A stretch of 64,000 bases of DNA from a virus: the IMG/VR virus record IMGVR_UViG_3300027792_000010; one strand, given 5' to 3'. The notes beneath the pieces were generated by a model. It was not told the DNA's origin, did no database searches, and saw only the letters and a list, made by a program, of their open reading frames with translations. Below are positions 1 to 64,000 of this stretch, one piece after another. How positions within the stretch are numbered: the first letter of the stretch is position 1; each line of letters starts with the position of its first letter. A program made the position numbers and the translations under genes.

Positions 1-1201
1 GACCTATACAAGCATCTTGAAGTCTTATACTTTCTCCACAGGCTTTAATTCCCGACGAACTATCGGTATTTTTAAGTTTAATTAATACATACTTTTCAAG
101 ATTAATAGATGCATTTAAGTCTCTATCTATGACATTTCCACAATCACATATATAAATCCTATCTTCTAAAGTAAGGTCTTCTTTCAAACAACCACAAACA
201 GAACACGTCTTACTTGAAGGAAAGAACCTATCTACTTTAATTATGGAACCTCCATACCAAGAGGTCTTATAGGTTAGTTGCCTTTTAATTTCATTAAAAG
301 AAGCATCTCCTATAGCACCTGCAAGTTTATGATTTTTCATCATACCAGAGACGTTTAAATCTTCTAAAACGATGTATCTTGGTTTGGTTTTCGCCAAAAT
401 ACTTGTCATCTTATGAAGAGTATCTTTTCTTTGACTACTAATTCTTTTATATATCTTTTGTACTTTTAATTTACTCTTTAATCTATTATTACTTGATCTT
501 TTAGTTTCTTTATCAAACTTTTTACGAGCTAAATCCTTTTGAGCATGAGCTAACTTTTTCTTTGATTTTTTAAGATACTTAGGATTTTCAAATATTTGAC
601 AATTAGAACATGTAGCTAATGTTTTAATGCCTACATCAACACCTAAAACAGATTCTATTTGGTTTACTGGTTCTGGTATATCTTGTTCTACTTGAACAGA
701 TATATACCATCTATCAGCTTCTTTGGAGACTGTCATAGAGTTTATTTTAACATCTTTAGTTGTTATATAACCTTTTTCTTTAAGTTTTACATAACCGACT
801 TTAGGAATATTGATTGTTGAATTAGTTATATAGAACCCAAAGGAAATCCTAAAAGAATCTTTGTCTTTATGTTTTGACTTGAACTTAGGGAAACCTACTT
901 TTTTACCTTGTTTCAAACCTCTAAAAAAGTTTTTGAAAGCTGTATCTAAATCCCTTAATGCTTCTTGAGGAGCCATTTTGGATATATCATACATCCAATG
1001 ATAATCAGTTTTCTTCTTACTACATAAAATTTTATGTTGATCTATAGCAGTTAAGGTTTTCTTTTCTGACTTATAAAGTTCTATACGTTCATTTAATCCC
1101 CAATTATAAGCAAAACGAGCACATCCAACACTCTTTTCTAAAAGAGTACGTTGTTTATTATTAGGATTAAGTTCTACTTTATATGCTCTATTTATCTTCA
1201 T
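1..1201 (-). mobile_element. tnpB: TnpB (IS200/IS605 OrfB) RNA-guided nuclease, 3' end runs off the window; no TnpA adjacent
   Basis: Hand translation (absent from ORF track) from ATG at 1201: MKINRAYKVELNPNNKQRTLLEKSVGCARFAYNWGL ... DRFFPSSKTCSVCG ... CDCGNVIDRDLNASINL; HTH_OrfB N-terminus, Zn ribbon and RuvC-III DRDxNA motif. Confidence 0.93.
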
Positions 1202-1296
1202 TTTCTTTATTCTTCTTAGTCATATGACTTCTTCTACCATAAATTTTAGCTGAATAACAAGACATAATAGTTAAGATATCTGTTAGATTCCCTTAA

Positions 1297-2118
1297 TCAA
1301 ATACCTATTTTTAACCCATAGTATTTGAGCTTTAAAGAAGGTTCGTATATATTAATCTTATTATACAATTTTATATGCTCAAGAAATCTTTTATGTTCAA
1401 GTTTCCAGGCTTCCAAAGATTTATGGTTGAAGGTTAATTCTTTTTCTAGCTTTTTGATAGTTAACTCATTCCATTTAAAATGATGAATTTCTATACCAAA
1501 AGAATGAGGGGATAGCTCCTCAAAGTAGGGTTCTGTGTTGCAACCTTTAAAATAGACTCCACCTCTATTTATAAATACGTGACGACCTCCCCCAATATCT
1601 CTACTCATCTTAGCGCATACTATCTTTTTATCCCAACCTTTTAATATTTCTTTTGTTATATATCCACCTATTGGGTACTGGACTTCCAAAGGTATATCTT
1701 TGATTATAGGCGTTAATTCACCAGTAATACATATTCTATCTATCAGCCTGCCCTCAAGGTAATCAAATCCAAGGCGTTTTGCGTTTTTAATGGATGACCT
1801 AATATCTTTAGGATAAAATTGAAATTCATCTATATCCGCATATATAGCCCAGTCGCTATCTTTACGGTAATGGCTACTTATAAGTTTTTCCTGAGCTACC
1901 TTTTCGTCCTCAGAAAATTCTCCTGGCCATTCTTGGAGGACACACAGATTTCTATACTTTTTAACTTTTTCTTTTACAGTATTGTAGGTCTCAGAGTCCT
2001 TTGATGCATTCACTACAATAAGTATCTTTTTAGGTCTAAACTTTTCATAGTGCTGTAAAAACATATCTAATAAGGGAGTATCGAAACAACTTATTGTAGT
2101 TATTACATAGATTCTCAT
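1297..2118 (-). CDS. Glycosyltransferase family 2-like protein
   Basis: N-terminal 'LDMFLQHYEK' segment and DxD motif 'WAIYADIDEF', typical of GT-A fold proteins. Confidence 0.7.
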   Translation of the reverse strand: MRIYVITTISCFDTPLLDMFLQHYEKFRPKKILIVVNASKDSETYNTVKEKVKKYRNLCVLQEWPGEFSEDEKVAQEKLISSHYRKDSDWAIYADIDEFQFYPKDIRSSIKNAKRLGFDYLEGRLIDRICITGELTPIIKDIPLEVQYPIGGYITKEILKGWDKKIVCAKMSRDIGGGRHVFINRGGVYFKGCNTEPYFEELSPHSFGIEIHHFKWNELTIKKLEKELTFNHKSLEAWKLEHKRFLEHIKLYNKINIYEPSLKLKYYGLKIGI

Positions 2119-2153
2119 ATTGTTCCTATCTATGTGTAGCCTATAAAGACTTA

Positions 2154-2330
2154 TTATAGTCGAACATTAAAAACCTCTAATTTAGAGATATCTATTCTTA
2201 AACCTAAATATTGCATACGCTGTACTAGCTTCCCCAAGCACATATCTATATCTATATCTACCCATGGGTCGTCAGCTTTCCATAGATAGGTTGAAGCAGT
2301 CTGGGTTAAAGTTAAAGTTAAATCTTCCAT
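2154..2330 (-). CDS. Small hypothetical protein (58 aa), paralog of 5776..6036
   Basis: Hand translation MEDLTLTLTQTASTYLWKADDPW..., directly downstream of the promoter at 2340-2368; N-terminus nearly identical to ORF 5776..6036. Confidence 0.6.
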   Translation of the reverse strand: MEDLTLTLTQTASTYLWKADDPWVDIDIDMCLGKLVQRMQYLGLRIDISKLEVFNVRL

Positions 2331-2339
2331 CATAAAAAT

Positions 2340-2368
2340 AATATACTTTTTGGAAGTATGAGTTTAAA
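2340..2368 (-). promoter_or_regulatory. Recurrent sigma70-like promoter (representative copy): TTKAHA/TTGMHA-like -35, 17 bp, then AAAAAG or AAATAG abutting TATATT
   Basis: TTTAAA-17-TATATT here. Same -10 context (minus strand) at 6046, 15092, 18474, 21589, 27191, 32805, 33413, 35822, 44521, 45492, 51975, each just upstream of a minus-strand gene. Confidence 0.8.
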
Positions 2369-2376
2369 GTGTAAAA

Positions 2377-2452
2377 TGGCTGGGACACAGGGACTTGAAC
2401 CCCGAACACCCAGAGTCAGAGTCTGGTGCTCTACCAATTGAGCTATGTCCCA
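2377..2452 (-). tRNA. tRNA-Gln(CTG)
   Basis: Cloverleaf: acceptor TGGGACA/TGTCCCA, anticodon arm CCAGA-CTCTGAC-TCTGG, G73, encoded CCA. Confidence 0.95.
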
Positions 2453-2537
2453 CTATATGTCTGTTTATTACTCTTAGCTAATCCTTAAAACTATATAATA
2501 ATAAACTTCTTATTGAGAGTTCTATATTAATAAGTTA

Positions 2538-2608
2538 TGCCCCTAATTGGTCTCGAACCAATGACTCCTGTTTTAGAGACAGTTGTTTTACCACTAAACT
2601 ATAAGGGC
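2538..2608 (-). tRNA. Amber suppressor tRNA (anticodon CTA)
   Basis: Acceptor GCCCTTA/TAGGGGC, D stem GTTT/AAAC, anticodon arm ACTGT-CTCTAAA-ACAGG, T arm ATTGG-TTCGAGA-CCAAT, A73. Confidence 0.88.
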
Positions 2609-2614
2609 ACATAA

Positions 2615-2884
2615 TCACTCTATCACATAGATACCAGTTACGTTGGTTATCCAGTTCTTAGGGTCCTGAATAACTTCAATAGTCCACTGGTCTTCCTTCT
2701 GAATATGATCTCTCTGCCACTCGTAAAACATCTTCTGAGCCATTTTCAGGTCATACGAAGTTTTTACAAGATATGTATGCTCTGAACTTTCTGGTGATAC
2801 GAATTGATATAGCTTGCTAACCATACCATCTCCTTTTGTTATACTAAATGTAGATCTTTGAATATAACTCCTAAATCGAAACAT
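2615..2884 (-). CDS. Hypothetical protein
   Basis: ORF track; true start probably the internal MVSKLY. Confidence 0.5.
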   Translation of the reverse strand: MFRFRSYIQRSTFSITKGDGMVSKLYQFVSPESSEHTYLVKTSYDLKMAQKMFYEWQRDHIQKEDQWTIEVIQDPKNWITNVTGIYVIE

Positions 2885-3150
2885 GCTATCGCTGTCTCTT
2901 GACCATCTAAGTCTGGTTCACGGAATACAGAAAAATACTTGCCTACTGTGGTAAGCTTTTCGTTCCAGGCTCTGAGAGCCAGTAGATTACTGACTCCCAG
3001 AAATACAATCGTCTGATTGCCCCAAATACTGAAAAGACCAGAGTGTTCTAAGGCAAACTGAGAAACCGCATGACACCCTTGGACACAGCGATAAGTTTCT
3101 GCCAGGTCCTTACGGACAAGGACATACATTCGCGGTGTTCGCGTACTCAT
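2839..3150 (-). CDS. Peptidyl-tRNA hydrolase 2-like protein
   Basis: 'MYVLVRKDL...VQGCHA...FREPDLDGQETAIA' matches phage PTH2-like proteins; start placed at MSTRTPR to avoid overlap with the upstream ORF. Confidence 0.75.
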   Translation of the reverse strand: MSTRTPRMYVLVRKDLAETYRCVQGCHAVSQFALEHSGLFSIWGNQTIVFLGVSNLLALRAWNEKLTTVGKYFSVFREPDLDGQETAIACFDLGVIFKDLHLV

Positions 3151-3409
3151 TTTGGATCTCCTGAACAAGTTTGAAATTAGGATAGTTACCTTCCCTTGTA
3201 TATCTTTCAATTTTATCATAACTTCTACCTCTCATTAGACAGTAAGCTATATGCTTATGTCTGGTTATCCAACTTGTACGCCCAATTTCATTATCCAGGT
3301 CTTCTATTTTCCAGGTACCTCTATTACCCTGAGGTCTGTGAGACTTAAGTTCTCTAATCGTTACAGATAACGCTTTCAATTCATTCTTTAATTCACTTAA
3401 TGGTTTCAT
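3110..3409 (-). CDS. Hypothetical phage protein
   Basis: ORF with SD (GGAG); 'RHKHIAYCLMRGRSYDKIE' resembles common phage hypotheticals. Confidence 0.6.
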   Translation of the reverse strand: MKPLSELKNELKALSVTIRELKSHRPQGNRGTWKIEDLDNEIGRTSWITRHKHIAYCLMRGRSYDKIERYTREGNYPNFKLVQEIQNEYANTANVCPCP

Positions 3410-3670
3410 TTCAATCTCCTTAAATTTAGTTGTTATTGTCTTCTTATAGAATAATAGAAAGGCAATAACTTTTAAGGGGGCTTGAAAACCTATGGGAAAT
3501 TAAGAACCTACAGCATACCTACTCCTTAGTCTGTTTTTGAAGGAACTAAAATATATTTACACAATTTCCTCTATACATTTTTAAGTATCCAATTATTTTA
3601 ACACCACGATCTAACTAAAGCTATATTTGCACTAATAATAATTATTTCTAAGTCAGAAAATTAAGTTCCT

Positions 3671-4087
3671 TTACTTAGTTATCCATATTACAGTAAAATC
3701 GGTATCTAATTTAAAGGGCTCTTGACTTACAATGTTTAACTTTGTAGCTCTGACAAGCTTGCTTGTAAAATTGAATAAAAATGCGTATAAATTACCAGCA
3801 TCGGATTTAGCTAAAACTTCCATAAATCCTGAATCGGGAACCATTTTTAAAGTACTTTGCACTAAATAATATTTACTCGCTATTTCAGGCGTTTGATGTA
3901 AAAAGTACCAAGAATCAGACGTATCATTGGTTATATAAAAAGTGTATGTCGAACTCTCCATTACAGTACCCACATACTTCGAATCCTTATCAATAACTAC
4001 CCGGTGGGTAGTAGTAATAGGAGAAATATTTCCTCCAGCAAATAAGAAAGAAAAACCTAACGCAATCAACATCAGAAACTTACTCAT
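3671..4087 (-). CDS. Secreted hypothetical protein
   Basis: Signal-peptide-like N-terminus MSKFLMLIALGFSFLFA. Confidence 0.6.
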   Translation of the reverse strand: MSKFLMLIALGFSFLFAGGNISPITTTHRVVIDKDSKYVGTVMESSTYTFYITNDTSDSWYFLHQTPEIASKYYLVQSTLKMVPDSGFMEVLAKSDAGNLYAFLFNFTSKLVRATKLNIVSQEPFKLDTDFTVIWITK

Positions 4088-4162
4088 ACCATTCTCCTTG
4101 ATTAGATTAATATTATACCTATACCCAACAAATCATAAAAAATTACTACTCAATAGCTACCT

Positions 4163-4396
4163 CTAAATATCTATAATATTCTTTTTCCATACATAACCCA
4201 CCCTCGGATTCCAAGGATCATCACTGAATATCCTTCTATCTTTATATAAGGGATCGATACATAGTGTGAAAATCCAGGCGCTGATATATAGTTTATGATT
4301 TCCAAAGATCATTCTTAATCTCAGTTTGAAAAACAAGTCCAGAGAGATATAAAAATATGATTCTCTACTTTTGTTAAAAGTTATTCCAAATACCAT
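4163..4396 (-). CDS. Small hypothetical protein
   Basis: ORF-track start (4471) lies inside tRNA-Pro; start moved to MVFGITF. Confidence 0.45.
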   Translation of the reverse strand: MVFGITFNKSRESYFYISLDLFFKLRLRMIFGNHKLYISAWIFTLCIDPLYKDRRIFSDDPWNPRVGYVWKKNIIDI

Positions 4397-4422
4397 AGTC
4401 AATTTATCCCCAACAAAAAAAT

Positions 4423-4499
4423 TGGTCGGCAATACTGGATTTGAACCAGTGATCCCTTGCTCCCAAAGCAAGTGCGTTACCAGACTACGCTAATTGCCG
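4423..4499 (-). tRNA. tRNA-Pro(TGG)
   Basis: Acceptor CGGCAAT/ATTGCCG, anticodon arm CTTGC-TTTGGGA-GCAAG, A73, CCA. Confidence 0.95.
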
Positions 4500-4509
4500 A
4501 TAGATAAAC

Positions 4510-4644
4510 AGTAAACCGAACCCAGCCCACATTCAACACCATCTTTTCATTTAAAGGTTACAATTTCCTGCCACCCCGCGAGTAACCACAGGTGGTTGAG
4601 CGATTGCTGGCTGGGTCTTGTTTCTTCGTCAGGTCCGGTTTACT
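4510..4644 (-). ncRNA. Putative structured ncRNA between the RNA ligase gene and tRNA-Pro
   Basis: GC-richer intergenic segment with nested stems AGTAAACCG/CGGTTTACT, GACCCAGCC/GGCTGGGTT (G-U favours the minus strand), TCAA(C)CACC/GGTGTTGA, GGTTAC/GTAACC. Confidence 0.55.
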
Positions 4645-4651
4645 TTTTATT

Positions 4652-5638
4652 TTATAAGTTATTATCCAAATAGCTCATCCAAAATATTCTAGCTTTATTG
4701 GATATAAACGATCCCATCTTTTTAGGATCTATACCATTTTTAATAATGGTATCCTGTTCTTCCTTCATTACATCACTATATACCCACCTTATGTATTCTC
4801 CGGTGGTAGATTTATCCAGAGGATTCCCAAGTTCTTTCATTTTGTCGATGCCTTGCTGCATCCTATTTTCAGTTACAGCATATTCAACAAACTCTTTTAC
4901 ATTTTCTACCTCTTCGGTGTCGATAGAGGCAAGTTTCTTAACTTTACTATTCTGATGCTTCTCACCTTTCACCTTAAAGATATATCTTTTGGTATCATCT
5001 ATATATTCCCAAACTATTCCTTCCCCCAAACCACCTATCCCAAAGTATTTACCCACAGGGCATTCTTCTTCTACTTTTATAGTAAGCTCTACTAGTTTAT
5101 TCTGAGCTATTTCTGGCTTATTGAAGTCTATATCCAGTTCATAGTTCTCAAACTGAAGAATATTGAATATCTTTTTATCCTCATTCTTAAGATGCTTGAA
5201 TTGCTCTATAGGCTTATAGACATCATCTATTCTAATTGCAAAAATTACCCACATGACAGGTAGTTTACTTATAGCTACACATTTTTGTATGCCAGAACCA
5301 CACCACTCTCCATAGATAGCACAACTGTCATTAAATTCTATACCTTCAAAAATCTTGTCTATGTCTCTATTCGTCATGGTAAGCATAAAACGGTAATTAT
5401 CAGATTCTATGCTCAACAACCTATCTTTACTTTGATATTCATAATGTCCATCTTTATATTTAACAATGGCTGAGTTTGTGCCGTGAAGTTTTATGGTCCC
5501 ACGGAACTTTAGAATAGGATAATCAGTCTCATGCCTATAGACAGGAGCACCTGTTTTATCCTCACCTTTATAATCATGGTGAGATTTAACTGCTCTGATA
5601 ACTTCTCTGAATTGTCCTATATCGGTAAATTTTTTCAT
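4652..5638 (-). CDS. RNA ligase, Rnl2 family
   Basis: Motif I 'TIKLHGTN', III 'IYGEWCG', IV 'GEGIVW', V 'FKVKGEKH'. Confidence 0.88.
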   Translation of the reverse strand: MKKFTDIGQFREVIRAVKSHHDYKGEDKTGAPVYRHETDYPILKFRGTIKLHGTNSAIVKYKDGHYEYQSKDRLLSIESDNYRFMLTMTNRDIDKIFEGIEFNDSCAIYGEWCGSGIQKCVAISKLPVMWVIFAIRIDDVYKPIEQFKHLKNEDKKIFNILQFENYELDIDFNKPEIAQNKLVELTIKVEEECPVGKYFGIGGLGEGIVWEYIDDTKRYIFKVKGEKHQNSKVKKLASIDTEEVENVKEFVEYAVTENRMQQGIDKMKELGNPLDKSTTGEYIRWVYSDVMKEEQDTIIKNGIDPKKMGSFISNKARIFWMSYLDNNL

Positions 5639-5775
5639 ATCATATACTCACATTCTGTTTCGTCTTTGAATCTGGTTTTTTAACATTATCTTTTACGAGC
5701 CCGTAGTTAGCATTATTAAACTCACCCATCATTTCAGATAAGATTTCATCAGATACCACAAAAAATCTTTACCTG

Positions 5776-6036
5776 TCATAGGTATCCTCCAAAATGTATA
5801 GGTTTTTGTACATTCATTACACTAACTCCAGATGGATATACTAGCAGGTTTCGGAATATTTTATCTTCTTCTTCTTCCTGTATTTGTTGTACGTGCATGG
5901 ATATTATTTGATCGCTAGCTTCCATCATTTTTTGCCCATATAAAAACCAATCACGCCACGGGTCATCAGCTTCCCACAGGTATTCAGCTTCCCACAGGTA
6001 TGTTGATGTGGTCTGAGTTAAAGTTAAATTTTCCAT
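5776..6036 (-). CDS. Hypothetical protein (WEADDP family)
   Basis: ORF downstream of promoter 6046-6074; internal WEAE/WEAD duplication; paralog at 2154..2330. Confidence 0.6.
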   Translation of the reverse strand: MENLTLTQTTSTYLWEAEYLWEADDPWRDWFLYGQKMMEASDQIISMHVQQIQEEEEDKIFRNLLVYPSGVSVMNVQKPIHFGGYL

Positions 6037-6084
6037 CGTAATGATAATATACTTTTTGGAAGTATGAGTTTAAAGTAAAAAGAG

Positions 6085-6156
6085 CTGGAGTGCAGGGATT
6101 TGAACCCCGATACTTAGATCCAAAATCTAAGATCCTAACCGTTGGATGACACCCCA
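6085..6156 (-). tRNA. tRNA-Gln(TTG)
   Basis: Acceptor TGGGGTG/CACTCCA, anticodon arm TTAGA-TTTTGGA-TCTAA, G73. Confidence 0.92.
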
Positions 6157-6207
6157 GTAAAGTTGATGGCGACTGCGCTCATGATTGGTATCGCCACCGC
6201 TGAAGAT

Positions 6208-6285
6208 TGGTCTAGATGGAGGGATTCGAACCCACGACCCTCGCGCCCCAAACGCGATGCTCTAGCCGGACTGAGCTACATCTAG
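6208..6285 (-). tRNA. tRNA-Pro(TGG)
   Basis: Acceptor CTAGATG/CATCTAG, anticodon arm TCGCG-TTTGGGG-CGCGA, A73, CCA. Confidence 0.95.
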
Positions 6286-6296
6286 AGTTATTAAGG

Positions 6297-6380
6297 CTGA
6301 CACGGAGGGACTTGAACCCCCAAGCTCCTTACGGAGCGAACGGTTAACAGCCGTTTTCCTTGCCATTAGGATACGTGTCA
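6297..6380 (-). tRNA. tRNA-Asn(GTT) with a long variable arm
   Basis: Acceptor TGACACG/CGTGTCA (U1-A72), G73, anticodon arm AACGG-CTGTTAA-CCGTT, extra arm GCTCC-GTAA-GGAGC. Confidence 0.9.
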
Positions 6381-6430
6381 GTAAAAACAAATGTTCTGCA
6401 TTCATCTGTTATATTTAAAAGAACAAAAAT

Positions 6431-6470
6431 AAAAAAGCCTCAGCGATCCTTGGTTCGGTTCGCTGAGGCT
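6431..6470 (-). terminator. Attenuator 1 intrinsic terminator (3:4 hairpin)
   Basis: GCCTCAGCGA...TCGCTGAGGC followed by TTTTTTATTTTT; its 5' arm can instead pair with GGTTTCGCTGAAGG (6512-6525) inside the leader ORF. Confidence 0.9.
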
Positions 6471-6494
6471 CTTTTCAGAGATTTTGGCTGTTAC

Positions 6495-6581
6495 CTAATG
6501 CAAAACAACCACCTTCAGCGAAACCTTATTAGGTTGCTGTGGATTAGGGTTCGGGTTATTTTGATTAGTAACAATAAACAT
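6495..6581 (-). CDS. Attenuator leader peptide 1, MFIVTNQNNPNPNPQQPNKVSLKVVVLH (Asn/Gln/Pro sensor)
   Basis: SD AAAGGA, ATG, 13 consecutive N/Q/P codons, TAG stop 25 nt before the terminator; upstream of tRNA-Asn, Pro, Gln. Confidence 0.9.
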   Translation of the reverse strand: MFIVTNQNNPNPNPQQPNKVSLKVVVLH

Positions 6582-6610
6582 AATTTTTAATCCTTTTAAT
6601 GCTTAACTTT

Positions 6611-6639
6611 AATATACCACTTTGGTATAAGAAGATCAA
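6611..6639 (-). promoter_or_regulatory. Promoter of tRNA operon 1
   Basis: TTGATC-17 bp (ends AAAGTGG)-TATATT; same type at 29615-29643 and 36871-36899. Confidence 0.88.
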
Positions 6640-6653
6640 GAAAAATTATAGTT

Positions 6654-7046
6654 TTATTTTAATTCTTGATATTTAACAATTTTCATTTCCTCTTTTGAGA
6701 CCACTAAAGATTTTTCCAGTAGAAGATTTGACTTCTGTATAACTGTTCCTGCTCCAAGCCAAGGAGCTATTAATTTATATTTCGTTCCTTTTGAGTTCTC
6801 AAAAACAGCCATACAAAAAATTGAATCTATACTAAATCTTATTTCGTCTCTATATATAAACTTCATTACACTACATGTATCATTTACTGGTATGCTGCTT
6901 TTTAATCTCCATCCGTTATTATCTAACTGAGTATTATTCTTATATACCATCATTTGAGGGGTACTATATTGTTTTTCAAAACCCTTATTATTACCACAAG
7001 ACGCTATTACAATAATAGTTGATAATATTAATGCTTTGTATTTCAT
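6654..7046 (-). CDS. Putative lipoprotein
   Basis: Signal peptide with lipobox-like 'IASC'. Confidence 0.6.
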   Translation of the reverse strand: MKYKALILSTIIVIASCGNNKGFEKQYSTPQMMVYKNNTQLDNNGWRLKSSIPVNDTCSVMKFIYRDEIRFSIDSIFCMAVFENSKGTKYKLIAPWLGAGTVIQKSNLLLEKSLVVSKEEMKIVKYQELK

Positions 7047-7975
7047 ATGCCCATTTCCTTTACTTCTTTTTTACCATCTTCAGTAAATTTCTCTACATCT
7101 TTATCATATTTTTTTAGTAATTCTTCTAATTCTGAAACATGTATTTTTTCTTCATTAGCTATGTCCTGTAATACTTTTTTAACCTTACTGTCATCAGTTG
7201 AGTCTACAATTATCTCATACAGATGTATTGCATCCAACTCAGCAGCTATAGATTGTCTAATAACTCTTGTTATCTCTCTTGGATCTAGTTTATTTTCTGG
7301 AGTAAGCGTTGGGGCTATAGTCGAGAAATCCATAGCTTTCTTTTCAATACCCTTTTCCATCTTATCTAATCTATCATAGTAATCAGGTAACTCTTTTAGA
7401 TGCGCTTTTGCTATAACTTTATAAAAATTTTCTTTCGTGATTGGCATCTTTATCTCCAACTTTTTAAAGAACTTACAAAAGAGTTCATATAAATCCTTAT
7501 GCTCTTTTTCTACATTTATCCCTTCTTGAATTTGAGAAGATGCTGAAAGATACATATGTGCTACCTTAAGAGCCATACCAGACTTTTTAATTGAGTTTTT
7601 GTCGGCTGTGTCCATTTGTTGTACCACCTTTCTTGCCCAGGTAAACCCAGGGTCACCTCCCCAAATTAACCAAGCTACGTAACCCCTATCTTTCCAGGGC
7701 TCGTCTTTATGTTTAGGGTCTATGCTTTTGTTCTTTTCGTGTCTTGAAAAGAAACTGAACATTCTTTTGATAGTATCTGGGGAAATCTTATCACGGTTCT
7801 TTAAATTTACAGCTCGTTGAACACCGGAACCTATGCCTTCTTTAGCAGCTTGTTGGGTATTTAGCCCCCCTTTACCTCCAGCTTTTTGACGGTATTCTAA
7901 TCCCTTGTTTGCTGCAGAAGCAACTTCTTTAGGAGGGACAAAATCAATATGTTTGTACTTCTCAAGAATAGACAT
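7043..7975 (-). CDS. Multi-domain phage protein: N-terminal phage domain, DUF5661-like middle, C-terminal ferritin-like (rubrerythrin/encapsulin-cargo type) domain
   Basis: 'VPPKEVASAANKGL...VAWLIWGGDPG'; 'EGINVEKEH...IAKAHLKELPDYYDRL'; 'AIAAE-like ELDAIHLYE...IANEEKIH' ExxH di-iron pattern. Confidence 0.65.
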   Translation of the reverse strand: MSILEKYKHIDFVPPKEVASAANKGLEYRQKAGGKGGLNTQQAAKEGIGSGVQRAVNLKNRDKISPDTIKRMFSFFSRHEKNKSIDPKHKDEPWKDRGYVAWLIWGGDPGFTWARKVVQQMDTADKNSIKKSGMALKVAHMYLSASSQIQEGINVEKEHKDLYELFCKFFKKLEIKMPITKENFYKVIAKAHLKELPDYYDRLDKMEKGIEKKAMDFSTIAPTLTPENKLDPREITRVIRQSIAAELDAIHLYEIIVDSTDDSKVKKVLQDIANEEKIHVSELEELLKKYDKDVEKFTEDGKKEVKEMGI

Positions 7976-8030
7976 AGAAACTCCCTTAATACTTTTAGTA
8001 AGTATTAAGGGATTCTATATTGAAAGATTA

Positions 8031-8318
8031 TTAAGAGGAAGGTTCTATCGCTGTTTTTAGTTTGAGAGGAGGGCCGGAGAGAATGGAGTCTACAACCTCA
8101 CAACGTTCCCTATGCCCAGTAAAAGCTATGGTTTTTCCTTTTGTATGAGCCTTCAAAGTAATATCCATAGCTTTTTCGGGGGTACATCTTGTGGCCTTCA
8201 TTACTTGAGCTACAACAGCATCGAATGGGTTTACATCGTCATTGAACAAAATGACATTATAAGGCTTACCAAGGATATTAGCAACTTTACTTAAATCTTT
8301 GTTTACTGTTAATTCCAT
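8031..8318 (-). CDS. clpS: ClpS-like N-end-rule adaptor
   Basis: 'YNVILFNDDVNPFDAVVAQV...AMDITLKAHTKGK...G..ERCE' ClpS signature. Confidence 0.88.
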   Translation of the reverse strand: MELTVNKDLSKVANILGKPYNVILFNDDVNPFDAVVAQVMKATRCTPEKAMDITLKAHTKGKTIAFTGHRERCEVVDSILSGPPLKLKTAIEPSS

Positions 8319-8482
8319 AACTACTAAACCTTGTCCATCGTTACTTCTGGTTTATCCTCTGGAATTTTTTCAGACTTCTTTTTCTCTGCCTCTTCCATCT
8401 TTCTCACAAGGAAATTATAGATCACTTTTATAGTGATAACTACAGCAACAACAATTGTAATCTTTTTCCACATACTTACTCC

Positions 8483-9424
8483 TTATTCAAAGTGAATACG
8501 TTTGATTGCATCTACAAACATACTTGATACATCGATTGTTTGAATGAACTCCTCTGAGTAATCTATTCCTGGTCTCCAAACTGTATTTGTAACATGTACT
8601 TTATTTATTGGGGATCTCTTCATATCCCATATAGCATCCTTAGTTAGTATTCCGTGTATAGCACAAGCATGAATTTCTATCGCTCCATTTGACTTAAGAA
8701 CTTCTGCAGCCTTTATCATGGACTTACCCGAGGCTATCTCGTCATCAATAATAATGCATATTCTACCTTTAACATTTCCAACTAGACTTGTAATTTGAGG
8801 ATTCTCCGTATCATCAACACGAATTTTACTCATGTATGCTACGGGAAGCTGACATAGCTCAGCGTACTCTGTAACCATTTTAGAGCTACCAGAGTCCAGG
8901 GCAACTAAAGTGGTCTTGTTGAAGGATACCTCTTTCTTAAGGTATTGATAGATTATCTCTTTCGGTACAAGATGATCTGTAGGAATCCTAAAAAATCCCT
9001 GAGTTTGCGGAGAATGTAAATTCATGAACATTGCACGGCTGGCACCTGCGGTTTGAAGAAGATCCGCCAGAAGACGAGCAGTGATAGATGTTCTGGACTC
9101 CCCCCGTTTGTCTGACCTGCAGTACGGATAATAAGGAAGAACGACTGTGATACGTCCGGCGCTTGCGTGCTTGAGAGTATCGATCATTATGAGCAGTTCC
9201 ATTATTCGTTCATTCTGATTAGGATAATTAGGCTGTATGATAAAGATATCATCACCGCGAACAGACTCTTCCACCTTAAATTTGATGTTGTCATTAGAAA
9301 ATATCAAAGAAGTTGTTTTCAATCTGGGAAGATAACTTTCTGTCACCAAATATTCTAACAATTTCGATTCAATCATATTATATAAGGGAAGTTGCTCACA
9401 TCCTGTCATGATGCGAAGTCTCAT
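8483..9424 (-). CDS. prs: Ribose-phosphate pyrophosphokinase family protein
   Basis: 'IKFKVEESVRGDDIFII', 'PYYPYCRSDK', 'LHSPQTQGFF', PRTase loop 'IIIDDEIASGKS'. Confidence 0.93.
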   Translation of the reverse strand: MRLRIMTGCEQLPLYNMIESKLLEYLVTESYLPRLKTTSLIFSNDNIKFKVEESVRGDDIFIIQPNYPNQNERIMELLIMIDTLKHASAGRITVVLPYYPYCRSDKRGESRTSITARLLADLLQTAGASRAMFMNLHSPQTQGFFRIPTDHLVPKEIIYQYLKKEVSFNKTTLVALDSGSSKMVTEYAELCQLPVAYMSKIRVDDTENPQITSLVGNVKGRICIIIDDEIASGKSMIKAAEVLKSNGAIEIHACAIHGILTKDAIWDMKRSPINKVHVTNTVWRPGIDYSEEFIQTIDVSSMFVDAIKRIHFE

Positions 9425-9438
9425 GCCTACCTCCTATT

Positions 9439-10410
9439 TCAATTAACTCTAAAAAGGTTGTCTCCTGATCCAGGCGAAACTTCACATCCTGAATTTTTTT
9501 CACTTGCACTATTAGACCGATTATTTGTTACATCAGTAAGCTTTTCTTCTGGTTTATTAGATTCAGTTTTCTTTTCATCATCTACATGGTTCTGTATACT
9601 GATCAGAATATCTTCTACTTCATAGACTATATTTTGAAACTTTGGAGTTCTTTTCAATTCCGCACTTCTATCACAGGGCAAATCAACGGTCATCTTTTGT
9701 ACAATCTTTCCTGGATTTGCCCTCATAAAGAATATTTCATCCCCGAGGTATACAGCCTCTGAAATGTCGTGCGTAACAAATATAATCGTTGTGCGTATCT
9801 TTGACCAAATTTCACATAACAAATCTTGCATTTTTAAGCGAGTATTCACATCTAGAGCGCCGAAAGGTTCATCCATCAGAAGTATCTCAGGTGCTGAAAC
9901 TAAGCTACGGGCAATAGCTACACGCTGAAGCTGACCACCAGACAATGTGGGGTATTTAGCATATTTACTTTCATGTCCCTCCAGACCTACTAACTTAATC
10001 ATCTCCATAGCTTTTTCATGACGTTCTTTTTTTGGTACCCCTTTGAACTTAAGCCCAAGGGCTACGTTGTCGAGCACACTAAGCCAGGGAAATGAACTAT
10101 ACTGCTGGAACACCATTCCTACTTTGATGCTCTTTTCGATAGTTTTTCCACTAATGAGCACTTCTCCCGACGTAGGTTTTTGCAATCCTGATATATATCT
10201 GAGTAGAGTAGATTTACCAGATCCTGATACGCCTAATATAACTACGAACTTGCCTTTTTCGGAGTTATCCTCTATAAGCAGGTTGAGATCTTGTATAATG
10301 CTGGCACTGCTACCATTATACCTCTGAGATATATCCTTAAGTTCTATAATATCGTGGGCATTTGTATTCGTAAAAATAACATTATCATTGTACATACTAT
10401 ACCTCTTCAT
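9439..10410 (-). CDS. ABC transporter ATP-binding subunit (TauB/NitT/SsuB type)
   Basis: Walker A GVSGSGKS, signature LSGGQLQR, Walker B LLMDEPFGALD, 'FVTHDISEA'. Confidence 0.95.
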   Translation of the reverse strand: MKRYSMYNDNVIFTNTNAHDIIELKDISQRYNGSSASIIQDLNLLIEDNSEKGKFVVILGVSGSGKSTLLRYISGLQKPTSGEVLISGKTIEKSIKVGMVFQQYSSFPWLSVLDNVALGLKFKGVPKKERHEKAMEMIKLVGLEGHESKYAKYPTLSGGQLQRVAIARSLVSAPEILLMDEPFGALDVNTRLKMQDLLCEIWSKIRTTIIFVTHDISEAVYLGDEIFFMRANPGKIVQKMTVDLPCDRSAELKRTPKFQNIVYEVEDILISIQNHVDDEKKTESNKPEEKLTDVTNNRSNSASEKNSGCEVSPGSGDNLFRVN

Positions 10411-10648
10411 CGGTAGGGTATAAAAGTGTAAAAGTTTTAGCAGTTTTTTTAGCAGTTTTTAAAGCTATAAGAATTTTATCTACAGACTCTATTACTTGAA
10501 TTGTATCTCTATTTGTTAATATTGTCGTATACCCATGCCCCTCTGATATGTAGTCTATTTTATCTATAGGTATAATAACCCTTAATCCTTTATCTATTTT
10601 ACCTGTAATAAGTCTTGAGCAAATAAGAAAACCAGAATTTTTACCCAC
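10397..10648 (-). CDS. Small hypothetical protein (weak FlbD-like resemblance)
   Basis: 'IPIDKIDYI...TTILTNRDTIQVIESVDKIL' pattern; recalled resemblance only. Confidence 0.4.
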   Translation of the reverse strand: MGKNSGFLICSRLITGKIDKGLRVIIPIDKIDYISEGHGYTTILTNRDTIQVIESVDKILIALKTAKKTAKTFTLLYPTDEEV

Positions 10649-10659
10649 TTAGTCACCTC

Positions 10660-11469
10660 TCAAATATATTTGTAAGGGAATAGTTTTTTGTCCAACCACA
10701 TAAAGATCCTATCCTGCACAAACCCAATCAAAACTATCATGATCAGGACAGCAAACACTTTGTCGATACGACTCTGACGGGCAGCTGTATAGGCTAATGC
10801 CCCGATACCACCTGACCTATTTACTAGTTCAGCTACAATGATGTATGTCCAGGAAATCGCTACAAGCACTCTAATGTCATCTGATATTTTGGCGAATACT
10901 GAGGGAAAGAAAACACTGAAAATCATCTGCCACCTATTAGCTCCGAGAGTTTTAGCAGTTTGTTGATGAACAACTTCTACTTCATCTATCCTTTGAACAA
11001 CTACTGGAAGCATATAGACTATGATACCGAAAGCCAAGAACTGAACCTTCATATTAGTATCGATACCGAACCATGCAATAAAAACACCAACCACAGCGGT
11101 AAGCGGTATGAATCTGGAAGCACTGATATATCTACTGAAGAGACTACGGAAGAAAGGAAACAATCCGATAGGAAAACCTATCAGGACGGCTATTATTACT
11201 GCTTCTACATATCCTAAGATATTAAGTTTGATAGAAAACAGAGTATTTGTGAATATACTATCTTTAATATACAATTCTTTGAAAGAAGTTATTACCATCC
11301 ACGGCGAAGGAAGCAAGGACTCAGGTATGAGCTTGAGGGATGTTATGATACCCCATATACCCAACAGAACTACAAATCCTGCTATTTCGATAATAAGCAT
11401 TGTTTTCTTGGGGAGTGCTCCACGAATTTCAAACAGATTATCAAGATCTTTCATATAAGTATTCTCCAA
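10660..11469 (-). CDS. ABC transporter permease (TauC/SsuC type)
   Basis: Multiple TM segments, 'LLPSPWMV', EAA-loop 'AKTLGANRWQMIFSV', 'SWTYIIVAELV'. Confidence 0.93.
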   Translation of the reverse strand: MENTYMKDLDNLFEIRGALPKKTMLIIEIAGFVVLLGIWGIITSLKLIPESLLPSPWMVITSFKELYIKDSIFTNTLFSIKLNILGYVEAVIIAVLIGFPIGLFPFFRSLFSRYISASRFIPLTAVVGVFIAWFGIDTNMKVQFLAFGIIVYMLPVVVQRIDEVEVVHQQTAKTLGANRWQMIFSVFFPSVFAKISDDIRVLVAISWTYIIVAELVNRSGGIGALAYTAARQSRIDKVFAVLIMIVLIGFVQDRIFMWLDKKLFPYKYI

Positions 11470-11473
11470 GGGC

Positions 11474-11671
11474 TCAAATTTTGTCTGATAAAGTAATTAC
11501 AGTTACCTCTGAACCTTTTTCTACCTCAGAAGAAACAGCCTGTCCATAATTATAATATTGAGTACCATACTTAGTAATTAAATTTCTCTTATGTTCTATT
11601 GTAGCAGAAGCATAAGATTCTTTTATAACTTCTTCCCCATCTATTGTGATTGAAACTTGTACTACTGACAT
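11474..11671 (-). CDS. Hypothetical protein
   Basis: ORF track, in the operon, with SD. Confidence 0.5.
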   Translation of the reverse strand: MSVVQVSITIDGEEVIKESYASATIEHKRNLITKYGTQYYNYGQAVSSEVEKGSEVTVITLSDKI

Positions 11672-11758
11672 TATTTACCTCAATTTTTTATAAGATATAC
11701 GGTGAGCTAAAGAAAAGCTCCCCAAGCAAAAGTGCATGGGGAGTTTCCAAGGTGGGAC

Positions 11759-13324
11759 TTACTCCCCGAGCAACTCAAACGCTGTATTACGATTCTGCGC
11801 TCGTCCATCCTCAGTATCATTGGTGGCAACAGGCTTATCAGGGCCATTACCTACAACAATGAACCTATTTTTGTCGAAACCCCATCGACTAGTGAGATAC
11901 CCTACAACTGATTTGGCACGGTTCAGGGAAAGAGTTTTATTCATGGTATAGTCACCTGTGTTATCTGTATTGCCTTCCACACGGATACGACACTTTGCAA
12001 AGCTCTTGGCTATATCTGCAAATTCCTTATCAATTTTGTAACGGCACTCATCACATAGTACGTAGGCACCAGTTTCGAAGTTTACGGTAACACGCTTAGT
12101 TGCAAATGCTTCCTTACTTGCTATTGCCGCAGTGGGCTTGGTGAAAGTAGCCGACGCTTCTGCAACTTGTTCTGGCCCGGTTAAGTTAAGGATACTTTTT
12201 AGAATTATTGTGCTAGACACGGTGCGCCATGATGGAACAGTAGACTGGTCGGGCAGTGATTCCTTGAATACTAAGGAAATCTGCGGGATGGCAGTCGCTG
12301 TTTTTTCGTATAAGTCTTCGCCCTTGATGCCATTATAATCACCATTGAGGTTGAAGAACTGAACATTGTCTCCGTAGGTGCAGAGACGGGCATTCAAGAT
12401 ATTCATGACTTCCTCTGGCTGATTAAATGCTGTAGACATTAGTTTCTGAGCAGAAGCGCGTACTGCATCAGAGCTATTGATTTCGGCAGCTGCTTTGAAC
12501 CAACCTTCGGCAAATTTTCTCAAATCATCCTGTCTAGTCAGAAGGACGGAATTTTTGACATAGAAAATATCAGCAATGGTATTGGACGCATCTTTTGTGC
12601 TTCGAAGGATTTTTGAACCTGCGACACTTTTGATACAATCCTGGTCATCAGGTGACCATACAACAGCGGCATCCACTTTACCTGCCTTGAAATAGGAGGC
12701 GGCATCCAAAGCTGTAGGCGCTTTGATTACTTCGATGTCACTATACTTCAGACCGCCTGCAGAGAGTACCCACAAGAGGAGTGTCTGAGAGGGAGTACCA
12801 AAAGCAACAGCAATGCGCTTACCCTTAAGGTCTTGAACATTATTGATACCAGAGGCTACGACGATGACATCACCACCACGGGACCAGTCGATCTGCATGA
12901 AGACTTTTGGTTCTAAATTAACTATGTTCGGGAAGAATGTTGATAGCACATCAGCGGTATTGCATACCACATCGTACTGATCGGCTTTCCAACCGTCGAG
13001 AATGTTCTGGAAGTCGTCATTAATACTGAACTCTACTTCCACACCATCCTGAGTGAATCGGGATGTCGAAGAGGGTTTCAGACCTCCATTGTAGTATACG
13101 CCAGGGGCGAATCCTACCCAGGTATTCAAGCATACCCGGAGTGCTTTGGACTTGCTGCCGCCAAACAGACCTTTGGACGGGGTTTCCGAAGCTGCTTTTG
13201 GTGCAGGTTTTGGAATCCAACCTTGTTTGTTAGCGAACTGGTAGCCGAAGAAACCACCGCCTATTACAAGGGCAATAATGAGAATCTTCGCAAACGGGGT
13301 AAGTTGAGGGGCTTTGTTAGCCAT
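11759..13324 (-). CDS. ABC substrate-binding protein (NMT1/THI5/SsuA-like) fused to a C-terminal OmpA-like peptidoglycan-binding domain
   Basis: TM anchor; 'DWSRGGDVIV...VQDLKGKRIAV'; OmpA 'VNFETG...IRVEGNTDNTG..LSLNRAKSV...G.GPDKPVATN...RAQNR'. Confidence 0.9.
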   Translation of the reverse strand: MANKAPQLTPFAKILIIALVIGGGFFGYQFANKQGWIPKPAPKAASETPSKGLFGGSKSKALRVCLNTWVGFAPGVYYNGGLKPSSTSRFTQDGVEVEFSINDDFQNILDGWKADQYDVVCNTADVLSTFFPNIVNLEPKVFMQIDWSRGGDVIVVASGINNVQDLKGKRIAVAFGTPSQTLLLWVLSAGGLKYSDIEVIKAPTALDAASYFKAGKVDAAVVWSPDDQDCIKSVAGSKILRSTKDASNTIADIFYVKNSVLLTRQDDLRKFAEGWFKAAAEINSSDAVRASAQKLMSTAFNQPEEVMNILNARLCTYGDNVQFFNLNGDYNGIKGEDLYEKTATAIPQISLVFKESLPDQSTVPSWRTVSSTIILKSILNLTGPEQVAEASATFTKPTAAIASKEAFATKRVTVNFETGAYVLCDECRYKIDKEFADIAKSFAKCRIRVEGNTDNTGDYTMNKTLSLNRAKSVVGYLTSRWGFDKNRFIVVGNGPDKPVATNDTEDGRAQNRNTAFELLGE

Positions 13325-13354
13325 AAGTAAAACTCCTTAATAGATTGTGATTAG

Positions 13355-14380
13355 TTATTTGAATAATGTATTATACTGATTTATATGATCTGTATAGCTT
13401 CCAGCTTGTGCCTCTGTATCAAGATTAATAACTTCTTTATCGTCATTGGCCTTATTGATGAGATTGCTCTTATCATCCCCTAGGATAAAGGAATCAGCAT
13501 TCTTTTCCCATTCCTCAAGCATTTTAAGACCCTTCTCCTCAAATACACCATTCTGTAGGTCAATACCTTCCATGAAGTTCTTTGAGACATCCATAAATCT
13601 TTCCATCTCACCAATCTTATTGCTGAGATCAGTTGCCATGAATTCTAAAGCTTGCTCAAATATAGCTCTCTGGTCAGCATTACCATTGACTACGCTCATT
13701 GCAGACTTGATAGCCTTGTGGCTCTGTCGTATGACATTCCACTCGACCTCTTTTTGTTTGATCTGGTCTTCGGTGTCCTCATAGAGGATACCACAGTTTT
13801 CGTACATTTTACTCAACACTCGATAGATGACTTCCATCTTCGTATATAGCTTTTTGTACGTTACGTTGGAGTCACTCATACGACCAGCTTTTCGAGTCTT
13901 AAGAACCATGACGTTCTTCTGACCTCCCTTTTGCGCACGAGCTGCCAGATCAAGATTGTCTTTGATTTCCTTCTCGTTTGCTTCTATAATACTTTGAAGC
14001 TTTCGCATCTGCCCTTTTAGTAGTCCGATCTGCTCATTCATATTCTGAAGATTATCGTATAGCTGTCGAAGATAAGTCTTCAGGATAGAGATAGGATCTA
14101 GTTCAATGATCATCCCAGTCATCTTTCGAATGATTGTCTTGTAGAGATACGAGACAGCGGTACGGAACTTTGGGTCCATAACCAGAACTGCGATACCACC
14201 AATAACTCCAAGAAGTAGCAATAGGTGGAGAGTATTCTGCGCCAAGATGAGAAGAAACGGGAGTGCTTTTGCAAAAGCGTACACACCGCCGACGGCTAGT
14301 AGGGCAGCGATTACTGCACCTACCTTACCTTCTGGCTTTTGCCAAAATGATTTTAGATTCTGAGCATTAACCGGGTCCAT
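13355..14380 (-). CDS. Membrane-anchored coiled-coil protein, PspA/IM30-like
   Basis: Two N-terminal TM helices, 'LDPISILKTYLRQL' and a long coiled coil; inferred family. Confidence 0.6.
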   Translation of the reverse strand: MDPVNAQNLKSFWQKPEGKVGAVIAALLAVGGVYAFAKALPFLLILAQNTLHLLLLLGVIGGIAVLVMDPKFRTAVSYLYKTIIRKMTGMIIELDPISILKTYLRQLYDNLQNMNEQIGLLKGQMRKLQSIIEANEKEIKDNLDLAARAQKGGQKNVMVLKTRKAGRMSDSNVTYKKLYTKMEVIYRVLSKMYENCGILYEDTEDQIKQKEVEWNVIRQSHKAIKSAMSVVNGNADQRAIFEQALEFMATDLSNKIGEMERFMDVSKNFMEGIDLQNGVFEEKGLKMLEEWEKNADSFILGDDKSNLINKANDDKEVINLDTEAQAGSYTDHINQYNTLFK

Positions 14381-14389
14381 CCCTACCTC

Positions 14390-15064
14390 CTATTTTGTCC
14401 CTTGTGGGGTTAGATATGTTTTAATTTTGTCAATATCTGTGGTGATTTTATCTCTGAATGCTTTAAGCATGTTACTGAAGTTCACAGCTGTTCTTTCTAT
14501 TTTGGCTTTGTTATCATTAATTTCAGAAGAGAGCTTAGTCTTATTTTGCTGTAACGTATTAATCTGATTAGAGAGAGCCTGGATCTGACTGGCTACTTTT
14601 GCGATCTCACCATCAATACCATTAAGCTCAGTTTCTTTATCAGTTACATTATATTTCAACTGTTGGGCGGCAGCATCAGAAAACTTCTTATCCTCCTCAT
14701 CTAATACCTTAAGATATGCCTTGGCACTATTTATCAAGGTACCTACTGTAACACCCATTACAGCTGCCGTACTGCCTACGACTTGAAATCGAACACCCTC
14801 TGCTGGAACAGCTACCTTCTGTGCCTCTACTGCATTGATGAACTTCAGATAATCAAACCCAGGGGCGCTCGCACTTTCCATTGCGGTAGCCAGATGGATT
14901 CGAATACTCTCACTATCTTTATCACTCACCATAACAGGGGCTGAAGGTACCGCTGAGACTTGTGATAGTTGTGACGGTTGTACCGCTTTGACAGGCTCTG
15001 CTACTTGGGGACCTTTTTCCTCATCCCCACCTGTCACAAATAGCCCTTTCAGATTGAAAGCCAT
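14390..15064 (-). CDS. Coiled-coil protein co-transcribed with the PspA-like gene
   Basis: Likely start MAFNLK behind promoter 15092-15120; heptad-rich C-terminus. Confidence 0.65.
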   Translation of the reverse strand: MAFNLKGLFVTGGDEEKGPQVAEPVKAVQPSQLSQVSAVPSAPVMVSDKDSESIRIHLATAMESASAPGFDYLKFINAVEAQKVAVPAEGVRFQVVGSTAAVMGVTVGTLINSAKAYLKVLDEEDKKFSDAAAQQLKYNVTDKETELNGIDGEIAKVASQIQALSNQINTLQQNKTKLSSEINDNKAKIERTAVNFSNMLKAFRDKITTDIDKIKTYLTPQGTK

Positions 15065-15116
15065 AAGTATCTCCTTTTTAATATTCAAAATAATATACTT
15101 TTTTGAAAATCTATTA

Positions 15117-15479
15117 TCAAATATTTTTGTTATCATCAGCAGGCATAGTCAGGTCAAGCATATCCAATATACGAAAAAGGGATTCTTTTTCCTGTTCTTT
15201 CTCTTTTGAGGTCTTTATATCAAAAGCTGGAGGAACATAGGACGTAGTAGTATTTGCTTCTGATACCCCAAACATTTCTGTAAGGGCTTCTCTACCCCGA
15301 ATAATGGTTGGATGCTGGTTGGCCTCTTTAATTTCAGAAAGAAGCTCTTCTTTGGTGACCATACCTTTTTGTAGAAGTATCTTCTGAATTGCATAATTAG
15401 TAGCCATTACAGAAGTAACTCTTTTGATCGTGGCTTCCATAAATTTCAAAAGAACATTACTTTCAGAACTGGAGAGCAT
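15117..15479 (-). CDS. Hypothetical protein
   Basis: ORF track, SD GAGG. Confidence 0.55.
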   Translation of the reverse strand: MLSSSESNVLLKFMEATIKRVTSVMATNYAIQKILLQKGMVTKEELLSEIKEANQHPTIIRGREALTEMFGVSEANTTTSYVPPAFDIKTSKEKEQEKESLFRILDMLDLTMPADDNKNI

Positions 15480-15702
15480 AATTACCTCAACATTTTTTTA
15501 TAATTGTTATTCAATAGTGGCTCTTTAGCATAGAAGATTTTGTACTCTAAGATGCCACCGCCAACTACTAACCGAGTCGTGTGAAACTGCTTCGACTCAA
15601 CTTCATTTATAGCGTAGTACTGCATTGCAAAATATCCTTATAATAAGGTTCTCGAAGACTCTCGCAAAAACTGGTATATAACTTTTGACAAATGTGAGCC
15701 GT

Positions 15703-16014
15703 CTACACCAGCACTTCACCGCATTTTGGGCAGTGATTATAACTCGAAGGCCACTCAACCCCACAGCACTCTGGTATAAATGAGGCAATAGGCTTATTAG
15801 ATGCTATAACCGAATCTTTGCCATTTAAGGTAGATAAAGAGTATCCATCTTTTTTACCTTGCTCGCCCCTTGTTAAATGCCATAAAACTCGCTGAGCAGT
15901 AATATCTAATAAAACAGTCATGTGATAGTCAAAATCGTCAGAAACATTATCTTTTGCGAGCAAAACAAATTCGTTAATTGTTTTTATCGCTTTAAAAAGC
16001 TTATTAAAATTCAT
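15703..16014 (-). CDS. Hypothetical protein with C-terminal CxxC motifs (degenerate cassette)
   Basis: ORF track; ends 'YNHCPKCGEVLV'. Confidence 0.5.
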   Translation of the reverse strand: MNFNKLFKAIKTINEFVLLAKDNVSDDFDYHMTVLLDITAQRVLWHLTRGEQGKKDGYSLSTLNGKDSVIASNKPIASFIPECCGVEWPSSYNHCPKCGEVLV

Positions 16015-16841
16015 AAATCCCCAATTTAAAAGTGGTTATTTCGTGGCTGTTATGGATGGTGCTCACTATTTCCCTTGCTTTTTATTAATGCAATCTTCTC
16101 TTTAAATGCGTCATAGGTATGTCCTGATACACCACCGTGTAATGATAGATAACCTGCTAAAAGTTCAAAGTTAGATATCTCTGATAAAGTCCAGCCCCTA
16201 ACTTTTATATATTTAAACAACATAGAAAAGAAATATCTATAATCTTTTTTAATTTCACGTACCCACCACGGTATCTTATTTTTTCTTAATGCAGACTTCT
16301 ATAGCACGAGGCTGTTGTGCATTGTTTGGATGAATTTCCGTAATTTTAGAGATGCAAGATGATTTATAGCACCATACGTTGTCTGGACATTTTATACCAT
16401 GCTGCTCCCCACAATAACTATAACGAAATGGACACTCTTTCATAAGCACCTCCTATTAAATAAAAACTCAAAAAATTATGTCATGTACTGATAATTACTT
16501 AAGAATAAGTACAAAATACATAATCCTTAATGTAAAGCCGTTCCGAGCTGCGGCTGTTGTGCTCGGCCTGTTGTTCGGTGTGGAGCACAGGTTCTGCCAG
16601 TTTAACGCATCCCGGCTCCTTTAGGCACCGATGCCCTGGACTATAAAGTTTGCCACAATAAATACATGGATGCTGCATTTTACCTCCTGCCGCGCCTATC
16701 TGTAAAGACTCAGCGCAGCATTTCTTACAACGTCTCTGCAACTGGTGCTGGAAACGCCTATAATAGAAATCAATCCTTAGTGTCTTGCGTTTCTGGCATC
16801 CCTTGCTGTGTTGGCTGCTGTCTGCCGGTTCTCCGCAATTT

Positions 16842-17223
16842 TCAGGCGCGGCATCTTCCGTAATCCACATGATGTATTGATTTCTCTTTAGTTGGGCCTA
16901 CGTCATACGTACATGATACGCACCCAAATAAAAAATTACCAGATTTTCCGTGAAGAGCGTCTTCAAGAGTTAACATTTTAGATGGTGGAAACTTTTTATC
17001 TATGGAACTATCACTCCACGAGAGTCCCACTTCTATAAGTTCCCTTATAGGGCAATCCTGTAAAGCCTGACGTGCTTTTCCAAATCCATTAGTTTTTGAT
17101 TTATTAATATTTAGTGTTACGCATAAAAGATTGGGCCATCTCCTCATAATATGAGAATCCTCTATAGAATACCCAGCATCCTTGATAATCTTTAATACTG
17201 TATGTCTGGATTTTAATTTCATG
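16842..17223 (-). CDS. Cassette ORF, hypothetical
   Basis: Start moved to MKLKSRH (SD AAGGA) downstream of attC 17272-17331. Confidence 0.55.
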
Positions 17224-17342
17224 GTTTCCTTTCTTGCCGCGCCCCACCAGTTCCAAAAACAGGCAGATTTCAGCCAACGTGTTTCCGCATTGTGCAGTGA
17301 GCTTTGGCATTGCATAATGCGGCTGTTGTAAGATGTAAATTT

Positions 17343-17597
17343 TTATTCATTAGTGCCTTGCGGCGCGTCTTCGTCTGTAATAATCATATGCACCTTTGGT
17401 TCTCCAATAACGGTTATTTTCCTCTGGTGGTGCTTAATTCCACCAATAACGCTTTCTGCATTGATAAATCGCATCTCTGTTTTGAAATCATCCAACGCTT
17501 GCTTGTGTACCTGAGATACCGACGTGCTACCATCCCACACAGAATCGCCGGGAATTTCTAATTCAACAGTTACTGTTGCACGGACTCTTGTTTTCAT
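17343..17597 (-). CDS. Cassette ORF, hypothetical
   Basis: ORF between attC 17638 and attC 17272. Confidence 0.6.
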   Translation of the reverse strand: MKTRVRATVTVELEIPGDSVWDGSTSVSQVHKQALDDFKTEMRFINAESVIGGIKHHQRKITVIGEPKVHMIITDEDAPQGTNE

Positions 17598-17649
17598 CTT
17601 AGCGCCGCCTATAATTTAAGGTTTAAAAATTTATTTCTTACAACGTTTA

Positions 17650-17895
17650 CTAAACGGCTGATAGTTTTGCGTCGATCTGCTCCAAAAGCCCCTTGACACT
17701 ACCCATATCATCAGCACACGCACACTGTTTGGTACGCTGAATAAGCAGCAAAATTTCAGCCTTTAGCTGTTGTAGGCTGTTACCGTTTTCTTCCACTGAT
17801 TTTATGGCGGCATCCCATATATTTTGAGACCCCGGTTGAAAACTGTGTTTTGCGTACCATTCGCTACGGAACTCATCCAATGTTTTGGCCGCCAT
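17650..17895 (-). CDS. Cassette ORF whose C-terminus is encoded by the attC
   Basis: Start MAAKTL (SD GGAGG); 'LQQLKAEI...AKLSAV' spans attC 17638-17775. Confidence 0.65.
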   Translation of the reverse strand: MAAKTLDEFRSEWYAKHSFQPGSQNIWDAAIKSVEENGNSLQQLKAEILLLIQRTKQCACADDMGSVKGLLEQIDAKLSAV

Positions 17896-17956
17896 GTTAT
17901 ACCTCCAGAAAAAACGGTAATTGACTACAACGGTTGACAAATGGCAGTAGTTTGCC

Positions 17957-18202
17957 CTACCACCAAAAATCGCAATACTCACAATGTTTAGACCCATTAC
18001 GCATATCCTTACCTTCACCAGAGCAATTAGGGCAAATTATTGCCTTTGTTTGTTGTTGGCTGTTAAAATTTTCTTCCAATGGTTTTAAAGGCGAAGGCTT
18101 ACAATTCCTTTCCTCTTCAAAATCTGGCATTGGCGAATTTCTAAATGTTTCTTTAAGACGCTTTTTTATCTCTTCTGAGCCTGACATATAATATCCTTTC
18201 AA
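17957..18202 (-). CDS. First cassette ORF of array A (CxxCxG motifs)
   Basis: Follows the attI-like GTT; C-terminus runs inside attC 17925-18058. Confidence 0.55.
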   Translation of the reverse strand: MKGYYMSGSEEIKKRLKETFRNSPMPDFEEERNCKPSPLKPLEENFNSQQQTKAIICPNCSGEGKDMRNGSKHCEYCDFWW

Positions 18203-18223
18203 AATTTTAATGGCCTACAACTA

Positions 18224-18287
18224 TCTATTATACGACAGTACCTTGTGTAACTCTTTGATTTTCTTTTAGATAAAATTTTTGAAATTT
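18224..18287. repeat. 64-bp direct repeat (attI-like), copy 1
   Basis: 63/64 identical to 51598..51661; each copy is immediately followed (minus strand) by the first GTTGT of a cassette array and contains TATAAT. Confidence 0.92.
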
Positions 18288-18467
18288 TCCTGTTATTCTA
18301 CTTAAAGGATAGCCGTCTTGTATTAAAGCTCTAATTACAGCATATCTAATATATTTAGAACGTGAAATTTTTAATTTTCTGCCTTGATGCTCACACCCAT
18401 AAGCTAAAATAGGCTCCAGATAAATCTTATAATCACACCGTATTTTATCAGATAATTTTGCTATCAT
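18228..18467 (-). CDS. Small ribbon-helix-helix-like DNA-binding protein; 3' end overlaps the attI-like site
   Basis: 'ISRSKYIRYAVIRAL' RHH-type helix; behind promoter 18474. Confidence 0.5.
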   Translation of the reverse strand: MIAKLSDKIRCDYKIYLEPILAYGCEHQGRKLKISRSKYIRYAVIRALIQDGYPLSRITGKFQKFYLKENQRVTQGTVV

Positions 18468-18508
18468 ACATATAATATACTTTTTTGAAAGACTTTTATA
18501 AAAAATTA

Positions 18509-18877
18509 TTATTCAAAAATCTTAAAGAGTTGTGGGGATGCTGTAGCTATATGCTTAGGAAGGTCTGTAAATTCTATAGGAGTAATTGTATATAGATTCA
18601 TGTTAACATAATCCAATCTGAAATACTCTATTTCCTCACCAAACCATTTATTCAGAGGAACATATTGTCTTCGCATTCTTTTTTTATGAAAAGTCTTTAG
18701 TATAGATTTTCTGTTTGGATTAGATAGCACTTTAAATCTGATATGATCCTTATAGAAATGAGTAAGCTGTACGGGTATACCAGAAATCTCACTATCATTC
18801 TTTCTAAACATATAAAAGGATTCTCTTTTAAGACCATGAATCTCTGGGTGTAAAATAAGGGCAATATTGTACTTCAT
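18509..18877 (-). CDS. Hypothetical protein
   Basis: ORF track with SD GGAG. Confidence 0.55.
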   Translation of the reverse strand: MKYNIALILHPEIHGLKRESFYMFRKNDSEISGIPVQLTHFYKDHIRFKVLSNPNRKSILKTFHKKRMRRQYVPLNKWFGEEIEYFRLDYVNMNLYTITPIEFTDLPKHIATASPQLFKIFE

Positions 18878-19049
18878 AAGCTCTCCTTAAAATAAGAGCC
18901 GGACTAATCCGGCTTCATATACCTTTGTTGCACTATTAATTTATAACTCAGTTTGAGTATTTTGCCACCCTACCCCTCGATTAGTCTATAAAGGCCGAAG
19001 GACATATCTACAGTAGAGCAATTGGCTACACGCTACATACCCTCCTCCT

Positions 19050-20336
19050 TTATTTAGTGAATGGAAATATAGAAGATAGTGCCGATCTCCTGTTCAAGGA
19101 GGACGGACTATGGTTATTATCGTCAAGATCGTAGTGATCATCACTTGGAATTGTTATCTTTTTGCCCCACGGAACAGAACAGTATTTATTATCAATCAGT
19201 ATCCAAATAACTTCTTTTACACCTATAGGATACTCTACAGTATCCCCCTGACCATCTGTAAGCATAATCAAAGCATTGTATCTACCTTTCACAGCCACAT
19301 CCATAGTAGGTTTGAAAGAAGTCCCACCTCTTCCATGCATCTCAAATTTGATAGCTTTATGCTCAAAAGGTTCAGGCCCGTATGATAAGGCAGCATCATG
19401 CATAACAAGATCTACGGCATAGTGCTCTCTGATAGCATTTACCTCTGCAAGTATTTGAGAAAGCTGTACGTCACTTACCGAGGCTGAGGTATCTACACTT
19501 ACTAGTACCCTATCCATATATTGAGGGCGCATGCCTGGAAAAGGCCATCCATACCGTCTATCAAAAGTCTTTAGATATGGGGTGTTTTTTGCAGATACCA
19601 TCATACCAAGGTACTGTCTTAGTTGATTCTGCCATTGTACTTTAGACCTCTGAGCAGCTCTTATGATAGACTGGCAGTTAGAGGGGACTTTTCCCCATAC
19701 TGCTTCATCCTTCATTAGCTTCTGTACAAGAGACCTTATCTCTGCTTGCGCAGCAGGGCATTCATCCCAATTATCGTGGGTATCAAAACTACCACCCTTT
19801 CCATCTCCGTACCCTATACCAATCTGTGGAAACTGATCATCTTTCAATAGCTTGAAATAGTACTCTAATGGCATATTTTCAGGGAATGGCTTCTTTTTTC
19901 CTAAAGAATCAACTTCATCTAAGTGATAATCGGAAGGTCGTATCCCTTTAAACTTACCCTCAGGCATTTTTCTATAGGTACCATCTGTGAGAATGGAGTT
20001 GATAGCGAGATCCCCCGCTATGTTATGCTTACGTCTACGTGTGACCTCTTCTGACTTTCTATGGGTGCAATGCCCCAGTACAACATGGTAGGTTTCATGT
20101 GTTAGGATATAGCGTACATAAGCGTCATTAAGATTGGAAAGTTCCTTTATAAATTCTGGGTTATAGGTAAGGACGATCTTATTACTGCCCTTTTCTACAT
20201 ATACCCCCATAGTATCTATTTTCGTTGACGGTACTTTCTCTAACCGAAGAAGTATCCGATGTACGAAAGGATCTGATGTAACGAGGAACTGGAGGTTGTA
20301 ATCCAGTATGTCTTCTCCTGTTATACCCTTCTTCAT
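19050..20336 (-). CDS. DUF2201-type metallopeptidase plus VWA domain protein
   Basis: 'LTHETYHVVLGH' HExxH, 'NIAGDLAIN', MIDAS 'VDTSASVS', 'GRGGTSF'. Confidence 0.9.
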   Translation of the reverse strand: MKKGITGEDILDYNLQFLVTSDPFVHRILLRLEKVPSTKIDTMGVYVEKGSNKIVLTYNPEFIKELSNLNDAYVRYILTHETYHVVLGHCTHRKSEEVTRRRKHNIAGDLAINSILTDGTYRKMPEGKFKGIRPSDYHLDEVDSLGKKKPFPENMPLEYYFKLLKDDQFPQIGIGYGDGKGGSFDTHDNWDECPAAQAEIRSLVQKLMKDEAVWGKVPSNCQSIIRAAQRSKVQWQNQLRQYLGMMVSAKNTPYLKTFDRRYGWPFPGMRPQYMDRVLVSVDTSASVSDVQLSQILAEVNAIREHYAVDLVMHDAALSYGPEPFEHKAIKFEMHGRGGTSFKPTMDVAVKGRYNALIMLTDGQGDTVEYPIGVKEVIWILIDNKYCSVPWGKKITIPSDDHYDLDDNNHSPSSLNRRSALSSIFPFTK

Positions 20337-21547
20337 TTCACTTCCTTCGGCTTCATCATTGTATTTATGATCATAGCCACTACTTTGTCGTCACCATCAT
20401 ACCAAGCATCAGCAACATCTCTATTTTTGCTGTTAAAGTTGGTCCAAAAATTCATTAGTATCTCTCTAGGAAGAAGAGTACAAAACTTAAAAAGATTGTC
20501 CGATTGTTTCTTATCAAGTTTTTTCTTTGTTTTTAGAGTCAATTCTATAATTTTATCGTTATAATAGGATAACTCTACTGCCCTTCCACCATCATTAACA
20601 AGAGATTTGATTTGTTCTTCTACCTTATTATCCCATCCATTAATAATCATCTCTGCTGTGAGAGCCTTATATTCTGTGACCACATAGTTCCTCCAAACTT
20701 CCCCGGCATCATCCCCGACGTGGGCGCAAGCAACTTTCAATATAGCAGTTTCTGAAACCTTATCAGACTTATCAATGGGATGTCTTGGCCTTCTTCCCTG
20801 AAGAAAGTCCTGTTCCAACTTTTTGATCGTCATTGAGAGTTTTTCCCAGGCACGTCTGTCATGGACCTTTTTACCTAAGTGCGCCTTAAGAAAGTCATCG
20901 GTAGGGTCCAACCATTCATAATCATTAGCTTTGTGAAATTCTATGATTGAATCATGCACTCCTGCTTCTTTGTAGTACGCCATAGCCTCCTCATGAGAAG
21001 GAGCAAAGTCTAAGTATGCAAAACGGGACATAATAGCAGATTCCATGACCTGTGCTCTATATATCTCCATGTTTGAGTTAATGGCTGAAATCACTCTCCA
21101 ACCATCTGGCATCCTAAAACCGTTCAGAGTCTTCTCTTCGATAAGCTGCATACCCATCTGTTGGATTTCCATGATGGCCCTGTTCCACTCATCAAGAAAC
21201 AGATACCCGTTTTCTCCGAACTCCCCGATAGAAATTTTCTTTGTTACATTGCCGAATAGGATGCGGAGTCTTTCATTATCATCTGACCTGAGAGGAAACC
21301 AATCGGGCGGAGCAAATACAGTTCTACCATCGACTTGATAGGGCATCCCTATGATATCACCAGCCATCTTTTGACTGAGCCGGAGAACTATAACGGGACA
21401 AGGTTCTCCGATAATTTGGCTGCGGACTTTACCTGCCTTGTAACAGCATGAGGTTTTACCCAAACCTTGGTTGCCTCCAAGCATGATACTGATATCAAGG
21501 GGCCAATTGACTATGGCATCGAGACTTTCTTCAAATGTCATTTCCAT
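20333..21547 (-). CDS. MoxR-like AAA+ ATPase (partner of the VWA protein)
   Basis: Walker A 'GNQGLGKT', 'GDIIGMP...PPDWFP', Walker B 'LFLDEWNRA', 'SRFAYL'. Confidence 0.9.
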   Translation of the reverse strand: MEMTFEESLDAIVNWPLDISIMLGGNQGLGKTSCCYKAGKVRSQIIGEPCPVIVLRLSQKMAGDIIGMPYQVDGRTVFAPPDWFPLRSDDNERLRILFGNVTKKISIGEFGENGYLFLDEWNRAIMEIQQMGMQLIEEKTLNGFRMPDGWRVISAINSNMEIYRAQVMESAIMSRFAYLDFAPSHEEAMAYYKEAGVHDSIIEFHKANDYEWLDPTDDFLKAHLGKKVHDRRAWEKLSMTIKKLEQDFLQGRRPRHPIDKSDKVSETAILKVACAHVGDDAGEVWRNYVVTEYKALTAEMIINGWDNKVEEQIKSLVNDGGRAVELSYYNDKIIELTLKTKKKLDKKQSDNLFKFCTLLPREILMNFWTNFNSKNRDVADAWYDGDDKVVAMIINTMMKPKEVK

Positions 21548-21625
21548 GCTAACGTTTCTCCTTCTACGGTGATATTCCCTTCTGCAGTAATATACTTTTT
21601 TAGAAAAAGATTAGCAAGTAAAAAG

Positions 21626-22852
21626 TTAATTAAAAAATGAGCCCACCCAATCAGAGGATTCTTTTTTATACGCCTGAGTAGATAGTGCTTGAAAAATCAT
21701 ACCTAAGTTAGACCAATCAACAAGATTATCCGATAATATTTCTTTTAGTGTTTTTACTTCTACATATGTTCTTTCTGTATCCTCTTCTACACCGTGAATA
21801 TTTTTATCATTTTTCATCTCATTAATTTCTTTATCAGTAAGTTCTACTTTATATAGAAAAGACTTGTGACTGCTTAGAGTTGCTACTAATTGTCTACTTT
21901 CTAGTTTTTCTAACCTATTTTTATTTATTTTTAATCCTGTCTCTTCTTCTAATTCATGTACTATAACTTCTGACATAGATTCTGTACTATCTTTTGATGA
22001 TCCGCCAGGTATCTCATATACATAACCTTCTTTATTAGACACAGTGGTTCTAAATTCTTTAATAAGTAATATTTCTGTACTAAAAATATCATAACTAGGT
22101 TTGTAGGCTACTAAAGAAGATATATTTGTTCTTGAAAAAACAAACTCATTTGTTTTTTGTCTTTTTTCTTTAGTAATATAGATGTCTGCGTGTAATATGT
22201 AGCTAAGTAGTAATTCCTTATTTTTGCCTACTTTAAAAACCCACTCTAAGTAAGCACTTTCAAGTCTGTTTCCTCCTGCTTTAAGGTCACTATACCAGCT
22301 TTTAAATTGATTAGATTTCCATACTTGTATAGGTATAAACCTTTCTCCATCTTTCCTATAACTACCATCACCTATATAGTTTAAAACAGAATTTATAGTT
22401 TCTTCTAAAGTATTTTCTATTGGTACCTTGTATTTTTTAGCCTTATAGTCTAGGTACCTCATTTTATAAGCATCTTTAGGATAACCTAAAATAACCTTAC
22501 CAGATTTCATCCACTCTCCAAATTCTACATTAGTAGTAAAACCTGGAAGTTTTTCATTACGAGGTACCCAAAATAGTATACAATCAGCCATGTTAAGACA
22601 AGTCTGCTCCCATTCTATTTGGTCTTTATAATCTCCTTTAAAAGGTTCTGGTATAAAAACTACTCCATCATAGCCTTTTCTATTTAATATATTACAGGTT
22701 TCTTTTCTCCAATCCGTAATATCTTCTATACTGTCTCTGCTTGAGGGGCCTGCTAAAAAAATTGACTTGCTCCAGCTTTCTGGTATTTTGTCTTTTGTTG
22801 TTATTATTTTCATACTATCTCCTTTATAATAGTTTCTGATAAAGAACTTCAT
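21626..22852 (-). CDS. Nucleoside 2-deoxyribosyltransferase-like domain fused to a Nudix hydrolase
   Basis: 'SIFLAGP...WRKE...QIEWEQTCLNMADCILFWVP...TTNVEFG'; Nudix box 'YEIPGGS...HELEEETG'. Confidence 0.85.
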   Translation of the reverse strand: MKFFIRNYYKGDSMKIITTKDKIPESWSKSIFLAGPSSRDSIEDITDWRKETCNILNRKGYDGVVFIPEPFKGDYKDQIEWEQTCLNMADCILFWVPRNEKLPGFTTNVEFGEWMKSGKVILGYPKDAYKMRYLDYKAKKYKVPIENTLEETINSVLNYIGDGSYRKDGERFIPIQVWKSNQFKSWYSDLKAGGNRLESAYLEWVFKVGKNKELLLSYILHADIYITKEKRQKTNEFVFSRTNISSLVAYKPSYDIFSTEILLIKEFRTTVSNKEGYVYEIPGGSSKDSTESMSEVIVHELEEETGLKINKNRLEKLESRQLVATLSSHKSFLYKVELTDKEINEMKNDKNIHGVEEDTERTYVEVKTLKEILSDNLVDWSNLGMIFQALSTQAYKKESSDWVGSFFN

Positions 22853-23438
22853 TATCTTTACAATAATTTTTTAGTTTATCTAACCATGCCTGAGTTTTGC
22901 ATTTAAACATTCTCGGCATCTCAAACTTCTTTTCTTTCTTTATTTTACATACCAACCCTTCAAAGGTGATCCCAGGCAACTCACTCTTACGGACCTGCTG
23001 CTCTATCTCACGATTAAAGTTACCCCGGAATAGCAGCTTAGCTATATCCAAATGCCCGAACAGCCTAAGGAAATCATCAGGGCCTAGTATCCCTTGTTTA
23101 TAGGGGCTTACATCTATTAAATTCATTATGTGGGGCTCGTTAACATGCTGACCTGCAAAAGAGTTCGGTCCCCAAAATTCAAAGAAAGCCACAGCACTTT
23201 CATATCTCTGCTTAGTGAAGATATCGCTGAGATCTTTTTCCCAGTTACCTTTTATCAAAGGTATAGCTTCGCCCAGATGAGGATGATCCTCACCGAGGAG
23301 TTGGTGACGAGTCCCGAACTTGTAGAATGCTTTTTTCTTGGACCACTCTACACGGATATTGGACCCATCCAACTTATCAAAACCATAAACCAAGGTACCG
23401 TGCTGTTGGTCACGACTTAGCGATGGATATTCCTTCAT
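22824..23438 (-). CDS. RNA ligase-like nucleotidyltransferase
   Basis: 'FDKLDGSN', 'FFEFWG', 'FEGLVCK', 'FKCKT' ligase motifs. Confidence 0.8.
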   Translation of the reverse strand: MKEYPSLSRDQQHGTLVYGFDKLDGSNIRVEWSKKKAFYKFGTRHQLLGEDHPHLGEAIPLIKGNWEKDLSDIFTKQRYESAVAFFEFWGPNSFAGQHVNEPHIMNLIDVSPYKQGILGPDDFLRLFGHLDIAKLLFRGNFNREIEQQVRKSELPGITFEGLVCKIKKEKKFEMPRMFKCKTQAWLDKLKNYCKDNEVLYQKLL

Positions 23439-23608
23439 GTACTCTTAAATCCTATCTTGGGGTGAATATACTTCATAATACCTGTCCCAATCAAAGGTAC
23501 ATGGTTTTGTACTTCCTAAGGGATCATCTGCAAACCATTCATATCTTAACAGATCACATAGTCCCCTAGTATTATCATCTTCTATGCTTTCATACATACA
23601 TAATCCGG

Positions 23609-24238
23609 TCATGCACATACTATAATCTTTTTGTCTATCTTTTGAAATACCCAGAAGTAGCTATGAAATTTTCGTGCATGTTTCTGACTACGTAACTGCC
23701 AGTCCGCTACTATTCGATTTTTTGCCAATAGTATGAAAAGGTCTTTAGCATACCAACCCTTCTCTATGGCTTTATCATGTATGAAGCAGTGACAGAAATA
23801 TTGCTTCCCACTACTTACTTTATCCTGACATTTGAATATTAATATTCCATCTTTTTTACAAACCCTATACAACTCAGATAGAGCTTTGTTGTAGAACTCG
23901 TGGAGTGCCTTCTCATTAGGGTACACCCCGAATCTTTTGTTTATCTTATTGCTATCATTATCTTTTTTCAAAGACCCCCCTGTAGTAGCCAAGAATGGAG
24001 GATCAAACATAATTACTTCTACAGATTCATCCGGTAGAGGAAGACTCTCGGCATTAGCTTGTCTGACTCCCTCAATCTGTGGGTCTATATCAAACTTGAA
24101 CTTTGGAGGATTGAGACCTTGCTTATAGAAGTTTCCTTTGCTATAAGTAGGGTCTAGCTCTATGTCCTTCCCACCGCAGTGAAGGCTAAGTAGTGCGCGT
24201 AATAATAGTTGTTCATTATTGTATGTACTTTTAACCAT
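23609..24238 (-). CDS. SAM-dependent (DNA) methyltransferase-like protein
   Basis: 'LDPTYSKG', 'SLPLPDESVEVIMFDPPF', 'LYRVCKKDGILIFKCQD'. Confidence 0.78.
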   Translation of the reverse strand: MVKSTYNNEQLLLRALLSLHCGGKDIELDPTYSKGNFYKQGLNPPKFKFDIDPQIEGVRQANAESLPLPDESVEVIMFDPPFLATTGGSLKKDNDSNKINKRFGVYPNEKALHEFYNKALSELYRVCKKDGILIFKCQDKVSSGKQYFCHCFIHDKAIEKGWYAKDLFILLAKNRIVADWQLRSQKHARKFHSYFWVFQKIDKKIIVCA

Positions 24239-24239
24239 A

Positions 24240-24473
24240 TTAGTATTTTCCTGTCTTTTCCGTTATCGTATCTAAATTAATAGGGAAAGATACCTCTTCT
24301 TCTTCTGGGCCATCAGGAACCTCGCATCCTATGTAAAAGGTACCGAAGGGATCATCAGCTTCCCATATCCCTTTTGCTGCCAAGTATGCCCATTTGCGAG
24401 AATGAGGATGTAAGCATTCTCCTACACTATCTCCAGAGCTAACTTCCCACCTGCATCTACCTGTATAGCACAT
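24240..24473 (-). CDS. Hypothetical Cys-containing protein with a WEADDP motif
   Basis: ORF track. Confidence 0.5.
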   Translation of the reverse strand: MCYTGRCRWEVSSGDSVGECLHPHSRKWAYLAAKGIWEADDPFGTFYIGCEVPDGPEEEEVSFPINLDTITEKTGKY

Positions 24474-24477
24474 CTTG

Positions 24478-24729
24478 TTATCTATTTTTAAAATCAGGGC
24501 ATAAATCTGCTACTGTATAACCTAATTCCATAAATTCATTTTCTCCATCTCCTGACCATATATGAATATCAGAATATATCTTACATCTTCTGTTTGGCAT
24601 TGAACCAAATTGCATATAATAACAATTAAACATGCAGCTTTTGTGCTCTAAAGTTGGATTTTTAAAATCTACCGGGGCATTATGCCAGTAAGTATTATAA
24701 GGATCTTCTGATCGTATTATTTTAAACAT
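24478..24729 (-). CDS. Hypothetical protein
   Basis: ORF track. Confidence 0.5.
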   Translation of the reverse strand: MFKIIRSEDPYNTYWHNAPVDFKNPTLEHKSCMFNCYYMQFGSMPNRRCKIYSDIHIWSGDGENEFMELGYTVADLCPDFKNR

Positions 24730-25258
24730 AATCTGGATATTTTTTCTTCATCTCAATATCTTCCCAGTTCACAGGAGTACCTTTTTCGTATATAGGTAAA
24801 ACGCTCAAATCTATATAGCACCCCTCACCTAACTGAATAGCCCAAGCCCATCTCCCATGAGGTTTTGGACCTGGATAATCTTTTTCTATCGTACCATTAC
24901 AAGCACCTATAAAAGATTTAACAAATGTTAAAGTATCTGAAGCCTTTTCTGTCCAGGGTACTGCTATCAGGTCAAAATCTCTCTTCATACTACCGTGGAT
25001 CGCCAGGGCATACCCGTGTTCTTTCGATACCTGAGATAGCCATGGATACATCTGAGCATAAAACCAGGGTAGTACCTTTGTATTGTTGACTATTTTAGGC
25101 TGTCCTCTAAGTTGATCTGCCCAAGCTATAGCATCAGACGCATCTTCATGACATTTTTTACAATCCTGTTTTACTGCTTCATATCCTCTATCTCGGCATC
25201 TTTTAAAACCACCACAGACATTGCCTTCGGACGGAGAAACATCTTTTTCACCTACCAT
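24722..25258 (-). CDS. Nucleotidyltransferase-like protein
   Basis: 'GYALAIHGSMKRDFDLIAVPW' GS..D.D pattern. Confidence 0.65.
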   Translation of the reverse strand: MVGEKDVSPSEGNVCGGFKRCRDRGYEAVKQDCKKCHEDASDAIAWADQLRGQPKIVNNTKVLPWFYAQMYPWLSQVSKEHGYALAIHGSMKRDFDLIAVPWTEKASDTLTFVKSFIGACNGTIEKDYPGPKPHGRWAWAIQLGEGCYIDLSVLPIYEKGTPVNWEDIEMKKKYPDYV

Positions 25259-25267
25259 CTTTACTCC

Positions 25268-26608
25268 TCAGTTGATACTGTAGTTTGCCCTAATATACAA
25301 CAATGCTTGTTCTTTTGTTGTAACAGTACCTTCCAATTGTTCAGTGTCTACTGCTTCAAGAATCTCTTTGAATTTAGGTCCGGGTTTGAAACCCATAGCA
25401 ATAAGGTCATTACCATCTACCAATCTATCTGGAAGGATGACCTTACCTCCTGGTTCCTCTGCAAAAGAATCCATAGCTTCTTTAACAAACTGCAAATTAT
25501 CTAATCCTCCATGAGAAGACAAACAATCAGCCTTGTGAAGTTGCAAGTGCTCTTCAAATCTATCCATAGCTATAAATCTCTTAAGCGTGGACTTCCTCAT
25601 GTCCCGTATTACACAGAACTTCATATGGTTCTCAATTAGGGAACAAACCCTATCTATAAAATAATTTGAAAACTTCAACCTGGTTAATAGCTCTCTGGCT
25701 ATATGAGAGCCTTTAATATCATGTCCATTGAACACTAACCGACCTTTCCTATCATCCCAAGCTTTAGTAGTGGGCTTTCCCACATCATGCAACAAAGTAG
25801 CCCACAAAAGCTCTGGGGAGGCTTCTTTTGGGAGGTAATTCAAGGTGAGACAGGTGTGTTTACCGACGCACCCTTCTGGATGAAAGTCCACAGGCTGCTC
25901 ACACCCAAACATATCTTGAATTTCTGGCAGGATATGCTTTAGTATACCAAAATGTTCCAAATCCTTAAGAGCTTCTCCTCTGACTTTACTTTGTTCCAAT
26001 ATTTTTGTCAACTCATCTGCTATTCTCTCTACAGATATTTTCTTGATAAGGATACTATTATCCATTATAGCTTTCTCTGTATCGGAGTCCATAGAGAACC
26101 CCAAACGGTGTTTGAACCTTATGGCCCTCATTAATCTTAAGTGGTCTTCCAATATTCTCTCTTCAGGATCACCTATGAACCTAATTAATTTATCTTCTAT
26201 ATCTTTTCTACCGCCTACGTAATCATAGTACTCCTCAAGGGTAGGGTCATAAAAGATACCATTGATAGTGAGGTCTCTCCTGTTAGCATCCTCTTCCATA
26301 GTAGAAAACTCAACACTTGAAGGATGTCTACCATCCAAGTAAATACCTGCGTCTCTTCTAAAAGTAGCGACCTCAAATTGAATCCCATCAAGTATAACAA
26401 TTATTACGCCAAAAGCTTTCCCTACTTCTATATTATTAGGGAACAGTTCCTGAACTTGGTGAGGAAAAGCAGAGGTAGCTATATCATAATCATGCGGCAT
26501 AACACCCATAATTTGGTCACGATTGCAACCGCCAGCAAATACCGCTTGATATCCTGCGCTCTGTAGAATTTTAATAATACCTACAGCAAGTTCTTTTTGC
26601 TTATCCAT
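25268..26608 (-). CDS. cca: CCA-adding enzyme / class II tRNA nucleotidyltransferase with HD domain
   Basis: 'FAGGCNRD...DYDIAT', 'RRDLTING', 'EDHLRLMRAIRF', HD 'LLHDVGKP'. Confidence 0.9.
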   Translation of the reverse strand: MDKQKELAVGIIKILQSAGYQAVFAGGCNRDQIMGVMPHDYDIATSAFPHQVQELFPNNIEVGKAFGVIIVILDGIQFEVATFRRDAGIYLDGRHPSSVEFSTMEEDANRRDLTINGIFYDPTLEEYYDYVGGRKDIEDKLIRFIGDPEERILEDHLRLMRAIRFKHRLGFSMDSDTEKAIMDNSILIKKISVERIADELTKILEQSKVRGEALKDLEHFGILKHILPEIQDMFGCEQPVDFHPEGCVGKHTCLTLNYLPKEASPELLWATLLHDVGKPTTKAWDDRKGRLVFNGHDIKGSHIARELLTRLKFSNYFIDRVCSLIENHMKFCVIRDMRKSTLKRFIAMDRFEEHLQLHKADCLSSHGGLDNLQFVKEAMDSFAEEPGGKVILPDRLVDGNDLIAMGFKPGPKFKEILEAVDTEQLEGTVTTKEQALLYIRANYSIN

Positions 26609-27165
26609 TAGTTAAGTCCTATTGTACTTTTCAAATATTGTTTAGAGGGTATCCACTCTTTAATATCCATAGAGAATACCTCATCTACATTCCGTATGAT
26701 CTGATATGAATGCGTCGTTAATACTATCTGACAGTTTCGCTCTATAACCTCCTCAAATATTTTAAGCACTTTGACCTGATTAGTCAAAGACAACCCAGCT
26801 TCCGGTTCATCTATAATAAGAATAAGGTCTTTAAACTCTATTGCGGCCTTTAATAATGGCAATATAGCTTCACCATGAGACATAAAATGAGAAGTCACGG
26901 TAAAACGTGCGTTTTTAGAGGACGCCACACTCTGAAACCGAGGATTCATTTTCTCGGTATCCAGGAATCTGGTTTGGACTTTATCTGCCTCTATTCTCTT
27001 TAGCTTCTTATCTGGTTCAGAATTCAACAAGTGTAAAAGGGATGATTTACCTGAGCCATTCTCTCCTACAATTACATTCATCCCAGGATGGAATTTTACC
27101 TCGAATGGAGAAATACCCCGGTAAGGAACCTCTAGGGTAAATGACTTTAAAAAATGGGCGTACAT
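26608..27165 (-). CDS. ABC/SMC-type AAA ATPase
   Basis: 'GENGSGKS', 'MSHGE', 'IIDEPEAGLS', 'LTTHS'. Confidence 0.85.
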   Translation of the reverse strand: MYAHFLKSFTLEVPYRGISPFEVKFHPGMNVIVGENGSGKSSLLHLLNSEPDKKLKRIEADKVQTRFLDTEKMNPRFQSVASSKNARFTVTSHFMSHGEAILPLLKAAIEFKDLILIIDEPEAGLSLTNQVKVLKIFEEVIERNCQIVLTTHSYQIIRNVDEVFSMDIKEWIPSKQYLKSTIGLN

Positions 27166-27306
27166 AAAAAATCCTCCCTTATTAGGAAGTAATATACTAT
27201 TTGGGAATTAAAATTGAAAGTAGGATAAAGATACAGGTCTCTGTAGTTTATATAATCTGCTATGTTTGCTGCAGCTCCGCCTACATAAAGGTATTACAGA
27301 AATAAA

Positions 27307-27380
27307 TACGCTAGGCAAGATTCGAACTTGCGTTGTAGCTTTCGTAGAGCTATGCCTTTAATCCAATAGGCTACTAGCGC
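27307..27380 (-). tRNA. tRNA-Arg(ACG)
   Basis: Acceptor GCGCTAG/CTAGCGT, anticodon arm TAGCT-CTACGAA-AGCTA. Confidence 0.92.
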
Positions 27381-27386
27381 ATATTT

Positions 27387-27875
27387 TCAATACCCTAATA
27401 ATAGTAAAGCTTTATCTATGTCTAAATCAGAAAGCCCTATTAAGCTATCTGTTAGTACTAAATGATCTTTTAAATCTCCCAAATCATGATCCTCATCATC
27501 TATTATTATGTACTTACCCTTAAACTTGTTAGACCTTAACCAACTTTTTATTTCATCACTTCTATTATGGCTTATACGATTAGTATTTTTTAGTCTTACA
27601 CCGCAAGGGATCATTCCTATTATTTTATCTATGGGTACTGTTATAGCATCTACTGCAAAAGGATTGACACCATGTATAGCTCCATTTATCCTAAATATAT
27701 CTTTTAGCTTTTCCAATCCTGTTACATCTGACATCCAGCTACTTGTTATTACTAAGTTAGCATCTGTTATATCAATAAGTCTATTTAGTCTTTTTATAGT
27801 ATCTAAATCAAAATATAAATAGTCAGTATTTGCGGTACACAGCACCCCATCAATGTCTAAAAAGATAATATTCAT
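27387..27875 (-). CDS. HAD-family phosphatase (RNA-repair HAD_SAK_2-like)
   Basis: 'IIFLDIDGVL', 'LVITSSW', 'RSDEIKSWL', 'YIIIDD'; start moved to MNII because the longer ORF overlaps tRNA-Val. Confidence 0.82.
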   Translation of the reverse strand: MNIIFLDIDGVLCTANTDYLYFDLDTIKRLNRLIDITDANLVITSSWMSDVTGLEKLKDIFRINGAIHGVNPFAVDAITVPIDKIIGMIPCGVRLKNTNRISHNRSDEIKSWLRSNKFKGKYIIIDDEDHDLGDLKDHLVLTDSLIGLSDLDIDKALLLLGY

Positions 27876-27895
27876 GTTATCACTTTCTATTTTAA

Positions 27896-27968
27896 TAGGC
27901 TTATTCGGATTCGAACTGAAGACCTCCTGCACGTCGAGCAGGCGCTCTTCCAATTGAGCTATAAGCCC
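27896..27968 (-). tRNA. tRNA-Val(GAC), atypical (C33; one T-stem mismatch)
   Basis: Acceptor GGGCTTA/TAAGCCT, anticodon arm CCTGC-TCGACGT-GCAGG. Confidence 0.82.
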
Positions 27969-28244
27969 AACTAATCTATTTTTTCATGTCTAGATTGTTT
28001 TACTATTTTATAATGACTCCTCGAAGGGTCATAGCTACTTCTAGCCTCTCCGGGCTTACCGACCTCAGCAGCGTAAGACCGTTCAAGTCTATCATACCCA
28101 CGTTTAACAATCTCATCAATTTTCTGGCTACTCATAAATACCTCTACTAAGATTAAAGGTTACTGTTTACTCTTCATATTGTCCTATAAGGTCTTTTGGA
28201 AGGTTTAGTTATCTATAACATCAAAATTCAGTATACTTAAAGAA

Positions 28245-28820
28245 CTAAAGCCCACTATTATTACCCCATAAATAATAACTAAGCATATCGGCGCTATTTA
28301 AAATAACAGATAGTGTAGTCATACTAGTACCTTTGCTATACACTGAGGATAAATCAAAACTATACCCTCCATGATGGTGATCTATAGCCTCAATATGTTT
28401 ATCTGTAAGCTGTATCCCATTCCTAAAGCACTCTGCTACTGCCTTACTATTCTCCGCGTAGGGAGGAATATCTTTTCTATACTCGAATAGTTGATTACTC
28501 TTAGGCTCTTTAAGAAGTTCGTATCGCCATAGTTTATCCAGGTCATGCACAAAGGACACTAAAACTACATCGTCTATGTTAAAATCCTTTATTTCTTCAT
28601 AAGAGGAAGCTGTCTTGTATAAAGAGATGCCTAATTCCATTACTTGTGCTGTATGGTCACCCCACCCAGCTCTCCACCAGTGGTGATACTTTCTGGCTGA
28701 AGGATAGAAATCTATCTTATCCTTCAGGGTATAGTACGCACCTATCAAACTATCAAGGAGCGTACTACTCGTAATGTTATCTTCAAAGATCTTAGGTATG
28801 TCTGTTCCGCGTGGAATCAT
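28245..28820 (-). CDS. HD-domain phosphohydrolase
   Basis: 'YHH...DHTAQV', 'FVHDLDK', 'AIDHHHG', 'ADMLS'. Confidence 0.82.
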   Translation of the reverse strand: MIPRGTDIPKIFEDNITSSTLLDSLIGAYYTLKDKIDFYPSARKYHHWWRAGWGDHTAQVMELGISLYKTASSYEEIKDFNIDDVVLVSFVHDLDKLWRYELLKEPKSNQLFEYRKDIPPYAENSKAVAECFRNGIQLTDKHIEAIDHHHGGYSFDLSSVYSKGTSMTTLSVILNSADMLSYYLWGNNSGL

Positions 28821-28847
28821 TGTTATCCCTACCTTTCAAAAATGTAA

Positions 28848-28920
28848 TAGACGTTGAGGGATTCGAACCCCCGACATCCGCGATGTAAACACGGCACTCT
28901 ACCAACTGAGTTAAACGTCC
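28848..28920 (-). tRNA. tRNA-Val(TAC)
   Basis: Acceptor GGACGTT/AACGTCT, anticodon arm CCGTG-TTTACAT-CGCGG. Confidence 0.93.
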
Positions 28921-29120
28921 ATCAGTTTCTTATTTATTTCTGCGATTTCTTCCTCTTTTTTTCTTTTCTCCCTAACACACTCTCTTCTGGTATGAGTAAG
29001 CCATTCCGGGGCATCTGTAAAAGAATCATCCCAGGTATACCCCTCAATAGAATGATTCAGACTTAGTATTTCATCATATAGCTCACTCTTACGCTCTAAT
29101 AGCTGCTTTCTTTTTTTCAT
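28911..29120 (-). CDS. Small hypothetical protein
   Basis: ORF track; stop overlaps the tRNA-Val 5' end by 10 nt. Confidence 0.45.
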   Translation of the reverse strand: MKKRKQLLERKSELYDEILSLNHSIEGYTWDDSFTDAPEWLTHTRRECVREKRKKEEEIAEINKKLMDV

Positions 29121-29144
29121 TACAATTTTTCCTTAATTATATTG

Positions 29145-29216
29145 TGGGACCGGAGAGATTCGAACTCTCGGTACCCGTATTAAAAGTACGGGGCCTTACC
29201 ACTTGGCTACGATCCC
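29145..29216 (-). tRNA. tRNA-Lys(TTT)
   Basis: Acceptor GGGATCG/CGGTCCC, anticodon arm CCGTA-CTTTTAA-TACGG. Confidence 0.93.
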
Positions 29217-29331
29217 AGAATTTAATCCTGAGTTCGTATAATGGTAACTACAAACTCAGGCTATCGTTTATACCTTTTTAGACGTTTCATAAACAAAACT
29301 ACTTTCATATATAGTTAAATTTTTAAATTAA

Positions 29332-29404
29332 TACCCCTGGAAGGACTCGAACCTTCAACTCCTTGCTTAAGAGGCAAGTACTCTAACCATTGAGTTACAG
29401 AGGC
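29332..29404 (-). tRNA. tRNA-Lys(CTT)
   Basis: Acceptor GCCTCTG/CAGGGGT, anticodon arm CTTGC-CTCTTAA-GCAAG. Confidence 0.93.
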
Positions 29405-29455
29405 GATTTTAGACGTTTCTTATTTTTACTACTTTTCCACACGACCCCATAAAAC

Positions 29456-29486
29456 AAAAAAGCCCCAGAGAAAAATCTCCTGGGGC
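29456..29486 (-). terminator. Attenuator 2 intrinsic terminator
   Basis: GCCCCAGGAGA-TTTT-TCTCTGGGGC then TTTTTTGTTTT; 5' arm alternatively pairs with CCTGGGGTTCTTTTATCT (29517-29534) in the leader. Confidence 0.9.
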
Positions 29487-29514
29487 CTTTATCTAAAGCT
29501 ATTTAGCTTCATGT

Positions 29515-29595
29515 TCAGATAAAAGAACCCCAGGGGCTACCTTTATGGCGCTTTGCTACGACTTTTACCTTTACCACAAACAAACTCATAAACAT
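29515..29595 (-). CDS. Attenuator leader peptide 2, MFMSLFVVKVKVVAKRHKGSPWGSFI (Val/Lys/Arg sensor)
   Basis: SD AAGGAG; codons GTG GTA AAG GTA AAA GTC GTA GCA AAG CGC CAT AAA; upstream of tRNA-Lys x2, Val x2, Arg(ACG). Confidence 0.9.
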   Translation of the reverse strand: MFMSLFVVKVKVVAKRHKGSPWGSFI

Positions 29596-29614
29596 AATAT
29601 ACTCCTTGTATCAT

Positions 29615-29643
29615 AATATACCACTTTGCCGGGTAAAGATCAA
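29615..29643 (-). promoter_or_regulatory. Promoter of tRNA operon 2
   Basis: TTGATC-17 bp (ends AAAGTGG)-TATATT. Confidence 0.88.
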
Positions 29644-29652
29644 AATATTTTT

Positions 29653-30126
29653 TCACTTTTTATATCGCTCAGGTATATTCAAACTTTTAGTACTCTTGGT
29701 AAGCTTTACTTTTGCATCATCATAAGCACGAGCGGCATCGATCTCATCAGGAAATACTCCCAATTCATAATTTTTACCTTTGAAGTGTAAACGGGCTCTC
29801 CACTTAGTCCCATCCTGTTTGGTGACACCACGAAATTTAGATACTGAGGATGTGTGCTTTTTATGGCCTATACCCTGTTTTTTAAGGATAGGTTGTTTTG
29901 TTACAAGATTAAAAGGTTGGGGAGTATCCCCGCTGACGCTATTTAGTATTCCATCAGGAACTACCTCTTCTTTTATATCTGTTTCTAAAGCGTTTCTTAC
30001 TATACAGTCCCCATCATACCCCAACCCATCCAGATAGTCCTGTATACTTTTAATCTCAGTCACACATGCAACTAATCTGCTTTCCAAGGCCGTTTTTACT
30101 ACATCTTTCACGTTTTGCGGTATCAT
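29653..30126 (-). CDS. AP2-domain DNA-binding protein
   Basis: 'SKFRGVT...KWRARL...YELGVFPDEIDAARAYDDA..KL...LN'. Confidence 0.85.
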   Translation of the reverse strand: MIPQNVKDVVKTALESRLVACVTEIKSIQDYLDGLGYDGDCIVRNALETDIKEEVVPDGILNSVSGDTPQPFNLVTKQPILKKQGIGHKKHTSSVSKFRGVTKQDGTKWRARLHFKGKNYELGVFPDEIDAARAYDDAKVKLTKSTKSLNIPERYKK

Positions 30127-30146
30127 ACGCCATCCTTATTGTTAAT

Positions 30147-30758
30147 TTATCCTATAAATACGTAGAACTCATCTTCTGATCGTACCAAAGCCTCTTTCTG
30201 GGACATAGAATAATAACTTCCACGATCTACAAGGATTATCCCAGGTTTTACGCTCCCGCTATCTTCGGAATTGAAGATGTTACTTAGAAGTCTATCCTTA
30301 AGGGGGGAAGAAGCTACCTCACTATCGATTATCGTCTTTATATCGGAAAATAATGCACTACTATTGCACAGAATCCTTGCATTCTGATAATACTTCGCAA
30401 GGTGCAAAAGAAGGCTTGTATTACATGTCCTTCTCGGGAGAGATAAAGAAATACAGCAGAATTCTTTAATATAAGATAGTTTTCCCTTATAACTCTCAAA
30501 CTCTGCCCTACGAGGGCTTGTCAATACTGCCCCGATAGTGGTAGTTATGAGGTCAAAAGCAGATTCATGCATCCCATCTAAGATACTGGATGAGATCCAT
30601 GAGTCAGAGTCATCCTCATTTATTTTATCCATAGTCTTCTCTAAGATACCTATAGTACCCTTGATTAAATTTCTTGCAGCGGTCAAACCTGACTTTGTTA
30701 AATCTGGTATTATTTCGTCTGTAATTTTATTAAGTATCTTATCAGAATTAACTCCCAT
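30147..30758 (-). CDS. Hypothetical protein, possibly a degenerate P-loop
   Basis: 'SLPRRTCNTSLL' resembles PRRxGKT lacking the GK. Confidence 0.45.
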   Translation of the reverse strand: MGVNSDKILNKITDEIIPDLTKSGLTAARNLIKGTIGILEKTMDKINEDDSDSWISSSILDGMHESAFDLITTTIGAVLTSPRRAEFESYKGKLSYIKEFCCISLSLPRRTCNTSLLLHLAKYYQNARILCNSSALFSDIKTIIDSEVASSPLKDRLLSNIFNSEDSGSVKPGIILVDRGSYYSMSQKEALVRSEDEFYVFIG

Positions 30759-30763
30759 ACCGA

Positions 30764-31297
30764 TTACTCCTTGTTATAAAATTTTTCCCATAGTTCTTTT
30801 ATGGCTATGATATGTAGACTTATAGCTTGAGGGGTCATACCTAACGCCTCTGCTATCTCTACACCACTCATACCTTTTGCCGTAAGATCTAATATCTTCT
30901 TTCTTTTACCTGAGACACCACCTGACCTTTGAATTTTATTATAAAAGACTTTCCAATCTATCTCTATATCGGATAGCTCAGAGATAAGATCTTCCTCCCC
31001 GTGAAGAATTTCATCATACTCTATTTTAGTTATGTTATAACCACTCTTATCGCTAGTTTCTCTCTTATGCTCATTCTGCATGAATCTAAACATACAAGTA
31101 GATATGTAGGTTTTAAAGGTTCCCTGTTTCTTGTCAAACCTCGTAAGGACATCATTCTCCAGCATATGAATAATAAGTTTACTAATAAAGTCTTCAATGA
31201 AATCTTGGTTTTTGATGCCAGTCTTCCATATTAACATCTTTCTAAGATCGCCTACGTTCTCTCGGAAGAAAATTTCGTAGTTAGTTGTTTCTTTCAT
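30764..31297 (-). CDS. Sigma-70 family (ECF-like) RNA polymerase sigma factor
   Basis: Region 2-like 'EDFISK...RFDKKQGTFKTYI', region 4 HTH 'GMSGVEIAEALGMTPQAISLHI'. Confidence 0.8.
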   Translation of the reverse strand: MKETTNYEIFFRENVGDLRKMLIWKTGIKNQDFIEDFISKLIIHMLENDVLTRFDKKQGTFKTYISTCMFRFMQNEHKRETSDKSGYNITKIEYDEILHGEEDLISELSDIEIDWKVFYNKIQRSGGVSGKRKKILDLTAKGMSGVEIAEALGMTPQAISLHIIAIKELWEKFYNKE

Positions 31298-31344
31298 TAA
31301 GGTACTCCGAGAGAATATATAATTAGTATCTTCACTATATTAGT

Positions 31345-31995
31345 TTAGAACTTATTTTTTTTCATAGGTGCTGATAACTTATACTCATCTATAAATCTAT
31401 CATATACCATATTGTATATCTGACCATTCTTCGGGTTACGAAGAAGTTCAAACTCTTCTACAGTCCAATGAAACCACCTCATCAAAAATACTCTAATAGC
31501 AATCCCATGAGATACTATAATTACATTATTTGGAAAGTCTCTTTTCTCAAAGTCTCTATGTAAGGTTCCAAAGAATGAAGAGATACGATCAAATACGTCT
31601 GCTCCTGATTCTCCATTTTTTATTCTATAGAAAAAGGTACCATATGAGTCTCTCTCCTTATCTATTTCTCTTAATTCGCTAATATTTCCATAATTACCCC
31701 ATCCCTGTTCTCTTAATCTAGGGTCTTCGTGATATTTTGAAATAATAACTTTTTTATCTTCAAGAGTATCTCTTATAATTTTTGAAGTCTGCTGCGCTCT
31801 GAGCCAGGGAGATATATAAAAAGCAACAGAGATACCGTGAAGGTCAGAATAAAGTTTTTCTGCGGCAGCCTGAGCTTGCGTTATCCCTTTTTCAGTGAGG
31901 GGGACTTTCCAATCAGGTGTGGTCTCATAGATATTTTTATCTACATTGCCTACTGATTCACCATGACGTACTAAAAAAATGTTATAAGGCTTCAT
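31345..31995 (-). CDS. Histidine phosphatase (phosphoglycerate mutase family)
   Basis: 'FLVRHGESVGN', 'SPWLRAQQT', 'DPRLREQ', 'GESGADV', 'IVSHG'. Confidence 0.92.
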   Translation of the reverse strand: MKPYNIFLVRHGESVGNVDKNIYETTPDWKVPLTEKGITQAQAAAEKLYSDLHGISVAFYISPWLRAQQTSKIIRDTLEDKKVIISKYHEDPRLREQGWGNYGNISELREIDKERDSYGTFFYRIKNGESGADVFDRISSFFGTLHRDFEKRDFPNNVIIVSHGIAIRVFLMRWFHWTVEEFELLRNPKNGQIYNMVYDRFIDEYKLSAPMKKNKF

Positions 31996-32015
31996 TTATA
32001 TTACCTATGAAAAAA

Positions 32016-32094
32016 TGGTGGGCCTTGAGGGACTTGAACCCCGCTACTTACTGATTATGAGTCAGCTACTCTAAACCAACTGAGTTAAAGGCCC
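32016..32094 (-). tRNA. tRNA with CAT anticodon, probably Ile2 (lysidine)
   Basis: Acceptor GGGCCTT/AAGGCCC (C4,C5), arm GCTGA-CTCATAA-TCAGT, A73, CCA; one extra base in the T stem. Confidence 0.85.
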
Positions 32095-32103
32095 GTTATC
32101 TAA

Positions 32104-32616
32104 TTAATAAGCTTCACTTTGTGGCACTAATTTTGGTTCACCGTTCTTCATACTTAGATATATAATTCTATATTCCTTGTGTAAAGTAAAAGCCCACCAT
32201 TTATATTGCCTCTTCAACCTTGTAGACTTATAGTAAACAATACGTGTGTCATTCATATCTTTATCTAAATAAGTCTGATAATTCTCAAAAATTAAGGACT
32301 TAAGATACTTACCTGTGGGATCATTAACATAAAACCTATAATAAGTATCATTTACTTTTATTCCTTGGTAAACAGTAATACTGTCATCTTGTAGTTGAAA
32401 AGGAATAACTTTTATCATAGCTACAGGTTCCATCTCGTAGCGATGTGAAGAAACACCTAATGTCGAAGCTAAGAGGGCACCAATAATACTCCCTGCAATA
32501 CTCCCAAAAATGGCACCAACCCAAATGTCATACCTCTGATGGCTATTATTAAACACCAAAACAATATTAGCCCCAAAAATAGCACCAGCAATAAGTCCTA
32601 GTAGTAAGGTGAGCAT
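32104..32616 (-). CDS. Membrane protein (Gly-rich TM hairpin)
   Basis: Two hydrophobic GxxxG-rich segments at the N-terminus. Confidence 0.6.
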   Translation of the reverse strand: MLTLLLGLIAGAIFGANIVLVFNNSHQRYDIWVGAIFGSIAGSIIGALLASTLGVSSHRYEMEPVAMIKVIPFQLQDDSITVYQGIKVNDTYYRFYVNDPTGKYLKSLIFENYQTYLDKDMNDTRIVYYKSTRLKRQYKWWAFTLHKEYRIIYLSMKNGEPKLVPQSEAY

Positions 32617-32888
32617 TTCAACCTATCTCCTTAAAGTCATCAGGAAGAGGTGATGGTAGAGTAGCCTTATATTCTTCCATAGCTTCTGTCATAAGGTTTT
32701 TCAGCTCAGTACCAAAAGTGACTCTATCGTATGACTTTGATTTCTCATCTAAGAAATCAATAAGTTCAAGAATCTTGCTCATATCTACCTCATTGTGTTT
32801 TTACAATATACTTTTTGTTAATAGGCTTTTCAAATTAACAAATTAAATACTTTACAATTTCGACTCTATAGTACCTCATTCTTTAATA

Positions 32889-33377
32889 TTACTTCTGTAT
32901 TTTAACGAGTACTATGGGTTTGGTATTCTTTAGTCTTTTGCACCCTTTGAAGTCTTCTGTCTCTAAACATTTATCACACAAGGTTAGTAAATAGCCTGTA
33001 CCCTTATCTACTGCCCTACCCCCTGGATTACTGCAAGCCTCACAAACTGTGAGGGATCTGCTTTCATATTTTGAAACTAACTCAGTGATTTTATTTTTGT
33101 ATGATGGATTTTTTCCCTGCAGTGTTATATAGTACCTCAACCCAGCAAGCTTCTGCTTTATCTGCTCGACTCTTATTACCTTCTCTGTATCAATAGCCGA
33201 TAATTCTTCAGATAGCTTTTCTATTAGCCCCAACCAACCCTTCCAACATTCAATATGATAACTAGTAATAGGAGGGTCTTCGCTCCTACCAGGGGGAAGA
33301 AAAGTATACTCGAAGAGCGCAGGGTACTTGTTGAAGAGTTCTTTTTGTTTCTTTGCAGAAATACTATAGTTTTTCAT
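32889..33377 (-). CDS. Hypothetical phage protein
   Basis: 'GWLGLIEKL...QIKQKLAGLRYY...TVCEACSNPG' common phage family; behind promoter 33413. Confidence 0.65.
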   Translation of the reverse strand: MKNYSISAKKQKELFNKYPALFEYTFLPPGRSEDPPITSYHIECWKGWLGLIEKLSEELSAIDTEKVIRVEQIKQKLAGLRYYITLQGKNPSYKNKITELVSKYESRSLTVCEACSNPGGRAVDKGTGYLLTLCDKCLETEDFKGCKRLKNTKPIVLVKIQK

Positions 33378-33466
33378 CCAAAGCTCCTGTATTTAGATCT
33401 CAAGTCTTAAATAATATACTATTTGGAGGGGAGAAATTAAAAGAAAAGTAAAAATACACCGTTCCT

Positions 33467-34582
33467 TTAAACTTGGATAAATCCAACTTCATAAGGTTTG
33501 TAACGGGCACCGTACAGCCCCGTAAGAAATCGAGTCAATATGTTCACAGCTCCGATCACGTCGGCGTTGCCTATGTGACCACATTTCAGGCACCGGAACA
33601 CTTGTCCTACTCGATTCCCCCTATTGACATGACCACAGCTTGGGCATGTTTGGCTGGTATAATAAGGAGCTACAGTGCGAAAACTAACACGGTTAGTCTC
33701 GCAAGCTTGCTCAAGCCTTTTTAACCAATACCTATACGCCCAAGTGCCGATAGAACGCCGCATATTTTTACTCAAGCGGCGTTTGAGTTTACTTTTGAAA
33801 TTCATGTTCTTAAGAGCTTCAACCACGACTAAATCGATGTGTTTGAACTCTTTGACAATTTCTTGTACAACTTCATCTATTCTTTGTTTAAAAGCTCTAC
33901 GAGCCTGTTTTTGCCCATTAGAGCCATGAGTGCAGCGTTTGATACGTTCAATACAGGCTTCTGTATCTAAACCAAATTGCTGGCCATTATTAATAGAAGC
34001 AAGTGCTTTTATCCCTGTGTCAATACCGATAGCATTTACACCTTCTTTTTTCTTGCCAGCATCTATTTCGAAAGAGAACTGAACATAGTTATCTGTGAGG
34101 ATGTAGGAATTAAGGCGTTTTCCCTGAAGAGCCAATTTATTATAATGTTTATGAAACTTTATAGGTATATCAAGGATTGTATCTTCACCAATAGACTGGA
34201 GATGGAGCCAAGCATCAAATTCTTTAGAGTCCTCTTTTTCCTGAAGATCAGCTATAGTACAGGAAACATAAGCTCTTTTGCCTTTATGAATGGGCATAGA
34301 GATTTTCCAAGGCTTATCTTTCCATCGTTCTTTTACGGCAGTAATCATATCTATAGCTTCTCTGGCTGCGACCTTTCGGAGCCTAGCGGTGAGCCACGTA
34401 CCATGAGGGATGTCAACAATTTCTTTTAAGAGTTCTGATTTAGAAGGAGTTCCATTCTTCCAGAAGTAATTGATAAAAGTGTTACAGACCCGACCATACT
34501 CAGCGAGGACCTTACGAAGCTCGGAGAGTTTGGAGGCTGTAGCAAATTTAAGACTACATTTAGAAGAACGAATCAGTTTCAT
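33467..34582 (-). mobile_element. tnpB: TnpB RNA-guided nuclease (solo, no TnpA)
   Basis: RuvC-I 'IGIDTG', RuvC-II 'VVEAL', Zn ribbon 'TSQTCPSCG...FRCLKCG', RuvC-III 'NADVIGAVNI'. Confidence 0.93.
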
Positions 34583-34584
34583 AA

Positions 34585-34896
34585 TTAGTCTTTATCTTTA
34601 AACTCAAATTGAATACAGGATACCTCTTCATCTTCAATAACAGGAAGGCCGTATATTTTCATGGACTCTCCTGCTTTTATAGAAATCGCTACAATATCTG
34701 GACAAAATAAAGAAAGCATATTTTTATATGTAGGAGATACTCTAAACCCAGTTAGAATCTTTTTCTGCTCATGAAAACTCTTTTTTACCTCTATCATTTT
34801 ATGCCCAAAATCACACCGTACCAAATTGGCCAAAACTTTAAATTCCGCGGTGCCTGGTAAATCTCTACCGATATTAGAACTCATAAATTCCAGCAT
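34585..34896 (-). CDS. Hypothetical protein
   Basis: ORF track, SD GGAGG. Confidence 0.5.
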   Translation of the reverse strand: MLEFMSSNIGRDLPGTAEFKVLANLVRCDFGHKMIEVKKSFHEQKKILTGFRVSPTYKNMLSLFCPDIVAISIKAGESMKIYGLPVIEDEEVSCIQFEFKDKD

Positions 34897-34983
34897 TGAC
34901 TACCTCCTGTTTTAATATTATTTGAGATTTCTTCTTTTTATTTTTGGCACTTCTACGCCAGTAAATTTTTGAAGAAAACGAAG

Positions 34984-35033
<50 letters not shown>

Positions 35034-35082
35034 ATATCCCCGACCAACTCATTCTCATAACTTTTAGGTAAAGTCTCTTCTA

Positions 35083-35283
35083 CTAATAAGTCAAAACAGT
35101 ACCATTTTCATTTAATGTATCATCTATCACTTTTTTATTATTCTCATATGTATTTTTTGGGCATATAACTAAATTTACTTTATTCTTAACTCTTATACCA
35201 GGTCTATCACCCTTTGGTATAACATATACTAGCATATTTCTATCTTCACTCAACGATAATAAAGCTTGGTGTTTTATGTTCAA
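35083..35283 (-). CDS. Hypothetical protein
   Basis: ORF track; ends with tandem TAG TAG. Confidence 0.5.
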   Translation of the reverse strand: MNIKHQALLSLSEDRNMLVYVIPKGDRPGIRVKNKVNLVICPKNTYENNKKVIDDTLNENGTVLTY

Positions 35284-35325
35284 TATCCGCCTCCTTTTTA
35301 GTGTGAGACGTATTAAAAGCTTATT

Positions 35326-35607
35326 CTATATTTCCACATCCTCTATCAAAGTAGCAAAACAAGGGGTACCATCTCCTACCCACGATCCTATTACGTTAAA
35401 TTCAAAATACTCCTCGGCTTCCTCAGAGGTCATCTTATCCCTCTCCATAAATATTTCTAAACATTTTTTTCTACTAAGGAGGATAAGAGGGGATTGTCCG
35501 AAACGTTCTACCATACCTATGATAGCATCATCTAAATCTGTAGGGTATAAAGCTTCATCATTAATATCACCCATATACTCTAAGAAATCTTTGATCTTAT
35601 TTTCCAT
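35326..35607 (-). CDS. Hypothetical phage protein
   Basis: 'LDDAIIG...MTSEEAEEYFEFNVIGSWVGDGTP' widespread phage family. Confidence 0.7.
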   Translation of the reverse strand: MENKIKDFLEYMGDINDEALYPTDLDDAIIGMVERFGQSPLILLSRKKCLEIFMERDKMTSEEAEEYFEFNVIGSWVGDGTPCFATLIEDVEI

Positions 35608-35629
35608 AATGACCCCCTAATAAAAAAAA

Positions 35630-35732
35630 TACGCCCGGAGTGACTCGAACACTCGACCCATAGCTTCTCTGACAGTCCTACTAACGACTGCCCGAGAAGG
35701 CTATTGCTCTAATCCAACTGAGCTACGGACGC
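35630..35732 (-). tRNA. tRNA-Arg(TCT) with a 28-nt insertion in the anticodon loop
   Basis: Acceptor GCGTCCG/CGGGCGT, normal D and T arms; deleting 35667-35694 restores ATAGC-CTTCTAA-GCTAT. Confidence 0.85.
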
Positions 35733-35738
35733 ATAATT

Positions 35739-35813
35739 TGGAGCGAGGTGCGGGAGTCAAACCCGCCAGATTCACCTTGGAAGGGTGACGCATAATCGAT
35801 CTGCCTACCCCGC
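35739..35813 (-). tRNA. tRNA-Gly(TCC)
   Basis: Acceptor GCGGGGT/ACCTCGC, U73, CCA, arm TCACC-CTTCCAA-GGTGA; T loop TTTGACT. Confidence 0.9.
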
Positions 35814-35853
35814 ATAATTATAATATACTATTTGGTATTCTAACTTTAAAGTA

Positions 35854-35936
35854 TGGAGCCTGGAGAGGGAGTTTCACCCTCTGGTCGCTTTATCCCCGAG
35901 CGAGTGGGGACCCTTAGCTTCAAGAGCTATCCCGGC
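35854..35936 (-). ncRNA. tRNA-like RNA with CCA end and a pseudoknot-capable hairpin replacing the anticodon arm
   Basis: Acceptor GCCGGGA/TCCAGGC + T + CCA; T-like arm GAGGG-TGAAACT-CCCTC; D-like TAGCT/AGCTA; TCCCC-ACTCGCTC-GGGGA whose loop TCGCT can pair with downstream AGCGA. Confidence 0.55.
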
Positions 35937-36209
35937 ATAACTTTCCATCAAAAACTCATTAAACTTTCTCTCCTGCATAGTAAGCTTATCTTTTTTACTC
36001 CAGTTTGCTCTGCGGGGATTTTTACACATAATACAGGAGCAAAGTTTGGTGGTATCCCTTCTTATTTGAGCTTCCTTCTCTATGAAGTCTGCTCTTTCTT
36101 TTTCTGAGGTTAGCCACTTAGCAGTACTGCCGTAATAACCTAATGCACGTTTTTTCCCCAACTTCTTACCGATGAGGAAGCGTTCACGCTTATCTTTTGG
36201 ATGTGACAT
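35874..36209 (-). CDS. Small basic Cys-containing protein; 3' end overlaps the tRNA-like element
   Basis: 'RRDTTKLCSCIMCKNPRR'; ORF track. Confidence 0.6.
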   Translation of the reverse strand: MSHPKDKRERFLIGKKLGKKRALGYYGSTAKWLTSEKERADFIEKEAQIRRDTTKLCSCIMCKNPRRANWSKKDKLTMQERKFNEFLMESYAGIALEAKGPHSLGDKATRG

Positions 36210-36357
36210 AATGTATCCTTTCCTGTATTGCGCCCCTCACGAGCGCATGCTTATGGATTTCATTATGCCCTCCTTTAAAATAAGTTTAATTCGAACCTGG
36301 TAAAGAAGTTCGAAAGCATACCTCTAAAGTACAATTTTAAGTATAAATAAATTACTA

Positions 36358-36430
36358 TGCGGGTGAGGAGAATCGAACTCCTGTCACTACATTGGCAATG
36401 TAGCATACTAAACCGCTGTACTACACCCGC
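36358..36430 (-). tRNA. tRNA-Gly(GCC), A73
   Basis: Acceptor GCGGGTG/CACCCGC, arm CTACA-TTGCCAA-TGTAG. Confidence 0.9.
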
Positions 36431-36444
36431 TTAAAATTACTTTA

Positions 36445-36521
36445 TGGTGGGCTGTGAGGGACTTGAACCCCCGATCTTCTCGTTATGAGCGAGCTTCTTT
36501 AACCAACTAAGATAACAGCCC
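36445..36521 (-). tRNA. tRNA with CAT anticodon (Ile2 favoured, elongator Met possible)
   Basis: Acceptor GGGCTGT/ACAGCCC, loop CTCATAA, C4-G69, U12-A23, A73, CCA; the upstream leader has two ATA codons and no internal ATG. Confidence 0.85.
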
Positions 36522-36534
36522 TTAATAAAAGATA

Positions 36535-36606
36535 TACCCCTGCCCGGAGTCGAACCGGGACGCTGACAATGAAAGTGTCAGGACCTAACCGTTAGTCTAC
36601 AGGGGC
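36535..36606 (-). tRNA. tRNA-Glu(TTC)
   Basis: Acceptor GCCCCTG/CAGGGGT, arm TGACA-CTTTCAT-TGTCA. Confidence 0.93.
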
Positions 36607-36628
36607 GTAATTCAATATTCATAATAGA

Positions 36629-36640
36629 TGTCAAAGATCA
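36629..36640 (-). promoter_or_regulatory. boxA-like antitermination sequence
   Basis: TGATCTTTGACA between attenuator 3 and the first tRNA; resembles rRNA-operon boxA. Weaker TGTTCTTTTAAA in operon 1 (about 6414-6425). Confidence 0.55.
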
Positions 36641-36648
36641 TATAAAAC

Positions 36649-36686
36649 AAAAAACCCCTGCCTGGATTTTATCCTGACAGGGGTTT
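36649..36686 (-). terminator. Attenuator 3 intrinsic terminator
   Basis: CCCCTGTC-A-GGAT-AAA-ATCC-A-GGCAGGGG then TTTTTTGTTTT; 5' arm alternatively pairs with CCTGACGGGG (36712-36721) spanning the leader stop. Confidence 0.9.
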
Positions 36687-36716
36687 GAAGTCTTTGTAAT
36701 GATATTATCATCCCCG

Positions 36717-36785
36717 TCAGGTTGGCTTTAGCCTTCCTTCTCCTTCTCTACCCTCTATACCTATGGTAGCTGGGATGTAAAACAT
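36717..36785 (-). CDS. Attenuator leader peptide 3, MFYIPATIGIEGREGEGRLKPT (Ile/Gly/Glu/Arg sensor)
   Basis: SD AAAGGA; 11 consecutive codons ATA GGT ATA GAG GGT AGA GAA GGA GAA GGA AGG; upstream of tRNA-Glu, CAT, Gly x2, Arg(TCT). Confidence 0.9.
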   Translation of the reverse strand: MFYIPATIGIEGREGEGRLKPT

Positions 36786-36870
36786 GATACTTTCCTTTTT
36801 TATTTGGATAGGTTGCCCGATGGTACCATCCATTTACAATTTATTAACAAATATTATAACTTTCAATATT

Positions 36871-36899
36871 AATATACCATTTTGAGATATAAAGATCAA
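36871..36899 (-). promoter_or_regulatory. Promoter of tRNA operon 3
   Basis: TTGATC-17 bp (ends AAAATGG)-TATATT. Confidence 0.88.
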
Positions 36900-36908
36900 T
36901 AAAAAGTT

Positions 36909-37310
36909 TTATGCTAAAGCACTTAGTCCTTTAGGTAACTTTTTCAGAGTATCTTTACGTACTTCTTCCGCTTGATCTATTAGTTTATTTCTATTTTGAC
37001 CAGCATTGAGTTTACTCAAGTAACGTACTAGGTCATGATATTCTGCATCTAACACGTCTTTAGTCTTTGCGGATTGTATATCTATTAATTTAGCTTCTAC
37101 ATCATTCTTTATTCTATTTTGATTAGTTCCTTCGGCTTGTAAGCTACCTATCATAGATAGAAGTGCTAAAGCCGCCCCGCCTATTACTTTCCCGAACATC
37201 CCTGCTTCAATACTATTTGCAGCAGCATCTAACATTTCAGCTTCTTTAATTAATCCCTTACTTTCAAGTGAGTTTGCGACTACATCTAAAATAGCAATTA
37301 CTTCTTTCAT
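36909..37310 (-). CDS. Probable virion protein with the shared LDxxAxSLExKGxIKEA module and a hydrophobic segment
   Basis: N-terminal module shared with 37307, 37878 (twice) and 49279. Confidence 0.6.
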   Translation of the reverse strand: MKEVIAILDVVANSLESKGLIKEAEMLDAAANSIEAGMFGKVIGGAALALLSMIGSLQAEGTNQNRIKNDVEAKLIDIQSAKTKDVLDAEYHDLVRYLSKLNAGQNRNKLIDQAEEVRKDTLKKLPKGLSALA

Positions 37311-37873
37311 GGCATATCTCCTGTTTTTAACTTTTCAAGGGTATATCTATAAAATAATTTTTCTATTGGTCCTGGTAATTTTTTATCTACTAATAAAAAA
37401 TTTACCATCATAGCAAAAGCCTCATGCGGTGTATTTTTCAAAGGTTTTTCTGCTTCTTCTACGATTTTTGGGGTTATTACATGACTAAAATAAGATCCGT
37501 TACCTAAATACCTATCAAGCCAGTGTCCAAGTTCGTGAGCTACAAAATCTTCTATAGTAGCTCCTATTTTTTTTAGACCTTCAAAGTCTATGTACAGGAC
37601 TCTGTTTTTTAAATCTATATACCCAGGTTCCCCTTTTGATTTAGTTTCATCATACTGTGGGTGTTGATTTGTTCTAAATTCATTTATACCTGGGAATATA
37701 TTAAATACTTTTTTAAAATCATTTATAACTTTTTTAGCTATGCTTTGATAATTAAGATACTCCATAGCATTAGCTGTAATATCTATACTATAGGCTTCTT
37801 TTATAAAACCTTTTTCTTCTATAGATGATGCTATACCATCTAATAGTATTGCTATTTTTTTATAATTTATCAT
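37307..37873 (-). CDS. Shared-module protein with an HExxH metallopeptidase motif
   Basis: N-terminal module; 'FVAHELGHW'. Confidence 0.65.
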   Translation of the reverse strand: MINYKKIAILLDGIASSIEEKGFIKEAYSIDITANAMEYLNYQSIAKKVINDFKKVFNIFPGINEFRTNQHPQYDETKSKGEPGYIDLKNRVLYIDFEGLKKIGATIEDFVAHELGHWLDRYLGNGSYFSHVITPKIVEEAEKPLKNTPHEAFAMMVNFLLVDKKLPGPIEKLFYRYTLEKLKTGDMP

Positions 37874-37877
37874 CTAA

Positions 37878-39140
37878 TTACTTTTTTATCTCATCAAGTA
37901 TCTTTATAACTGTAGTAGGGTGTACATCAGGTATTTCGCCCACAAGAAAATCTTCTAAATCTTGATATTTGCTCATAATATTAGCGGGGAATGCTTCTTC
38001 CATATATGCAAAAGACTTTTCTTGCAATCCTGCTCCATCCTCTGTTTCCATCAATTTAGTATAATTATCCCACCACTTTTTATTAGATAATTTTAATAGA
38101 TTAAGCTCATTACTATCTAATCTATTAAGAAATTCTTTAAATTTAGCCACCTGTACAGGCGTTAGTTTTTTACCCATCCCTGCTGTTTTAGGGACAGATT
38201 TCCAACCTATAGGTTGCTGCTCAGGCATGAGTTTATTCAGATATTTATAAATTTCTGGAAATCTTTTGAAGAACTTATCCTCTGTAATAGATATTCCATC
38301 CCATCTTCTTTCAGAGCTGTTCCATTTCTTCATAAACCTGATACCATCAGGGCCCTCAAACCATTTTTTAAGCATATCTTGCTCTGCTGGACCAAGATTA
38401 GCCCAAAGCTTTATAGGCATCTTATACTGATTCAAAGGATTACCTAAAGAATCCTGATTACTCTTATTTACAACTACTTCTAAAGTATTAGATATAATAT
38501 CAAGTTTTTCGGCTTCTTTTATTAATCCTTTACCCTCAGCATAACTAGCTACTTTATCTAATATTTCTAATTTAACTGCTGTATCTATACTATTATTTGA
38601 TTCTTCTTTTTCTAAGGTATTAGAGATTATATCTAATACCTCGGCTTCTTTTATTAACCCTTTACCCTCTAATGAATCAGATACCTCATCTATCATTGAG
38701 GACATCTTTTTAAATACTATTCCAAATTCTTTTTCCATTTCTTTCCTACCTTTTTGTTCTGACCTTTCAGCCTCTTGTTCTAATTGTTTTCTTTTAGTTT
38801 CTATATCTTCAGGATTTATTTTCTCTAACTGTTTTACATGAGTAGCCTCATGCTCCATAACTATCTTCTGTATATTCCTTTTTATGAGTTCTTTAAGCTT
38901 TTGATTCTCTTCTGGATTTGTAGGATGTATCTTTCCAAAAGACTTTTTTATGTTTTCTGAGCAAAGGTGTATGGTATGTGCATCTGCTCCCGGTATTACG
39001 TACCCTGCTATATCACCCTTACAAGAACGTTCTATTTTTACTTTATAAACGTGCTTGGAGGCTAACTGCCCTATTATCTCATTAAGGGCTTCATTGGCTA
39101 TTTGATCATAACCTTCTATACGAACTGATTTTTTATTCAT
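37878..39140 (-). CDS. HExxH protein carrying two internal copies of the shared module
   Basis: 'MEHEATHVKQ'; 'EGKGLIKEAE.LDIISNTLE' twice. Confidence 0.65.
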   Translation of the reverse strand: MNKKSVRIEGYDQIANEALNEIIGQLASKHVYKVKIERSCKGDIAGYVIPGADAHTIHLCSENIKKSFGKIHPTNPEENQKLKELIKRNIQKIVMEHEATHVKQLEKINPEDIETKRKQLEQEAERSEQKGRKEMEKEFGIVFKKMSSMIDEVSDSLEGKGLIKEAEVLDIISNTLEKEESNNSIDTAVKLEILDKVASYAEGKGLIKEAEKLDIISNTLEVVVNKSNQDSLGNPLNQYKMPIKLWANLGPAEQDMLKKWFEGPDGIRFMKKWNSSERRWDGISITEDKFFKRFPEIYKYLNKLMPEQQPIGWKSVPKTAGMGKKLTPVQVAKFKEFLNRLDSNELNLLKLSNKKWWDNYTKLMETEDGAGLQEKSFAYMEEAFPANIMSKYQDLEDFLVGEIPDVHPTTVIKILDEIKK

Positions 39141-39154
39141 ATAATACCCTAAAG

Positions 39155-39168
39155 ATTAAGAGATTATT
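39155..39168 (-). promoter_or_regulatory. Second promoter-like motif AATAAT-N4-YAAT (representative copy), candidate late promoter
   Basis: Copies at 8019, 39155, 40104, 54813, 57190, 56587 (minus) and 45618, 48571, 49215 (plus), each oriented toward and just upstream of a gene. Confidence 0.65.
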
Positions 39169-40075
39169 ACTCTTTTAGAAGAGTGTAATCTATATCATTT
39201 GAGAGTTCTTCTCCTATCCTCATATACTCTTTTGTGAACTCTATGGCATCCATTTTATCCATCTTCTTGTCTAATCCCATCTTTGTCACTCTTTGAAAAG
39301 TAACATTAGTAAGGGCTTCATCTATAGTATCCATCCATGTAGCCTGCAATAAAGAACTTTGTACCCTAGAAAGGCCGCCATCTACAGGATTCATGTAATA
39401 CTTAACCTGCCTTATATTCTTGTAGTTTTTGGCTTTATTGAATGGTATACTACAGTTACTACTCCCGCAACCAAGAGAAAGGATATGAACTCTTTCTTTA
39501 ATCCATCCCTGCCTACAAACTTCTATAAGGGACTCCATGATAGGACTATTCTCACCACCACAGCCCCCATCCATCCAAACGGATTGGGTTTCCTTGTCTA
39601 CAACAGTCCCAAAATAAAGAGGGGCGGCATATGAACGATCTATAGCCTCACACAACTTTAATGCCCCATCCTTGTTTTCCCAGGATTTGAAGTAGTGGGG
39701 TCTTCCATCGACCATATTTATGCTATTACATATGAATTTTGTTTTACACGCTTCTCTCATAGTCTTACCTGAAGGAATTACCTCAGCCATTATATTCTGT
39801 ACATCTTTTCTATCGTATTTAGGTTCTAATATAGGTATTCTTAGCCTTCGGTCGAAAATTATAGGTAGAGCACCAATAAACTTAGTGCTCAAGTATTCTG
39901 CGCTTATTAATCCGGTACTAAGCATCCCTCCTATAATAGCTCCTACTGATACTCCTATTATGATATCAAATTCCTCATGTATGGGTTTGCCGAGTTTCTC
40001 TTCCATATTTTTCAACATTGTCATAGGAATGGTACCCTTCGCTCCTCCACCATCTATAGCCAAAATTTTACGCAT
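39167..40075 (-). CDS. Patatin-like phospholipase
   Basis: 'ILAIDGGGAKG', GxSxG 'GVSVG', 'SYAAPLYF', 'MDGG'; start MRKILAID. Confidence 0.9.
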   Translation of the reverse strand: MRKILAIDGGGAKGTIPMTMLKNMEEKLGKPIHEEFDIIIGVSVGAIIGGMLSTGLISAEYLSTKFIGALPIIFDRRLRIPILEPKYDRKDVQNIMAEVIPSGKTMREACKTKFICNSINMVDGRPHYFKSWENKDGALKLCEAIDRSYAAPLYFGTVVDKETQSVWMDGGCGGENSPIMESLIEVCRQGWIKERVHILSLGCGSSNCSIPFNKAKNYKNIRQVKYYMNPVDGGLSRVQSSLLQATWMDTIDEALTNVTFQRVTKMGLDKKMDKMDAIEFTKEYMRIGEELSNDIDYTLLKE

Positions 40076-40128
40076 ATGTCCTCCTTTTTTATATGAGAAC
40101 CGCATTAATACATTATTGTTGATATAAA

Positions 40129-40164
40129 AAAGAAGAGGCCGGATTTCTCCGACCTCTTCTTTTT
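40129..40164. terminator. Intrinsic terminator
   Basis: AAAAAAGAAGAGG..CCTCTTCTTTTTT hairpin flanked by A and T runs. Confidence 0.75.
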
Positions 40165-40183
40165 TAGTTAAAATATTCTTTTA

Positions 40184-40651
40184 TTAAGAGTGGCGCTCTA
40201 ACCAGTATTGTACATCATCTACCATGTTGTCTATCAAGCTATCTCTTTTCTGAGATTCCCACATAATATCCAATTCTGAAGCTGTTGGAATGCTTTCAGA
40301 AAACATGAAAGCCCAATCTTCAATACCTAAAAGTGTTTTTCCTGTTTTGAGGTAGTATTGATAACACAAACGAAGTAGGATCATGAGTACTCCGGGTGTA
40401 TCGCACATAGTCATAATAGAAATTGAAAAAAAGAAATCGGTAATAGTAAATGGAAGTTTATAGGCTTTAATTCGTTTGAGGAAAATCTGAACAGGGAAAC
40501 TATCTAGCATTTCTTTTTCTGTTTGATCGAGCGGAACTTCTTTATCTTTTAACATGAGAAGATTAATAACTAGTAATAAGTTCTCTTTACTTAACGGTTC
40601 ACCTTTAAATACGAACTTAGGGAATACTTTTGTATCTTCCATTTGTGTCAC
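40184..40651 (-). CDS. Hypothetical protein
   Basis: ORF track. Confidence 0.55.
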   Translation of the reverse strand: MTQMEDTKVFPKFVFKGEPLSKENLLLVINLLMLKDKEVPLDQTEKEMLDSFPVQIFLKRIKAYKLPFTITDFFFSISIMTMCDTPGVLMILLRLCYQYYLKTGKTLLGIEDWAFMFSESIPTASELDIMWESQKRDSLIDNMVDDVQYWLERHS

Positions 40652-41207
40652 TTTCTCTTATAGGTTTGACCTGTAGATAAGTCGTTTTGCAACCTATCTT
40701 TGTTATGTACCTTCCGTATACATTAGAATCATCTATCAACATATCTATCTTATGCTCTTTACACATCTGTGCTTTAGTCTCATCCCAAACCTCCTGGTCC
40801 ATCCAAGGATTACCTTTTTCATCAAAATGTACTCTTACATCTTTTTTATTTACATGGAAATCCGTTATAGAGAGGAGATGGTCCCACTCCATACCAATTT
40901 CACGTAGCTTCTCTATGAGCTTCGGGGTTATCTTTGCTCCTGTGATGATATAAACGGTATGCCCTCTGCTTCTCAATCTTATGCTGAACTTCGAGAAGAA
41001 CTTAGGTTTGGCATCGATTACTCCATGAATATCGAGTCCTATCTTGAGAGGTTCTACAGACTCTTCTATTATACCGGGTTCCATACCTATATCCCATATT
41101 CTTTTCTTTGTAACTGCAAATTCTTTTTCTAAACAATAGATTTCGAAAAGGGCATTTGCTGCGTTAGCGTCACTTAAAGCTTTTTTAATTATATCAAAGT
41201 TTGCCAT
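40617..41207 (-). CDS. HAD-superfamily (5'-nucleotidase-like) protein
   Basis: 'IGLDIHGVI', 'YIITG', 'KIDMLIDD'. Confidence 0.72.
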   Translation of the reverse strand: MANFDIIKKALSDANAANALFEIYCLEKEFAVTKKRIWDIGMEPGIIEESVEPLKIGLDIHGVIDAKPKFFSKFSIRLRSRGHTVYIITGAKITPKLIEKLREIGMEWDHLLSITDFHVNKKDVRVHFDEKGNPWMDQEVWDETKAQMCKEHKIDMLIDDSNVYGRYITKIGCKTTYLQVKPIRESDTNGRYKSIP

Positions 41208-43116
41208 TCAGAGCCTGCTCTTTCAGATTGTAGTACCCACGAGTCAGATACCAACAATTTAAACTCTCACGTAAATCGAACCCAAAAGCTCTGCGAGTCA
41301 CAGCGAGTACTGGAGGGGCTTGGATACGCTTAGCTACTGCCATGCCTTTAAACAGCTTATACCAGTGTTCTATATCATCTGTGAAAGCTTTTGCTGTAGG
41401 GAATAGCTTGTATACATCCATCCCTTCAGGAACTTTCAACTTATTATTGATTGTACCATTCAGATACCAGTTCAAATTGTCTTCTGGAGTCTTCCGATAC
41501 CAGGACTCTACCCAAGTGTAGAATAGTCTGCTGTGATACCAGTATACGAGAGGATCTCCCTTACCATCATCTACGCTCTGGTTATTCGACAGTTCTGCTG
41601 AAGCAACTACAGTGAAAGCCTCTTCAGGGATAACTGGATAAGTCTTGTTCAAATATTCTCCCAGTTCGTATACCATAGGCTTTCTAAGGTCACCAAGAGC
41701 TGCGAGGAATCCCGCTACATCCCCGTAAAGGGTGGCATAACCTACGGTACCCTCATCCTTATTCCCGTTATTCGTAAAAACACCACCCCAAGCGCTTGAA
41801 AGTGCCGAAAGGATTCGGCTCGAACGATCTCGGGCCTGTACATTCTCCATATGTGTAGGAGTGAGGTTCAGGGTTTTTTTCTCCCACAAAGAGTCACAGT
41901 CAGAATGATAAGGTATAACATAATCAGTATGCATCATTGTTATCTTTTTGAAACGTTTTAGCTCTAAACCATCAATCTGTTTTTTAGTTAGATTTACAGA
42001 ATCTTCTATAGGAATGCTGGTATAGTAGCATTCTATATTCTTTGCTAATTTTCTTGCTATGCTTATCGTAGTCTTTGAATTGTACTTCGAAGGCATGTTA
42101 ACCAGAAGAAGATTCTCCGGTCCTACCACCTGAGCATATAGCGAGGCTGCTACACATGAGTCTATTCCACCCGAGGCACCGATAACAACTCTCTTAGTCC
42201 CGCAGGCTTCCAGATATTTGCCTATGCCATACTTGAGAGCTTCTGCTACTTCGGCTATATCAGATTCGGGAAGGTTACACACCTCTCCAGGAAACATTTG
42301 CTTTGAATAAGTACACCACTCAACATACATCATATGCTCTTTGAACATAGGTGCTTGAGCAATGATTTTACCAGTCTCATCATACACTACCGAAGAACCA
42401 TCAAAAGTATAAATAGTTTTTCCATTATTCTGTATGCCTACAGCATTCACATATATGATAGGCATACCCAAGTATTTGGCATGTCTTTCACCAAATACCC
42501 TGTTTCTGCTGTTGTTTTTACCTATGGTATAAGGCGAACAGCTGATGTTTATCATCAAATCTGCTTCATTCTCTCTGTAGCATTCCATAGGGTTGATGGG
42601 ATAATCGTCATCCCACCCATCTTCACAGATAGTAAGGCCAACTTTGGTGTCCTTGATATTTTGTGGGGTAAAGTATTTCCTTGTTTTAATATCCGACACT
42701 TTAACCTCATATCCTAAAGCAGGTCTGAAATGACGAGGTTCTTCAAACTCTCGATAGTTAGGGAGAAGGGTCTTTATGTAGTATCGAACTGTCCTGTTTG
42801 TTGCACATATTAAAACATTACGTATGATAGATCTTCCATCTGTGTGCTTGATACCCCAATCTACATCTATACTCCCAAAGATGATTGTAATATCATCCGA
42901 AAGAGCTATTACATCATTGTTGTAATCCATACAGTCTTTGAGGAAAGATTCTTCTTCCCACATATCTCCAAGGAGATATCCAGGTATCATTAGTTCTGGG
43001 AATACTACAATATCTGCGTGATTGGCTTTAGCCGTCGATACATACTCCATGACTTTTTTGAAGTTTTTGGAGGGATCTGCAGGGATAATTTCTACTTGTG
43101 CTAATGCTATTTTCAT
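41194..43116 (-). CDS. nadE: Glutamine-dependent NAD+ synthetase (nitrilase plus synthetase domains)
   Basis: 'VVFPEL', 'KTLLPNYREFEEPRHF', 'ICEDGW', 'SGGIDS', 'NVQARDR', 'GYATLYGD', 'SAEL'. Confidence 0.95.
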   Translation of the reverse strand: MKIALAQVEIIPADPSKNFKKVMEYVSTAKANHADIVVFPELMIPGYLLGDMWEEESFLKDCMDYNNDVIALSDDITIIFGSIDVDWGIKHTDGRSIIRNVLICATNRTVRYYIKTLLPNYREFEEPRHFRPALGYEVKVSDIKTRKYFTPQNIKDTKVGLTICEDGWDDDYPINPMECYRENEADLMINISCSPYTIGKNNSRNRVFGERHAKYLGMPIIYVNAVGIQNNGKTIYTFDGSSVVYDETGKIIAQAPMFKEHMMYVEWCTYSKQMFPGEVCNLPESDIAEVAEALKYGIGKYLEACGTKRVVIGASGGIDSCVAASLYAQVVGPENLLLVNMPSKYNSKTTISIARKLAKNIECYYTSIPIEDSVNLTKKQIDGLELKRFKKITMMHTDYVIPYHSDCDSLWEKKTLNLTPTHMENVQARDRSSRILSALSSAWGGVFTNNGNKDEGTVGYATLYGDVAGFLAALGDLRKPMVYELGEYLNKTYPVIPEEAFTVVASAELSNNQSVDDGKGDPLVYWYHSRLFYTWVESWYRKTPEDNLNWYLNGTINNKLKVPEGMDVYKLFPTAKAFTDDIEHWYKLFKGMAVAKRIQAPPVLAVTRRAFGFDLRESLNCWYLTRGYYNLKEQALNGKL

Positions 43117-43122
43117 AAATAC

Positions 43123-44325
43123 TTACTCCGCTATGTGCTTTGCGTAGTTAAGGAATATAAGGTCTTTACACTGTGCCTTCATAGGATCATCGCTGAGTTT
43201 GCAGACAGGACGACCATTGGCTCTGACTATTTTTATGATCTGATTTAAGGCTTTATGTTCTGGTATAGATGGTATATGATTCGAAAGAAAAGTTCCAATA
43301 CCATGCGACACATTTAGGATATGACCAAACTTAGAACTCAGGTCAAAAGCCTTGGTAAAAGTCAAGTTGTCCGAGAATAGCAGAGTTTTATCAGTAGGAT
43401 CAATACCCTCTCTGCTGTAGGCTCTGAGACGCTTCTCGGCCCACTGAAAAGGGTCTCCTGAGTCGTGTCTTTGACCTGTATACTGTATCATAAGCTCTTT
43501 TGTGAAATCTCGGTCCCATTTATTGCTGCCGAGGGTGTCTGTTAGGGCAATACCAAGCCACCCACGGTAGAATTCGATCCAGTCCTCAAGGGCTTTCTTC
43601 TGAGAATCTTCAAGATGGTATAGAGCTTGATAAAACATGGGAAATTCATGAGCCAAGGTACCCACAGCCTTCAATCCGTGAGTTTTAGCAAAAAGCATAT
43701 TAGATGTGCCAACGAGTTGAGTAGGAAAATATCCTTTCAGTTGTTTAACCATCCACCCCTGAAATTCTTGGCATAGTCTGCGTCGTGTCCCGAATTCTGA
43801 GAAAAGAAAGCGCACTTTAGGATTCTGCTCAAGAACCTTCAGGAAATCTTCTATCTTCTTGGATAAGTCTGCTTTTGCCGTATCTACAATTTTTTGAAAC
43901 CCCTGTTCATACTTCTTTCTGAAATAAAGCTCCGAGATGGTATACATCATAGGCATCTCCCAGAGCGAAACTTCTTCTATAGGCCCATCGAAGCATATTT
44001 CAATGCCTGGATTTGTATCGATCTTTTTGATTTGTACTTGTCGGGGATCAAAATGAAACTTTGCAAGAAAATTCACGAGGTAGTCTTGAGTTACCTTCGT
44101 ATTCTCGAATAGCCACTTCTGTTCATCCCTCTGCAGGGTGACATCCGACATAGCTTCAATTTGTTCACACAGGTCATTGTAGATAGGTCGAAGGTCTACC
44201 GAGGTGTCACGACACTTGTAGGCATAGGTAGCGGGGGTCCCACGGAACTTATCCCAGAAGATACATCCCATGTGAAATTTATACACATCATCATCGAGGT
44301 GACTTGTGAAGATCGCATTATTCAT
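43123..44325 (-). CDS. pncB: Nicotinate phosphoribosyltransferase
   Basis: 'LDDDVYKFHM', 'EFGTRRR', 'GTSN', 'GTLAHE', 'ALTDT', 'RHDSGDP', 'KLSDDPMK'. Confidence 0.93.
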   Translation of the reverse strand: MNNAIFTSHLDDDVYKFHMGCIFWDKFRGTPATYAYKCRDTSVDLRPIYNDLCEQIEAMSDVTLQRDEQKWLFENTKVTQDYLVNFLAKFHFDPRQVQIKKIDTNPGIEICFDGPIEEVSLWEMPMMYTISELYFRKKYEQGFQKIVDTAKADLSKKIEDFLKVLEQNPKVRFLFSEFGTRRRLCQEFQGWMVKQLKGYFPTQLVGTSNMLFAKTHGLKAVGTLAHEFPMFYQALYHLEDSQKKALEDWIEFYRGWLGIALTDTLGSNKWDRDFTKELMIQYTGQRHDSGDPFQWAEKRLRAYSREGIDPTDKTLLFSDNLTFTKAFDLSSKFGHILNVSHGIGTFLSNHIPSIPEHKALNQIIKIVRANGRPVCKLSDDPMKAQCKDLIFLNYAKHIAE

Positions 44326-44537
44326 AAATACTACCCTTTCTTGGGTAAACAGGTGTGTATGATTAATTTTGCTTCTGGGTAATCTTTTTGTATTTGTGAT
44401 AATAGGTCATTCTCTATATCAAAATTCTTTTCATTATAAGATTATGCCCTCTTAAATCTAAGCCAGAGCGAGGTAACACCCAACAGTCTATCAAGTATGT
44501 CATAAAATCTCCTCGCCTATAATATACTTTTTTATAT

Positions 44538-45452
44538 TTATGGTTGAAAATCTTTCTTTTCCAAAGCACTTAAAATTAACTGTATTTTAGCATCTATATC
44601 TTTTACAGAAATGTATTCATTTTGCTGATTTTTGGAAGAATCAGTTGAATAATGTTCTTCTAAAATTTCTGTAAGAAGCTTTTTTAAAGCTCCTTCTTGA
44701 GGTTGAGGAGGAAGAGAACATTTTCTTGATAGCTCCGTTACATAATCCATTCTTTTCTGAAATTCTTTATCGAATCTATCAAAATCACCCCACTCTCCAA
44801 CACGCATAACTTTACACTCCTCTTTACATCTCATTAGATCTATATCCCCTGTGGTTAGGATTTGATCTAATTGATCCAATAATCTAAGAGTATGATAAGC
44901 CATTTTTATATCATACCCATATTTCTCTATTATGGCTTTTCTATCTTCCGTCTCAGGATTTCTTTGTCTTATTCTATGCATTTGCCCATTAGCGTAACCT
45001 TTGAAGGAATGAAAAGTTTTCATAGATAAAAATAGTCTTCTGTTATCTCTAAGATACCACCCCATCTTAGTACCTACAGTAACTAGCTCTCTTCTTACAA
45101 ATAGACATTCAATTAGGTTGGGGGAGCCTTTTAGTCCAGCATGTACAAAAAATTCTATAAGAGAGATCCATTCTGCTTCAAAGGGTTTATCTCCTATTAT
45201 AGTCTTTTTTCCTTTTAACTCTTTTCTTTTGAATTCTGGGAGGTTGTCATACCCTAGTATAAATCCGTAATTCTGAGGATATAGGTGTTCGTGTTTTGGC
45301 AGAACTATAGCGGTAATATCATAATCACTCTTATCTGTTTGACATCCGTAGGCATGAGATCCTACTATGGTCTCTAACATGAGATTATCTACAAGCCACT
45401 GCTCATTTTTTTGAAACTTTCCGTTTTGAGCAAACCACTGTGTATAATTCAT
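44538..45452 (-). CDS. Pol beta-superfamily nucleotidyltransferase (RlaP/YcgL-like)
   Basis: 'IVGSHAYG...SDYD', 'GSPNLIECLF', 'SFKGYA', 'YDIKMAYHTLRLL'. Confidence 0.85.
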   Translation of the reverse strand: MNYTQWFAQNGKFQKNEQWLVDNLMLETIVGSHAYGCQTDKSDYDITAIVLPKHEHLYPQNYGFILGYDNLPEFKRKELKGKKTIIGDKPFEAEWISLIEFFVHAGLKGSPNLIECLFVRRELVTVGTKMGWYLRDNRRLFLSMKTFHSFKGYANGQMHRIRQRNPETEDRKAIIEKYGYDIKMAYHTLRLLDQLDQILTTGDIDLMRCKEECKVMRVGEWGDFDRFDKEFQKRMDYVTELSRKCSLPPQPQEGALKKLLTEILEEHYSTDSSKNQQNEYISVKDIDAKIQLILSALEKKDFQP

Positions 45453-45682
45453 TTACTGCTCCTATTATAATAAATTAGAAAATGCCTTAACAATATACTT
45501 TTTAGATATTAAAAATAAAAAAATTATTTTTTACTATAGGTCAAAATCATCGAATTTTTCTTTAAAAAATTGAAAATATCTATTACATTAAAGGAGGTTT
45601 TGTGATGACGTACCCCTAATAATTTTCTAATATAGAGAGTTAGGTACAAAAATAATAAAAATATTAAAATGGAGGAACCAGT

Positions 45683-47671
45683 ATGGAGTATCGGTACATT
45701 CGAGACAGTGAATACATGTTTGAAACAAAATCTTTTTCTTTGTCTGATAACTTTTTAGAGACCTATAAAAACAAACAGCCTAATTGGGGTCCTCTTGGGT
45801 ATATAACTTATAAAAGAACTTATGCTAGAGCGCTTCCGACTGGGGGTACTGAAGAATACTGGCAAACATTGAATAGAGTGATAAATGGTGTTTTTACTAT
45901 CCAAAAACAATGGTGCAAGCAATTAGGACTTCCGTGGCTTGATTCAAAAGCTCAAAAAACAGCTCAGAAAATGTACCAAAAAATGTGGAACTTTAAAATG
46001 CTCGCTCCAGGCAGAGGACTCTGGATCATGGGTACAGAGTTTATAGAAAAGCATGGATCTGCGGCTCTAAATAATTGTGCTTTTACAAGCACTGAGGATA
46101 TTGATATAAAACATTCTAAATCTTTTGAATTTCTTATGGATATGTCAATGTTAGGTGTTGGTGTGGGCTTTGATACTCTTGGGGCAGGGAAAATAACGAT
46201 AAAAGACCCTAAAGACAACGGCACCTATGCGATCCCGGATAGTCGAGAAGGGTGGGTAGAAAGCTTAAAAAAGCTATTAGATTCTTATTTTATTGGGAAG
46301 CCAAAATATGTTTTTGATTATTCGCTTATAAGACCTGCTGGGGCTCCTATTAAAGGTTTTGGTGGGGTTTCTTCAGGTTTTGAACCCTTGAAAAAAATGC
46401 ACGAGAATATAGAATCCTTGCTTATATCTCGTATAGGTCAACCTATAAAATCTACAGACATAGTAGATATTATGAATATGATAGGTTGTTGTGTGGTTTC
46501 TGGTAATGTTAGACGTAGCGCTAGTATAGCTTTAGGTTACCCAGATGATACCGAATTTCTAACTATGAAGCAGGATATAAAAAAGTTAGAAAGTCATAGG
46601 TGGGCTTCTAATAATTCTATATTAGCAAAAATGGGTATGGATTACGGTCCGATAGTGGAGAGTGTGTGGAAGAATGGGGAACCTGGGGTAGTTTGGATGG
46701 AAAATGCCCAAAAATACGGAAGATTAAAAGATGGTATAACTTGGGCAGACAAACTAGCTAAAGGACTTAACCCTTGTGGCGAGCAAACATTAGAGTCCTT
46801 TGAATTATGTTGTCTTGTAGAGACGTTCCCTTCCAATCACGATTCCTATGAGGAATATGAGGATACTTTAAAATTGGCGTATCTTTATGGGAAAACAGTT
46901 ACTTTAGTAAATACTCATTGGGCAGAAACCAATGCAGTAATGCTAAAAAATCGTCGTATGGGGATTTCTCAAACAGGTATCATTAATGCTTTTGGGAAGC
47001 ATGGTTTTAACAATATGATAAGCTGGTGCGATAAAGGATACAAGTATCTAAAAAGTATAGATGAACTGTATTCATCTTGGCTATGCGTTCCTTTATCGAA
47101 GAAGTTAACAACAGTAAAACCTTCCGGTACTGTATCACTGCTGGCTGGGGTTTGTCCTGGTATACATTATCCACATTCAGAATATTATATACGCCGTATA
47201 AGATTTAATAGTAATAGCGAATATCTCCCATTTTTGAAAGATGCAGGATACAAAATCGAGGATGATGTCTATTCAAAAAACTCAGTATGTGTAGAGTTCC
47301 CTATTAAAGAGCCGTTTTTTACAATAGGTAAAAATGATATATCTGTATGGGAGCAACTCGAAAATGCAGCTATCTATCAAAATTTTTGGTCAGATAATCA
47401 AGTTAGTATTACTGTGACGTTTAAGGAGGAAGAAAAAGTTGACTTGAAAAGGGCGCTTAATTATTTTGAACACAGACTCAAAAGTGTTAGTTTACTACCT
47501 TATAAAGATCATGGGTATAAACAAGCTCCTTATGAACAGATTACAGAAGACGAGTACAATATACGGATCAAAAATATAAAACCCTTAATACTCTCGAACA
47601 ATAAGCTATCTTCTGGGTCTGGGGAAAAATTTTGTTCGAACGATTCTTGCGAGATAACATTTAAAAAATAG
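45683..47671 (+). CDS. nrdJ: Class II (B12-dependent) ribonucleoside-triphosphate reductase
   Basis: 'TYKRTYAR', 'PGRGLW', 'NNC', 'GNVRRSA', 'NPCGE...C.LVE', 'TVKPSGTVSLLAG', C-terminal 'FCSNDSC'. Confidence 0.95.
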   Translation: MEYRYIRDSEYMFETKSFSLSDNFLETYKNKQPNWGPLGYITYKRTYARALPTGGTEEYWQTLNRVINGVFTIQKQWCKQLGLPWLDSKAQKTAQKMYQKMWNFKMLAPGRGLWIMGTEFIEKHGSAALNNCAFTSTEDIDIKHSKSFEFLMDMSMLGVGVGFDTLGAGKITIKDPKDNGTYAIPDSREGWVESLKKLLDSYFIGKPKYVFDYSLIRPAGAPIKGFGGVSSGFEPLKKMHENIESLLISRIGQPIKSTDIVDIMNMIGCCVVSGNVRRSASIALGYPDDTEFLTMKQDIKKLESHRWASNNSILAKMGMDYGPIVESVWKNGEPGVVWMENAQKYGRLKDGITWADKLAKGLNPCGEQTLESFELCCLVETFPSNHDSYEEYEDTLKLAYLYGKTVTLVNTHWAETNAVMLKNRRMGISQTGIINAFGKHGFNNMISWCDKGYKYLKSIDELYSSWLCVPLSKKLTTVKPSGTVSLLAGVCPGIHYPHSEYYIRRIRFNSNSEYLPFLKDAGYKIEDDVYSKNSVCVEFPIKEPFFTIGKNDISVWEQLENAAIYQNFWSDNQVSITVTFKEEEKVDLKRALNYFEHRLKSVSLLPYKDHGYKQAPYEQITEDEYNIRIKNIKPLILSNNKLSSGSGEKFCSNDSCEITFKK

Positions 47672-47788
47672 TACAAATGATACCATTAACTTCTGATTCT
47701 TTTGAAAAAAGGCCGTTGAAATACACGGCTCTAAATACAGTTATTCTAAATCAGTATACAGTACCAACAATAAAATAGGAGATATGAT

Positions 47789-48331
47789 ATGTCATCGATT
47801 TATCCGCCGATTTTAGTAAAAAAAGTCTCTCATGAGGCTAAGTTACCAGAGAGAGCTACTCCTACAGAATCTGGTTTAGATGTCTTTGCTTATTCAATAA
47901 CCAAGCACTATACTATTGATGGTTTTGAACTTATGCCGTTTTACACTGAGTCGGAGTACCATAAATGGAAGGTAGGTGATTTAACTTTTACGCTCAAAAA
48001 CGGTGAAAGGATACTTATCAGTACAGGTCTTATGGCTACGGTAGGACCAGGATATGAGATCCAAGTAAGACCTAGGAGTGGTTTGGCTCTAAAGAAGGGA
48101 TTGACTGTACTTAATAGTCCAGGGACAATCGATGAGGGTTATCGAAATATAATTGGGGTGATACTTATAAATCACTCAGGGGTTGATCAGGTGATAAAAT
48201 ATAATGAAAAGATTGCTCAGTTAGTTGTAAGTTCTGTAATACTTTCTGATGTTAAAGAGGTTACGGATCTTTCTGAAACTAAGAGAGGATTAGGTGGGTT
48301 CGGGTCTACTGATGTTAAACAATCAACATAG
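47789..48331 (+). CDS. dut: dUTPase (trimeric)
   Basis: 'GLDV', 'QVRPRSGLA', 'NSPGTIDEGYR', 'KIAQLV', 'RGLGGFGST'. Confidence 0.95.
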   Translation: MSSIYPPILVKKVSHEAKLPERATPTESGLDVFAYSITKHYTIDGFELMPFYTESEYHKWKVGDLTFTLKNGERILISTGLMATVGPGYEIQVRPRSGLALKKGLTVLNSPGTIDEGYRNIIGVILINHSGVDQVIKYNEKIAQLVVSSVILSDVKEVTDLSETKRGLGGFGSTDVKQST

Positions 48332-48667
48332 GGGTTGAAAGATATCTCATGGTTCTTTTTGAAGAAGTCGTAAAAAACATTCCAAAAATCATGTTGTAAC
48401 CAAGATTTCATGCAGGCTCAAACTTTCTATACGCTTTTCAGGTTTGACTCAGTTTACTTTTCCCCAACAAGTTAAACAGCAAAAAAGCCATCATATGTTT
48501 CATCCTGACTTAGTGTGTGAGTGCTTAGACAATCTTGATTTCAGCAGCTATGAATACCCCTACCTTTATTAATAAAGTTCTAATACAATCTCCATCTAAA
48601 AATAACAGTATAAAAAAGAAGGCCCAGGTAGGGCCTTCTCCTACTTCTTTATTGAGGGATGGTACTA

Positions 48668-49179
48668 TGTCATTTGAAAAAGCTTTAGAATTTGTACTTC
48701 GCTGGGAAGGCGGCTATGTAAATCACCCCTCAGATCCTGGTGGTGAAACTAATAAAGGAATTATAAAAAAAGAGTATAATAAGTATAGGTCAGAGAAATC
48801 TTTACCTTTACGCTCTGTTAAAGGGATAGAGGATTCAGAAGTAAAAGATATTTATGAAAATAAATATTGGAAAGTTGGGCACTGTGATGTAATGGGCGAT
48901 AAACTATCTATAGTTCATTTTGACTCTGTTGTTAATACAGGAATCACCCAAGGGGCTAAATTCCTACAACGTTGTTTGAAGGTTAAGGATGATGGAGTTG
49001 TAGGCCCTGAAACGATTAAGGCTTTGACAGTCTCTAACCAGGATTCTTTGGTATCCGAATATATAGGACAAAGAAAAGCTTTCTATCATAAAATTATTAA
49101 GGTGAATCCTAAATTACAGGTATTTCTTAAGGGCTGGTTAAGGAGAATAGATGCTTTAGAAAAAATAGTATCAGAATGA
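48668..49179 (+). CDS. GH108 lysozyme with peptidoglycan-binding domain
   Basis: 'WEGGYVNHPSDPGGETNKGI', 'FDSVVNTG', 'DGVVGPET', 'FLKGWLRR'; approximate start at MSFEKAL. Confidence 0.92.
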
Positions 49180-49278
49180 TATATTTTCGCTATTTTCTGT
49201 GGGCGCATCTTATTAATAATCTACAAATACTACTACTTATTAGTAGATAGTTAGGTCACTTATTAAGGAGTATTTCAT

Positions 49279-49830
49279 ATGCTGCCTAAAATTTCTTCTA
49301 TACTTGATGCCATTGCCGACTCTCTTGAGGCCAAAGGTTTTATTAAAGAAGCCTATGAGATTGATAAAATTGCTGATGCTATTGAAAAACTATCTTGGGA
49401 TATAGATGAAAAACCTTTAATAGTTAAGGTTAAACCTAACAGTACTATACAAGCAGACACATTACTACTCATAGGACAACTTAAAAAAGATATAGCAAAG
49501 GCTCTAAAGGATATAGCATGGGATGCTTCGAACGCTTATACAAATTATTATGATCAAGCAACTGATAAAACTAAAGAGTTAAAATCCAGACTTAGATCTG
49601 AATTAGAAAAAGCTAAAGTTAGGATATGGTCTAAAAATAATCTTTTTAGTGGCTTGGACGTTGATTCTTGGAAATCAGGTAATTATTATGATATCTCTAC
49701 AATATATGACATAGGTGAAGAGATTAGATCCAATATGAAGGGATTTGCAAAGCATAAAAAATCTGTAAAGGGGTTAAATTTACTGGATCTTATAGCAGAA
49801 ACCTATGATAAATCAAATCCATCATTGTAG
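49279..49830 (+). CDS. Shared-module protein (probable virion protein)
   Basis: 'ILDAIADSLEAKGFIKEAYEIDKIADAIE'. Confidence 0.6.
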   Translation: MLPKISSILDAIADSLEAKGFIKEAYEIDKIADAIEKLSWDIDEKPLIVKVKPNSTIQADTLLLIGQLKKDIAKALKDIAWDASNAYTNYYDQATDKTKELKSRLRSELEKAKVRIWSKNNLFSGLDVDSWKSGNYYDISTIYDIGEEIRSNMKGFAKHKKSVKGLNLLDLIAETYDKSNPSL

Positions 49831-49910
49831 TACTAGTGTCAAAGAGCCTCTGTCTTAATTTCTTCGCGCTCGCCTAAATACTCTCAAGCGGGGCGAATTT
49901 CTTACAACGT

Positions 49911-50138
49911 TCACTGCACAGCCGATAGTTGCCGCAAATCCTGGATAAGAAACACAACTTGCCGACTATCCAAACCGTTACTTTTAGCAGCCTCAAGTTG
50001 CTTTGCAAGAGCGGCAATTTTGGCTTGCAATTGTTGTAGGCTGTTTAAAACAGGCTCAACATCAGCCACGTAATAAAACAACCCCTCACTTGTTTGGTAA
50101 GGACATCCGTTATGAAAATCAATTTTTTTTAAAGACAT
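49911..50138 (-). CDS. Cassette ORF reading through its attC
   Basis: 'LQQLQAKIAAL...RQLSAVQ' spans attC 49902-50039. Confidence 0.6.
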   Translation of the reverse strand: MSLKKIDFHNGCPYQTSEGLFYYVADVEPVLNSLQQLQAKIAALAKQLEAAKSNGLDSRQVVFLIQDLRQLSAVQ

Positions 50139-50300
50139 ATAATAACTCCAATTCTAAGTTGAATACAACGGTTGATGTCTGTATGCTGTGCGGGGCCGAC
50201 GGTAGGGCGCTATACCTACACCTCCGGGTGTCCACTGTTTACCAACGGCGACCACTTATACAGTCTTCGCAGGCCCCACATAGCATACTGCATTTGTTAG

Positions 50301-50454
50301 GCGATTTAAGAAGTTGCCTCCGCAGTGTAAAGCGCATTGCCGCTTACTCAAGGCGACTGGACGTTTCGTTGCAAGCTTGCGACCTGTAACACGGTGTCTT
50401 ACTTCCGGTATGTAGAGTAATGCGCCTATAACCATAAAAGCAACCTCTTATTTC
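50301..50454 (-). ncRNA. Structured, probably non-coding cassette 2
   Basis: Ends shared with 51438-51589 (AGGTTGCTTT...GGAGGCAAC); inner stems GCGCATT/AATGCGC and TTACTC/GAGTAA. Confidence 0.45.
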
Positions 50455-50495
50455 GCCCAACGTTTGCCGCACAGATGCAGTGCGGTACGCCCAGG

Positions 50496-50753
50496 TTATG
50501 ATTTAACCGCATTGCACTCTTGCGGCTGTTGTTTGTCTGTGCTGGCCGTTTCCGCATTCTCCTGCGGCGCGTCTTCGATTTCTTCGACTTTTGTTTTAAT
50601 TGGGAACCAAAGGCGCCCCCCACCAAGGCCATCTTTTTCAAGCATTCTGCACACTGCTTCTGCTTGCTTTTTTGTTTCGTGAGTATCAGTTGTTTGGTTA
50701 TCACAAAAGCCGTGCATCGACTCCCATAGTGCTATTGACATATATCTTTTCAT
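50496..50753 (-). CDS. Cassette ORF, hypothetical
   Basis: SD AGGAG; ends within attC 50455-50534. Confidence 0.6.
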   Translation of the reverse strand: MKRYMSIALWESMHGFCDNQTTDTHETKKQAEAVCRMLEKDGLGGGRLWFPIKTKVEEIEDAPQENAETASTDKQQPQECNAVKS

Positions 50754-50835
50754 TCTTTTCTCCTGTTTTCGCGCTGCCTTTCAAATCAAAGAAAATTTCT
50801 AATTGCACACAACGTCCGACAAACGTGTGAAGTGC

Positions 50836-51057
50836 TCATATCGCACCAAGCATAGATTGAAACTCTTCCTCGCACTTGCTGCAACGCACATTTACAACAT
50901 CAACGCCACACTGTGAGCATTTTACACTTTGTTTGTTGGTTGTCTGTTGAGCGAGTTCCACAATTTTTTTTATGCGCTGTAACGCTTCGCGATGATGTGA
51001 CCAAGTGCCGCTATCGTTTGCAATTTTATCTAAAACTTCCAAATCTGCACTTAGCAT
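50836..51057 (-). CDS. Cassette ORF with CxxC motifs encoded in the attC loop
   Basis: SD GGAGG; 'TTNKQSVKCSQCG...CSKC'. Confidence 0.6.
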   Translation of the reverse strand: MLSADLEVLDKIANDSGTWSHHREALQRIKKIVELAQQTTNKQSVKCSQCGVDVVNVRCSKCEEEFQSMLGAI

Positions 51058-51151
51058 AAAACCTCCAATAAAATTAAGAGCGAAATTGCAACCAACGTTC
51101 TCGCAAATGTACGGTCGTTTTAATGCCGTACTTTGCGTGTTGGCTGTTGTT

Positions 51152-51331
51152 TACTTGCGCTCCTTAGCTATCTGAGGTTTTGCGGCCTCCGATAGCACGA
51201 TACACCTTGCAACTCGCAGACCTTCCAAAACACCATCAAGATATGCAGAAGCATGATCGTACATTTTTACCACGTCTGGGCACTCTCCACTAAGCTCCGC
51301 AAGAACAGCTTCCCTTTCGATTAACACCATA
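51152..51331 (-). CDS. Cassette ORF (59 aa) MVLIEREAVLAELSGE..., below the ORF-track cutoff
   Basis: SD GGAGG; hand-translated, ends AKERK-TAA before attC 51090-51145. Confidence 0.55.
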
Positions 51332-51437
51332 GCAAAACCTCCTATAATATAGCCGCAAGTAAATTGACTACAACGTTTGACACATTATGAAGTTGCGCTT
51401 CGCAATTTACGAAGTGAACATAATGCGTTTGTTGTGC

Positions 51438-51589
51438 GATTTAAAAGGTTGCCTCCATACTGTTACTGTGTGCGCCCTGCGGTTTTCGATGTCTAACGGT
51501 ATGATATACATCCGCCACAATTGCGCCCCAGCATTATCCTATTCACGGTAAACGCACACCTCAAATACAAGAAAGCAACCTTTTATTTT
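51438..51589 (-). ncRNA. Structured non-coding cassette 1
   Basis: AGGTTGC/GCAACCT closing stem; GTGTGCG/CGCACAC and GCGG-GATGT/ACATC-CCGC inner stems; no convincing ORF. Confidence 0.45.
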
Positions 51590-51597
51590 GCACAACG

Positions 51598-51661
51598 TCT
51601 ATTATACGACAGTACCTTGTGTAACTCATTGATTTTCTTTTAGATAAAATTTTTGAAATTT
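51598..51661. repeat. 64-bp direct repeat (attI-like), copy 2
   Basis: 63/64 identical to 18224..18287. Confidence 0.92.
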
Positions 51662-51666
51662 CACTA

Positions 51667-51906
51667 TTATTTTGCCTTTTTAATAATGTATACAGTGTCA
51701 TGAACAATTTTAGGAGTGTGACACGAACAGCTTTCGGAATGAATTATGCATATACCGGATTGAGACGTACCGTTAGTAACAATAATATATTCATGACCCT
51801 TAATTTTATACGTATGGATACTACCAACCCCAGTATGACCTAATGAAGGCATCTGTTTAGATGAGCAAATAAATACTAAAGATAAAATAGTTATTATGGC
51901 TTTCAT
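51667..51906 (-). CDS. Small secreted/lipoprotein-like hypothetical
   Basis: Signal-like N-terminus; 'HEYII..G...IIHSESCSC'. Confidence 0.55.
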   Translation of the reverse strand: MKAIITILSLVFICSSKQMPSLGHTGVGSIHTYKIKGHEYIIVTNGTSQSGICIIHSESCSCHTPKIVHDTVYIIKKAK

Positions 51907-52006
51907 ATAAGGGCTCCTCTTATTTTTGTTTTTAGCAAAGGACTATAATTCTCAAACCCACCTAATTATAACATAATATACTATTTGGAATAAAAAAAAA
52001 TAAAAA

Positions 52007-52930
52007 TTAATCTCTTCCCTTTTCGAGATTTAATATTTTTTTGTAGAGGATCAGCATTTCAGGGGTTATGACCTCAGGTGGCTTCTCAATGAAAATTACT
52101 TGTACTTTTCTTGTGAAGATGAAATTAGGTCTTTTGTCGTAGATAATAAACTCTGTTGCCTGGGGCGTAATATCGTACTTTAGGTTTTTACCAAACACTT
52201 CTATGAATCCATAATCTCCTATGAGTCTTTGGACGGGGGTTATTGGAATAAATGTAGTAAAGTAATCGCTGTCTATTTTAAATCTTTCATCTGGTTGTAT
52301 ATTAACTCTTATATGTACGTCTCCTCTTTTACCATTTATATCTTCATTACCTACACCTCTTAGTATCTCACCATGATACCAGTAGTGCTTTAAGTCTAAT
52401 CTAATTTTAAGATTTATAGATTCATTACTTACCCTATTACCCTTACAGTCCTTACATTTTGTACCTTCTAAGATACCAGTACCTTTGCAATATTGGCATG
52501 TTGTACTACCATTTAACATGCTAAGAATCTTATTATTTATACTTCCCTCACCTAAGCAGTAAGGGCATATCCCTTTTTCTTTTAACTCAGAGCCTGTACC
52601 CTCACAACTTTTACATCTATTATTTCTTACAACTGTTAGAATACGTTCCTTTTGGCAGTATACATCATCGAGGGTAGCGTTTATAGATACGTGTATAAAT
52701 CCTGAGGAAGGTCTTATGCTTTGCGGTTTTAGATCTATAAGAAGATTCTTATTATTTTCAAGATATGAAAAGGCAGTATTGATATTCTTGAATCTATCTT
52801 CAGCTTCTTTATCGCCTGGGTTTTTGTCTGGGTGATATTTCTTAGCGAGTTTACGCCATTGATCTTTGACATCATCAAAGGTGATAGGAGGGGAGAGTTC
52901 TAATGATTCTAATAAGTCTGAAATATCCAT
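52007..52930 (-). CDS. dnaJ: DnaJ-like chaperone
   Basis: J domain 'KYHPDKNPGDKEAEDRFK', four CxxCxGxG repeats, C-terminal domain. Confidence 0.9.
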   Translation of the reverse strand: MDISDLLESLELSPPITFDDVKDQWRKLAKKYHPDKNPGDKEAEDRFKNINTAFSYLENNKNLLIDLKPQSIRPSSGFIHVSINATLDDVYCQKERILTVVRNNRCKSCEGTGSELKEKGICPYCLGEGSINNKILSMLNGSTTCQYCKGTGILEGTKCKDCKGNRVSNESINLKIRLDLKHYWYHGEILRGVGNEDINGKRGDVHIRVNIQPDERFKIDSDYFTTFIPITPVQRLIGDYGFIEVFGKNLKYDITPQATEFIIYDKRPNFIFTRKVQVIFIEKPPEVITPEMLILYKKILNLEKGRD

Positions 52931-52974
52931 GTTATCTAATATACGAAAAAGGGAGGTCTCCCTCCCTTTATTTG

Positions 52975-53469
52975 TTATCTTGTTATACTTTTAGGGGCAT
53001 ATCTCAATAAGTCTGAGCCGAAAGTTCCTTTATAATCAGAAGAGAACGGGGAGTTATTAGTCAAATTAGGCTGAGTAACAACTCTAGGCACCTCAAAAGA
53101 TTTAAGTGCAGGGAGAGTACTAAGACTTTGTGTTGCTGAGTACCCTATCAGACGGATAACAAGGGGGGTATTGTAGAATTGTACCCCAAGATCCGATCTT
53201 GCCGTCCATATAAGCGTGTGGGCGGTTCCAGAAGTACCGAAAGTAAGACCTGTAGTAACTGACCCGCTTAATGCCATAGTTGTGTAGGTGACACCACCAT
53301 CAAGAGAATATTCGTAGTCTGTAATCTCTACATCGGATAAGGATGGGTTAGCAGTGCCTACATATGGAATAGTTAAGTTCTGAAAGTCAGCGCTTACAAT
53401 GGGACTACCTATCACAATTTTCAAAGCTATGCAATCAAGTACTGCAAGAAGGTCTTTATTATCAGCCAT
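52975..53469 (-). CDS. Probable structural protein
   Basis: Thr/Ser-rich beta content, 'YEYSLDGGVTY'. Confidence 0.5.
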   Translation of the reverse strand: MADNKDLLAVLDCIALKIVIGSPIVSADFQNLTIPYVGTANPSLSDVEITDYEYSLDGGVTYTTMALSGSVTTGLTFGTSGTAHTLIWTARSDLGVQFYNTPLVIRLIGYSATQSLSTLPALKSFEVPRVVTQPNLTNNSPFSSDYKGTFGSDLLRYAPKSITR

Positions 53470-53472
53470 ATA

Positions 53473-53856
53473 TTACTCCTCTTTCTTTATAGCTATGCCA
53501 GTTTTAGCAAGCTGTTTCTTTAGGGCTTTATCAAGAGCCTCTATCGTTTTTTTATCCTCAAGATTACTATATACGTCACCATGTAATATTTTAGCCGCGT
53601 CTTCATCATTAGGGTCATCTACTGGACCTAACGATATATTCTCTCTCTTATACACTACGAATGCTAAAAGAGTTCTTTTATCCTCAGGTATTATATCTGC
53701 AAGTGCATCTTTTTTATCATTTATATTCTTTTTCACAATACCAATCAGCTTAGGGCCTTTGCTATGCATAGTCCTTATATCGATATCATCAAGACCTATA
53801 CCCTTTTCAAGGATATCCGCTAATTTTCTTATTTTGGAACTTATTATTGTTTTCAT
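53473..53856 (-). CDS. Hypothetical protein
   Basis: ORF track; N-terminal 'IRKLADILEKG' weakly resembles the shared module. Confidence 0.5.
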   Translation of the reverse strand: MKTIISSKIRKLADILEKGIGLDDIDIRTMHSKGPKLIGIVKKNINDKKDALADIIPEDKRTLLAFVVYKRENISLGPVDDPNDEDAAKILHGDVYSNLEDKKTIEALDKALKKQLAKTGIAIKKEE

Positions 53857-53859
53857 ATA

Positions 53860-54300
53860 TTATTCGTAGTCAAATACAAAACGATAGTTAATTGTCCCGC
53901 TACCAACTGCCTGAATATACCCTACCTGGGCATCCAACCAAACATATTCTGGTGCTGATGGGTTAAGAACTAGACCATCCGTAGCCAAAGCCGCGTCTGG
54001 AGCATAGAAGTCACTGACTCCTGATCTCTGAATAAAGTTATCGGAAAGGGCAGAACTTCCTGCAGCAATCCCAGGGATAAATGTCGCATTTTTGTACTTA
54101 CCGAATAAACTATTTGTAAATGATCCTCTGCTCTCAAGGAACAGGGCAAGATGCGTGAAATTAGTCTCAGTCGTTACTACTGGCTTAATTACTATCGGGG
54201 TAGAAGTATGATTACCCTGAATAGTTTTACCAAAATCTACGCCAGTAGCATCATCCACTAAAGGACTGCCTGTGGTTGGATTGTATGTCGTTATTTTCAT
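53860..54300 (-). CDS. Probable structural protein, paralog of 54316..54762
   Basis: Shared 'MKI..Y.P.TG..L.DD.TG', 'YVWLD.QVG', 'INYRF.F.Y'. Confidence 0.6.
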   Translation of the reverse strand: MKITTYNPTTGSPLVDDATGVDFGKTIQGNHTSTPIVIKPVVTTETNFTHLALFLESRGSFTNSLFGKYKNATFIPGIAAGSSALSDNFIQRSGVSDFYAPDAALATDGLVLNPSAPEYVWLDAQVGYIQAVGSGTINYRFVFDYE

Positions 54301-54315
54301 TTTGGTCCTACCTTG

Positions 54316-54762
54316 TTAGTTATACTCGAAAGTGAATCTATAGTTAATATTAGTTGTGCTACCTGTCTCAAGCGCACCTACTTGAACATCTAACCATATA
54401 TAATCTCCGTTACCGTTTCCATCTACGCTTACAGATATACCATCTACTCCAGTAGCCAAAGGATTAAGAGTAAAATGATCTGTTATAAAAACACCATCAG
54501 AGATGGTAGTATCAGAGGTATATGATCGTACATTAGCTACAAATTGGTCGCTGAGAAAATATCCAAACTGAGATTGATTATATCCGCCATTATTCTGTAG
54601 AAACAACTTAATTTCATCAAACGTATCCTCTGTTGTTATTAGAGGTCTAACTACTACAGGTAATGCTCCATGCTTACCCTTCTGTATATTACCATAATTT
54701 ATACCAGTAATATCATCCTGCAAAAGGTTTCCAGTCCTAGGGCTATATGCTCTAATTTTCAT
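54316..54762 (-). CDS. Probable structural protein, paralog of 53860..54300
   Basis: Tandem paralog, downstream of the motif at 54813. Confidence 0.6.
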   Translation of the reverse strand: MKIRAYSPRTGNLLQDDITGINYGNIQKGKHGALPVVVRPLITTEDTFDEIKLFLQNNGGYNQSQFGYFLSDQFVANVRSYTSDTTISDGVFITDHFTLNPLATGVDGISVSVDGNGNGDYIWLDVQVGALETGSTTNINYRFTFEYN

Positions 54763-54824
54763 AAATGTCAGTCCAACAGAGTTTAATAGATTCTATTCTA
54801 TAACAAGCACATATTAATAAATTA

Positions 54825-55868
54825 TTACAGGTCTCTTTGGATGACCTCAAGGATGGAATTTAATCTGTGGGTATAAGAGTGCTTTAAAGCCACTTTTTTG
54901 TAAGCTTTGAATGCTGCTTCCTCTCGTAGCTTATCATCACCTAAATAGCGCTCTATTTGCTTTTGAAGGGTTTTGGAGTCAGAAAAGAAACCTACCTCAT
55001 CTTCTGTGAACACGTCCCTAGCTTCCGAACGGGTATCCTCCAACAATTGAAAACCCTGACACATACCGATCTCATAGGCGCGAGGATTTAAACTTTCCCC
55101 GATAAATCTACTTTTATTATTTGGGTTCTTTTGACTTCTTGTCTTAGGATTCCACTTTATATCTCTCATGATATTAACTACTATTTTAGAACCATTATAA
55201 TAATCTATAGTATCATTGTGGTCTATAGTATCATTTTTAACTACGTACTCCCATAAGGGTGAGCTTTTAGGCATATAGTTCATATGCCCTCCAAGTTTTA
55301 GATTTATATTATTAGCTTTAATAAAGGGTAAGACATCCTCAAACAGCTTACGCCTATTTGGGTACATAGCTCCTATAAATACTATGTCGCTGTGGAATTT
55401 AGGGTCTAATTGGTTCTTAGGTATCTTCTTACATTCAAAGTCATCTGCTGCCGTTGGACAGTAATAAACATTTTTGAACCTACTACTGTTAGCGATACTT
55501 CGCTCATTTGTGAAATAGTAATCTATGTTAGGGAGCTTTTCCATCATAGGTGACCAACAATGAGGGTCTTCAGTAGAGACTACTATCGTCTTAATGTCAT
55601 AAAAACTCTCTAAGATGAAATTTGGGATATTTAATCCGCCTATAAACATGACATGGGTGAACTCATTACTCTTTATCAGAGCAGTAGAGTGAGCCATACT
55701 GTAACAGATGGGAGGTTGAAGAAGCTGGTGAAAACCGTGAAAGGGGTAACCGTCGTGGTCTATCTCTAACTTTTGCATCGCCCTTAAATAACCATGGTAG
55801 ACATCTGTAAGGGCGAAAGGGGTAGGGTCAGAAACAAGAAATATTTTGATCTTATTTTTTGTCGGCAC
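54825..55868 (-). CDS. Glycosyltransferase (CgeB / Glyco_trans_1_2-like)
   Basis: 'SDIVFIGA..PNR', 'YYNGSKIVVN', 'NPRAYEIG.C.GFQL'. Confidence 0.85.
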   Translation of the reverse strand: MPTKNKIKIFLVSDPTPFALTDVYHGYLRAMQKLEIDHDGYPFHGFHQLLQPPICYSMAHSTALIKSNEFTHVMFIGGLNIPNFILESFYDIKTIVVSTEDPHCWSPMMEKLPNIDYYFTNERSIANSSRFKNVYYCPTAADDFECKKIPKNQLDPKFHSDIVFIGAMYPNRRKLFEDVLPFIKANNINLKLGGHMNYMPKSSPLWEYVVKNDTIDHNDTIDYYNGSKIVVNIMRDIKWNPKTRSQKNPNNKSRFIGESLNPRAYEIGMCQGFQLLEDTRSEARDVFTEDEVGFFSDSKTLQKQIERYLGDDKLREEAAFKAYKKVALKHSYTHRLNSILEVIQRDL

Positions 55869-56247
55869 GAGTAGAAATCCTTACCTCACCGGAATCTTCC
55901 ATTACAGAAAAAACGTTCAGTAGTCCTTTTTCCCTATAACCGATATTCCTGGATATTATATTAATTTGTCGGCTATTCATATCGTAACAGCCCCTATGTG
56001 AAAAATGCCAATCATCTGCTGTAATATTTGGGAACTCTTCTTTAGACACATCAATTTTCTTCTCACCATTCCAGTATAGTTCTATCTTTTTGATGAGTTC
56101 TTTATTTATCTCTGACCAATTAGTGGCGCAGGTTTTGTTGAGAGTCTGACTAAAGAAATTTTCTTTTTCTCTTATTTTTCTTCCGTCTTCATAATGGACT
56201 ATGAATCCAGTGAATGTGCTTCTATTCTGATTTTCTTTTTGGGACAT
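55852..56247 (-). CDS. Hypothetical protein
   Basis: ORF track. Confidence 0.55.
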   Translation of the reverse strand: MSQKENQNRSTFTGFIVHYEDGRKIREKENFFSQTLNKTCATNWSEINKELIKKIELYWNGEKKIDVSKEEFPNITADDWHFSHRGCYDMNSRQINIISRNIGYREKGLLNVFSVMEDSGEVRISTRADKK

Positions 56248-56566
56248 GGAATTTTAATCTCTTTATTTTTGGTTTTTTGAACACAGGCTTCTTAAGTTTA
56301 GGATGCGTTATTTTCTTTTTATGAGTTAACCACGAAGGTCTCGTTCTCTTAAATAGCTTCTTAGTCTTATGTAATAGCTTACTTGGGGACTTCTGCCTCT
56401 TCCTTAAGTATTTAATCTTAGTACGGTGCCTTTTATAGTATAGTCTGGCTTTCATCCTATCTATAGGATTTCTTTTTTTAAATGTCTTTACTAATTTCCT
56501 TTTCAAGACGGCGGTAATTATACGTTTTACTATTTCTAGCATTTCAATATCCTTTGATAAATCCAA
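56222..56566 (-). CDS. Highly basic (K/R-rich) protein
   Basis: Lys/Arg-dominated composition. Confidence 0.6.
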   Translation of the reverse strand: MDLSKDIEMLEIVKRIITAVLKRKLVKTFKKRNPIDRMKARLYYKRHRTKIKYLRKRQKSPSKLLHKTKKLFKRTRPSWLTHKKKITHPKLKKPVFKKPKIKRLKFHVPKRKSE

Positions 56567-56598
56567 TAACTTTACAGGGGAATCATATCAAAAGATTA

Positions 56599-57144
56599 TT
56601 AATTTATTAAACCATGATCCTTCTGAAACTTATATAGGTTGTATACTGGAGAATTCACCAACTCCATTTCAATCCTTTTATACTCTTCCATAAGAGGCTG
56701 TGCTTTAGCTGTCGTTATTGTTTTCTTTATAAGCATACTCCTTAGCTTATGTAGCCTTTTTAAGGGCTTTATGACCTCTTGATACTTCTTGGAGCTTCCG
56801 AAGAGAGAGGATGCATTTTTGAGTTTATGACAGTACTTGCATAAGTACCTTTGCTCACATTCCTTATTTTTAGTAGGCATATAGAGCTTTAAACAATTTC
56901 TCCCACATTTAGGGCAGCGGATATACCACCTCACACCACCAAGATGATTAGGGCTTGAGTAATATTCAAATACCTGATTGTTTATAGTAAAGGATTTTAG
57001 GCTTTCCTCCATCCTCACTCTGAATTGCTCTTCATTATCTGTATTAAACTTTTTCCTGATCTCTTTTTTTAAACGATTTATTATCGGAGAGAAGTTAAGA
57101 CAGTCTACAGATTCAAGTGTTACATATTTTGAGTTTGTGCTCAT
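56599..57144 (-). CDS. Zn-finger hypothetical protein
   Basis: 'GGVRWYIRCPKCGRNCLKLY...YLCKYCHKL'. Confidence 0.65.
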   Translation of the reverse strand: MSTNSKYVTLESVDCLNFSPIINRLKKEIRKKFNTDNEEQFRVRMEESLKSFTINNQVFEYYSSPNHLGGVRWYIRCPKCGRNCLKLYMPTKNKECEQRYLCKYCHKLKNASSLFGSSKKYQEVIKPLKRLHKLRSMLIKKTITTAKAQPLMEEYKRIEMELVNSPVYNLYKFQKDHGLIN

Positions 57145-57198
57145 ATTATACCTCTATATGCTATATTATTTATGTAAAAGCACAAAAGTATTAATAGA

Positions 57199-57711
57199 TT
57201 ATTCAATAATATCATTTTCCATAAGATTCTTTCTAGGACCTGTAATAAGTTTTAGCACATTCTCTAGTAAATTTATAGTCCATATAAGTAATTTACCAAA
57301 AATACCAGTATTTTTCTGCGCCTCACTTAGAGACTTATCTAGTACCCACTCATATGCAGCCAATTCCTGGTATTTCTTATACTTTATATTAGGGTCTTGA
57401 AGTTCTGTCTTAAGCTCTAACTCTACAGTCTCTTTAGTCATTTTGCATGCAAAAGCATTACACTCTAAAGGGTTGGTGCATATATCTAATAGATCAAGGT
57501 TAAGATTACCATTCTCAATATCTTTTATATTAACACACCCATATGTGCATAGCTTTATTTTTTGCTGGGATTCAGATTTTGAGCTTATAATAAGACCTTT
57601 CCCATAGACACAGTTATCATGAGATTTCTTACTAGCATCCTGACATTTCTTGTATAGTATCTTTCTATACAACTTTCTATATTGTCTGTAAATCACTCCA
57701 GGACTTCTCAT
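57199..57711 (-). CDS. Cys-rich hypothetical protein
   Basis: ORF track. Confidence 0.55.
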   Translation of the reverse strand: MRSPGVIYRQYRKLYRKILYKKCQDASKKSHDNCVYGKGLIISSKSESQQKIKLCTYGCVNIKDIENGNLNLDLLDICTNPLECNAFACKMTKETVELELKTELQDPNIKYKKYQELAAYEWVLDKSLSEAQKNTGIFGKLLIWTINLLENVLKLITGPRKNLMENDIIE

Positions 57712-57815
57712 AAATTATTCCTTTTATATTTTAGTAGACCGTTCTTTTTTAACCTTATTTAGTCTCTTATCGACTTCTTTCCAAATTTCTATATCGCGGG
57801 TGTACGACTTCAGGA

Positions 57816-58343
57816 TTATTTATTTTCTTCATGTCTTGTATTACCAGACCTTAAATGGTCATAGAAGAAGTTATCGTTTAGGAATCGTATAGTATCTACA
57901 TAATCACAGAACCGTTTATTGAAACTTGAACCTTTCACAGACCACACCTCTACATTTTTACCCTGCCCTTTTAAGTGTTTGCACAAATCTATGAAATCAC
58001 CATCCCCGCTCATAAGTACCCACTTATCAAACTCATTTATACGTCTCATACAATCTACAGCTATAGCCATATCTTGGTCCGTGCCTGTATAACAGACGCT
58101 TCCGTCAGCTTTGGTTCCTTTTATGGCTTTCTTTATTATCAGATTGTAACCTAATGAGTGTAGAAAGTTTTCAAACTTTTTACTTTCTGCGTCAGGGGTC
58201 CTGATAATATAGGCGCACATATCTACGATCTGTGATTCGTTTGCTTTAAAATGCTGAGCCAACTTCAAAAAATCGATTCGTTTCTGTAAGTCTTTTGCTG
58301 AAAAAAATAAATTCTGAACATCTATCTGAATATAGGTTCTCAT
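57816..58343 (-). CDS. NYN-domain (LabA/DUF88) ribonuclease-like protein
   Basis: 'IDVQNL', 'DQDMAIAVD', 'LMSGDGDFIDL'. Confidence 0.88.
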   Translation of the reverse strand: MRTYIQIDVQNLFFSAKDLQKRIDFLKLAQHFKANESQIVDMCAYIIRTPDAESKKFENFLHSLGYNLIIKKAIKGTKADGSVCYTGTDQDMAIAVDCMRRINEFDKWVLMSGDGDFIDLCKHLKGQGKNVEVWSVKGSSFNKRFCDYVDTIRFLNDNFFYDHLRSGNTRHEENK

Positions 58344-58963
58344 GATTTCTTTTCAATGGTTAAAGTACCCTTATTTAACTCTAGCTCAAAATTGTTTTTT
58401 GCATAAGTTGAGAGAGTGGGATTATGCGTAACTACTAGTATATCCATTTTTAACTTCTCAGATAACTGTTTTAAAAGCCTACTAACATTCTCCATATAGG
58501 TGTTATCAACAGCGGCAAAAGTTTCATCCATCATTATAAAGTGAGCCTTTTTAAGCTTTATAATACTCAACAGTCTGAGGAGTACGCTCTCTATGACCTG
58601 AACACTACTTTTAGAATTAGGATCGACGGTCATCCCGTTGTATAAGGTATTCAAATAGATATAAAGTTTTTTTCCTCGTTCCTCAATACTAGACTCGAAC
58701 TTTATATCTCTACCTGTATAAACAGTATTGAGACCATATGTAATAAGCTTATCCATCTTTGTAAGATCCTCTTGAATAAGCTTGTCAGTCAGATGTTTAA
58801 GGACCTTTTCTGTTTTGACTAAAATATCATCCTCAGTTTCTAGCTCTTTGACTACTTTACTGGTCTTCTCAAATTGATCTTTACGGGCTTGATATAATCC
58901 CTCAAGATATTTTATTCTATCTAATACTGAATCTACTTGAGTAGTATCCATTATTTCATCCAC
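58340..58963 (-). CDS. C-terminal half of a split Rad50/SbcC (gp46-like) ATPase
   Basis: Coiled coil then Walker B/D-loop 'FIMMDETFAAVD' and H-loop 'ILVVTH'. Confidence 0.8.
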   Translation of the reverse strand: MDEIMDTTQVDSVLDRIKYLEGLYQARKDQFEKTSKVVKELETEDDILVKTEKVLKHLTDKLIQEDLTKMDKLITYGLNTVYTGRDIKFESSIEERGKKLYIYLNTLYNGMTVDPNSKSSVQVIESVLLRLLSIIKLKKAHFIMMDETFAAVDNTYMENVSRLLKQLSEKLKMDILVVTHNPTLSTYAKNNFELELNKGTLTIEKKS

Positions 58964-60012
58964 TCCAAATATAGTTCTTCTAACTTTTTTACTAACATTT
59001 TTTGTTCATATTTTTCTATAGCTATTCTTTTTGCCTGCTCTCCTACTATCACCCTAAGTTCTGGACATAGAATCATCTTTCTTAGGTACTCATAGTACTC
59101 AGTTACATTATTAGCTATATATCCACCATTACTTATAACTTCTATATGGCCATTGCATATCTTACTTTTATGGCTTATAACTGGTACACCCTTTATCATA
59201 GCTTGCTGTATAGCACTCCCACACATCTCACCATCAAAACGGTAATGAAGGAATAGGTCTAATGAATTAAAAAATCTTTCTACATATCTTTCATCCATAT
59301 TCGCATCAAGAAAAATTATATTCTTTTCTCCTTGTGCTGCTACCTGTACTTCATAACAAGGATTCATAATCAAATAATAGAGCTTATCACACAACCCTTC
59401 ACTACTCACCTTCTTATAAGCATCAATAGCAATAGAGTCAAAGTTACCTGGTCTACCTATCCTACCGCAGACTATAGCATCCTCGGGGATGTTTAAGGAT
59501 ATTCTAAGATTATCTTTCTTATCGGGCACCATAGGTGCTCTGGTTGGATTATACATTATCCAATCACAACCCCCACGGATATCACTTGCATTATTAGATA
59601 TACATATAATCTTATCAACAAATCCACTAAGGTCTGTACAGCCGAATATGTTACTCTCTATATGTAGTTTTGCTAGTCTCTTATCAAAGGGCCACTCATA
59701 ATACCCAGATCGAGCTACATGCAATATATCTAAGGATAGGCCCTGTACTTTGTCGTGAAAGGTACTCCATAAAGGAGTATACCCTTTGTCCTGTCCTGTT
59801 TTACCTCTCGACCTCTTAAAAGGGATTGCATGGTTTGGCTCAAGAAAACTTATTAATTCATCAAGCTTGCTATTTTCCTGACACTCATCCCAATAGAGAG
59901 CGTAGGGCTCGAAGAGGTCTTTATTTAAGACCTCTATTATGTTTAGTAGAATCTGAGATGTCCCAGCATAGTCCCAACTATGTACATAGTATCCTATTTT
60001 TATTCTATTCAT
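58951..60012 (-). CDS. Glycosyltransferase GT-B (GT4-like)
   Basis: 'CGRIGR', 'FFNSLDLFLH..FDGE..G.AIQQAM..GVPVI'. Confidence 0.85.
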   Translation of the reverse strand: MNRIKIGYYVHSWDYAGTSQILLNIIEVLNKDLFEPYALYWDECQENSKLDELISFLEPNHAIPFKRSRGKTGQDKGYTPLWSTFHDKVQGLSLDILHVARSGYYEWPFDKRLAKLHIESNIFGCTDLSGFVDKIICISNNASDIRGGCDWIMYNPTRAPMVPDKKDNLRISLNIPEDAIVCGRIGRPGNFDSIAIDAYKKVSSEGLCDKLYYLIMNPCYEVQVAAQGEKNIIFLDANMDERYVERFFNSLDLFLHYRFDGEMCGSAIQQAMIKGVPVISHKSKICNGHIEVISNGGYIANNVTEYYEYLRKMILCPELRVIVGEQAKRIAIEKYEQKMLVKKLEELYLEWMK

Positions 60013-60312
60013 TATATTTTAATCTTAATTCTTTAGGGATTCTAGGTATTGGTAACCAGTGTGTAACATTTACAACTTCAAGTGTACTATCCTGCCATGC
60101 TTCCATCAAATCATTAAAAAAACAAACTTCATAACGACTGCCGTATGTTTTCCCATTGCGTCTTATATTCCCAAGTACCATCTCTCTTTCTACTATACAA
60201 CAATATTTATCAGGATTTCGCGGTAGGAAGTTTTTTGTAGAAATCCATTTAGCAGTAGATCTCTTATCTAACTTAGGTATTATAATCCTATCATCTATAT
60301 CAACTTTTTTCA
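60005..60312 (-). CDS. DUF551-like small phage protein
   Basis: 'KWIST...LP' and 'VTHWLPIP'; start moved to MKKVDI. Confidence 0.6.
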
Positions 60313-60314
60313 TG

Positions 60315-61475
60315 TTACTGTTTAACCACTCTTGAATAACTACCAACACCAACAACCAAGTACTTCTGATCTTTGAATATTCCAGTCTTATAAACTTTAA
60401 AGAATGGGGCATCGTCATTGATAAACAGCTTAACTGTTCCCTCAGTATCAAGAGAGGACATAATGCTTTTGAAAAGTTTATACCCAACGATATGACTCAC
60501 GGCTTCGTCGTTATCATCCGCCACTTTGGATACTATTAACTTTTCCATGCACTTGAGATTGCCAATAAGAGATAGCTCAAGCCTGGAGCTATCTCCTAAT
60601 CCAGAAAGAGTAACCTGAACACCAGTCCCAACCAAATCTTTAGATGTTGATACAAGGCGATCTAAGGCTTTTAACATCTTATTTTTCTCTATCTCTATAT
60701 GCTTCCCATCTGCTTTTATAAGATCTGTCTTTATCTTAGGGGTTTCAATAGAGGATTTTAGAAATCCAAAAAATATTCCTTTATTTTGACTTTCAACTGC
60801 ATAATACTTTTCTGTTTCAATAAATGAAATTATATCATCCTTCATTACATCTAAAATGCCGTGAAGTATTGGTATAACCATTTTTCTAATCTTCACATTT
60901 TTAAACTCTTTAAACATTTTACAAGCTAAATAACCCATCTTATTCATACCATTAGCACTATAAGCCATATTCTCATTAATCACTAAGAAATCGTACTTTT
61001 TAGACTCTTCTGTCATAGCCGATAAGTAATTGATAGACCATTTTAGAGTATAGGCTAAAAACTCTCGATCAATCGTATATACAGCTACAGGAGTGCTATT
61101 CTCAAAACGAAGCATCTTATCGGGAGGGAAAGACTGTAGCGACGTGAAGGATTCACTGTCCTCAGAAGTATAAACTTTTAGAACTAAATTATTATGATCC
61201 AATTCAAGTTCAATATCTTCATGCTCTATTTTTACAAGGAGTTTCTCCAGAGATTTAGGATCTGCTGTAAAAGAAAAATCTCCATTCTGCTGTTCTATAA
61301 TAGATATAGTACTTGAAGCTCTCAAGTCATTATTTGTCGCCGAGACTGTGAGAGTAGAATCTTTTGGAGTAAAAAGTAAATGTGCTCTTTCTTCTTGAAG
61401 GACTATTTTAGATAGTGCTCTTTTTGCTATCGATATAGCATCCTTAAGTTCTTCTTTTTTTACTTTGATCCTCAT
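60315..61475 (-). CDS. DNA polymerase sliding clamp (DnaN beta-clamp-like)
   Basis: 386 aa, 'LTVSATNND.R', 'ADPKSLEKLL' and repeated clamp-like architecture, in the replication block. Confidence 0.75.
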   Translation of the reverse strand: MRIKVKKEELKDAISIAKRALSKIVLQEERAHLLFTPKDSTLTVSATNNDLRASSTISIIEQQNGDFSFTADPKSLEKLLVKIEHEDIELELDHNNLVLKVYTSEDSESFTSLQSFPPDKMLRFENSTPVAVYTIDREFLAYTLKWSINYLSAMTEESKKYDFLVINENMAYSANGMNKMGYLACKMFKEFKNVKIRKMVIPILHGILDVMKDDIISFIETEKYYAVESQNKGIFFGFLKSSIETPKIKTDLIKADGKHIEIEKNKMLKALDRLVSTSKDLVGTGVQVTLSGLGDSSRLELSLIGNLKCMEKLIVSKVADDNDEAVSHIVGYKLFKSIMSSLDTEGTVKLFINDDAPFFKVYKTGIFKDQKYLVVGVGSYSRVVKQ

Positions 61476-61476
61476 C

Positions 61477-61743
61477 TTAACCCTCTATTTTGCTTAGCTT
61501 TGAAGATACCGCATTTAGTTCGGCCTCAAAAGCTTCTATCGCTTTTTTGATCTCTTCTTCTTTTTTAGAAATAATAGAGGCCAGTTCTTTTGGCTCAAAC
61601 CCCATGTCTCTAATTTCTTTCACAAGAGTTGTAAGTATCTCTTTTTTGCTCTTATACTGCTCTTCTATTCTAATCTTCTTAGTATCGTACTCTTTAAGTA
61701 ACTTCTGCAGCTTCATGAATTTCTCTGCGTCTTGAATAGCCAT
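61477..61743 (-). CDS. Small coiled-coil protein
   Basis: ORF track. Confidence 0.55.
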   Translation of the reverse strand: MAIQDAEKFMKLQKLLKEYDTKKIRIEEQYKSKKEILTTLVKEIRDMGFEPKELASIISKKEEEIKKAIEAFEAELNAVSSKLSKIEG

Positions 61744-61787
61744 GATTGCCTCCTTCTTTAGGTCTTTGGTAATATACTAAATTGTTA

Positions 61788-62633
61788 CTACTTTTTAAAG
61801 CCTACAGTCTGTAGTTCACCATTATAATCTGGGAGGGCAGATTTTTTCCCACGTTTTTCTTTGTTGGCTTCTTTTTTCTGAGTATATTCATCACACTGGT
61901 AACGAAAATCGCACCATTTGCACTGTTTAGATAACCCTATCTTAGCTTCAAACTTAGTATCAGCTTTGATAGCATTTTTGACCAAAGCCAATTTGTTTTT
62001 GAATTTAATGATGGTATCGTATGTGAAATCATAATAAACAATCTGGCGCATCCTCCAATAAAGGATACCTAATAGATCCGGCATCTTTTTATAGTGGATC
62101 AAGTATACTAAAGCATAAAAGTATAGTTGGTCAGCATCTATATTTTTACCTATCTCATCGGTTCCCTTACCGTCCAAAATAGTAACTTTCCCTTGGTTAT
62201 CTTTGTGAATAAAGTCTACCTTAGATACAAGGGAGTCCCCGCTGTTTTTAAGATTAATAATGATTTTCTTTTCAGACTCACTGTGGCGAAAAAAATCGTC
62301 AAATACCTTTAGATTCTCTATTACATCAGAATATGCTTGCTCAAAAAGATCCACAGATGAAAACTTACACCACGGTTCATTCCAGTCTACATAATTATCC
62401 TGGAGGACTTTGTTCCATATGCCCCTAAGATACCCTTTGACTTCTATTTCCGTGAGAACTTTCCCATTTTTGCTATAAAGATTAGAATAAAGTTCAAAAA
62501 ATTTTTGAACGGTTATCCCATACAAAGCAAAATACTTACTTGGAGTGACCGCAGGTTTTACCCTATCTTTTTGATATTTATATTTTTTTGGACAATCTAA
62601 ATAGCTTTTATACTCTGAATAAGATAGTTTCAC
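61788..62633 (-). CDS. PD-(D/E)XK exonuclease, Cas4/RecB-like with Fe-S cysteines
   Basis: 'SYSEYKSYLDCPKKY', 'KVDFI...ILDGK', 'QLYFY', 'CKWCDFRYQC'. Confidence 0.85.
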   Translation of the reverse strand: MKLSYSEYKSYLDCPKKYKYQKDRVKPAVTPSKYFALYGITVQKFFELYSNLYSKNGKVLTEIEVKGYLRGIWNKVLQDNYVDWNEPWCKFSSVDLFEQAYSDVIENLKVFDDFFRHSESEKKIIINLKNSGDSLVSKVDFIHKDNQGKVTILDGKGTDEIGKNIDADQLYFYALVYLIHYKKMPDLLGILYWRMRQIVYYDFTYDTIIKFKNKLALVKNAIKADTKFEAKIGLSKQCKWCDFRYQCDEYTQKKEANKEKRGKKSALPDYNGELQTVGFKK

Positions 62634-63673
62634 TTTACTATTCCTTTTATATAACTGTCAGCTTCACTTATATAGTCTTTAACTCTTTGAACTACTGCTT
62701 TATCTACATTTGCTTTTTCAATCTCATCTTGTATATTATTTTTGTCTATACCTGTATCTGTAGCTACTTCCAATTTAAGAGTATCTACAAACTCCTCTGT
62801 AGCTTTAACTCTTTCTTTCTCAGTCTTTTTTTCTTCGATATTGAATACTTCAGTAGCTGGCTTTACATTAAGCTTAACAGTCTGAGTACTAACTTTCCTA
62901 TCAGGATCTATTGTCACTATACAGATCTTTGGATTACGTCCTATATCATCCTCAACCAGAGATCCACGACTTATAGCTCCAACATTGACAAAATGTTGTT
63001 CTTTACCATTTACACTCAGGACTTCTACACCCTGATCTACGTGATAATGACCAAGGATAAATATATCGTCTCCTAACTGTGCTACCTCTTTATAGGAGTA
63101 AAGTTTGGTTTTAAATAAAGATCCGCCATTTTTAGTAGTATATAAATGAAGCGCACAGACATTTACTGTTTCACTATCTTCTATTACTCGCGAATATGTA
63201 GAGGTAGACTCAAGATTAGGTTCTTCTGTAAAAGGGAATGAACGAAGTCTTACATTCTTAATTTTTCTCTCTGCACCGATTTGTATTAATGCCCCACTTT
63301 CATAAATAACATTTAGTGGTTGCTTATCAAAAGTGATATAGCTATCATTCTTTAGGTCATGGTTGCCCTCAATACAATAAATAGGTGCTGGGAATGACTT
63401 AAATAACTTTATGAGGATTCCTGTTAACTCATGTGAGTTTTTCATTGGGGCTTTGAGATTGAACAAATCTCCAGCACAAACAAAAAAATCTACCTTAAGT
63501 TTCTCCCCGACGAGCTTTATTTGATTGAGTTTATCTATAATATCCTGGCGATAGTCTCCTATTCTGGCTTGAGGGTTCACATCGCTAATATGGACATCTG
63601 TGAATGTAATAAATTTAATGGTGTCAGCCATTATTAGCCTCCAGACTAGCTCCGCATACAGGGCAAGCCTCAA
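62630..63673 (-). CDS. Mre11/SbcD-like (gp47) metallophosphoesterase nuclease
   Basis: 'TDVH', 'AGDLF', 'GNHD', 'LGHYH', 'NVGAISR'. Confidence 0.88.
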   Translation of the reverse strand: MRLALYAELVWRLIMADTIKFITFTDVHISDVNPQARIGDYRQDIIDKLNQIKLVGEKLKVDFFVCAGDLFNLKAPMKNSHELTGILIKLFKSFPAPIYCIEGNHDLKNDSYITFDKQPLNVIYESGALIQIGAERKIKNVRLRSFPFTEEPNLESTSTYSRVIEDSETVNVCALHLYTTKNGGSLFKTKLYSYKEVAQLGDDIFILGHYHVDQGVEVLSVNGKEQHFVNVGAISRGSLVEDDIGRNPKICIVTIDPDRKVSTQTVKLNVKPATEVFNIEEKKTEKERVKATEEFVDTLKLEVATDTGIDKNNIQDEIEKANVDKAVVQRVKDYISEADSYIKGIVK

Positions 63674-64000
63674 ATTTATCTAACTCTTGTTGAGTGTCTT
63701 CTATCTCTTTTGTAACTGTCGCTAAAGAGGTTTTCAAGTCATTAGCTTCCTTAGATGTAACTTGAATATCTTGATAGACTCTTCTCAAATTACCCGCCGT
63801 GTCTAAGTCTACTGTTGGTACCTTTGGGAAAATTAAATCCTCTAGTACTCTTCTCATGCCCTCTACCTCAGAGCTTAAAGCTGTATATTTGCTGTATATA
63901 AATTTGAGTCTATCTATCTCATTAATCTTCTCACCCAACTCATGGGATATTTCGGAAGGAATTACAATATCCTTGTGTCCCTCTAATCGTTTCAAGTCTT
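63624..64000 (-). CDS. End of the N-terminal half of a split Rad50/SbcC (5' truncated by the window edge)
   Basis: Coiled coil ending in Zn-hook 'CPVCG' just before the stop. Confidence 0.7.
   Translation of the reverse strand, partial: DLKRLEGHKDIVIPSEISHELGEKINEIDRLKFIYSKYTALSSEVEGMRRVLEDLIFPKVPTVDLDTAGNLRRVYQDIQVTSKEANDLKTSLATVTKEIEDTQQELDKFEACPVCGASLEANNG

Follow-up and report, generated by a model that had tools for sequence, protein, structure and literature searches.

The window analysed here, a 64,000-nucleotide stretch of DNA from a large uncultured phage (IMG/VR record IMGVR_UViG_3300027792_000010), harbors three units that are all on the minus strand and follow a common order: a promoter, a Shine-Dalgarno sequence, a short ORF of 22 to 28 codons, an intrinsic terminator and tRNA genes. 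This shared layout had been proposed in the original prediction, and all of its elements are found in place on the minus strand. The first unit, devoted to Asn, Gln and Pro, comprises the following features.

6611-6639, minus strand: promoter (TTGATC, 17-nt spacer with a TGG extended -10, TATATT)
6591-6595, minus strand: Shine-Dalgarno sequence AAGGA
6495-6581, minus strand: leader ORF, 28 codons followed by a TAG stop
6528-6566, minus strand: sensor run, codons 6-18, 13 consecutive Asn/Gln/Pro codons
6513-6522, minus strand: 5' strand of the antiterminator, predicted by constrained folds to hold the terminator's 5' arm in a pairing until the A-site moves past codon 17
6425-6471, minus strand: intrinsic terminator, a stem of 12 bp or more and a U-tract
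6295-6380, minus strand: tRNA-Asn GUU
6208-6285, minus strand: tRNA-Pro UGG
6084-6156, minus strand: tRNA-Gln UUG
4423-4499, minus strand: distal tRNA-Pro UGG, transcribed in the direction of the unit
2537-2609, minus strand: distal suppressor tRNA CUA, transcribed in the direction of the unit
2377-2452, minus strand: distal tRNA-Gln CUG, transcribed in the direction of the unit

The second unit concerns Val, Lys and Arg. In its antiterminator, the last ORF codons together with the stop form the 5' strand, and the terminator contributes its own 5' arm as the 3' strand. Small ORFs are interspersed among its tRNA genes.

29615-29643, minus strand: promoter
29602-29607, minus strand: Shine-Dalgarno sequence AAGGAG
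29515-29595, minus strand: leader ORF, 26 codons followed by a TGA stop
29542-29577, minus strand: sensor run, codons 7-18, Val/Lys/Arg codons
29479-29534, minus strand: antiterminator hairpin
29452-29487, minus strand: intrinsic terminator
27306-29404, minus strand: tRNAs Lys CUU, Lys UUU, Val UAC, Val GAC and Arg ACG

The third unit concerns Ile, Gly, Glu, Leu and Arg. It has a hairpin in its 5'-UTR that is kept in the relative L029 through two double, compensatory changes. Its tRNA-Leu UAG contains a 28-nt intron and was missed in the first reading. The CAU tRNA of its proximal block is probably an AUA decoder, and a tRNA-Ile UAU replaces it in a relative.

36871-36899, minus strand: promoter
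36805-36832, minus strand: 5'-UTR hairpin
about 36793-36796, minus strand: Shine-Dalgarno sequence AGGA
36717-36785, minus strand: leader ORF, 22 codons followed by a TGA stop
36729-36764, minus strand: sensor run, codons 8-19, with AUA, GGU, GAG, GAA, GGA, CUA, AGA and AGG
36712-36721, minus strand: 5' strand of the antiterminator, lying across the stop codon and predicted by constrained folds to hold the terminator's 5' arm in a pairing until the A-site moves past codon 19
36649-36683, minus strand: intrinsic terminator
35629-36606, minus strand: tRNAs Glu UUC, CAU, Gly GCC, Gly UCC and Leu UAG
32016-32094, minus strand: second CAU tRNA, of elongator type, farther along in the direction of the unit

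The promoters of the three units are identical in form (TTGATC-17-TATATT with a TGG extended -10). This form occurs exactly 3 times in the 64 kb, against 0.14 occurrences expected by chance and 0.00 for a stricter form. In each unit an AGGA-type Shine-Dalgarno sequence stands 7-9 nt 5' of the ATG, giving the translatable short ORF typical of attenuators, and beyond the leader ORF comes a G+C-rich hairpin and its U-tract, the signature of an intrinsic terminator. In the window, the first tRNA begins 42-50 nt after the U-tract; in the relatives L029 and L057 the spacing is 16 nt and about 6 nt, respectively. Since this gap of only 6-50 nt comes with no separate promoter, expression of the tRNA genes needs readthrough of the terminator.

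The codons of the leaders are matched to the tRNA genes that follow them. Among the central 12-13 codons, those read by the tRNAs of the same operon amount to 13/13 in unit 1, 10/12 in unit 2 and 10/12 in unit 3, and none in any unit is readable by the tRNAs of the other two operons, which bears out the earlier claim of a match with little cross-matching. When 554 ATG-initiated ORFs of 15-40 codons from both strands of the window were taken as a null set, the three leaders came out on top, with 12, 10 and 10 of 12 codons against their own operons, while the next best ORF reached 8. Furthermore, in units 2 and 3 every Rfam-supported tRNA as far as the second CAU tRNA finds one or more cognate codons in its leader. 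The match has its exceptions: 4 of the 37 sensor codons lack a cognate tRNA gene in the window, namely GCA and CAU of leader 2 and AGA and AGG of leader 3, and the tail of leader 1 contains seven Lys/Val codons that match operon 2. The amino acid set first put forward for unit 3 (Ile, Gly, Glu and Arg) has to be amended in detail: the Ile codons are AUA, with a CAU tRNA as their partner, CUA is sampled as well, together with tRNA-Leu UAG, and the Arg codons AGA and AGG are without a tRNA gene in the window.

A fourth unit (leader 4, L054) lies on the same phage, 8 kb beyond the window. When it is included, the correct assignment of leaders to operons scores 50 and the next best of the 24 permutations 35. 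The correspondence extends to isoacceptors. AUA accounts for 52% of the Ile codons of the phage and AGA for 46% of its Arg codons. AUA occurs in leader 3, along with the CAU tRNA (UAU in a relative), and in none of the five Ile codons of leader 4 (P=0.026 for a genome share of 52%); the operon homologous to unit 4 in a relative carries tRNA-Ile GAU. Likewise, 5/6 Ser codons in leader 4 are AGY (P=0.033), and tRNA-Ser GCU is present in that homologous operon. Arg is written as CGC in leader 2, and tRNA-Arg ACG lies downstream.

The original prediction had also likened the units to classical attenuators. Indeed, as judged in silico, each combines a promoter and a translatable leader with two mutually exclusive structures, a terminator and an antiterminator, and a ribosome that finishes the ORF would cover the 5' strand of the latter. 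Folds were made with an assumed ribosome footprint of -15 to +13 nt around the A-site. In folds of the RNA that extend as far as the terminator loop, the 5' arm of the unit 1 terminator pairs with the upstream segment as long as the A-site is at or before codon 17, and the same boundary is seen at codons 17-18, 19 and 23-24 in units 2, 3 and 4, respectively, beyond which the pairing is lost. The codon runs of units 1-4 end at codons 18, 18, 19 and 24. In these constrained folds the antiterminator survives only with the ribosome inside the codon run; a stall in the run permits it and a ribosome finishing the ORF excludes it. The unit 2 fold switches even at equilibrium, whereas the full-length equilibrium folds of units 1 and 3 give the terminator at every ribosome position, so that for these two the case for a switch is a kinetic one, built on folding during transcription and on the assumed footprint. 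Even with a ribosome parked on its stop codon, unit 1 has most of its antiterminator strand exposed.

The relatives preserve the arrangement. The leaders are 87-90% identical, versus 71-73% for the flanking genes, and their reading frames are kept. Most of the compared tRNA genes are about 60-72% identical (61-63% for Lys UUU, Glu UUC and Gly GCC; 98.6% for Lys CUU), and despite this divergence the tRNA identities still match the leaders. The homologue of leader 2 differs by seven residues, three of them in the sensor run, and all three are changes to Val or Arg. Covariation in the stems is sparse because the relatives are close. With only tRNA-Phe visible, leader 4 pointed to Ser, Thr, Ile and Asp and, less firmly, to Cys and Met; the tRNAs of L057 are Phe, Asp, CAU, Ile GAU and Ser GCU, so this prediction is largely borne out. 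A relative has a fifth unit, and the five leaders jointly sample all 20 amino acids. Two of these leaders end in UAG, and the phage also has an amber-suppressor tRNA.

The same logic recurs in Tunturi 5, a cultured jumbo phage, with three leaders of unrelated sequence and with terminators before its tRNA blocks (block 1, Leu/Cys/Tyr/Ser; block 2, Asn/Gln/Gly/Thr/Pro/His/Ala/Phe; block 3, Trp/Asp/Met/Lys/Val/Arg/Glu). Two of these leaders rank first and second among 427 small ORFs, both with the same antiterminator boundary; the third, leader C, ranks seventh of 427 and its fold is noisy. Homologous leaders in the relatives, as well as the unrelated ones of Tunturi 5, track the identity of the downstream tRNAs, so that a check named in the original prediction as a possible refutation came out in its favour. 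The paper describing Tunturi 5 gives 43 tRNAs and says nothing of leaders or attenuation (PMC11924767).

Taken together, these units are likely to be transcription attenuators of the ribosome-mediated, leader-peptide kind, each placed in control of a tRNA operon, and the phage probably makes a tRNA set only when its codons are decoded slowly. The analysis shows the anatomy, the match of codons to tRNAs, the alternative pairings, the conservation and the recurrence in relatives and an unrelated phage; we infer translation of the leaders, control of readthrough by stalling, and the physiological trigger. In the proposed mechanism, a strong sigma-70-type promoter would start a transcript that encodes the short ORF first, the middle of which holds 12-13 codons for the tRNAs encoded downstream. 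Slow decoding of any codon of the run would make the ribosome linger there, leaving the segment 3' of the run free to pair with the emerging 5' arm of the terminator; with this arm captured, RNA polymerase would read on into the tRNA genes. On fast decoding, the ribosome would reach the end of the ORF and cover or unwind the segment, the terminator would form and the tRNA genes would stay silent. As the products are the molecules sensed, each unit would be a negative-feedback homeostat. It would also act as an OR gate over several tRNA species, by which tRNA supply could be matched to the codon demand of the phage.

The leaders of enterobacterial operons (thrL, the ilvGMEDA leader, hisL, trpL and pheL) are the closest in design: they too are short promoter-proximal ORFs with regulatory codons for one or several amino acids, and the position of the ribosome sets the choice between terminator and antiterminator. 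However, they control biosynthetic enzymes, whereas the units described here would control tRNA genes, so that the product would itself be sensed; the phage units are viral, share no sequence similarity with them, and are matched to their targets down to codons and isoacceptors. Indeed, the first genes after the units are tRNA genes and not the biosynthesis, transport or synthetase genes that form the usual scope of this family, and an Rfam scan returned only tRNA matches at the gathering score and no relevant leader family at E values up to 1. The pheST attenuator, with its pheM leader, is a leader-peptide attenuator of the translation apparatus that answers the supply of charged tRNA, but it serves a synthetase protein, a single amino acid and a host chromosome instead of a block of tRNA genes. 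T-box riboswitches, for which Rfam gave no match in the window, also attenuate transcription of translation-related genes according to tRNA status; they recognise uncharged tRNA itself by means of a specifier loop and a T-box bulge, and a translated ORF is not needed. Production of tRNA on demand is known from the trn array (L-array) of Anabaena sp. PCC 7120, which is supernumerary and silent until translation is impaired (PMC8421152, PMC10272220). Its control resides in the promoter, where the repressor TrcR binds direct repeats; a leader ORF, attenuation or a terminator is mentioned in neither paper (PMC8421152, PMC10272220), and its response is global where that of the phage units would be codon-specific. 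Finally, the tRNA clusters of T4, T5 and jumbo phages, including Tunturi 5, are likewise sets biased to the codon usage of their own phage, but published descriptions treat them as simply expressed genes, whereas we propose leader gating here. The literature search found no published description of attenuation of tRNA genes, in line with the original prediction, which knew of none.

What signal the attenuators serve is a further matter. In the sharper reading put forward by the original prediction, they might mainly detect cleavage of particular host tRNAs by anticodon nucleases (PrrC, RloC, PARIS AriB or colicin-like enzymes) and induce replacements, which we regard as possible but improbable. 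A codon-resolved sensor would answer to the loss of one isoacceptor, and each of the three operons has one tRNA of a known nuclease target class (Lys UUU, Glu UUC or Gln UUG; Asn and Arg ACG also belong to such classes). However, nothing in the window connects the units with a defence system, the leaders, units 4 and 5 included, sample all 20 amino acids, which fits a general control of supply better, and the sensor codons follow those preferred by the phage, as they would in a demand-matching device. Such an anti-defence role is a special case of the attenuator explanation, one possible use of a general sensor of decoding speed, and leaves the mechanism unchanged. Alternatively, the leaders could report charged tRNA as set by amino-acid availability, so that tRNA transcription would follow the nutrition of the infected cell and not the abundance of tRNA. 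Their geometry is that of amino-acid operon leaders, and the mechanism alone would respond alike to missing tRNA and to missing charging, but additional tRNA gives no relief of an amino-acid shortage, so that the regulated genes fit poorly, and the partition of isoacceptors between leaders (AUA/AUY, AGY/UCN, CGC/AGR) would not be needed; charging is thus an unlikely signal. It is highly improbable that the hairpins are leaky constitutive terminators, or targets of a protein or RNA factor, that set the tRNA level, with ORFs that are untranslated or encode peptides with another role: the equilibrium folds of units 1 and 3 favour this, yet it leaves unexplained the leading positions in the sets of 554 and 427 small ORFs, the specificity for the own operon, the coincidence of run end and antiterminator boundary, the frames kept in relatives and the recurrence with unrelated sequences in Tunturi 5.

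The preferred reading, leader-peptide attenuation of tRNA operons, is directly testable since the same design exists in Tunturi 5, a phage in culture for which a laboratory host is at hand. Phage tRNA genes are usually seen as passively expressed helpers. If the reading is true, large phages would gauge how fast individual codons are decoded and switch on each tRNA block when it is needed, and the principle of trp and his attenuation would reach a new class of targets, whose product is itself what is sensed. The sorting of phage tRNA genes into particular blocks would then be explained, a sequence rule would make operon content predictable from a leader of 25 codons, and the units would provide small natural parts for reporting whether specific tRNAs are available. 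More tentatively, and with rather low confidence, the units, with five or more leaders, may together provide a genome-wide, codon-resolved surveillance of the tRNA pool that would detect the selective loss of any host isoacceptor, including by anticodon-nuclease cleavage, replace that set and free phage translation from the host pool.

The pattern TTGATC-17 nt-TATATT with a TGG extended -10 occurs at exactly three sites in the window, where the stricter form of the pattern has a chance expectation of 0.00, and these sites coincide with the promoters that the original prediction had placed in front of three tRNA operons. Each promoter is followed in the 3' direction by an AGGA-type ribosome-binding site, an ATG ORF of 28, 26 and 22 codons in units 1, 2 and 3 (leaders 1, 2 and 3), and a G+C-rich hairpin with a U-tract, the first tRNA gene lying 42–50 nt beyond the U-tract. 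Operon 1 carries Asn, Pro and Gln tRNAs, operon 2 Lys, Val and Arg, and operon 3 Glu, CAU, Gly and Leu. The Leu gene, overlooked in the gene list first proposed for unit 3, was recovered directly after tRNA-Gly UCC by ARAGORN with introns allowed and by Rfam, and it bears an intron, as does a tRNA gene of the related contig L012:

35629-35733, minus strand, tRNA-Leu UAG with a 28-nt anticodon-loop intron
L012:4668-4772, tRNA gene with a 27-nt anticodon-loop intron, Val UAC or Thr AGU (ambiguous)

Both introns are far too short to be group I introns.

The codons of the leaders are matched to the tRNA genes that follow them. When standard wobble rules are used to derive the codons that each anticodon can read, the central codon run of each leader (the sensor run) is read by the tRNAs of its own operon at 13/13 positions in leader 1 (codons 6–18), 10/12 in leader 2 (codons 7–18) and 10/12 in leader 3 (codons 8–19), against 0 positions for tRNAs from either of the other operons, which bears out the little cross-matching claimed from the sequence. 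As the limits of these runs were picked by eye, an unbiased scoring was added in which every ATG ORF of 15–40 codons on both strands of the window (n=554) was scored by the 12 consecutive codons that best fitted one of the three tRNA sets; leaders 1, 2 and 3 reach 12, 10 and 10 with the tRNAs of their own operons, and the best other ORF scores 8. For each tRNA of unit 2, and each tRNA of unit 3 up to the Leu gene, the leader contains one or more cognate codons. Four sensor codons lack a cognate tRNA gene, namely GCA and CAU of leader 2 and AGA and AGG of leader 3; a tRNA-Arg UCU, which would match the latter two, was not found in the window by ARAGORN with introns or by Rfam. Furthermore, codon comparison indicates that the match in leaders 2 and 3 reaches below the amino-acid level: leader 2 uses the Arg codon CGC, which makes up 6% of the phage Arg codons, and has tRNA-Arg ACG downstream, and in leader 3 the Ile codon is AUA, GGU and GGA precede Gly GCC and Gly UCC genes, and CUA precedes the Leu UAG gene. 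The tRNA array of L010, a contig used as negative control, has no codon-matched small ORF.

A segment able to sequester the 5' arm of the terminator, as originally proposed, is predicted in all three units by folds in which the ribosome footprint is masked. In the equilibrium fold of the full-length RNA, the terminator is always formed in units 1 and 3, and unit 2 switches even under these conditions. In the kinetic fold, the RNA was taken with the terminator 5' arm emerged and the 3' arm not yet, and the footprint was masked codon by codon; under this assumed footprint and kinetic argument, the 5' arm is paired upstream while the A-site is at or before codon 17 in unit 1, 17–18 in unit 2 and 19 in unit 3, and this pairing is lost in all units once the ribosome has passed that boundary. 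The sensor runs extend to codons 18, 18 and 19, respectively. Since these ends coincide with the boundary of the antiterminator, it is in the cognate part of the ORF that stalling of the ribosome would permit readthrough. The stop codon falls inside the antiterminator strand in both unit 2 and unit 3. The tail of leader 1 (6498-6527, minus strand) contains seven Lys/Val codons, matching operon 2, and a ribosome stalled there would, according to the model, favour termination; this tail may reflect either cross-talk of one unit with another or simply the demands of RNA structure.

Contig L054, identical to the window and reaching 8.7 kb beyond its left end, adds a unit 4, in which the promoter occurs for the fourth time and a leader of 25 codons, with Ser, Ile, Phe, Asp and Thr codons abundant, is followed by a terminator and tRNA-Phe; the antiterminator of this unit obeys the same boundary rule in the footprint-masked fold. 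From leader 4, and ahead of any further sequence, Ser, Thr, Ile and Asp tRNAs were predicted, and Cys and Met were proposed with less confidence. In L057, a relative whose neighbouring protein is 92% identical over the compared stretch, a homologue of leader 4 is followed by Phe, Asp, CAU, Ile GAU and Ser GCU tRNAs; the predicted Thr and Cys tRNAs are absent after it. AUA accounts for 0/5 Ile codons of leader 4 versus a genome share of 52%, and 5/6 of its Ser codons are AGY, which fits Ile GAU and Ser GCU. The true pairing of leaders and operons in units 1–4 scores 50, the next best among the 24 permutations scoring 35. L057 also contains a unit 5, whose leader, in which codons for Thr, Ser, Leu, Cys, His, Ala, Trp and Tyr are abundant, precedes tRNA-Cys, and the five leaders jointly sample all 20 amino acids.

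Among the remaining tRNA genes of the window, two have particular features:

2537-2609, minus strand, amber-suppressor tRNA with anticodon CUA, near tRNA-Gln CUG of operon 1
6295-6380, minus strand, tRNA-Asn GUU of 86 nt with a long variable arm

The long variable arm is unusual for Asn. The stop codon is TAG in leaders 1 (6495-6497) and 4 (L054:10685-10687) and TGA in leaders 2 and 3; TAG recoding, considered because of the suppressor, leaves no sign in the ORFs of the window, the late genes lying outside it.

The window is a portion of a contig of about 202 kb from an uncultured large phage (37% G+C) and contains 17 tRNA genes besides TnpB-like genes and genes for a ribonucleotide reductase, enzymes of NAD synthesis and a CCA-adding enzyme. 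The minus strand carries all tRNA genes and nearly every gene between about 45 kb and the left end. Megablast gave no close relative among isolated phages, single-protein scans of IMG/VR gave no relatives, and homologues of the CCA-adding enzyme led to other large phages (L025, L028, L055 and L056) with no tRNA genes nearby. Two genes are inserted among the tRNA operons:

33467-34582, minus strand, TnpB / IS605 OrfB-like gene (Cas12f1-like_TNB)
2-1201, minus strand, TnpB / IS605 OrfB-like gene (Cas12f1-like_TNB)

TnpB-like genes likewise adjoin tRNA regions in the relatives.

Homologues of leader 2 are present in contigs L012 and L013, and homologues of leader 3 in L029 and L030. From the ribosome-binding site to the terminator the leaders are 87–90% identical, the flanking protein genes being 71–73% identical, and the tRNA genes Lys UUU, Glu UUC and Gly GCC have 61–63% identity to those of the relatives (98.6% for Lys CUU). 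As the identities of the tRNAs still match the leaders, most tRNA genes have turned over with the leader match maintained; the expectation that leaders in relatives track the downstream tRNAs holds for the homologues of leaders 2 and 3 and largely for that of leader 4. Of seven residues changed in the leader 2 homologue, three lie inside the sensor run, and each of these became Val or Arg. In L029, an extra Glu CUC is found and tRNA-Ile UAU, which reads AUA, occupies the position of the CAU tRNA of the window, which supports a role of the latter as a putative AUA decoder; both CAU tRNAs of unit 3 are not initiator-like. The U-tract is 16 nt from the first tRNA in L029 and about 6 nt in L057, leaving no space for a separate promoter, so that the tRNAs would be transcribed only via terminator readthrough. 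No homologue of leader 1 was found, contigs L033 and L034 being short and of different gene order. The long 5' UTR of leader 3 contains a further conserved element:

36805-36832, minus strand, hairpin in the 5' UTR of leader 3 (counterpart at about 707-735 in L029)

This hairpin is kept in L029 via two double (compensatory) changes, and the overlapping peptide of the upstream frame is not. An upstream in-frame ATG at 36833 was accordingly rejected as the start of leader 3: no Shine-Dalgarno site precedes it, and the changes seen there in the relative preserve the hairpin, not the peptide. Scanning IMG/VR with the promoter pattern gave chance matches only, apart from one phage contig of 131 kb:

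L052:9338-9700, TTGATC-17 nt with TGG-TATATT immediately before single tRNA genes

In this other phage the promoter type recurs with neither leader ORF nor terminator between promoter and tRNA gene.

The same relation between leader composition and tRNA content occurs in an unrelated, cultured phage. Among isolates, the CCA-adding enzyme has its best match (42% identity) in the jumbo phage Tunturi 5, and applying the same small-ORF scoring to a 41-kb stretch of its genome holding 39 tRNA genes revealed three small ORFs, each with a terminator and a tRNA block downstream:

Small ORF with many Leu, Cys, Ser and Tyr codons, before Leu, Cys, Tyr and Ser tRNAs
Small ORF with many Gln, His, Thr, Phe, Ala, Pro, Gly and Asn codons, before tRNAs for these amino acids
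L053:2811-2960 (PP885688.1), small ORF annotated as gp308, with many Asp, Arg, Lys, Val, Trp, Glu and Met codons, before tRNAs for these amino acids

They rank 1st, 2nd and 7th, respectively, among 427 small ORFs, are unrelated in sequence to the leaders of the window, and belong to a genome of 58% G+C; in folds of the first two, the end of the codon run is the antiterminator boundary. The description of Tunturi gives 43 tRNAs and mentions neither leaders nor attenuation (PMC11924767). The product of gp308, a hypothetical protein of 49 residues, is most likely the leader peptide of a tRNA operon rather than a protein with its own function.

Ribosome-mediated attenuation of the multivalent thr/ilv type, acting here on tRNA genes, is the simplest account of all these observations and is probably the mechanism at work. 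Destruction of tRNAs by anticodon nucleases, the trigger suggested in the original prediction, is compatible with this mechanism, and we regard it as an unlikely trigger of the units. Pure amino-acid sensing by the leaders fits poorly, both with the nature of the regulated genes and with the partition at the level of isoacceptors. A terminator working independently of translation leaves the codon statistics unaccounted for. Rfam searches gave no match to leader families or to the T-box. As initially surmised, the full-text literature searched, of which subscription journals form little part, gave no account of tRNA genes controlled by leader-peptide attenuation, and an older report may exist. 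Among published systems, the trn array of Anabaena comes closest in function: it is induced when translation is stressed, but its induction is controlled by a promoter-bound repressor (PMC8421152, PMC10272220).

Under ribosome-mediated attenuation, slow decoding of any of the sampled codons would open the tRNA operon, and the build-up of its own tRNAs would close it again. Because the sensor codons track the preferred codons of the phage itself, we favour the view that these units would serve as a homeostat adjusting tRNA supply to demand.

Follow-up and report, generated by a model that had tools for sequence, protein, structure and literature searches.

Ahead of three tRNA genes of an uncultured giant phage lies a short transcription unit, unit A, which we interpret, with a probability of about 0.75, as a ribosome-mediated attenuator that gates tRNA-Asn, tRNA-Pro and tRNA-Gln according to the speed at which Asn, Gln and Pro codons are decoded. 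The parts of such a device are present, their complementarity exceeds chance, the codons of the leader match the tRNAs downstream, and the arrangement recurs in about ten units of two phages. Phage tRNA genes are usually discussed as fixed supplements to codon usage or as replacements for cleaved host tRNAs; to our knowledge, how their expression is controlled is largely unknown. If the attenuator reading is true, the sensor codons are read by the very tRNAs whose synthesis they control, which would make the unit a direct homeostat of decoding capacity and a new use for one of the oldest regulatory mechanisms.

Layout of unit A and the codon match of its leader

The window referred to below is the whole stretch of DNA that was analysed, 64,000 nt of IMG/VR record IMGVR_UViG_3300027792_000010. 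It is part of a 190.9-kb contig from a freshwater-sediment metagenome; the phage, of approximately 190 kb, is uncultured. The elements of unit A are as follows.

6639-6611, minus strand: promoter of sigma-70 type, with -35 TTGATC (6639-6634), a 17-nt spacer and a TG-extended -10 TATATT (6616-6611)
6595-6591, minus strand: Shine-Dalgarno-like AAGGA, 9 nt 5' of the ATG, read from the sequence
6581-6495, minus strand: leader ORF A, 28 codons, with stop codon TAG at 6497-6495
6566-6528, minus strand: regulatory run, leader codons 6-18, 13 unbroken codons (6 Asn, 3 Gln, 4 Pro)
6539-6531, minus strand: region 1, the final codons of the run and partner of region 2 (folding)
6526-6510, minus strand: region 2, 5' strand of the antiterminator, leader codons 19-24 (duplex energy and folding)
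6470-6457, minus strand: region 3, 5' arm of the terminator, also used by the antiterminator (folding and duplex energy)
6449-6425, minus strand: region 4, 3' arm of the terminator (6449-6437) plus U-run (6436-6425) (folding)
6380-6295, minus strand: tRNA-Asn(GTT), 86 nt, with a long variable arm (ARAGORN and Rfam)
6285-6208, minus strand: tRNA-Pro(TGG) (ARAGORN and Rfam)
6156-6084, minus strand: tRNA-Gln(TTG), the end of the proximal block (ARAGORN and Rfam)

Unit A has the order of parts that defines a leader-peptide attenuator, with a ribosome-binding site and a short ORF directly 3' of the promoter and an intrinsic terminator between the leader and the tRNA genes. The U-run is separated from tRNA-Asn(GTT) by 45 nt, and no further sigma-70-like promoter was found in the interval between terminator and tRNA. 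The original prediction had placed 13 consecutive codons (6 Asn, 3 Gln, 4 Pro) in a leader at 6581-6495 and had named tRNA-Asn(GTT), Pro(TGG) and Gln(TTG) as the next genes; the run lies where it was said to lie, and ARAGORN and Rfam agree on all three tRNAs.

The run is cognate to the three tRNAs downstream, as the regulatory codons of an attenuator must be. Codons read by these tRNAs account for 11 of the 27 leader codons under strict wobble rules and for 13 of 27 if U34 is allowed to read all four Pro codons, an extension needed by two of the Pro codons (CCT). Against a background of 0.10-0.12, derived from the codon usage of 25 long ORFs in the window, this match has a probability of 2e-5 to 4e-6. 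Of all 396 ORFs in the window that start with ATG and span 15-45 codons, leader A holds the longest run of Asn/Gln/Pro-type codons, at 13; the next longest is 5. No tandem DNA repeat was found under the codon run of leader A.

The first tRNA of the block is unusual in form. tRNA-Asn(GTT) has a long variable arm of 5 bp and G73, and its CCA is not encoded. In bacteria the class II shape is normally confined to Leu, Ser and Tyr tRNAs, and it remains open whether this tRNA is charged as Asn or as Ser. A second tRNA-Pro(TGG) in the window has no leader upstream; a long imperfect inverted repeat (4645-4500, minus strand), with outer arms approximately 110 nt apart, was noted there.

Pairings in unit A and the proposed switch

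A full set of 1:2, 2:3 and 3:4 pairings had been predicted for unit A, and all three fold as described. Computed energies are -8.8 kcal/mol for the 1:2 pairing (6539-6531 with approximately 6526-6515), -26.4 kcal/mol for the entire 2:3 domain, and -24.0 kcal/mol for the 3:4 terminator, in which a G+C-rich hairpin (6470-6437) is followed by the U-run (6436-6425). The 2:3 pairing is thus competitive with 3:4, a point on which the prediction could have failed. As is required of an antiterminator, the alternative helix takes up the 5' arm of the terminator. The 2:3 duplex by itself (6526-6510 with 6470-6457) has an energy of -17.6 kcal/mol, a value reached only 4 times when the upstream sequence was dinucleotide-shuffled 1000 times, and the 180-nt leader RNA as a whole is far more structured than its shuffles (z = -6.4). 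Duplex energy was used in place of the mean pairing probability of the 5' arm, which failed to discriminate the true sequence from shuffles because any G+C-rich arm finds partners. An extra long helix joins codons 3-10 to codons 24-stop and encloses the 1:2 pairing; it should lock the leader in its terminating form when there is no translation.

The effect of ribosome position was modeled on the nascent transcript, before the 3' arm of the terminator has been made, with 27 nt around the P site kept single-stranded. This footprint is crude. With the A site on codons 2-16, the 5' arm of the terminator is predicted to be paired with region 2 at a probability of 0.87-0.99; with the A site anywhere from codon 18 to the stop, only 0.34-0.48 of it is paired. 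The geometry expected of an attenuator, in which a stall within the run favours the antiterminator and a ribosome past the run favours the terminator, is therefore met, in the model only. The original prediction, that stalling on region 1 frees region 2 and antiterminates, holds in this model with one exception: a stall at the final codon or two of the run would place the ribosome over region 2 and lead to termination, so that only codons 6-16 can antiterminate.

Folding of the full transcript at equilibrium, with ribosome masks, gave a different picture, the terminator winning at every ribosome position in both unit A and a sister unit, unit C (see below). We set this calculation aside as uninformative for a kinetic switch and relied on the nascent-transcript model instead. 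Published energies for the trp attenuator also favour the terminator at equilibrium. Since the terminator is always favoured at equilibrium, the switch must be kinetic, as in trp, and the model depends on kinetics that lie beyond the computations reported here. Attenuation as an interpretation of unit A is supported, its function being inferred; the strongest evidence is the same codon-to-tRNA matching in four sister units of this phage and five units of a distant relative, described below.

The proposed cycle would begin with transcription from 6639-6611 and the loading of a ribosome on leader A. With an ample supply of charged Asn, Gln and Pro tRNAs, the ribosome would cross the 13-codon run and region 2; behind it region 1 would recapture region 2, leaving region 3 free to form the 3:4 hairpin with its U-run, and transcription would end approximately 45 nt before the tRNA genes. 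When any of the three aminoacyl-tRNAs is scarce, the ribosome would stall on codons 6-16 and cover region 1, and the free region 2 would take up region 3 as it emerges. No terminator would then form, and RNA polymerase would read into the three tRNA genes, whose products would relieve the stall in a negative feedback loop. Translation of the leader, an increase of read-through upon stalling, and tRNA shortage as the trigger are all inferred, and coupling of transcription to translation is assumed, the host being unknown. Function remains an inference in the absence of data on expression, on termination or from ribosome profiling.

Sister units in the same phage and in a distant relative

The promoter of unit A is a 29-nt motif, TTGATCTT, 12 nt, TGGTATATT, of which the window contains 3 copies against 0 expected. 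Downstream of each copy come a short ORF, an antiterminator/terminator pair and a block of tRNA genes. By walking along the 190.9-kb contig we identified two further units, D and E, outside the window, so that an identical promoter heads five units (A-E) in this phage. The sister units within the window are:

29643-29450, minus strand: unit B, with promoter 29643-29615 and a Val/Lys-rich leader at 29595-29515
29535-29526 and approximately 29487-29462, minus strand: switch of unit B, the antiterminator strand and the terminator, the latter followed by a U-run (duplex equalled in 7 of 1000 shuffles)
36899-36640, minus strand: unit C, with promoter 36899-36871 and a Gly/Glu/Ile/Arg-rich leader at 36785-36717
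36722-36711 and approximately 36684-36655, minus strand: switch of unit C, the antiterminator strand over the TGA stop codon and the terminator, the latter followed by a U-run (duplex equalled in 0 of 1000 shuffles)

Unit B is followed by Lys(CTT), Lys(TTT), Val(TAC), Val(GAC) and Arg(ACG), and unit C by Glu(TTC), a tRNA(CAT), Gly(GCC) and Gly(TCC). The leader of unit D specifies Phe, Asp, Met, Ile and Ser (AGY codons) and precedes Phe, Asp, two CAT tRNAs, Ile and Ser(GCT); that of unit E is a mixed leader of 37 codons ahead of Cys, four Leu, Trp and His tRNAs. Specificity was assessed in a matrix in which the codons of every leader that are read by the tRNAs of every block were counted. For units A-E no other of the 120 possible assignments scores as high as the true one, which has 58 matched codons against 47 for the next and a mean of 22. 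The boundaries of the blocks in this and the following matrix are our own choice (tRNAs up to the next unit), wobble rules were simplified, and block E is only partly known.

The switches of the five units share a plan. In each, the 5' arm of the terminator finds its best partner at the 3' end of the leader ORF (P from <0.001 to 0.028). Units B-E lack a region 1 and have their antiterminator strand on or adjoining the stop codon, whereas in unit A that strand lies 12 nt before the stop and a 1:2 hairpin is added. With no region 1 and the antiterminator strand on the stop, most sister units should default to read-through when untranslated.

A distant relative was reached through a small protein of the tRNA islands. 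It is a complete IMG/VR phage of 469.6 kb with terminal repeats, which has several island proteins in common with the present phage at 40-65% identity and carries at least 5 units: G1, G2, G3a, G3 and G4. In G1 a Thr/Gly/Val/Ala leader precedes Thr, CAT, two Gly, Val and Thr tRNAs, and in G2 a Ser/Leu/Lys/Phe/Cys/His leader precedes Phe, Ile, Leu, two Lys, Ser, Cys, Ser, His and Ser. The core of the G4 leader consists of eight codons (Glu-Trp-Arg-Glu-Arg-Asp-Arg-Glu), matched codon for codon by its block of Glu(TTC), Arg(ACG), Trp, Asp and Arg(CCG). G3a and G3 are tandem Asn/Pro/Gln leaders, followed by Gln(CTG), three Pro, Gln(TTG) and an amber-suppressor tRNA. Two features of this region, and one of the further contigs described below, are located as follows.

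L197 6620-6850 and 7190-7395, plus strand: units G3a and G3, G3a lying approximately 470 nt upstream of G3
L192 approximately 2862-3135, plus strand: intron-split tRNA-Asn(GTT) of the relative, with a group I intron in the anticodon loop (Rfam, 92.8 bits)
L120 1659-1780 and L183 approximately 1500-1610, plus strand: tRNA-like CAT element between promoter and long mixed leader

An ORF of 91 codons sits between G3a and G3, so that G3a would gate a protein gene as well as a second attenuator. The split tRNA-Asn(GTT) lies inside the G3 block and came to light because the Asn codons of the G3 leaders had no partner; its splice sites, read by us from the sequence, are only suggested. Two ORFs upstream of the suppressor tRNA are common to both phages, making the Asn/Pro/Gln unit and its extended block syntenic. 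Between unit A and its counterpart the amino-acid make-up of the leader is kept, whereas the terminator and antiterminator sequences are wholly different and yet still complementary. In a 4x4 matrix (G1-G4), computed before tRNA-Asn was added and with G3a left out, the true assignment is the best of 24. In the 10 units to which the duplex test was applied, the sequence that pairs best with the 5' arm of the terminator is always located at the stop codon or no more than approximately 15 nt away from it (P <= 0.03 for each), and the helix sequences are completely different.

Further contigs extend the pattern. Two related ones combine a Phe/Asn/Ser/Cys/Thr leader with Phe, Asn, Ser(GCT), Cys and Thr(CGT) tRNAs (P = 1e-6 in one of them), and contigs L120 and L183 carry long mixed leaders which, being preceded by the CAT element, would be transcribed behind a tRNA.

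These results bear on whether unit A regulates the tRNAs at all. It might instead be a stand-alone gene for a peptide or small RNA with a terminator of its own, the tRNAs being made by leakage or from other promoters and the codon match being coincidental or compositional. Low-complexity Asn/Gln/Pro peptides do exist, and there are no expression data for unit A with which to exclude this. Such a gene would nevertheless leave us with a codon match that is jointly improbable across units, antiterminator complementarity near the stop codon in all 10 units tested, tRNAs with no alternative promoter before them, and a distant relative that conserves the Asn/Pro/Gln composition and not the sequence of the helices. 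Pure coincidence is very unlikely in view of the joint statistics and of the antiterminator's conserved position, and we give little credence to the absence of regulation in any form.

The stop codons raise a different possibility, namely that unit A responds mainly to the phage amber-suppressor tRNA(CTA) at 2609-2537, which lies downstream on the same strand, and acts as a timing switch and not as a sensor of supply. A ribosome that read through the TAG of leader A would cross regions 3 and 4 and abolish termination, and the frame beyond the TAG is indeed open through the terminator, to a TGA near 6411-6409. Leaders A and D both end in TAG, the rarest stop codon among long ORFs here (6 of 62). 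However, most leaders end in TGA (the other three of the five in this phage and, of four tallied in the relative, all except G1, which has TAG; G3a, left out of the tally, has TAG too). The window also shows no TAG recoding, in that there is no excess of TAG-interrupted frames, and suppression leaves the codon runs unexplained. As the main function of unit A we regard this as improbable; as an extra layer upon attenuation by decoding speed it remains possible. The TAG stop of leader D was located at 14009-14011 of contig L179.

The signal, the tRNA islands and comparison with known systems

If unit A is an attenuator of the kind proposed, the nature of its signal is a separate question. An attenuator by itself cannot tell a shortage of tRNA from a shortage of amino acid. 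The same hardware might thus report amino-acid starvation of the host, the tRNAs being passengers and early transcription being tuned to nutrients. The sequence contains nothing that separates the two signals, and the classical attenuators of trp, his and ilv respond to the level of charged tRNA, which drops whatever limits it. Yet more tRNA gives no relief from amino-acid starvation, and under starvation the exact match of leaders to isoacceptors would serve no purpose, as for the AGY Ser codons and Ser(GCT) of unit D or the CGC, CGA and CGG codons with Arg(ACG) and Arg(CCG) in G4. As starvation is not remedied by a supply of tRNA, shortage of tRNA is the more sensible trigger, and we consider the nutritional signal unlikely. 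Possible causes of a tRNA shortage are decay or cleavage of host tRNAs during infection and a host tRNA pool ill matched to the codon usage of the phage. It is conceivable, and we put it forward only tentatively, that the units jointly constitute a distributed, codon-resolved sensor, in which every unit watches over a part of the decoding capacity of the host and replaces just those tRNAs lost to host anticodon nucleases or to infection-induced decay. If so, leader-peptide attenuation would be a counter-defence device of giant phages, and the RNA ligase, CCA-adding enzyme and PTH2-like genes of the islands (below) would belong to the same tRNA-maintenance programme.

Whatever the signal, leaders of this type would predict which tRNAs a phage expects to run short and which tRNA genes share one regulon. 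They help to assign odd tRNAs, such as the intron-split tRNA-Asn of the relative, and parts so small and modular could serve as codon-specific reporters of translation speed.

Several other features of the islands were recorded. The amber-suppressor tRNA(CTA) (2609-2537, minus strand) lies directly downstream of a gene for a small protein (3219-2839, minus strand) that a feature search placed near PTH2 peptidyl-tRNA hydrolases (score 0.94) and that has no Pfam match. Relatives of this protein in IMG/VR are followed by a tRNA(CTA) in 22 of 26 loci, mostly within approximately 100 nt, and the pair looks like a conserved protein-plus-suppressor module. Also encoded in the islands, on the minus strand, are an RNA ligase of Rnl2 type (PF09414) at 5638-4652, an HD-domain CCA-adding enzyme at 26608-25268 and a TnpB/Cas12f-like protein at 34582-33467; there is one more TnpB immediately beyond the window. 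The RNA ligase, the CCA-adding enzyme and the PTH2-like protein fit a theme of tRNA maintenance and prove nothing. A tRNA at 35733-35629 (minus strand), missed without the intron option, has a 28-nt insert in its anticodon loop and is read as Leu(TAG) by ARAGORN or as Arg(TCT) with another choice of splice sites; leader C has both CTA and AGA/AGG codons. A second repeated promoter-like motif (TTTAAA, 17 nt, TATATT) occurs on the minus strand at 6074-6046, approximately 2366-2335 and approximately 35845-35815, after tRNA-Gln(TTG), after tRNA-Gln(CTG) and before tRNA-Gly(TCC); about 30 nt are nearly identical between the first two copies, and the motif is joined to other sequence in contigs of other runs.

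Searches for the units elsewhere gave a restricted distribution. Several studies include sediment and soil/wetland runs that contain DNA of the phage, identical over leader A. The only contig recovered from the single RNA run covers 6926-7100 and not leader A, and is no evidence either way on expression. The exact sequence of leader A found no match in IMG/VR, and the promoter motif with a variable gap gave 119 chance matches there, none with a tRNA downstream, which served as a negative control only. Most loci reached with the RNA ligase as an anchor have no tRNA island, and most of the tRNA-rich ones have no such leaders; this anchor yielded only L120, with one long leader and a terminator, and a weak Trp candidate in L149. 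The CCA-adding enzyme used as an anchor found no relatives, and no usable cultured relatives were found. A scan of the phage T5 region of 23 tRNAs revealed no codon-matched leader with a terminator. Since neither T5, nor the 119 motif matches, nor most RNA-ligase loci have such units, the design appears to be restricted to a lineage and is not general.

Known RNA families were searched with Rfam, with the gathering score as threshold for the whole window and E <= 0.1 for 2000-7000. Unit A matched none of the Trp, His, Leu, Thr and Phe leader families, only the tRNAs being matched, and the T-box model had no match in the window. An attenuator-like leader ahead of the tRNA-Phe genes of E. coli was considered as a precedent and rejected: pheV in K-12 has its promoter directly before the tRNA and no leader. 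No account of leader-peptide control of tRNA genes was found in the literature, most subscription journals being outside our coverage; as far as that search reaches, the application of classical leader-peptide attenuation to tRNA supply is new.

Among other phages, the tRNA clusters of T4 and T5 resemble the present islands as arrays interspersed with small ORFs, promoters and homing endonucleases, but the annotated tRNA region of T5, unlike unit A, has promoters directly before tRNAs. T-box riboswitches are alike in that the status of tRNA selects an antiterminator or a terminator 5' of translation-related genes; they bind uncharged tRNA directly through a specifier codon and need neither ribosome nor ORF. 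In E. coli the pheST operon, with its pheM leader, attenuates phenylalanyl-tRNA synthetase by the decoding of cognate codons and is thus likewise a leader-peptide attenuator over a component of the translation apparatus, but it is bacterial, regulates a synthetase gene and senses one amino acid. The closest likeness is to trpL, hisL, pheL, thrL, leuL and ilvL of enterobacteria, which also have, close to the promoter, a short ORF that contains a run of regulatory codons, and hairpins for antitermination and termination that exclude one another, the position of the ribosome deciding between them. Unit A meets every structural criterion of leader-peptide attenuators that we examined and has, like trp, the full 1:2, 2:3 and 3:4 set; most sister units, unlike trp, have no region 1, and their antiterminator strand lies on the stop codon, the two-hairpin form being frequent. 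The phage units differ from the enterobacterial leaders in being carried by phages and in what they control, namely the cognate tRNAs of their own regulatory codons in place of biosynthetic enzymes. The leaders thrL and ilvL are known to sense several amino acids at once; in the phages the whole tRNA set is split into amino-acid groups with one leader for each, and some leaders form a "barcode" of up to approximately ten amino acids.

Follow-up and report, generated by a model that had tools for sequence, protein, structure and literature searches.

Do the two clusters of small genes and hairpins in this phage consist of mobile cassettes comparable to those of integrons, and through what kind of site would they move? 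Integrons are regarded as a bacterial device, with one enzyme (IntI) and one site geometry. A preliminary description of the DNA had proposed two integron-like cassette arrays with attC-type palindromes, a shared entry site and no adjacent integrase. We analysed a window of 64 kb, taken from a phage genome of 202 kb, together with related contigs, and conclude that the arrays are probably rows of small, mobile gene cassettes that belong to an integron-like recombination system borne by the phage.

The sites were searched for with a covariance model, R1, whose 29 seed sites include nine from the window. On both strands of the window, and with filters switched off, R1 finds exactly ten hairpin sites, all on the minus strand, with nothing further below E=0.1; site A4, which was not in the seed, is recovered at 27.1 bits (E 5e-6). 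Four sites make up array A (16717-18066, minus strand) and six make up array B (49894-51445, minus strand). In this covariance-model check, made on the window with our own model, the ten palindromes described previously reappear at the same places, and the observation of ten sites in two arrays is confirmed as real. The layout proposed for them was also right: AAC, 1-2 nt, an L box, the returning L box with one extra base, 4-6 nt and GTT. A plain pattern (YAAC, a short spacer, a stem with a 3'-arm bulge, 4-6 nt and GTTG) matches the minus strand 12 times, against a mean of 3.9 in 100 shuffles. The units of the two arrays are as follows.

17931-18220, minus strand: cassette A1, ORF 17957-18187 (76 aa, CxxC pairs) and hairpin site 18058-17925
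17644-17930, minus strand: cassette A2, ORF 17650-17895 (81 aa, MAAKT family) and hairpin site 17775-17638
17278-17643, minus strand: cassette A3, ORF 17343-17597 (84 aa) and short hairpin site 17332-17272
16731-17277, minus strand: cassette A4, ORF 16842-17222 (126 aa) and degenerate hairpin site 16816-16725
16276-16730, minus strand: degenerate units A5 (ORF start 16677) and A6 (ORF 16276-16443), read from the sequence
51374-51595, minus strand: cassette B1, highly structured 166-nt unit with no convincing ORF and hairpin site 51437-51368
51096-51373, minus strand: cassette B2, ORF 51151-51330 (59 aa) and hairpin site 51145-51090
50813-51095, minus strand: cassette B3, ORF 50836-51057 (73 aa, zinc-ribbon-like) and hairpin site 50941-50807
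50461-50812, minus strand: cassette B4, ORF 50496-50753 (85 aa) and hairpin site 50534-50455
50169-50460, minus strand: cassette B5, structured 166-nt unit (possible 59-aa ORF 50256-50435) and hairpin site 50302-50163
49908-50168, minus strand: cassette B6, ORF 49911-50138 (75 aa, A2 paralogue) and hairpin site 50039-49902

Each cassette opens with a short leader, which begins TTGnnn(K)(M)AAT; an SD and a small ORF come next, or in their place a structured 166-nt unit, and the hairpin site closes the cassette. That the short ORFs each have their own SD holds for most cassette ORFs. B1 has no convincing ORF; its 166-nt element (RNA fold z -5.1) shares its architecture with that of B5 (z -4.4). 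R1 scores the remaining sites at 69 bits (A1, which also folds as a hairpin), 64.9 (A2), 55 (A3), 61.6 (B1), 61.9 (B2, DNA fold z -3.9), 65.5 (B3), 54 (B4), 51.3 (B5) and 60.2 (B6, with D9 and D11 repeats). Many ORFs extend 30-40 codons into the hairpin site, and in A2 the site falls within the final 40 codons of the ORF. In A4, a second, overlapping ORF begins at 16870. Pfam returned only weak zinc-ribbon matches for the cassette proteins, A1 among them, and an Rfam search found tRNAs only, plus a sub-threshold skipping-rope match. The preliminary description set its start at 16314; the stretch from A4 to 16276 holds only two degenerate units, A5 and A6, which keep 5' half-sites (CACAACAGCC), lack the 3' arm and give no R1 match. 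The A5 leader is similar to the A3 leader.

Relatives of this huge phage come from sediments. R1 gave 46 same-strand matches in 13 related loci and 8 matches in G001, an IMG/VR contig of 116.8 kb. Comparison of cassette order among relatives, which had been suggested as a check, finds the same cassettes in other orders on metagenome and IMG/VR contigs; the arrays lie at contig ends or on short array-only contigs, as expected if array order varies in populations. The A4 protein has a 95% identical counterpart on another contig, B2 has homologues of 83-86% identity on several others, and a cluster relative of B4 is found on a contig of 190,913 bp. Neither array matched anything in INPHARED by megablast, and two flanking proteins (DnaJ-like; ORF 18509-18877) had no relatives in IMG/VR. 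Relatives identified by RNR (about 50% identity) are mostly without sites, which occur in 1 of the 10 largest contigs tested.

The two ends of a cassette carry a mark of its borders. In 25 of 34 cassettes (window and related contigs together), the 5' box is, at its three variable bases, an exact complement to the start of the same cassette; a complement to the downstream box occurs in 1 of 34. The complementarity often reaches 8-9 nt, as in A3 (TCTTACAAC against its own start GTTGTAAGA, 9/9) and A4 (CAGCCAAC, 8/8 with its own start); it is 7/7 in B1 (GCACAAC and GTTGTGC) and B3 (AACCAAC and GTTGGTT), and in A2 the 5' box CTACAAC is the complement of the start GTTGTAG. This match is the mark of circular permutation that integron cassettes bear. 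Whole-cassette homology between G001 and another relative, L014, spans GTTG to GTTG, and homology among MAAKT cassettes, which are preceded by at least 8 different hairpins, begins exactly at GTTG. These comparisons bear out the earlier view of discrete, shuffled cassettes with AAC/GTT hairpin borders, the border lying at or beside the G/TT of the 3' box. The own-start match, the covariation within the stems, the bias between strands and the other orders in relatives, which like the site family and its borders are observed features, indicate that the cassettes are real mobile units.

Shuffling of this kind is also known from T4-type phages, whose PeSL (promoter-early stem-loop) mobile cassettes were reportedly described by Arbiol et al. 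in 2010. A PeSL includes a promoter, and its recombination is attributed to sequence homology. Like them, the arrays hold small accessory ORFs that are separated by stem-loops, lie in plastic regions of large phages and are shuffled between relatives; unlike them, the phage sites have no phage promoter, conserve structure over sequence and show the circular-permutation signature. The hairpins could be regulatory (terminators or RNA-processing sites), with PeSL-like shuffling by homologous or microhomology recombination at short boxes. Conserved boxes of up to 30 nt do recur between cassettes, the A2 homologues are N/C-module mosaics whose N- and C-terminal modules are exchanged exactly at such boxes, and no recombinase is in view. 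However, homologous exchange leaves the own-start match (25/34 vs 1/34) unexplained, the hairpins are not followed by T-run terminators, folding at the sites is less stable on the transcribed strand, opposite to the background trend, and structure is kept though site sequences differ widely. We consider regulatory hairpins an unlikely explanation of the arrays.

Homology breakpoints at the 5' box, which produce the N- and C-module mosaics, do require a second process besides cassette movement, probably homologous exchange in the 30-nt conserved box. A crossover at the 5' box itself, with the coding strand as the bottom strand, would suit the polarity of the bulge described below; we rejected it as the main border because the GTTG of the 3' box is where homology begins, for whole cassettes as for N modules, because at least 8 different upstream hairpins precede the MAAKT cassette, and because the entry repeat ends at GTTG. 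ORFs would moreover be split by such a crossover, and the non-coding strand is the more stable.

Upstream of both arrays lie a repeated entry sequence and a promoter-like motif.

18224-18287, minus strand: entry sequence of array A, 64 bp, 63/64 identical to 51598-51661
51598-51661, minus strand: entry sequence of array B, 64 bp, non-coding, downstream of ORF 51667-51906
18472-18513, minus strand: phage promoter-like motif (TTTCAAAAAAGTATATTA), repeat family D7, upstream of ORF 18228-18467 and array A
51954-51997, minus strand: the same promoter-like motif, repeat family D10, upstream of ORF 51667-51906 and array B

The 63/64 identity over 64 bp was reproduced (70/74 over 74 bp), and both arrays do begin at GTTG, 1-2 nt past the shared 64 bp. 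In array A, identity ends 2 nt short of the GTTG at 18221-18218, with TA-GTTGTAGG next, and the 64 bp form the 3' coding end of ORF 18228-18467; in array B, it ends 1 nt short of the GTTG at 51596-51593, with C-GTTGTGC next. The entry sequence does not fold. The TATAAT seen in it earlier is present but has no -35 at usable spacing; a promoter motif that is the phage's own occurs some 250 bp upstream of each array. The promoter-like families D7, D2 and D10 are related and have about a dozen copies in the window, none within the arrays; the cassettes carry an SD and lack this motif. The entry of G001 (TCAATGAGTTAC-N27-GTTG) is homologous in part and leads into another first cassette, TCAATGAGTTAC being common to this entry and that of array B; the entry-adjacent ORFs of the window and G001 are unrelated. 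Downstream of B6 there is a remnant of an A3-like leader, and the A2-to-A3-leader adjacency is found again at the end of array B; the arrays are therefore related in part, through duplication or homologous exchange. Of the proposed pair of capture platforms, the shared entry ending at GTTG stands; since the arrays share duplicated material, their independence is not proven.

The hairpin has an outer stem of 7-9 bp (nnnCAAC/GTTGnnn), followed by an asymmetric internal loop, a 6-bp stem and one bulged base, beyond which a second stem leads to a conserved loop, AAAT x ACTTC, and to a top that varies. All 44 aligned sites have CAAC and GTTG without exception (pairs 62-65/250-253 are 99% paired). 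The L-stem covariation score is 0.289 versus 0.142 in shuffles, none of 500 of which reaches 0.289; helix 3 has double changes in 7 of 7 pairs, and B6 differs from A2 by four compensatory pair changes, with the bulged G retained. Folding favours the non-coding strand by 1.95 kcal/mol (seen in 36 of 44 sites; p 1e-5), whereas control coding segments go in the opposite direction (-0.47 kcal/mol); the corresponding figure for attC bottom strands is 2.12 kcal/mol (PMC5027507). The arrays resemble integrons, above all the sedentary chromosomal ones, in this folding advantage of about 2 kcal/mol, in their promoterless, SD-bearing small genes, and in cassettes that each end in an imperfect AAC/GTT hairpin with a bulged base and a variable terminal part. 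Further likenesses are the G/TT border, the inverse core matching the cassette's own start, the constant entry sequence upstream, cassettes that have no ORF, and site types that are homogeneous within a lineage.

The asymmetry of the hairpin is a different matter. In attC, the extrahelical bases and the 5'-AAC of the recombined bottom (non-coding) strand lie on opposite arms (Nivina 2016, PMC5027507), and the aadA1 attC and three attC sites of Shewanella phage M16-3 have their extra bases in the coding-strand 5' arm. In phage sites with a bulge, the extra base is on the 3' arm of the coding strand, as is the 4-6-nt spacer in all aligned sites; on the non-coding strand, it is this arm that carries the AAC. 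The asymmetry is therefore mirrored relative to attC, and the phage sites lack that attC feature. Their spacers are 1 versus 4-5 nt (about 5 versus 6 in attC). The 3' box is GTTG-(T 35/G 8)-(A/G)-N, with a variable part of 3 nt and mostly T, not a purine, at position 5, and the attC R-box consensus is RYYYAAC / GTTRRRY. Unlike integrons, the phage sites also have conserved flanks, with ACAKC preceding the 5' box and KMAAT following the 3' box, as well as a conserved inner loop and ORFs running into the site. The attC-type label fits the AAC/GTT cores and folded hairpins, but in its strict sense it does not hold, given the mirrored asymmetry and the extra conserved flanks.

These differences weigh on the proposal that the arrays are true integron cassettes, that is, a CALIN of attC cassettes taken from a host integron by the host IntI, with the phage as a passive carrier. 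The AAC/GTT cores, bulged hairpin, variable top, G/TT-type border and own-start complementarity are all integron traits, and the GC of the arrays (0.41 and 0.45) is above that of the rest of the window (0.365). The CALIN layout (at least 2 sites less than 4 kb apart, no integrase nearby) is matched by the 4 and 6 sites; membership in that class depends on the sites counting as attC, one defining feature of which they lack. CALINs have been published in 17 phages, with canonical attC sites recognised by IntegronFinder or HattCI, most of them recombined by IntI1 (5 of 6 tested; Qi et al. 2023, PMC9892861). As in those virulent or uncharacterised phages, hairpin-bounded cassette clusters occur here without an integrase; phage CALIN cargo includes DNA methyltransferase genes, of which L014 has only a weak, sub-threshold MTase-like match. 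The present phage differs in its genome of about 200 kb and in having two arrays with a shared entry sequence. Against an origin in host integrons, the arm with the cleaved 5'-AAC bears the bulge and long spacer, whereas attC has the reverse arrangement (PMC5027507); the 3' box reads GTTG-T-R-N, not GTTRRRY, and there are extra conserved flanks. R1 gives no match above 12.5 bits on real attC sites in R100 and phage M16-3; among published phage CALINs it finds none in PH101, TJE1 and MW202573 and only a 13-bit match in P12002L. Moreover, A2, the one cassette family for which bacteria were searched, had no match in the genomes of 185,579 bacterial species, and a core gene of the phage itself shares 51% identity with a cassette gene in a relative. 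We therefore hold it improbable that the arrays are integron cassettes carried passively.

Against the integron-like system that we favour, the hairpin geometry is unlike that known to be used by IntI. A related reading, which we put forward tentatively and at somewhat under even chances, is a separate, phage-specific family of folded single-strand sites, the mirror image of attC, worked by a non-IntI recombinase and also serving module swapping. As the site often lies within the last 30-40 codons, such a system would swap N- and C-terminal modules as well as whole genes between large phages.

Which enzyme could act on these sites? A combined Pfam and PHROGs search of window ORFs of at least 155 aa found no tyrosine, serine or HUH recombinase. 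PF00589 is absent from these ORFs, which agrees with the earlier statement that no integrase is adjacent, and the suggested wider search for IntI, covering 64 of 202 kb and the related contigs G001 and G008, likewise gave no PF00589; G001 also has no PF01797 or PF00239. Protein Atlas offered no recombinase lead for two unknown ORFs. Tandem accumulation of miniature single-strand transposable elements, with an HUH enzyme of the IS200/IS605 type to mobilise them, would suit the use by HUH transposases of imperfect hairpins with extrahelical bases on one strand, and the window holds two TnpB genes (2-1201 and 33467-34582). These genes are far from the arrays, however, and no Y1 transposase occurs in G001 (PF01797) or among the Pfam-scanned window ORFs. 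IS200/IS605-type elements, moreover, have two distinct end hairpins, where here there is one per unit, and their ends lack 7-9-nt Watson-Crick complementarity to each other. An HUH origin is thus very improbable. The enzyme is perhaps a small Xer-like tyrosine recombinase.

For the integron-like system, we infer site-specific recombination on folded single-stranded DNA, through a circular intermediate and with an enzyme supplied in trans. The mobile unit would be an ORF with its downstream hairpin, exchanged at or beside C|GTTG. In the excised circle, the cassette's own first bases would complete the outer stem, and the folding strand would most likely be the non-coding one, as in integrons. 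A cassette inserted at the fixed entry sequence, having no promoter itself, would come to lie downstream of a phage promoter.

A huge phage and its sediment relatives appear to follow integron logic, in that the cassettes lack promoters, the site folds, exchange would be of the G/TT type and the point of entry is fixed. Were the enzyme found, the system would provide a second type of structure-specific recombination site for engineering, and it would mean that cassette capture had evolved, or been remodelled, in viruses. The turnover in large phages of small accessory genes, probably genes of host takeover or counter-defence, would be explained as well.

On the minus strand, both array regions, A (16717-18066) and B (49894-51445), contain rows of short, SD-bearing ORFs with imperfect palindromes between them. 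The general pattern of a palindrome is nnnCAAC-A-(stem)...(stem plus one additional base)-4 to 6 nt-GTTGnnn, and when folded as single-stranded DNA most of them adopt the same nested shape: an outer R stem, an asymmetric loop and an L stem bulged on its 3' arm. A covariance model, R1, was seeded with 29 sites, a shorter set than the 44-site alignment assembled from the window and related loci. With filters off, R1 recovered all nine seeds taken from the window, scoring 51-69 bits, and found the non-seed site A4 at 27 bits (E 5e-6), with no further match below E=0.1 on either strand of the whole window. These are the ten sites that the preliminary description had placed between short ORFs with their own SD. 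A plain pattern scan returned 12 matches on the minus strand versus 3.9 in shuffles. Below A4, the region 16276-16730 holds only two decayed units, which retain their 5' half-sites.

The hairpin-bounded units are mobile, as seen from four lines of evidence: the own-start rule, covariation, strand bias and comparison with relatives. Across 34 cassettes with a known upstream border, taken from a site scan that left the variable bases of the 5' box unconstrained, the three variable bases are the exact complement of the cassette's own first bases in 25, and of the box closing the hairpin in the array in only one. The complementarity often extends to 8-9 nt, as for TCTTACAAC with GTTGTAAGA, which marks a circularly permuted unit that can complete its hairpin only as a circle, as integron cassettes do. 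The L stem covaries (score 0.289 versus 0.142 in column shuffles, with 0 of 500 reaching the observed value), the main helix has double changes at all seven of its pairs, and between the paralogues A2 and B6 four pairs have changed in a compensatory manner, with the bulged G retained in both. In folding energy, the non-coding strand is favoured by 1.95 kcal/mol, at 36 of the 44 sites (p about 1e-5), whereas in 300 control segments of phage genes the coding strand folds slightly better, which points to DNA rather than the transcript as the folded species. This strand advantage matches the 2.12 kcal/mol reported for attC (integron cassette site) bottom strands (Nivina et al. 2016, PMC5027507).

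Relatives fetched with an alignment of the A2 protein family comprised a 116.8-kb IMG/VR contig, G001, plus twelve JGI metagenome contigs, each 1-3.4 kb long. R1 gave 46 matches in the related loci (45 in the JGI contigs and locus L037 counted together), all on the ORF strand, and 8 in G001. The same cassette types recur in the relatives in different orders; the comparison of cassette order called for in the preliminary description came out in favour of shuffling. The MAAKT cassette, the A2 family, always begins GTTGTAGTCAATT, yet it lies behind at least eight different upstream hairpins and ahead of seven different next cassettes. Homologues of the A2 protein are mosaics of varied N-terminal and varied C-terminal modules; the module junction, at NSLQQLKAEI, corresponds to the 5' box plus L box, and the C-terminal modules end in KLSAV-stop, corresponding to the 3' L box. 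Several of the arrays lie at the end of a contig or occupy a contig of their own, as would be the case if order varied within the population. Separately, in loci L011, L012 and L013, a second kind of repeat, 40-70 bp long and 90-100% identical, occurs between genes adjoining a single hairpin cassette.

Second repeat, examples in L012
372-409
606-645
1424-1472
1712-1760
2066-2114
2895-2933
3100-3148

Taken alone, the own-start rule fits exchange at either of the two boxes. We favour the 3' box, since homology between G001 and L014, a related locus, spans one whole cassette from GTTG to GTTG, homology of the N-terminal module between G001 and array A starts exactly at GTTG, the entry repeat ends at GTTG, and the ORFs are kept whole. 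Breakpoints at the 5' box are also present, in the protein mosaics; we attribute these to homologous exchange within the 30-nt box common to the A2 family, with a second site-specific event as a possible alternative source.

The 64-bp repeat ahead of the two arrays (18224-18287 and 51598-51661) is 63/64 identical, as first described, and is separated from the next GTTG by 1-2 nt in both arrays. In array A it forms the end of an ORF (18228-18467); in array B it is non-coding. No folding was found for the repeat, and its TATAAT has no -35 element at 16-18 nt. Some 250 bp upstream of each array is a copy of a repeated phage promoter-like motif, which does not occur inside the arrays. Copies of the motif (minus strand TTYCAAAAAGTATATTA) either precede a start codon by only about 5-10 nt or directly follow a tRNA gene, suggesting that it is a phage-specific promoter whose leaders are very short.

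Promoter-like motif copies, all on the minus strand
2339-2376, 6045-6082, 15090-15131, 18472-18513, 21588-21625, 27190-27227
32804-32841, 33412-33449, 35821-35858, 44519-44560, 51954-51997

The entry in G001 is partly homologous (TCAATGAGTTAC, 27 nt, GTTGTAG) and is followed by a B6-like cassette, not B1. The junction from A2 to the A3 leader is found again after B6. Together with the shared entry, this repeated junction indicates that arrays A and B share ancestry by duplication or exchange; that the capture platforms proposed earlier are two independent ones is accordingly no more than a possibility.

Two units of array B have bodies of identical length.

51431-51596, minus strand: B1 body, exactly 166 nt, no convincing ORF
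50296-50461, minus strand: B5 body, exactly 166 nt

Both bodies form the same very stable nested fold (z -5.1 and -4.4), with pairing in a 15-bp stem kept through compensatory changes, and a structured RNA may be their product. In G001 and locus L005, related units carry a T-arm-like element, GTAGG-TTCGACG-CCTAC.

The sites resemble attC in their AAC/GTT cores, bulged hairpin with a variable top and G/TT-type border, and the units resemble attC cassettes in own-start complementarity, bottom-strand stability, promoterless SD-bearing cassettes and the occurrence of ORF-less cassettes. However, the aadA1 attC (R100) and the Shewanella phage M16-3 integron have their extra bases in the coding-strand 5' arm, and attC extra bases lie opposite 5'-AAC on the recombined bottom strand (Nivina et al., PMC5027507), whereas the phage sites have the long spacer (4-6 versus 1-2 nt) and any bulge in the coding-strand 3' arm. 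The label "attC-type" therefore holds for the AAC/GTT hairpin layout but not for the polarity of bulge and spacer. The phage sites have further conserved bases: ACAKC ahead of the 5' box, an A that always follows CAAC, the inner loop AAAT x ACTTC, and KMAAT behind the 3' box. R1 detected neither real attC sites nor the published phage CALINs (attC clusters lacking an integrase) of PH101, P12002L, TJE1 and MW202573. Integrons and 17 CALINs have been described in phage genomes, and IntI1 is active on phage attC sites (Qi et al. 2023, PMC9892861), so hairpin-bounded phage cassettes are not new in kind; our literature search found no paper on arrays of the site type seen here, or on arrays in huge phages.

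The window, a stretch of a very large phage, has a low GC content (36.8%) and carries nearly all genes on the minus strand. It encodes an NAD salvage set, an anaerobic ribonucleotide reductase, two TnpB genes and 16 tRNA genes, one a CTA-anticodon suppressor, a hint that part of the genome may use a reassigned stop codon; the window ORFs are intact under the standard code. A dense RNA-repair/tRNA-maintenance set (two RNA ligases, a CCA-adding enzyme, HAD_SAK_2, RlaP and NYN) lies next to the tRNA clusters, as would be expected of a countermeasure against anticodon nucleases. Elsewhere, an 88-nt coding repeat occurs as four diverged copies at 37206-38697, across two adjacent ORFs without a family match.

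Features of the genome setting
2537-2609, minus strand: CTA-anticodon tRNA (reads TAG), one of the 16 phage tRNA genes
2-1201 and 33467-34582, minus strand: TnpB genes (OrfB_IS605 / Cas12f-like TNB), no TnpA nearby
4652-5638, 22824-23438, 25268-26608, 27387-27953, 44538-45452 and 57816-58343: RNA-repair/tRNA-maintenance set
37307-37873 and 37878-39140, minus strand: ORFs carrying the 88-nt repeat
23609-24238, minus strand: methyltransferase-like gene, ordinary (non-cassette) in this phage, with a homologue in L014 that is a hairpin-bounded cassette

A search of window ORFs of at least 155 aa found no recombinase of the tyrosine, serine or HUH type, the two distant TnpB genes excepted, in keeping with the initial report of no adjacent integrase. 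G001 yielded no PF00589, PF01797 or PF00239. A 47-kb ribonucleotide reductase (RNR) relative, G008, has three weaker sites, with ORFs antisense to them, and no PF00589. The enzyme may be encoded by the host or by the 138 kb of the 202,460-bp phage contig that lie outside the window, or it may belong to an unrecognised class. In one genome each of 185,579 bacterial and archaeal species, no member of the A2 family was found, and the methyltransferase-like cassette gene of L014 (L014:350-1000) is 51% identical to window 23609-24238; the cassette gene pool looks viral. In these arrays a phage carries a genuine cassette system that is integron-like but departs from the canonical site geometry; we consider a site-specific mechanism acting on folded DNA moderately probable for it.

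Follow-up and report, generated by a model that had tools for sequence, protein, structure and literature searches.

Why large phages carry arrays of tRNA genes, and how those arrays are used, is an open question; the arrays have variously been proposed to compensate for codon usage, to replace host tRNAs that have been degraded and to allow escape from defences that cleave tRNA. The window analysed here, a 64,000-nucleotide stretch from an uncultured phage with a genome of ~200 kb (IMG/VR record IMGVR_UViG_3300027792_000010), poses the question in a specific form: does the unit at 29643–29446 of the minus strand, ahead of tRNA genes for Lys, Val and Arg, control whether those genes are transcribed? 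The original prediction described it as a leader-peptide attenuator with codons matching the downstream tRNAs, and this description was supported by tests that were computational only, comprising codon enrichment, a permutation of five paralogous units, a check in relatives that the ORF and the two hairpins are kept, folding with the ribosome masked and shuffles as control, and comparison with an independent phage family. In the absence of RNA or protein data, we assign a probability of roughly 0.78 to the reading that the unit is a ribosome-mediated (leader-peptide) transcription attenuator gating a phage tRNA operon. Production of the phage's own Lys, Val and Arg tRNAs is probably confined to times when the corresponding codons are read slowly.

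The anatomy of the unit was read from the sequence. All elements claimed for the attenuator were located at their predicted positions on the minus strand with ARAGORN, Rfam, ORF and fold analyses; the coordinates of minor features were read by hand, and coordinates are given here in the direction of transcription. A consensus scan identified a sigma-70-type promoter at 29643–29615, composed of TTGATC, a 17-nt spacer ending in TGG (an extended −10) and TATATT, which is kept in two relatives, loci L007 and L022. The long shared promoter consensus occurs only three times in the window, each time preceding a leader unit. A Shine–Dalgarno site read from the sequence (AAGGAG, 29607–29602) lies 6 nt 5′ of the ATG of a leader ORF of 26 codons plus a stop (29595–29515), the frame, length and stop position of which are also kept in L007 and L022. 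Codons 7–18 (29577–29542) form a control run of Val, Lys and Arg codons. Folding placed the 5′ strand of an antiterminator (segment 2, 29534–29517) over the last codons of the leader and into its stop codon, and the 3′ strand (segment 3, 29494–29479) over the 5′ arm of an intrinsic terminator (29490–29446), which consists of a G+C-rich hairpin (29490–29453) and a U tract. In a ribosome-mediated attenuator, the promoter is expected to be followed by a short ORF with a ribosome-binding site and then, ahead of the genes under control, by an intrinsic terminator; the unit has both.

A further criterion, a run of codons for the sensed tRNAs, is likewise met. The control run encodes Val-Val-Lys-Val-Lys-Val-Val-Ala-Lys-Arg-His-Lys, with the codons GTG, GTA (three times), GTC, AAG (three times), AAA (twice) and CGC, and 10 of its 12 codons are cognate to downstream tRNAs; the two non-cognate codons in the window copy specify Ala and His. 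Against a background of 16.7% in the genes of the window, a single run with this many cognate codons has P = 8 × 10⁻⁷. Each downstream tRNA has a cognate codon in the leader, and the claim that this extends to the distal tRNA-Val(GAC), through GTC, and tRNA-Arg(ACG), through CGC, was borne out. Over the whole leader, cognate codons account for only 10 of 25, and the flanks outside the control run carry Phe, Met, Ser and Ile codons, which belong to another tRNA block.

The distance from the U tract to the first tRNA gene, that for tRNA-Lys(CTT) (29404–29332; 70 bits), is only ~40 nt, which leaves no room for a promoter. This gene is followed by those for tRNA-Lys(TTT) (29216–29144; 66.5 bits), tRNA-Val(TAC) (28921–28847), tRNA-Val(GAC) (27969–27895) and tRNA-Arg(ACG) (27381–27306), all found by both ARAGORN and Rfam on the minus strand. 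Four ORFs lie among them on the same strand. Two are of unknown function: one of 69 amino acids (29120–28911), for which a look-alike ORF was seen by eye in L022, and one of 54 amino acids (28135–27971). The third (28820–28245) encodes a 191-residue HD-type phosphohydrolase-like protein (phrog_5889). Its own sequence has no Pfam match, and the HD label is upheld by PF01966 (HD) matches to two relatives and by invariant His/Asp columns. The fourth (27875–27387) encodes a HAD_SAK_2 protein, a HAD phosphatase domain of RNA-repair proteins, and its HAD label was confirmed by Pfam (PF18143, E = 2 × 10⁻²²). Transcription through to the distal tRNA-Val(GAC) and tRNA-Arg(ACG) genes on a single RNA is an inference. 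Its only support is that neither a strong terminator nor a consensus promoter intervenes and that the leader contains GTC and CGC codons; co-induction of the HD and HAD genes with the tRNAs is similarly inferred. A gene for a CCA-adding enzyme lies downstream. A tRNA with a CTA anticodon was also seen, and TAG recoding was considered as the reason for it and rejected, as reading through TAG gave no general gain in ORF length.

The thermodynamic plausibility of a switch between the two hairpins was assessed by folding. The predicted antiterminator pairing of 29534–29517 with 29494–29479 is indeed part of the minimum-free-energy fold, and when folded alone the antiterminator has an energy of −25.5 kcal/mol versus −20.3 kcal/mol for the terminator hairpin. 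In the fold models, the ribosome footprint was masked, either at equilibrium or in a co-transcriptional (kinetic) version in which the terminator 3′ arm was not yet made. In the equilibrium model, the probability of the terminator was 0.0–0.6 with the A site on codons 6–17 and 0.8–1.0 from codon 18 on, in the window copy, L007 and L022 alike. In the co-transcriptional model, the 5′ arm of the terminator was sequestered with a probability of ~0.8 when the ribosome was on the control codons and of 0.3–0.4 when it was on the last codons, where the mask over segment 2 frees the terminator arm. Only one of 150 dinucleotide shuffles reached this difference in sequestration. An antiterminator that excludes the terminator and is blocked by the ribosome only at the end of the leader is a further mark of an attenuator, one met here in silico only. 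Without a ribosome, the window copy favours the antiterminator (terminator probability 0.33, arm sequestered 0.81), whereas in L007 and L022 the terminator probability is 0.85–0.96. The window unit thus appears to lack a clear 1:2 anti-antiterminator, the hairpin that in such attenuators gives termination when the leader is untranslated, and a complete loss of translation would be expected to cause read-through as well.

Conservation was observed in relatives. The Lys/Val/Arg unit is ~91% identical across the window, L007 and L022, versus 60–74% identity for the nearby HD protein, and sequence conservation in these three copies stops directly after the U tract of the terminator. The first 22 bases of the control run, which end with the G of codon 14, show no change, and three replacements in or beside the run are towards Val or Arg. 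Two more distant loci, L010 and L011 (45% identity), carry different leaders, in which Lys, Arg and Val codons remain abundant; the L010 leader adds a CGG codon, and a tRNA-Arg(CCG) gene is found downstream in L010. Base-pair covariation is weak (one change from G-U to G-C), which reflects the small number of distinct sequences, and in L007 the outer pairs of the antiterminator are weaker. An exact scan of IMG/VR for the promoter pattern returned six loci with no relative among them, and searches of IMG/VR with the HD protein yielded no relatives. A scan of JGI metagenomes with the same protein found only three loci, in all of which the unit is identical to that of L007. In BLAST searches against cultured phages, the Lys/Val/Arg unit and one unit of the second phage family described below matched only at tRNA genes; tblastn with the HD protein gave only matches of ~25% identity, and no cultured relative was found.

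The same design occurs five times in this genome, with three units in the window and two at L015:10541–10750 and L018:13912–14150. Unit A (6639–6425, minus strand) has the same promoter and a 28-codon leader rich in Asn, Gln and Pro codons, followed by segment 2 (6525–6512) and a terminator (6469–6425), and then by tRNA genes for Asn, Pro and Gln. Unit C (36899–36644, minus strand) also has this promoter; its 22-codon leader is rich in Glu and Gly codons and contains ATA and AGR codons, and segment 2 lies over the stop codon (36721–36712), with the terminator at 36683–36644. Its tRNA block comprises Glu, a tRNA with a CAT anticodon, two Gly and a tRNA that contains an insert and was interpreted as Arg(TCT). 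For unit E, only the first eight tRNAs of the block were verified. Each of the five leaders is rich in codons of its own block, and together they sample all 20 amino acids. The true pairing of leaders with blocks gives 61 cognate codons, the best of 120 permutations (mean 21.6, next best 49). The match extends to isoacceptors, with AGY codons in the leader ahead of tRNA-Ser(GCT) and TCN codons in the other Ser-bearing leader. The fold models were less uniform: the equilibrium model showed no switch for units A, C, D and E, or for L010 and L011. Apart from the Lys/Val/Arg unit, the units of this genome switched only in the co-transcriptional model, in which the measure for unit C was not distinguishable from shuffles.

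An unrelated 415-kb phage in IMG/VR has five units of the same design with other promoters and other leaders. There, too, the true pairing ranks first among 120 permutations, with a score of 75 versus a mean of 24.4, and four of the five units switch in the fold model (unit c2 does not). The design is therefore common to two unrelated phage families and ten leaders, and it appears to be widespread among giant phages.

These observations suggest the following mechanism. That the leader is translated, that ribosomes stall on it, how far read-through extends and what naturally triggers it are all inferences. Transcription would start from the promoter at 29643–29615, near position 29608, and a ribosome would translate the 26-codon leader. 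With an ample supply of charged Lys, Val and Arg tRNAs, the ribosome would reach the stop codon and cover segment 2 (29534–29517), so that the terminator (29490–29446) could fold and the transcript would end 5′ of the tRNA genes, at a length of ~160 nt. When any of these tRNAs is scarce, the ribosome would be expected to stall in codons 6–17; segment 2, left free, would pair with segment 3 and sequester the 5′ arm of the terminator, and RNA polymerase would continue. Read-through would yield tRNA-Lys(CTT), tRNA-Lys(TTT), tRNA-Val(TAC), tRNA-Val(GAC) and tRNA-Arg(ACG), plus the products of the HD and HAD genes among them. Given that the products decode the control codons, such a circuit would constitute negative feedback on tRNA supply.

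Part of this evidence could be accommodated by a more general sensor of translation status, in which any slowing or loss of translation induces the tRNA and repair genes and codon content is secondary. The preference of the ribosome-free window copy for the antiterminator fits such a sensor. It leaves unexplained, however, why ten leaders in two unrelated families carry codons of their own blocks, down to the level of Ser isoacceptors, and why replacements in the relatives are towards cognate residues, and we consider it unlikely. Control of the hairpins by some factor other than the ribosome, whether protein or RNA (a phage antiterminator, a PyrR- or TRAP-like binder, or a T-box-like tRNA contact), with the ORF being incidental, would likewise give the codon match no role. 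It would also have to account for a leader ORF that is preceded by a strong ribosome-binding site and whose frame and stop position are conserved. The only similarities in its favour, to a PyrR site, a PyrG leader and a trpB motif in Rfam, are weak and far below gathering scores; no Rfam family reached threshold, and no T-box match appeared. Sequence by itself does not rule out protein factors, and this possibility remains, albeit a slim one.

The arrangement might instead have no regulatory meaning, with a leaky terminator behind a small-peptide gene, tRNA genes that use their own promoters and a codon match owing to chance or composition. Hexamers resembling promoters occur often in this A+T-rich DNA (57 versus 53.8 expected), such that weak promoters between 29446 and 27300 cannot be excluded. 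The gap between the U tract and tRNA-Lys(CTT) is nevertheless too short for one, the permutation tests rank the true pairing best in two independent genomes, the shuffles rarely reproduce the switch, and conservation of the unit exceeds that of its flanks; we regard an absence of regulation as very improbable. Leader-peptide attenuation thus remains the preferred reading.

The enterobacterial leaders thrL, ilvL, trpL, hisL, leuL and pheL are leader-peptide attenuators of amino-acid operons, and thrL and ilvL are multivalent. The phage unit resembles them in its promoter-proximal short ORF with a codon run for the sensed amino acids and in its mutually exclusive antiterminator and terminator hairpins, the choice between which is set by ribosome position; like thrL and ilvL, it samples several amino acids in one leader. 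It differs from them in regulating tRNA genes rather than biosynthetic enzymes, so that the product decodes the control codons, in apparently having no clear 1:2 pause or anti-antiterminator hairpin, and in being one of five such units carried by a phage. Neither by sequence nor by Rfam family does it belong with them: His_leader scored 20 bits against a gathering threshold of 49 and Phe_leader 17 against 55, and Thr_leader, Leu_leader and Trp_leader did not match the Lys/Val/Arg unit. The pheM leader of the pheST operon, which encodes phenylalanyl-tRNA synthetase, offers another parallel in that attenuation controls a component of the translation apparatus through decoding of cognate codons; in contrast to the phage unit, pheM regulates a synthetase, senses one amino acid and is of host origin. 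T-box riboswitches work without translation, by direct binding of uncharged tRNA to a specifier codon and to the T-box sequence. They share with the phage unit the sensing of tRNA status and terminator read-through ahead of genes that restore charged tRNA; no T-box match was obtained at the gathering threshold in the window, or at E values up to 10 in 29380–29700.

Phage counter-measures to tRNA-cleaving defences include Pnkp and Rnl1 of T4, which act against PrrC, and the tRNA-Lys of T5, which acts against AriB of PARIS; tRNA-Lys is a known target of such nucleases. As in these systems, the present phage has tRNA-Lys genes together with phosphatase-type repair genes. To our knowledge, no sensing element has been described ahead of the tRNA genes in T4 or T5, whereas a putative one is present here, where the link to defence is inferred. 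A response of the unit to PrrC- or PARIS-type attack is thus an inference, and the same response would be expected whatever had made charged Lys, Val or Arg tRNA scarce. Transcripts have been shown to end 5′ of a tRNA gene in another phage: in Pseudomonas phage 201phi2-1, ONT-cappable-seq detected premature termination just upstream of a tRNA-Leu gene (PMC11512511). The region upstream of that gene (L155:1584–1710, minus strand) was considered as a codon-matched leader and rejected, as it contains only a 6-codon ORF without a Leu codon. We found no published description of codon-matched attenuation of tRNA genes.

It is possible, although we advance this only tentatively, that the five attenuators together form a genome-wide sensor of the tRNA pool, each inducing only the block that is lacking along with embedded tRNA-repair-type enzymes (HD, HAD_SAK_2 and perhaps the CCA-adding enzyme downstream). 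If so, the Lys/Val/Arg unit would serve as an inducible defence against anticodon nucleases (PrrC or PARIS, for example), and one phage could also match the tRNAs that it supplies to whichever tRNA pool a host has. A codon-matched attenuator before each block would mean that decoding speed is measured codon by codon and tRNAs are supplied on demand, and such units make the rival proposals for phage tRNA arrays directly testable. They would also extend leader-peptide attenuation to a new class of regulated gene, the product of which closes the feedback loop, and would offer compact natural sensors of specific tRNA supply. The promoter consensus is itself found in another setting: on a 131-kb contig (L005/L006), it lies directly 5′ of tRNA genes, without a leader.

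The window appears to belong to a large phage genome: a protein that it encodes is also recorded on a 202,460-bp contig, and a near-identical JGI contig is 190,913 bp in length. Nearly all of its genes, including 16 tRNA genes, are oriented on the minus strand. Unit B, the leader unit that precedes two tRNA-Lys, two tRNA-Val and one tRNA-Arg gene, opens with a promoter at 29643–29615 (TTGATC and TATATT, separated by a 17-nt spacer with TGG at its end), which is followed by the ribosome-binding site AAGGAG and a leader ORF of 26 codons (29595–29515). The 5′ strand of an antiterminator hairpin (29534–29517) covers the last codons of this ORF and runs into its stop codon, and the 3′ strand (29494–29479) shares bases with the 5′ arm of a terminator that has a U tail (29490–29446). 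After a gap of about 40 nt, the minus strand carries, in order, tRNA-Lys(CTT), tRNA-Lys(TTT), a 69-aa ORF, tRNA-Val(TAC), an HD-type protein, a 54-aa ORF, tRNA-Val(GAC), a HAD_SAK_2 protein and tRNA-Arg(ACG). All elements of the original prediction, which had read unit B as an attenuator of these tRNAs, were found in place.

Codons 7–18 of the unit B leader read Val-Val-Lys-Val-Lys-Val-Val-Ala-Lys-Arg-His-Lys, and 10 of these 12 codons are decoded by the five downstream tRNAs under ordinary wobble rules. Because codons cognate to these tRNAs make up only 16.7% of the codons in the window's long ORFs, a single run this rich would arise by chance with P = 8e-7. The existence of further units is a stronger argument against chance than this run itself. 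A shared promoter consensus occurs in three copies in the window, each preceding a short ORF, an antiterminator/terminator pair and a tRNA block. In unit A (6639–6425, minus strand), a leader rich in Asn, Gln and Pro precedes tRNA-Asn, tRNA-Pro and tRNA-Gln; in unit C (36899–36644, minus strand), a Glu/Gly-rich leader with ATA and AGR codons precedes minus-strand tRNAs Glu, CAT, Gly and Gly, and an insert-bearing tRNA read by hand as Arg(TCT). DNA of the same phage genome that precedes the window contains two more units. The unit D leader (L015:10541–10750), rich in Phe, Ile, Asp, Met and Ser(AGY), is followed by tRNAs Phe, Asp, CAT, CAT, Ile and Ser(GCT), and the 37-codon unit E leader (L018:13912–14150), rich in His, Ser(TCN), Thr, Leu, Cys, Ala, Trp and Tyr, by a block that begins with tRNAs Cys, Leu (four genes), an insert-bearing Tyr, Trp and His. 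When cognate codons were counted for each of the five leaders against each block, the true pairing gave 61 and ranked first among all 120 pairings, for which the mean was 21.6 and the runner-up reached 49. By this measure, which takes in the whole leader, unit B comes out weakest (10 of 25), owing to the Phe, Met, Ser and Ile codons in its flanks. Combined, the five control runs (the codon-matched stretches) cover all 20 amino acids.

Relatives of the operon's HD protein were found in metagenomes, and the contigs encoding them were compared. A version of unit B is present in L007 (HD protein identity of 74%) and L022 (60%), and units identical to that of L007 occur in five more contigs. Across the aligned stretch, mean column identity is 91%, far above what the HD protein identity would lead one to expect, and conservation stops immediately 3′ of the U tract. 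The length, frame and stop position of the leader ORF are kept. Three replacements in or adjoining the control run are towards Val or Arg (Phe to Val, Ala to Val and His to Arg), and the relatives' runs therefore reach up to 13 cognate codons. In L010 and L011 (45% identity), the leader is written differently, yet it is rich in Lys, Arg and Val and is followed by a terminator and tRNA-Lys(TTT). CGG is among the codons of the L010 leader, and the tRNA genes downstream of it include Arg(CCG) as well as Val(TAC), Lys(CTT), Arg(ACG) and Val(GAC). L010 also has a counterpart of unit A, in which tRNA-Asn follows a leader with Asn, Pro and Gln codons. L010 and L011 both keep a 4-bp self-complementary stem close to the end of the leader ORF (L010:3146–3160 and L011:4812–4826). 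The loop of this stem consists of AAAA in one of the two contigs and TTTT in the other, altering two peptide residues, and selection here seems to act on the RNA, not the peptide.

IMG/VR was also scanned for a tRNA T-arm word, and the 120 contigs returned were filtered for a terminator just upstream of a tRNA gene with a short ORF before it. This search uncovered a second giant-phage group, with a different promoter and leaders unrelated to those of the first family. One complete 415,750-bp genome of this group has five codon-matched leader units (L151–L153; G001:280001–340000, minus strand), each preceded by its own conserved promoter-like motif. An Asn/Thr/Pro leader precedes tRNAs Asn, Pro and Thr; a Glu/Ala/Phe/Val leader, tRNAs Glu, Ala, Phe and Val; an Asp/Lys/Gly/His/Arg leader, tRNAs Asp, Lys, Gly and His; a Leu/Ser(AGY)/Gln/Cys/Trp leader, tRNAs Trp, Leu, Gln, Cys and Ser(GCT); and a Tyr/Met/Ser(TCN) leader, tRNAs Tyr, Met and Ser(TGA, AGA). 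The true pairing again ranks top of 120, with 75 cognate codons compared with a mean of 24.4. Moreover, leaders co-vary with their tRNA blocks among contigs of this family: a Leu/Ser version without Gln precedes a block without tRNA-Gln, and a Glu/Ala/Phe version whose core lacks Val precedes a block without a called Val tRNA.

Folded alone, the unit B antiterminator (−25.5 kcal/mol) is more stable than the terminator (−20.3 kcal/mol). The ribosome was modelled as a mask that kept bases unpaired over a footprint reaching from 15 nt upstream to 11 nt downstream of the A-site codon's first base. At equilibrium, the predicted terminator probability for the window, L007 and L022 was 0.0–0.6 with the A site at codons 6–17, 0.8–1.0 from codon 18 onwards and 0.6–1.0 at the first four codons. 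In a co-transcriptional model, in which the terminator 3′ arm is not yet made, the 5′ arm is bound by an upstream partner when the ribosome occupies the control codons and is freed once the ribosome has arrived at the final three to eight codons. This switch was predicted for all ten first-family units and for four of the five second-family units. The difference for unit B, 0.47, compares with 0.01 ± 0.15 in dinucleotide shuffles and was matched by 1 of 150; units A, D and E and the L010 unit exceeded all 60 of their shuffles, and unit C did not.

These models suggest that unit B most likely follows classical attenuation logic. Fast decoding of the leader would lead to termination, and a ribosome stalled at Lys, Val or Arg codons would permit read-through. 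Such a loop would be self-limiting, because the tRNAs released would decode the very codons that cause the stall. The attenuator assignment is well supported in silico; translation of the leader and ribosome stalling are inferred, and there are no bench data. The pheM leader of pheST and the multivalent attenuators with leader peptides that control amino-acid operons work in a similar way; what differs is what is regulated, here tRNA genes, and unit B is a variant on a known mechanism in this respect. It belongs to none of the curated leader families and is not a T-box, and no account of tRNA genes under leader-peptide control turned up in full-text literature searches. The nearest published observation found is premature termination upstream of a tRNA-Leu gene in phage 201phi2-1 (PMC11512511), where a codon-matched leader is absent.

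A single transcript reaching the distal genes is an inference; on the minus strand from 29446 to 27300, neither a strong terminator nor a copy of the consensus promoter was found, and weak promoters cannot be excluded. Co-induction of the HD and HAD genes with the tRNAs, perhaps together with an ATPase and a CCA-adding enzyme further on, is likewise inferred, as are the candidate natural triggers: defence nucleases, host tRNA decay, or phage codon usage that does not match the host supply. Genes around the tRNA blocks (25268–27165 and 31345–31995, minus strand) encode an HD-domain CCA-adding enzyme, a small ATPase of AAA/ABC type and a histidine phosphatase; with the HD and HAD_SAK_2 proteins, these resemble a set for tRNA maintenance or repair. 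The two tRNA-Lys genes have between them an 8-bp hairpin (29260–29227, minus strand) whose loop is about 18 nt long and which has no U tract behind it; it is kept in L007 and L022 and may be a processing site.

Five tRNA genes carry an anticodon-loop insert of 27–31 nt that pairs with the anticodon and lengthens the anticodon stem into a long hairpin (window 35629–35733, minus strand; L007:4288–4392; L022:2417–2520; L018:15365–15476; L020:1694–1799). Read by hand, they are, in that order, Arg(TCT), Val(TAC), Val(TAC), Tyr(GTA) and Lys(TTT). The Val and Tyr inserts are alike, and the genes adjoin RNA-repair-type genes. The inserts are too short for group I introns, and no bulge-helix-bulge motif was seen in these genes. 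TnpB/IS605 OrfB-type transposase genes lie inside tRNA regions of the same phage (window 33467–34582, minus strand; L015:1167–2423) and of a relative (L011:559–1698). A tRNA with a CTA anticodon, which would read the TAG stop, adjoins tRNA-Gln(CTG) (2537–2609 and 2377–2452, minus strand); TAG read-through brought no general gain in ORF length in the window, and one ORF pair (15136–14390 and 14380–13355) shares a frame with TAG between. Directly 3′ of tRNA-Gln genes lies a second promoter-like motif (about 6062–6044 and 2356–2338, minus strand); ORF starts that resemble each other trail the two copies, which suggests that the genes behind them are paralogous. Finally, in the 131-kb viral contig IMGVR_UViG_3300027792_000292, the long promoter consensus stands directly before tRNA genes (L005:9338–9650 and L006:73–200) without a leader ORF or terminator, and this contig might be used as a natural reference for tRNA promoters that are not regulated.
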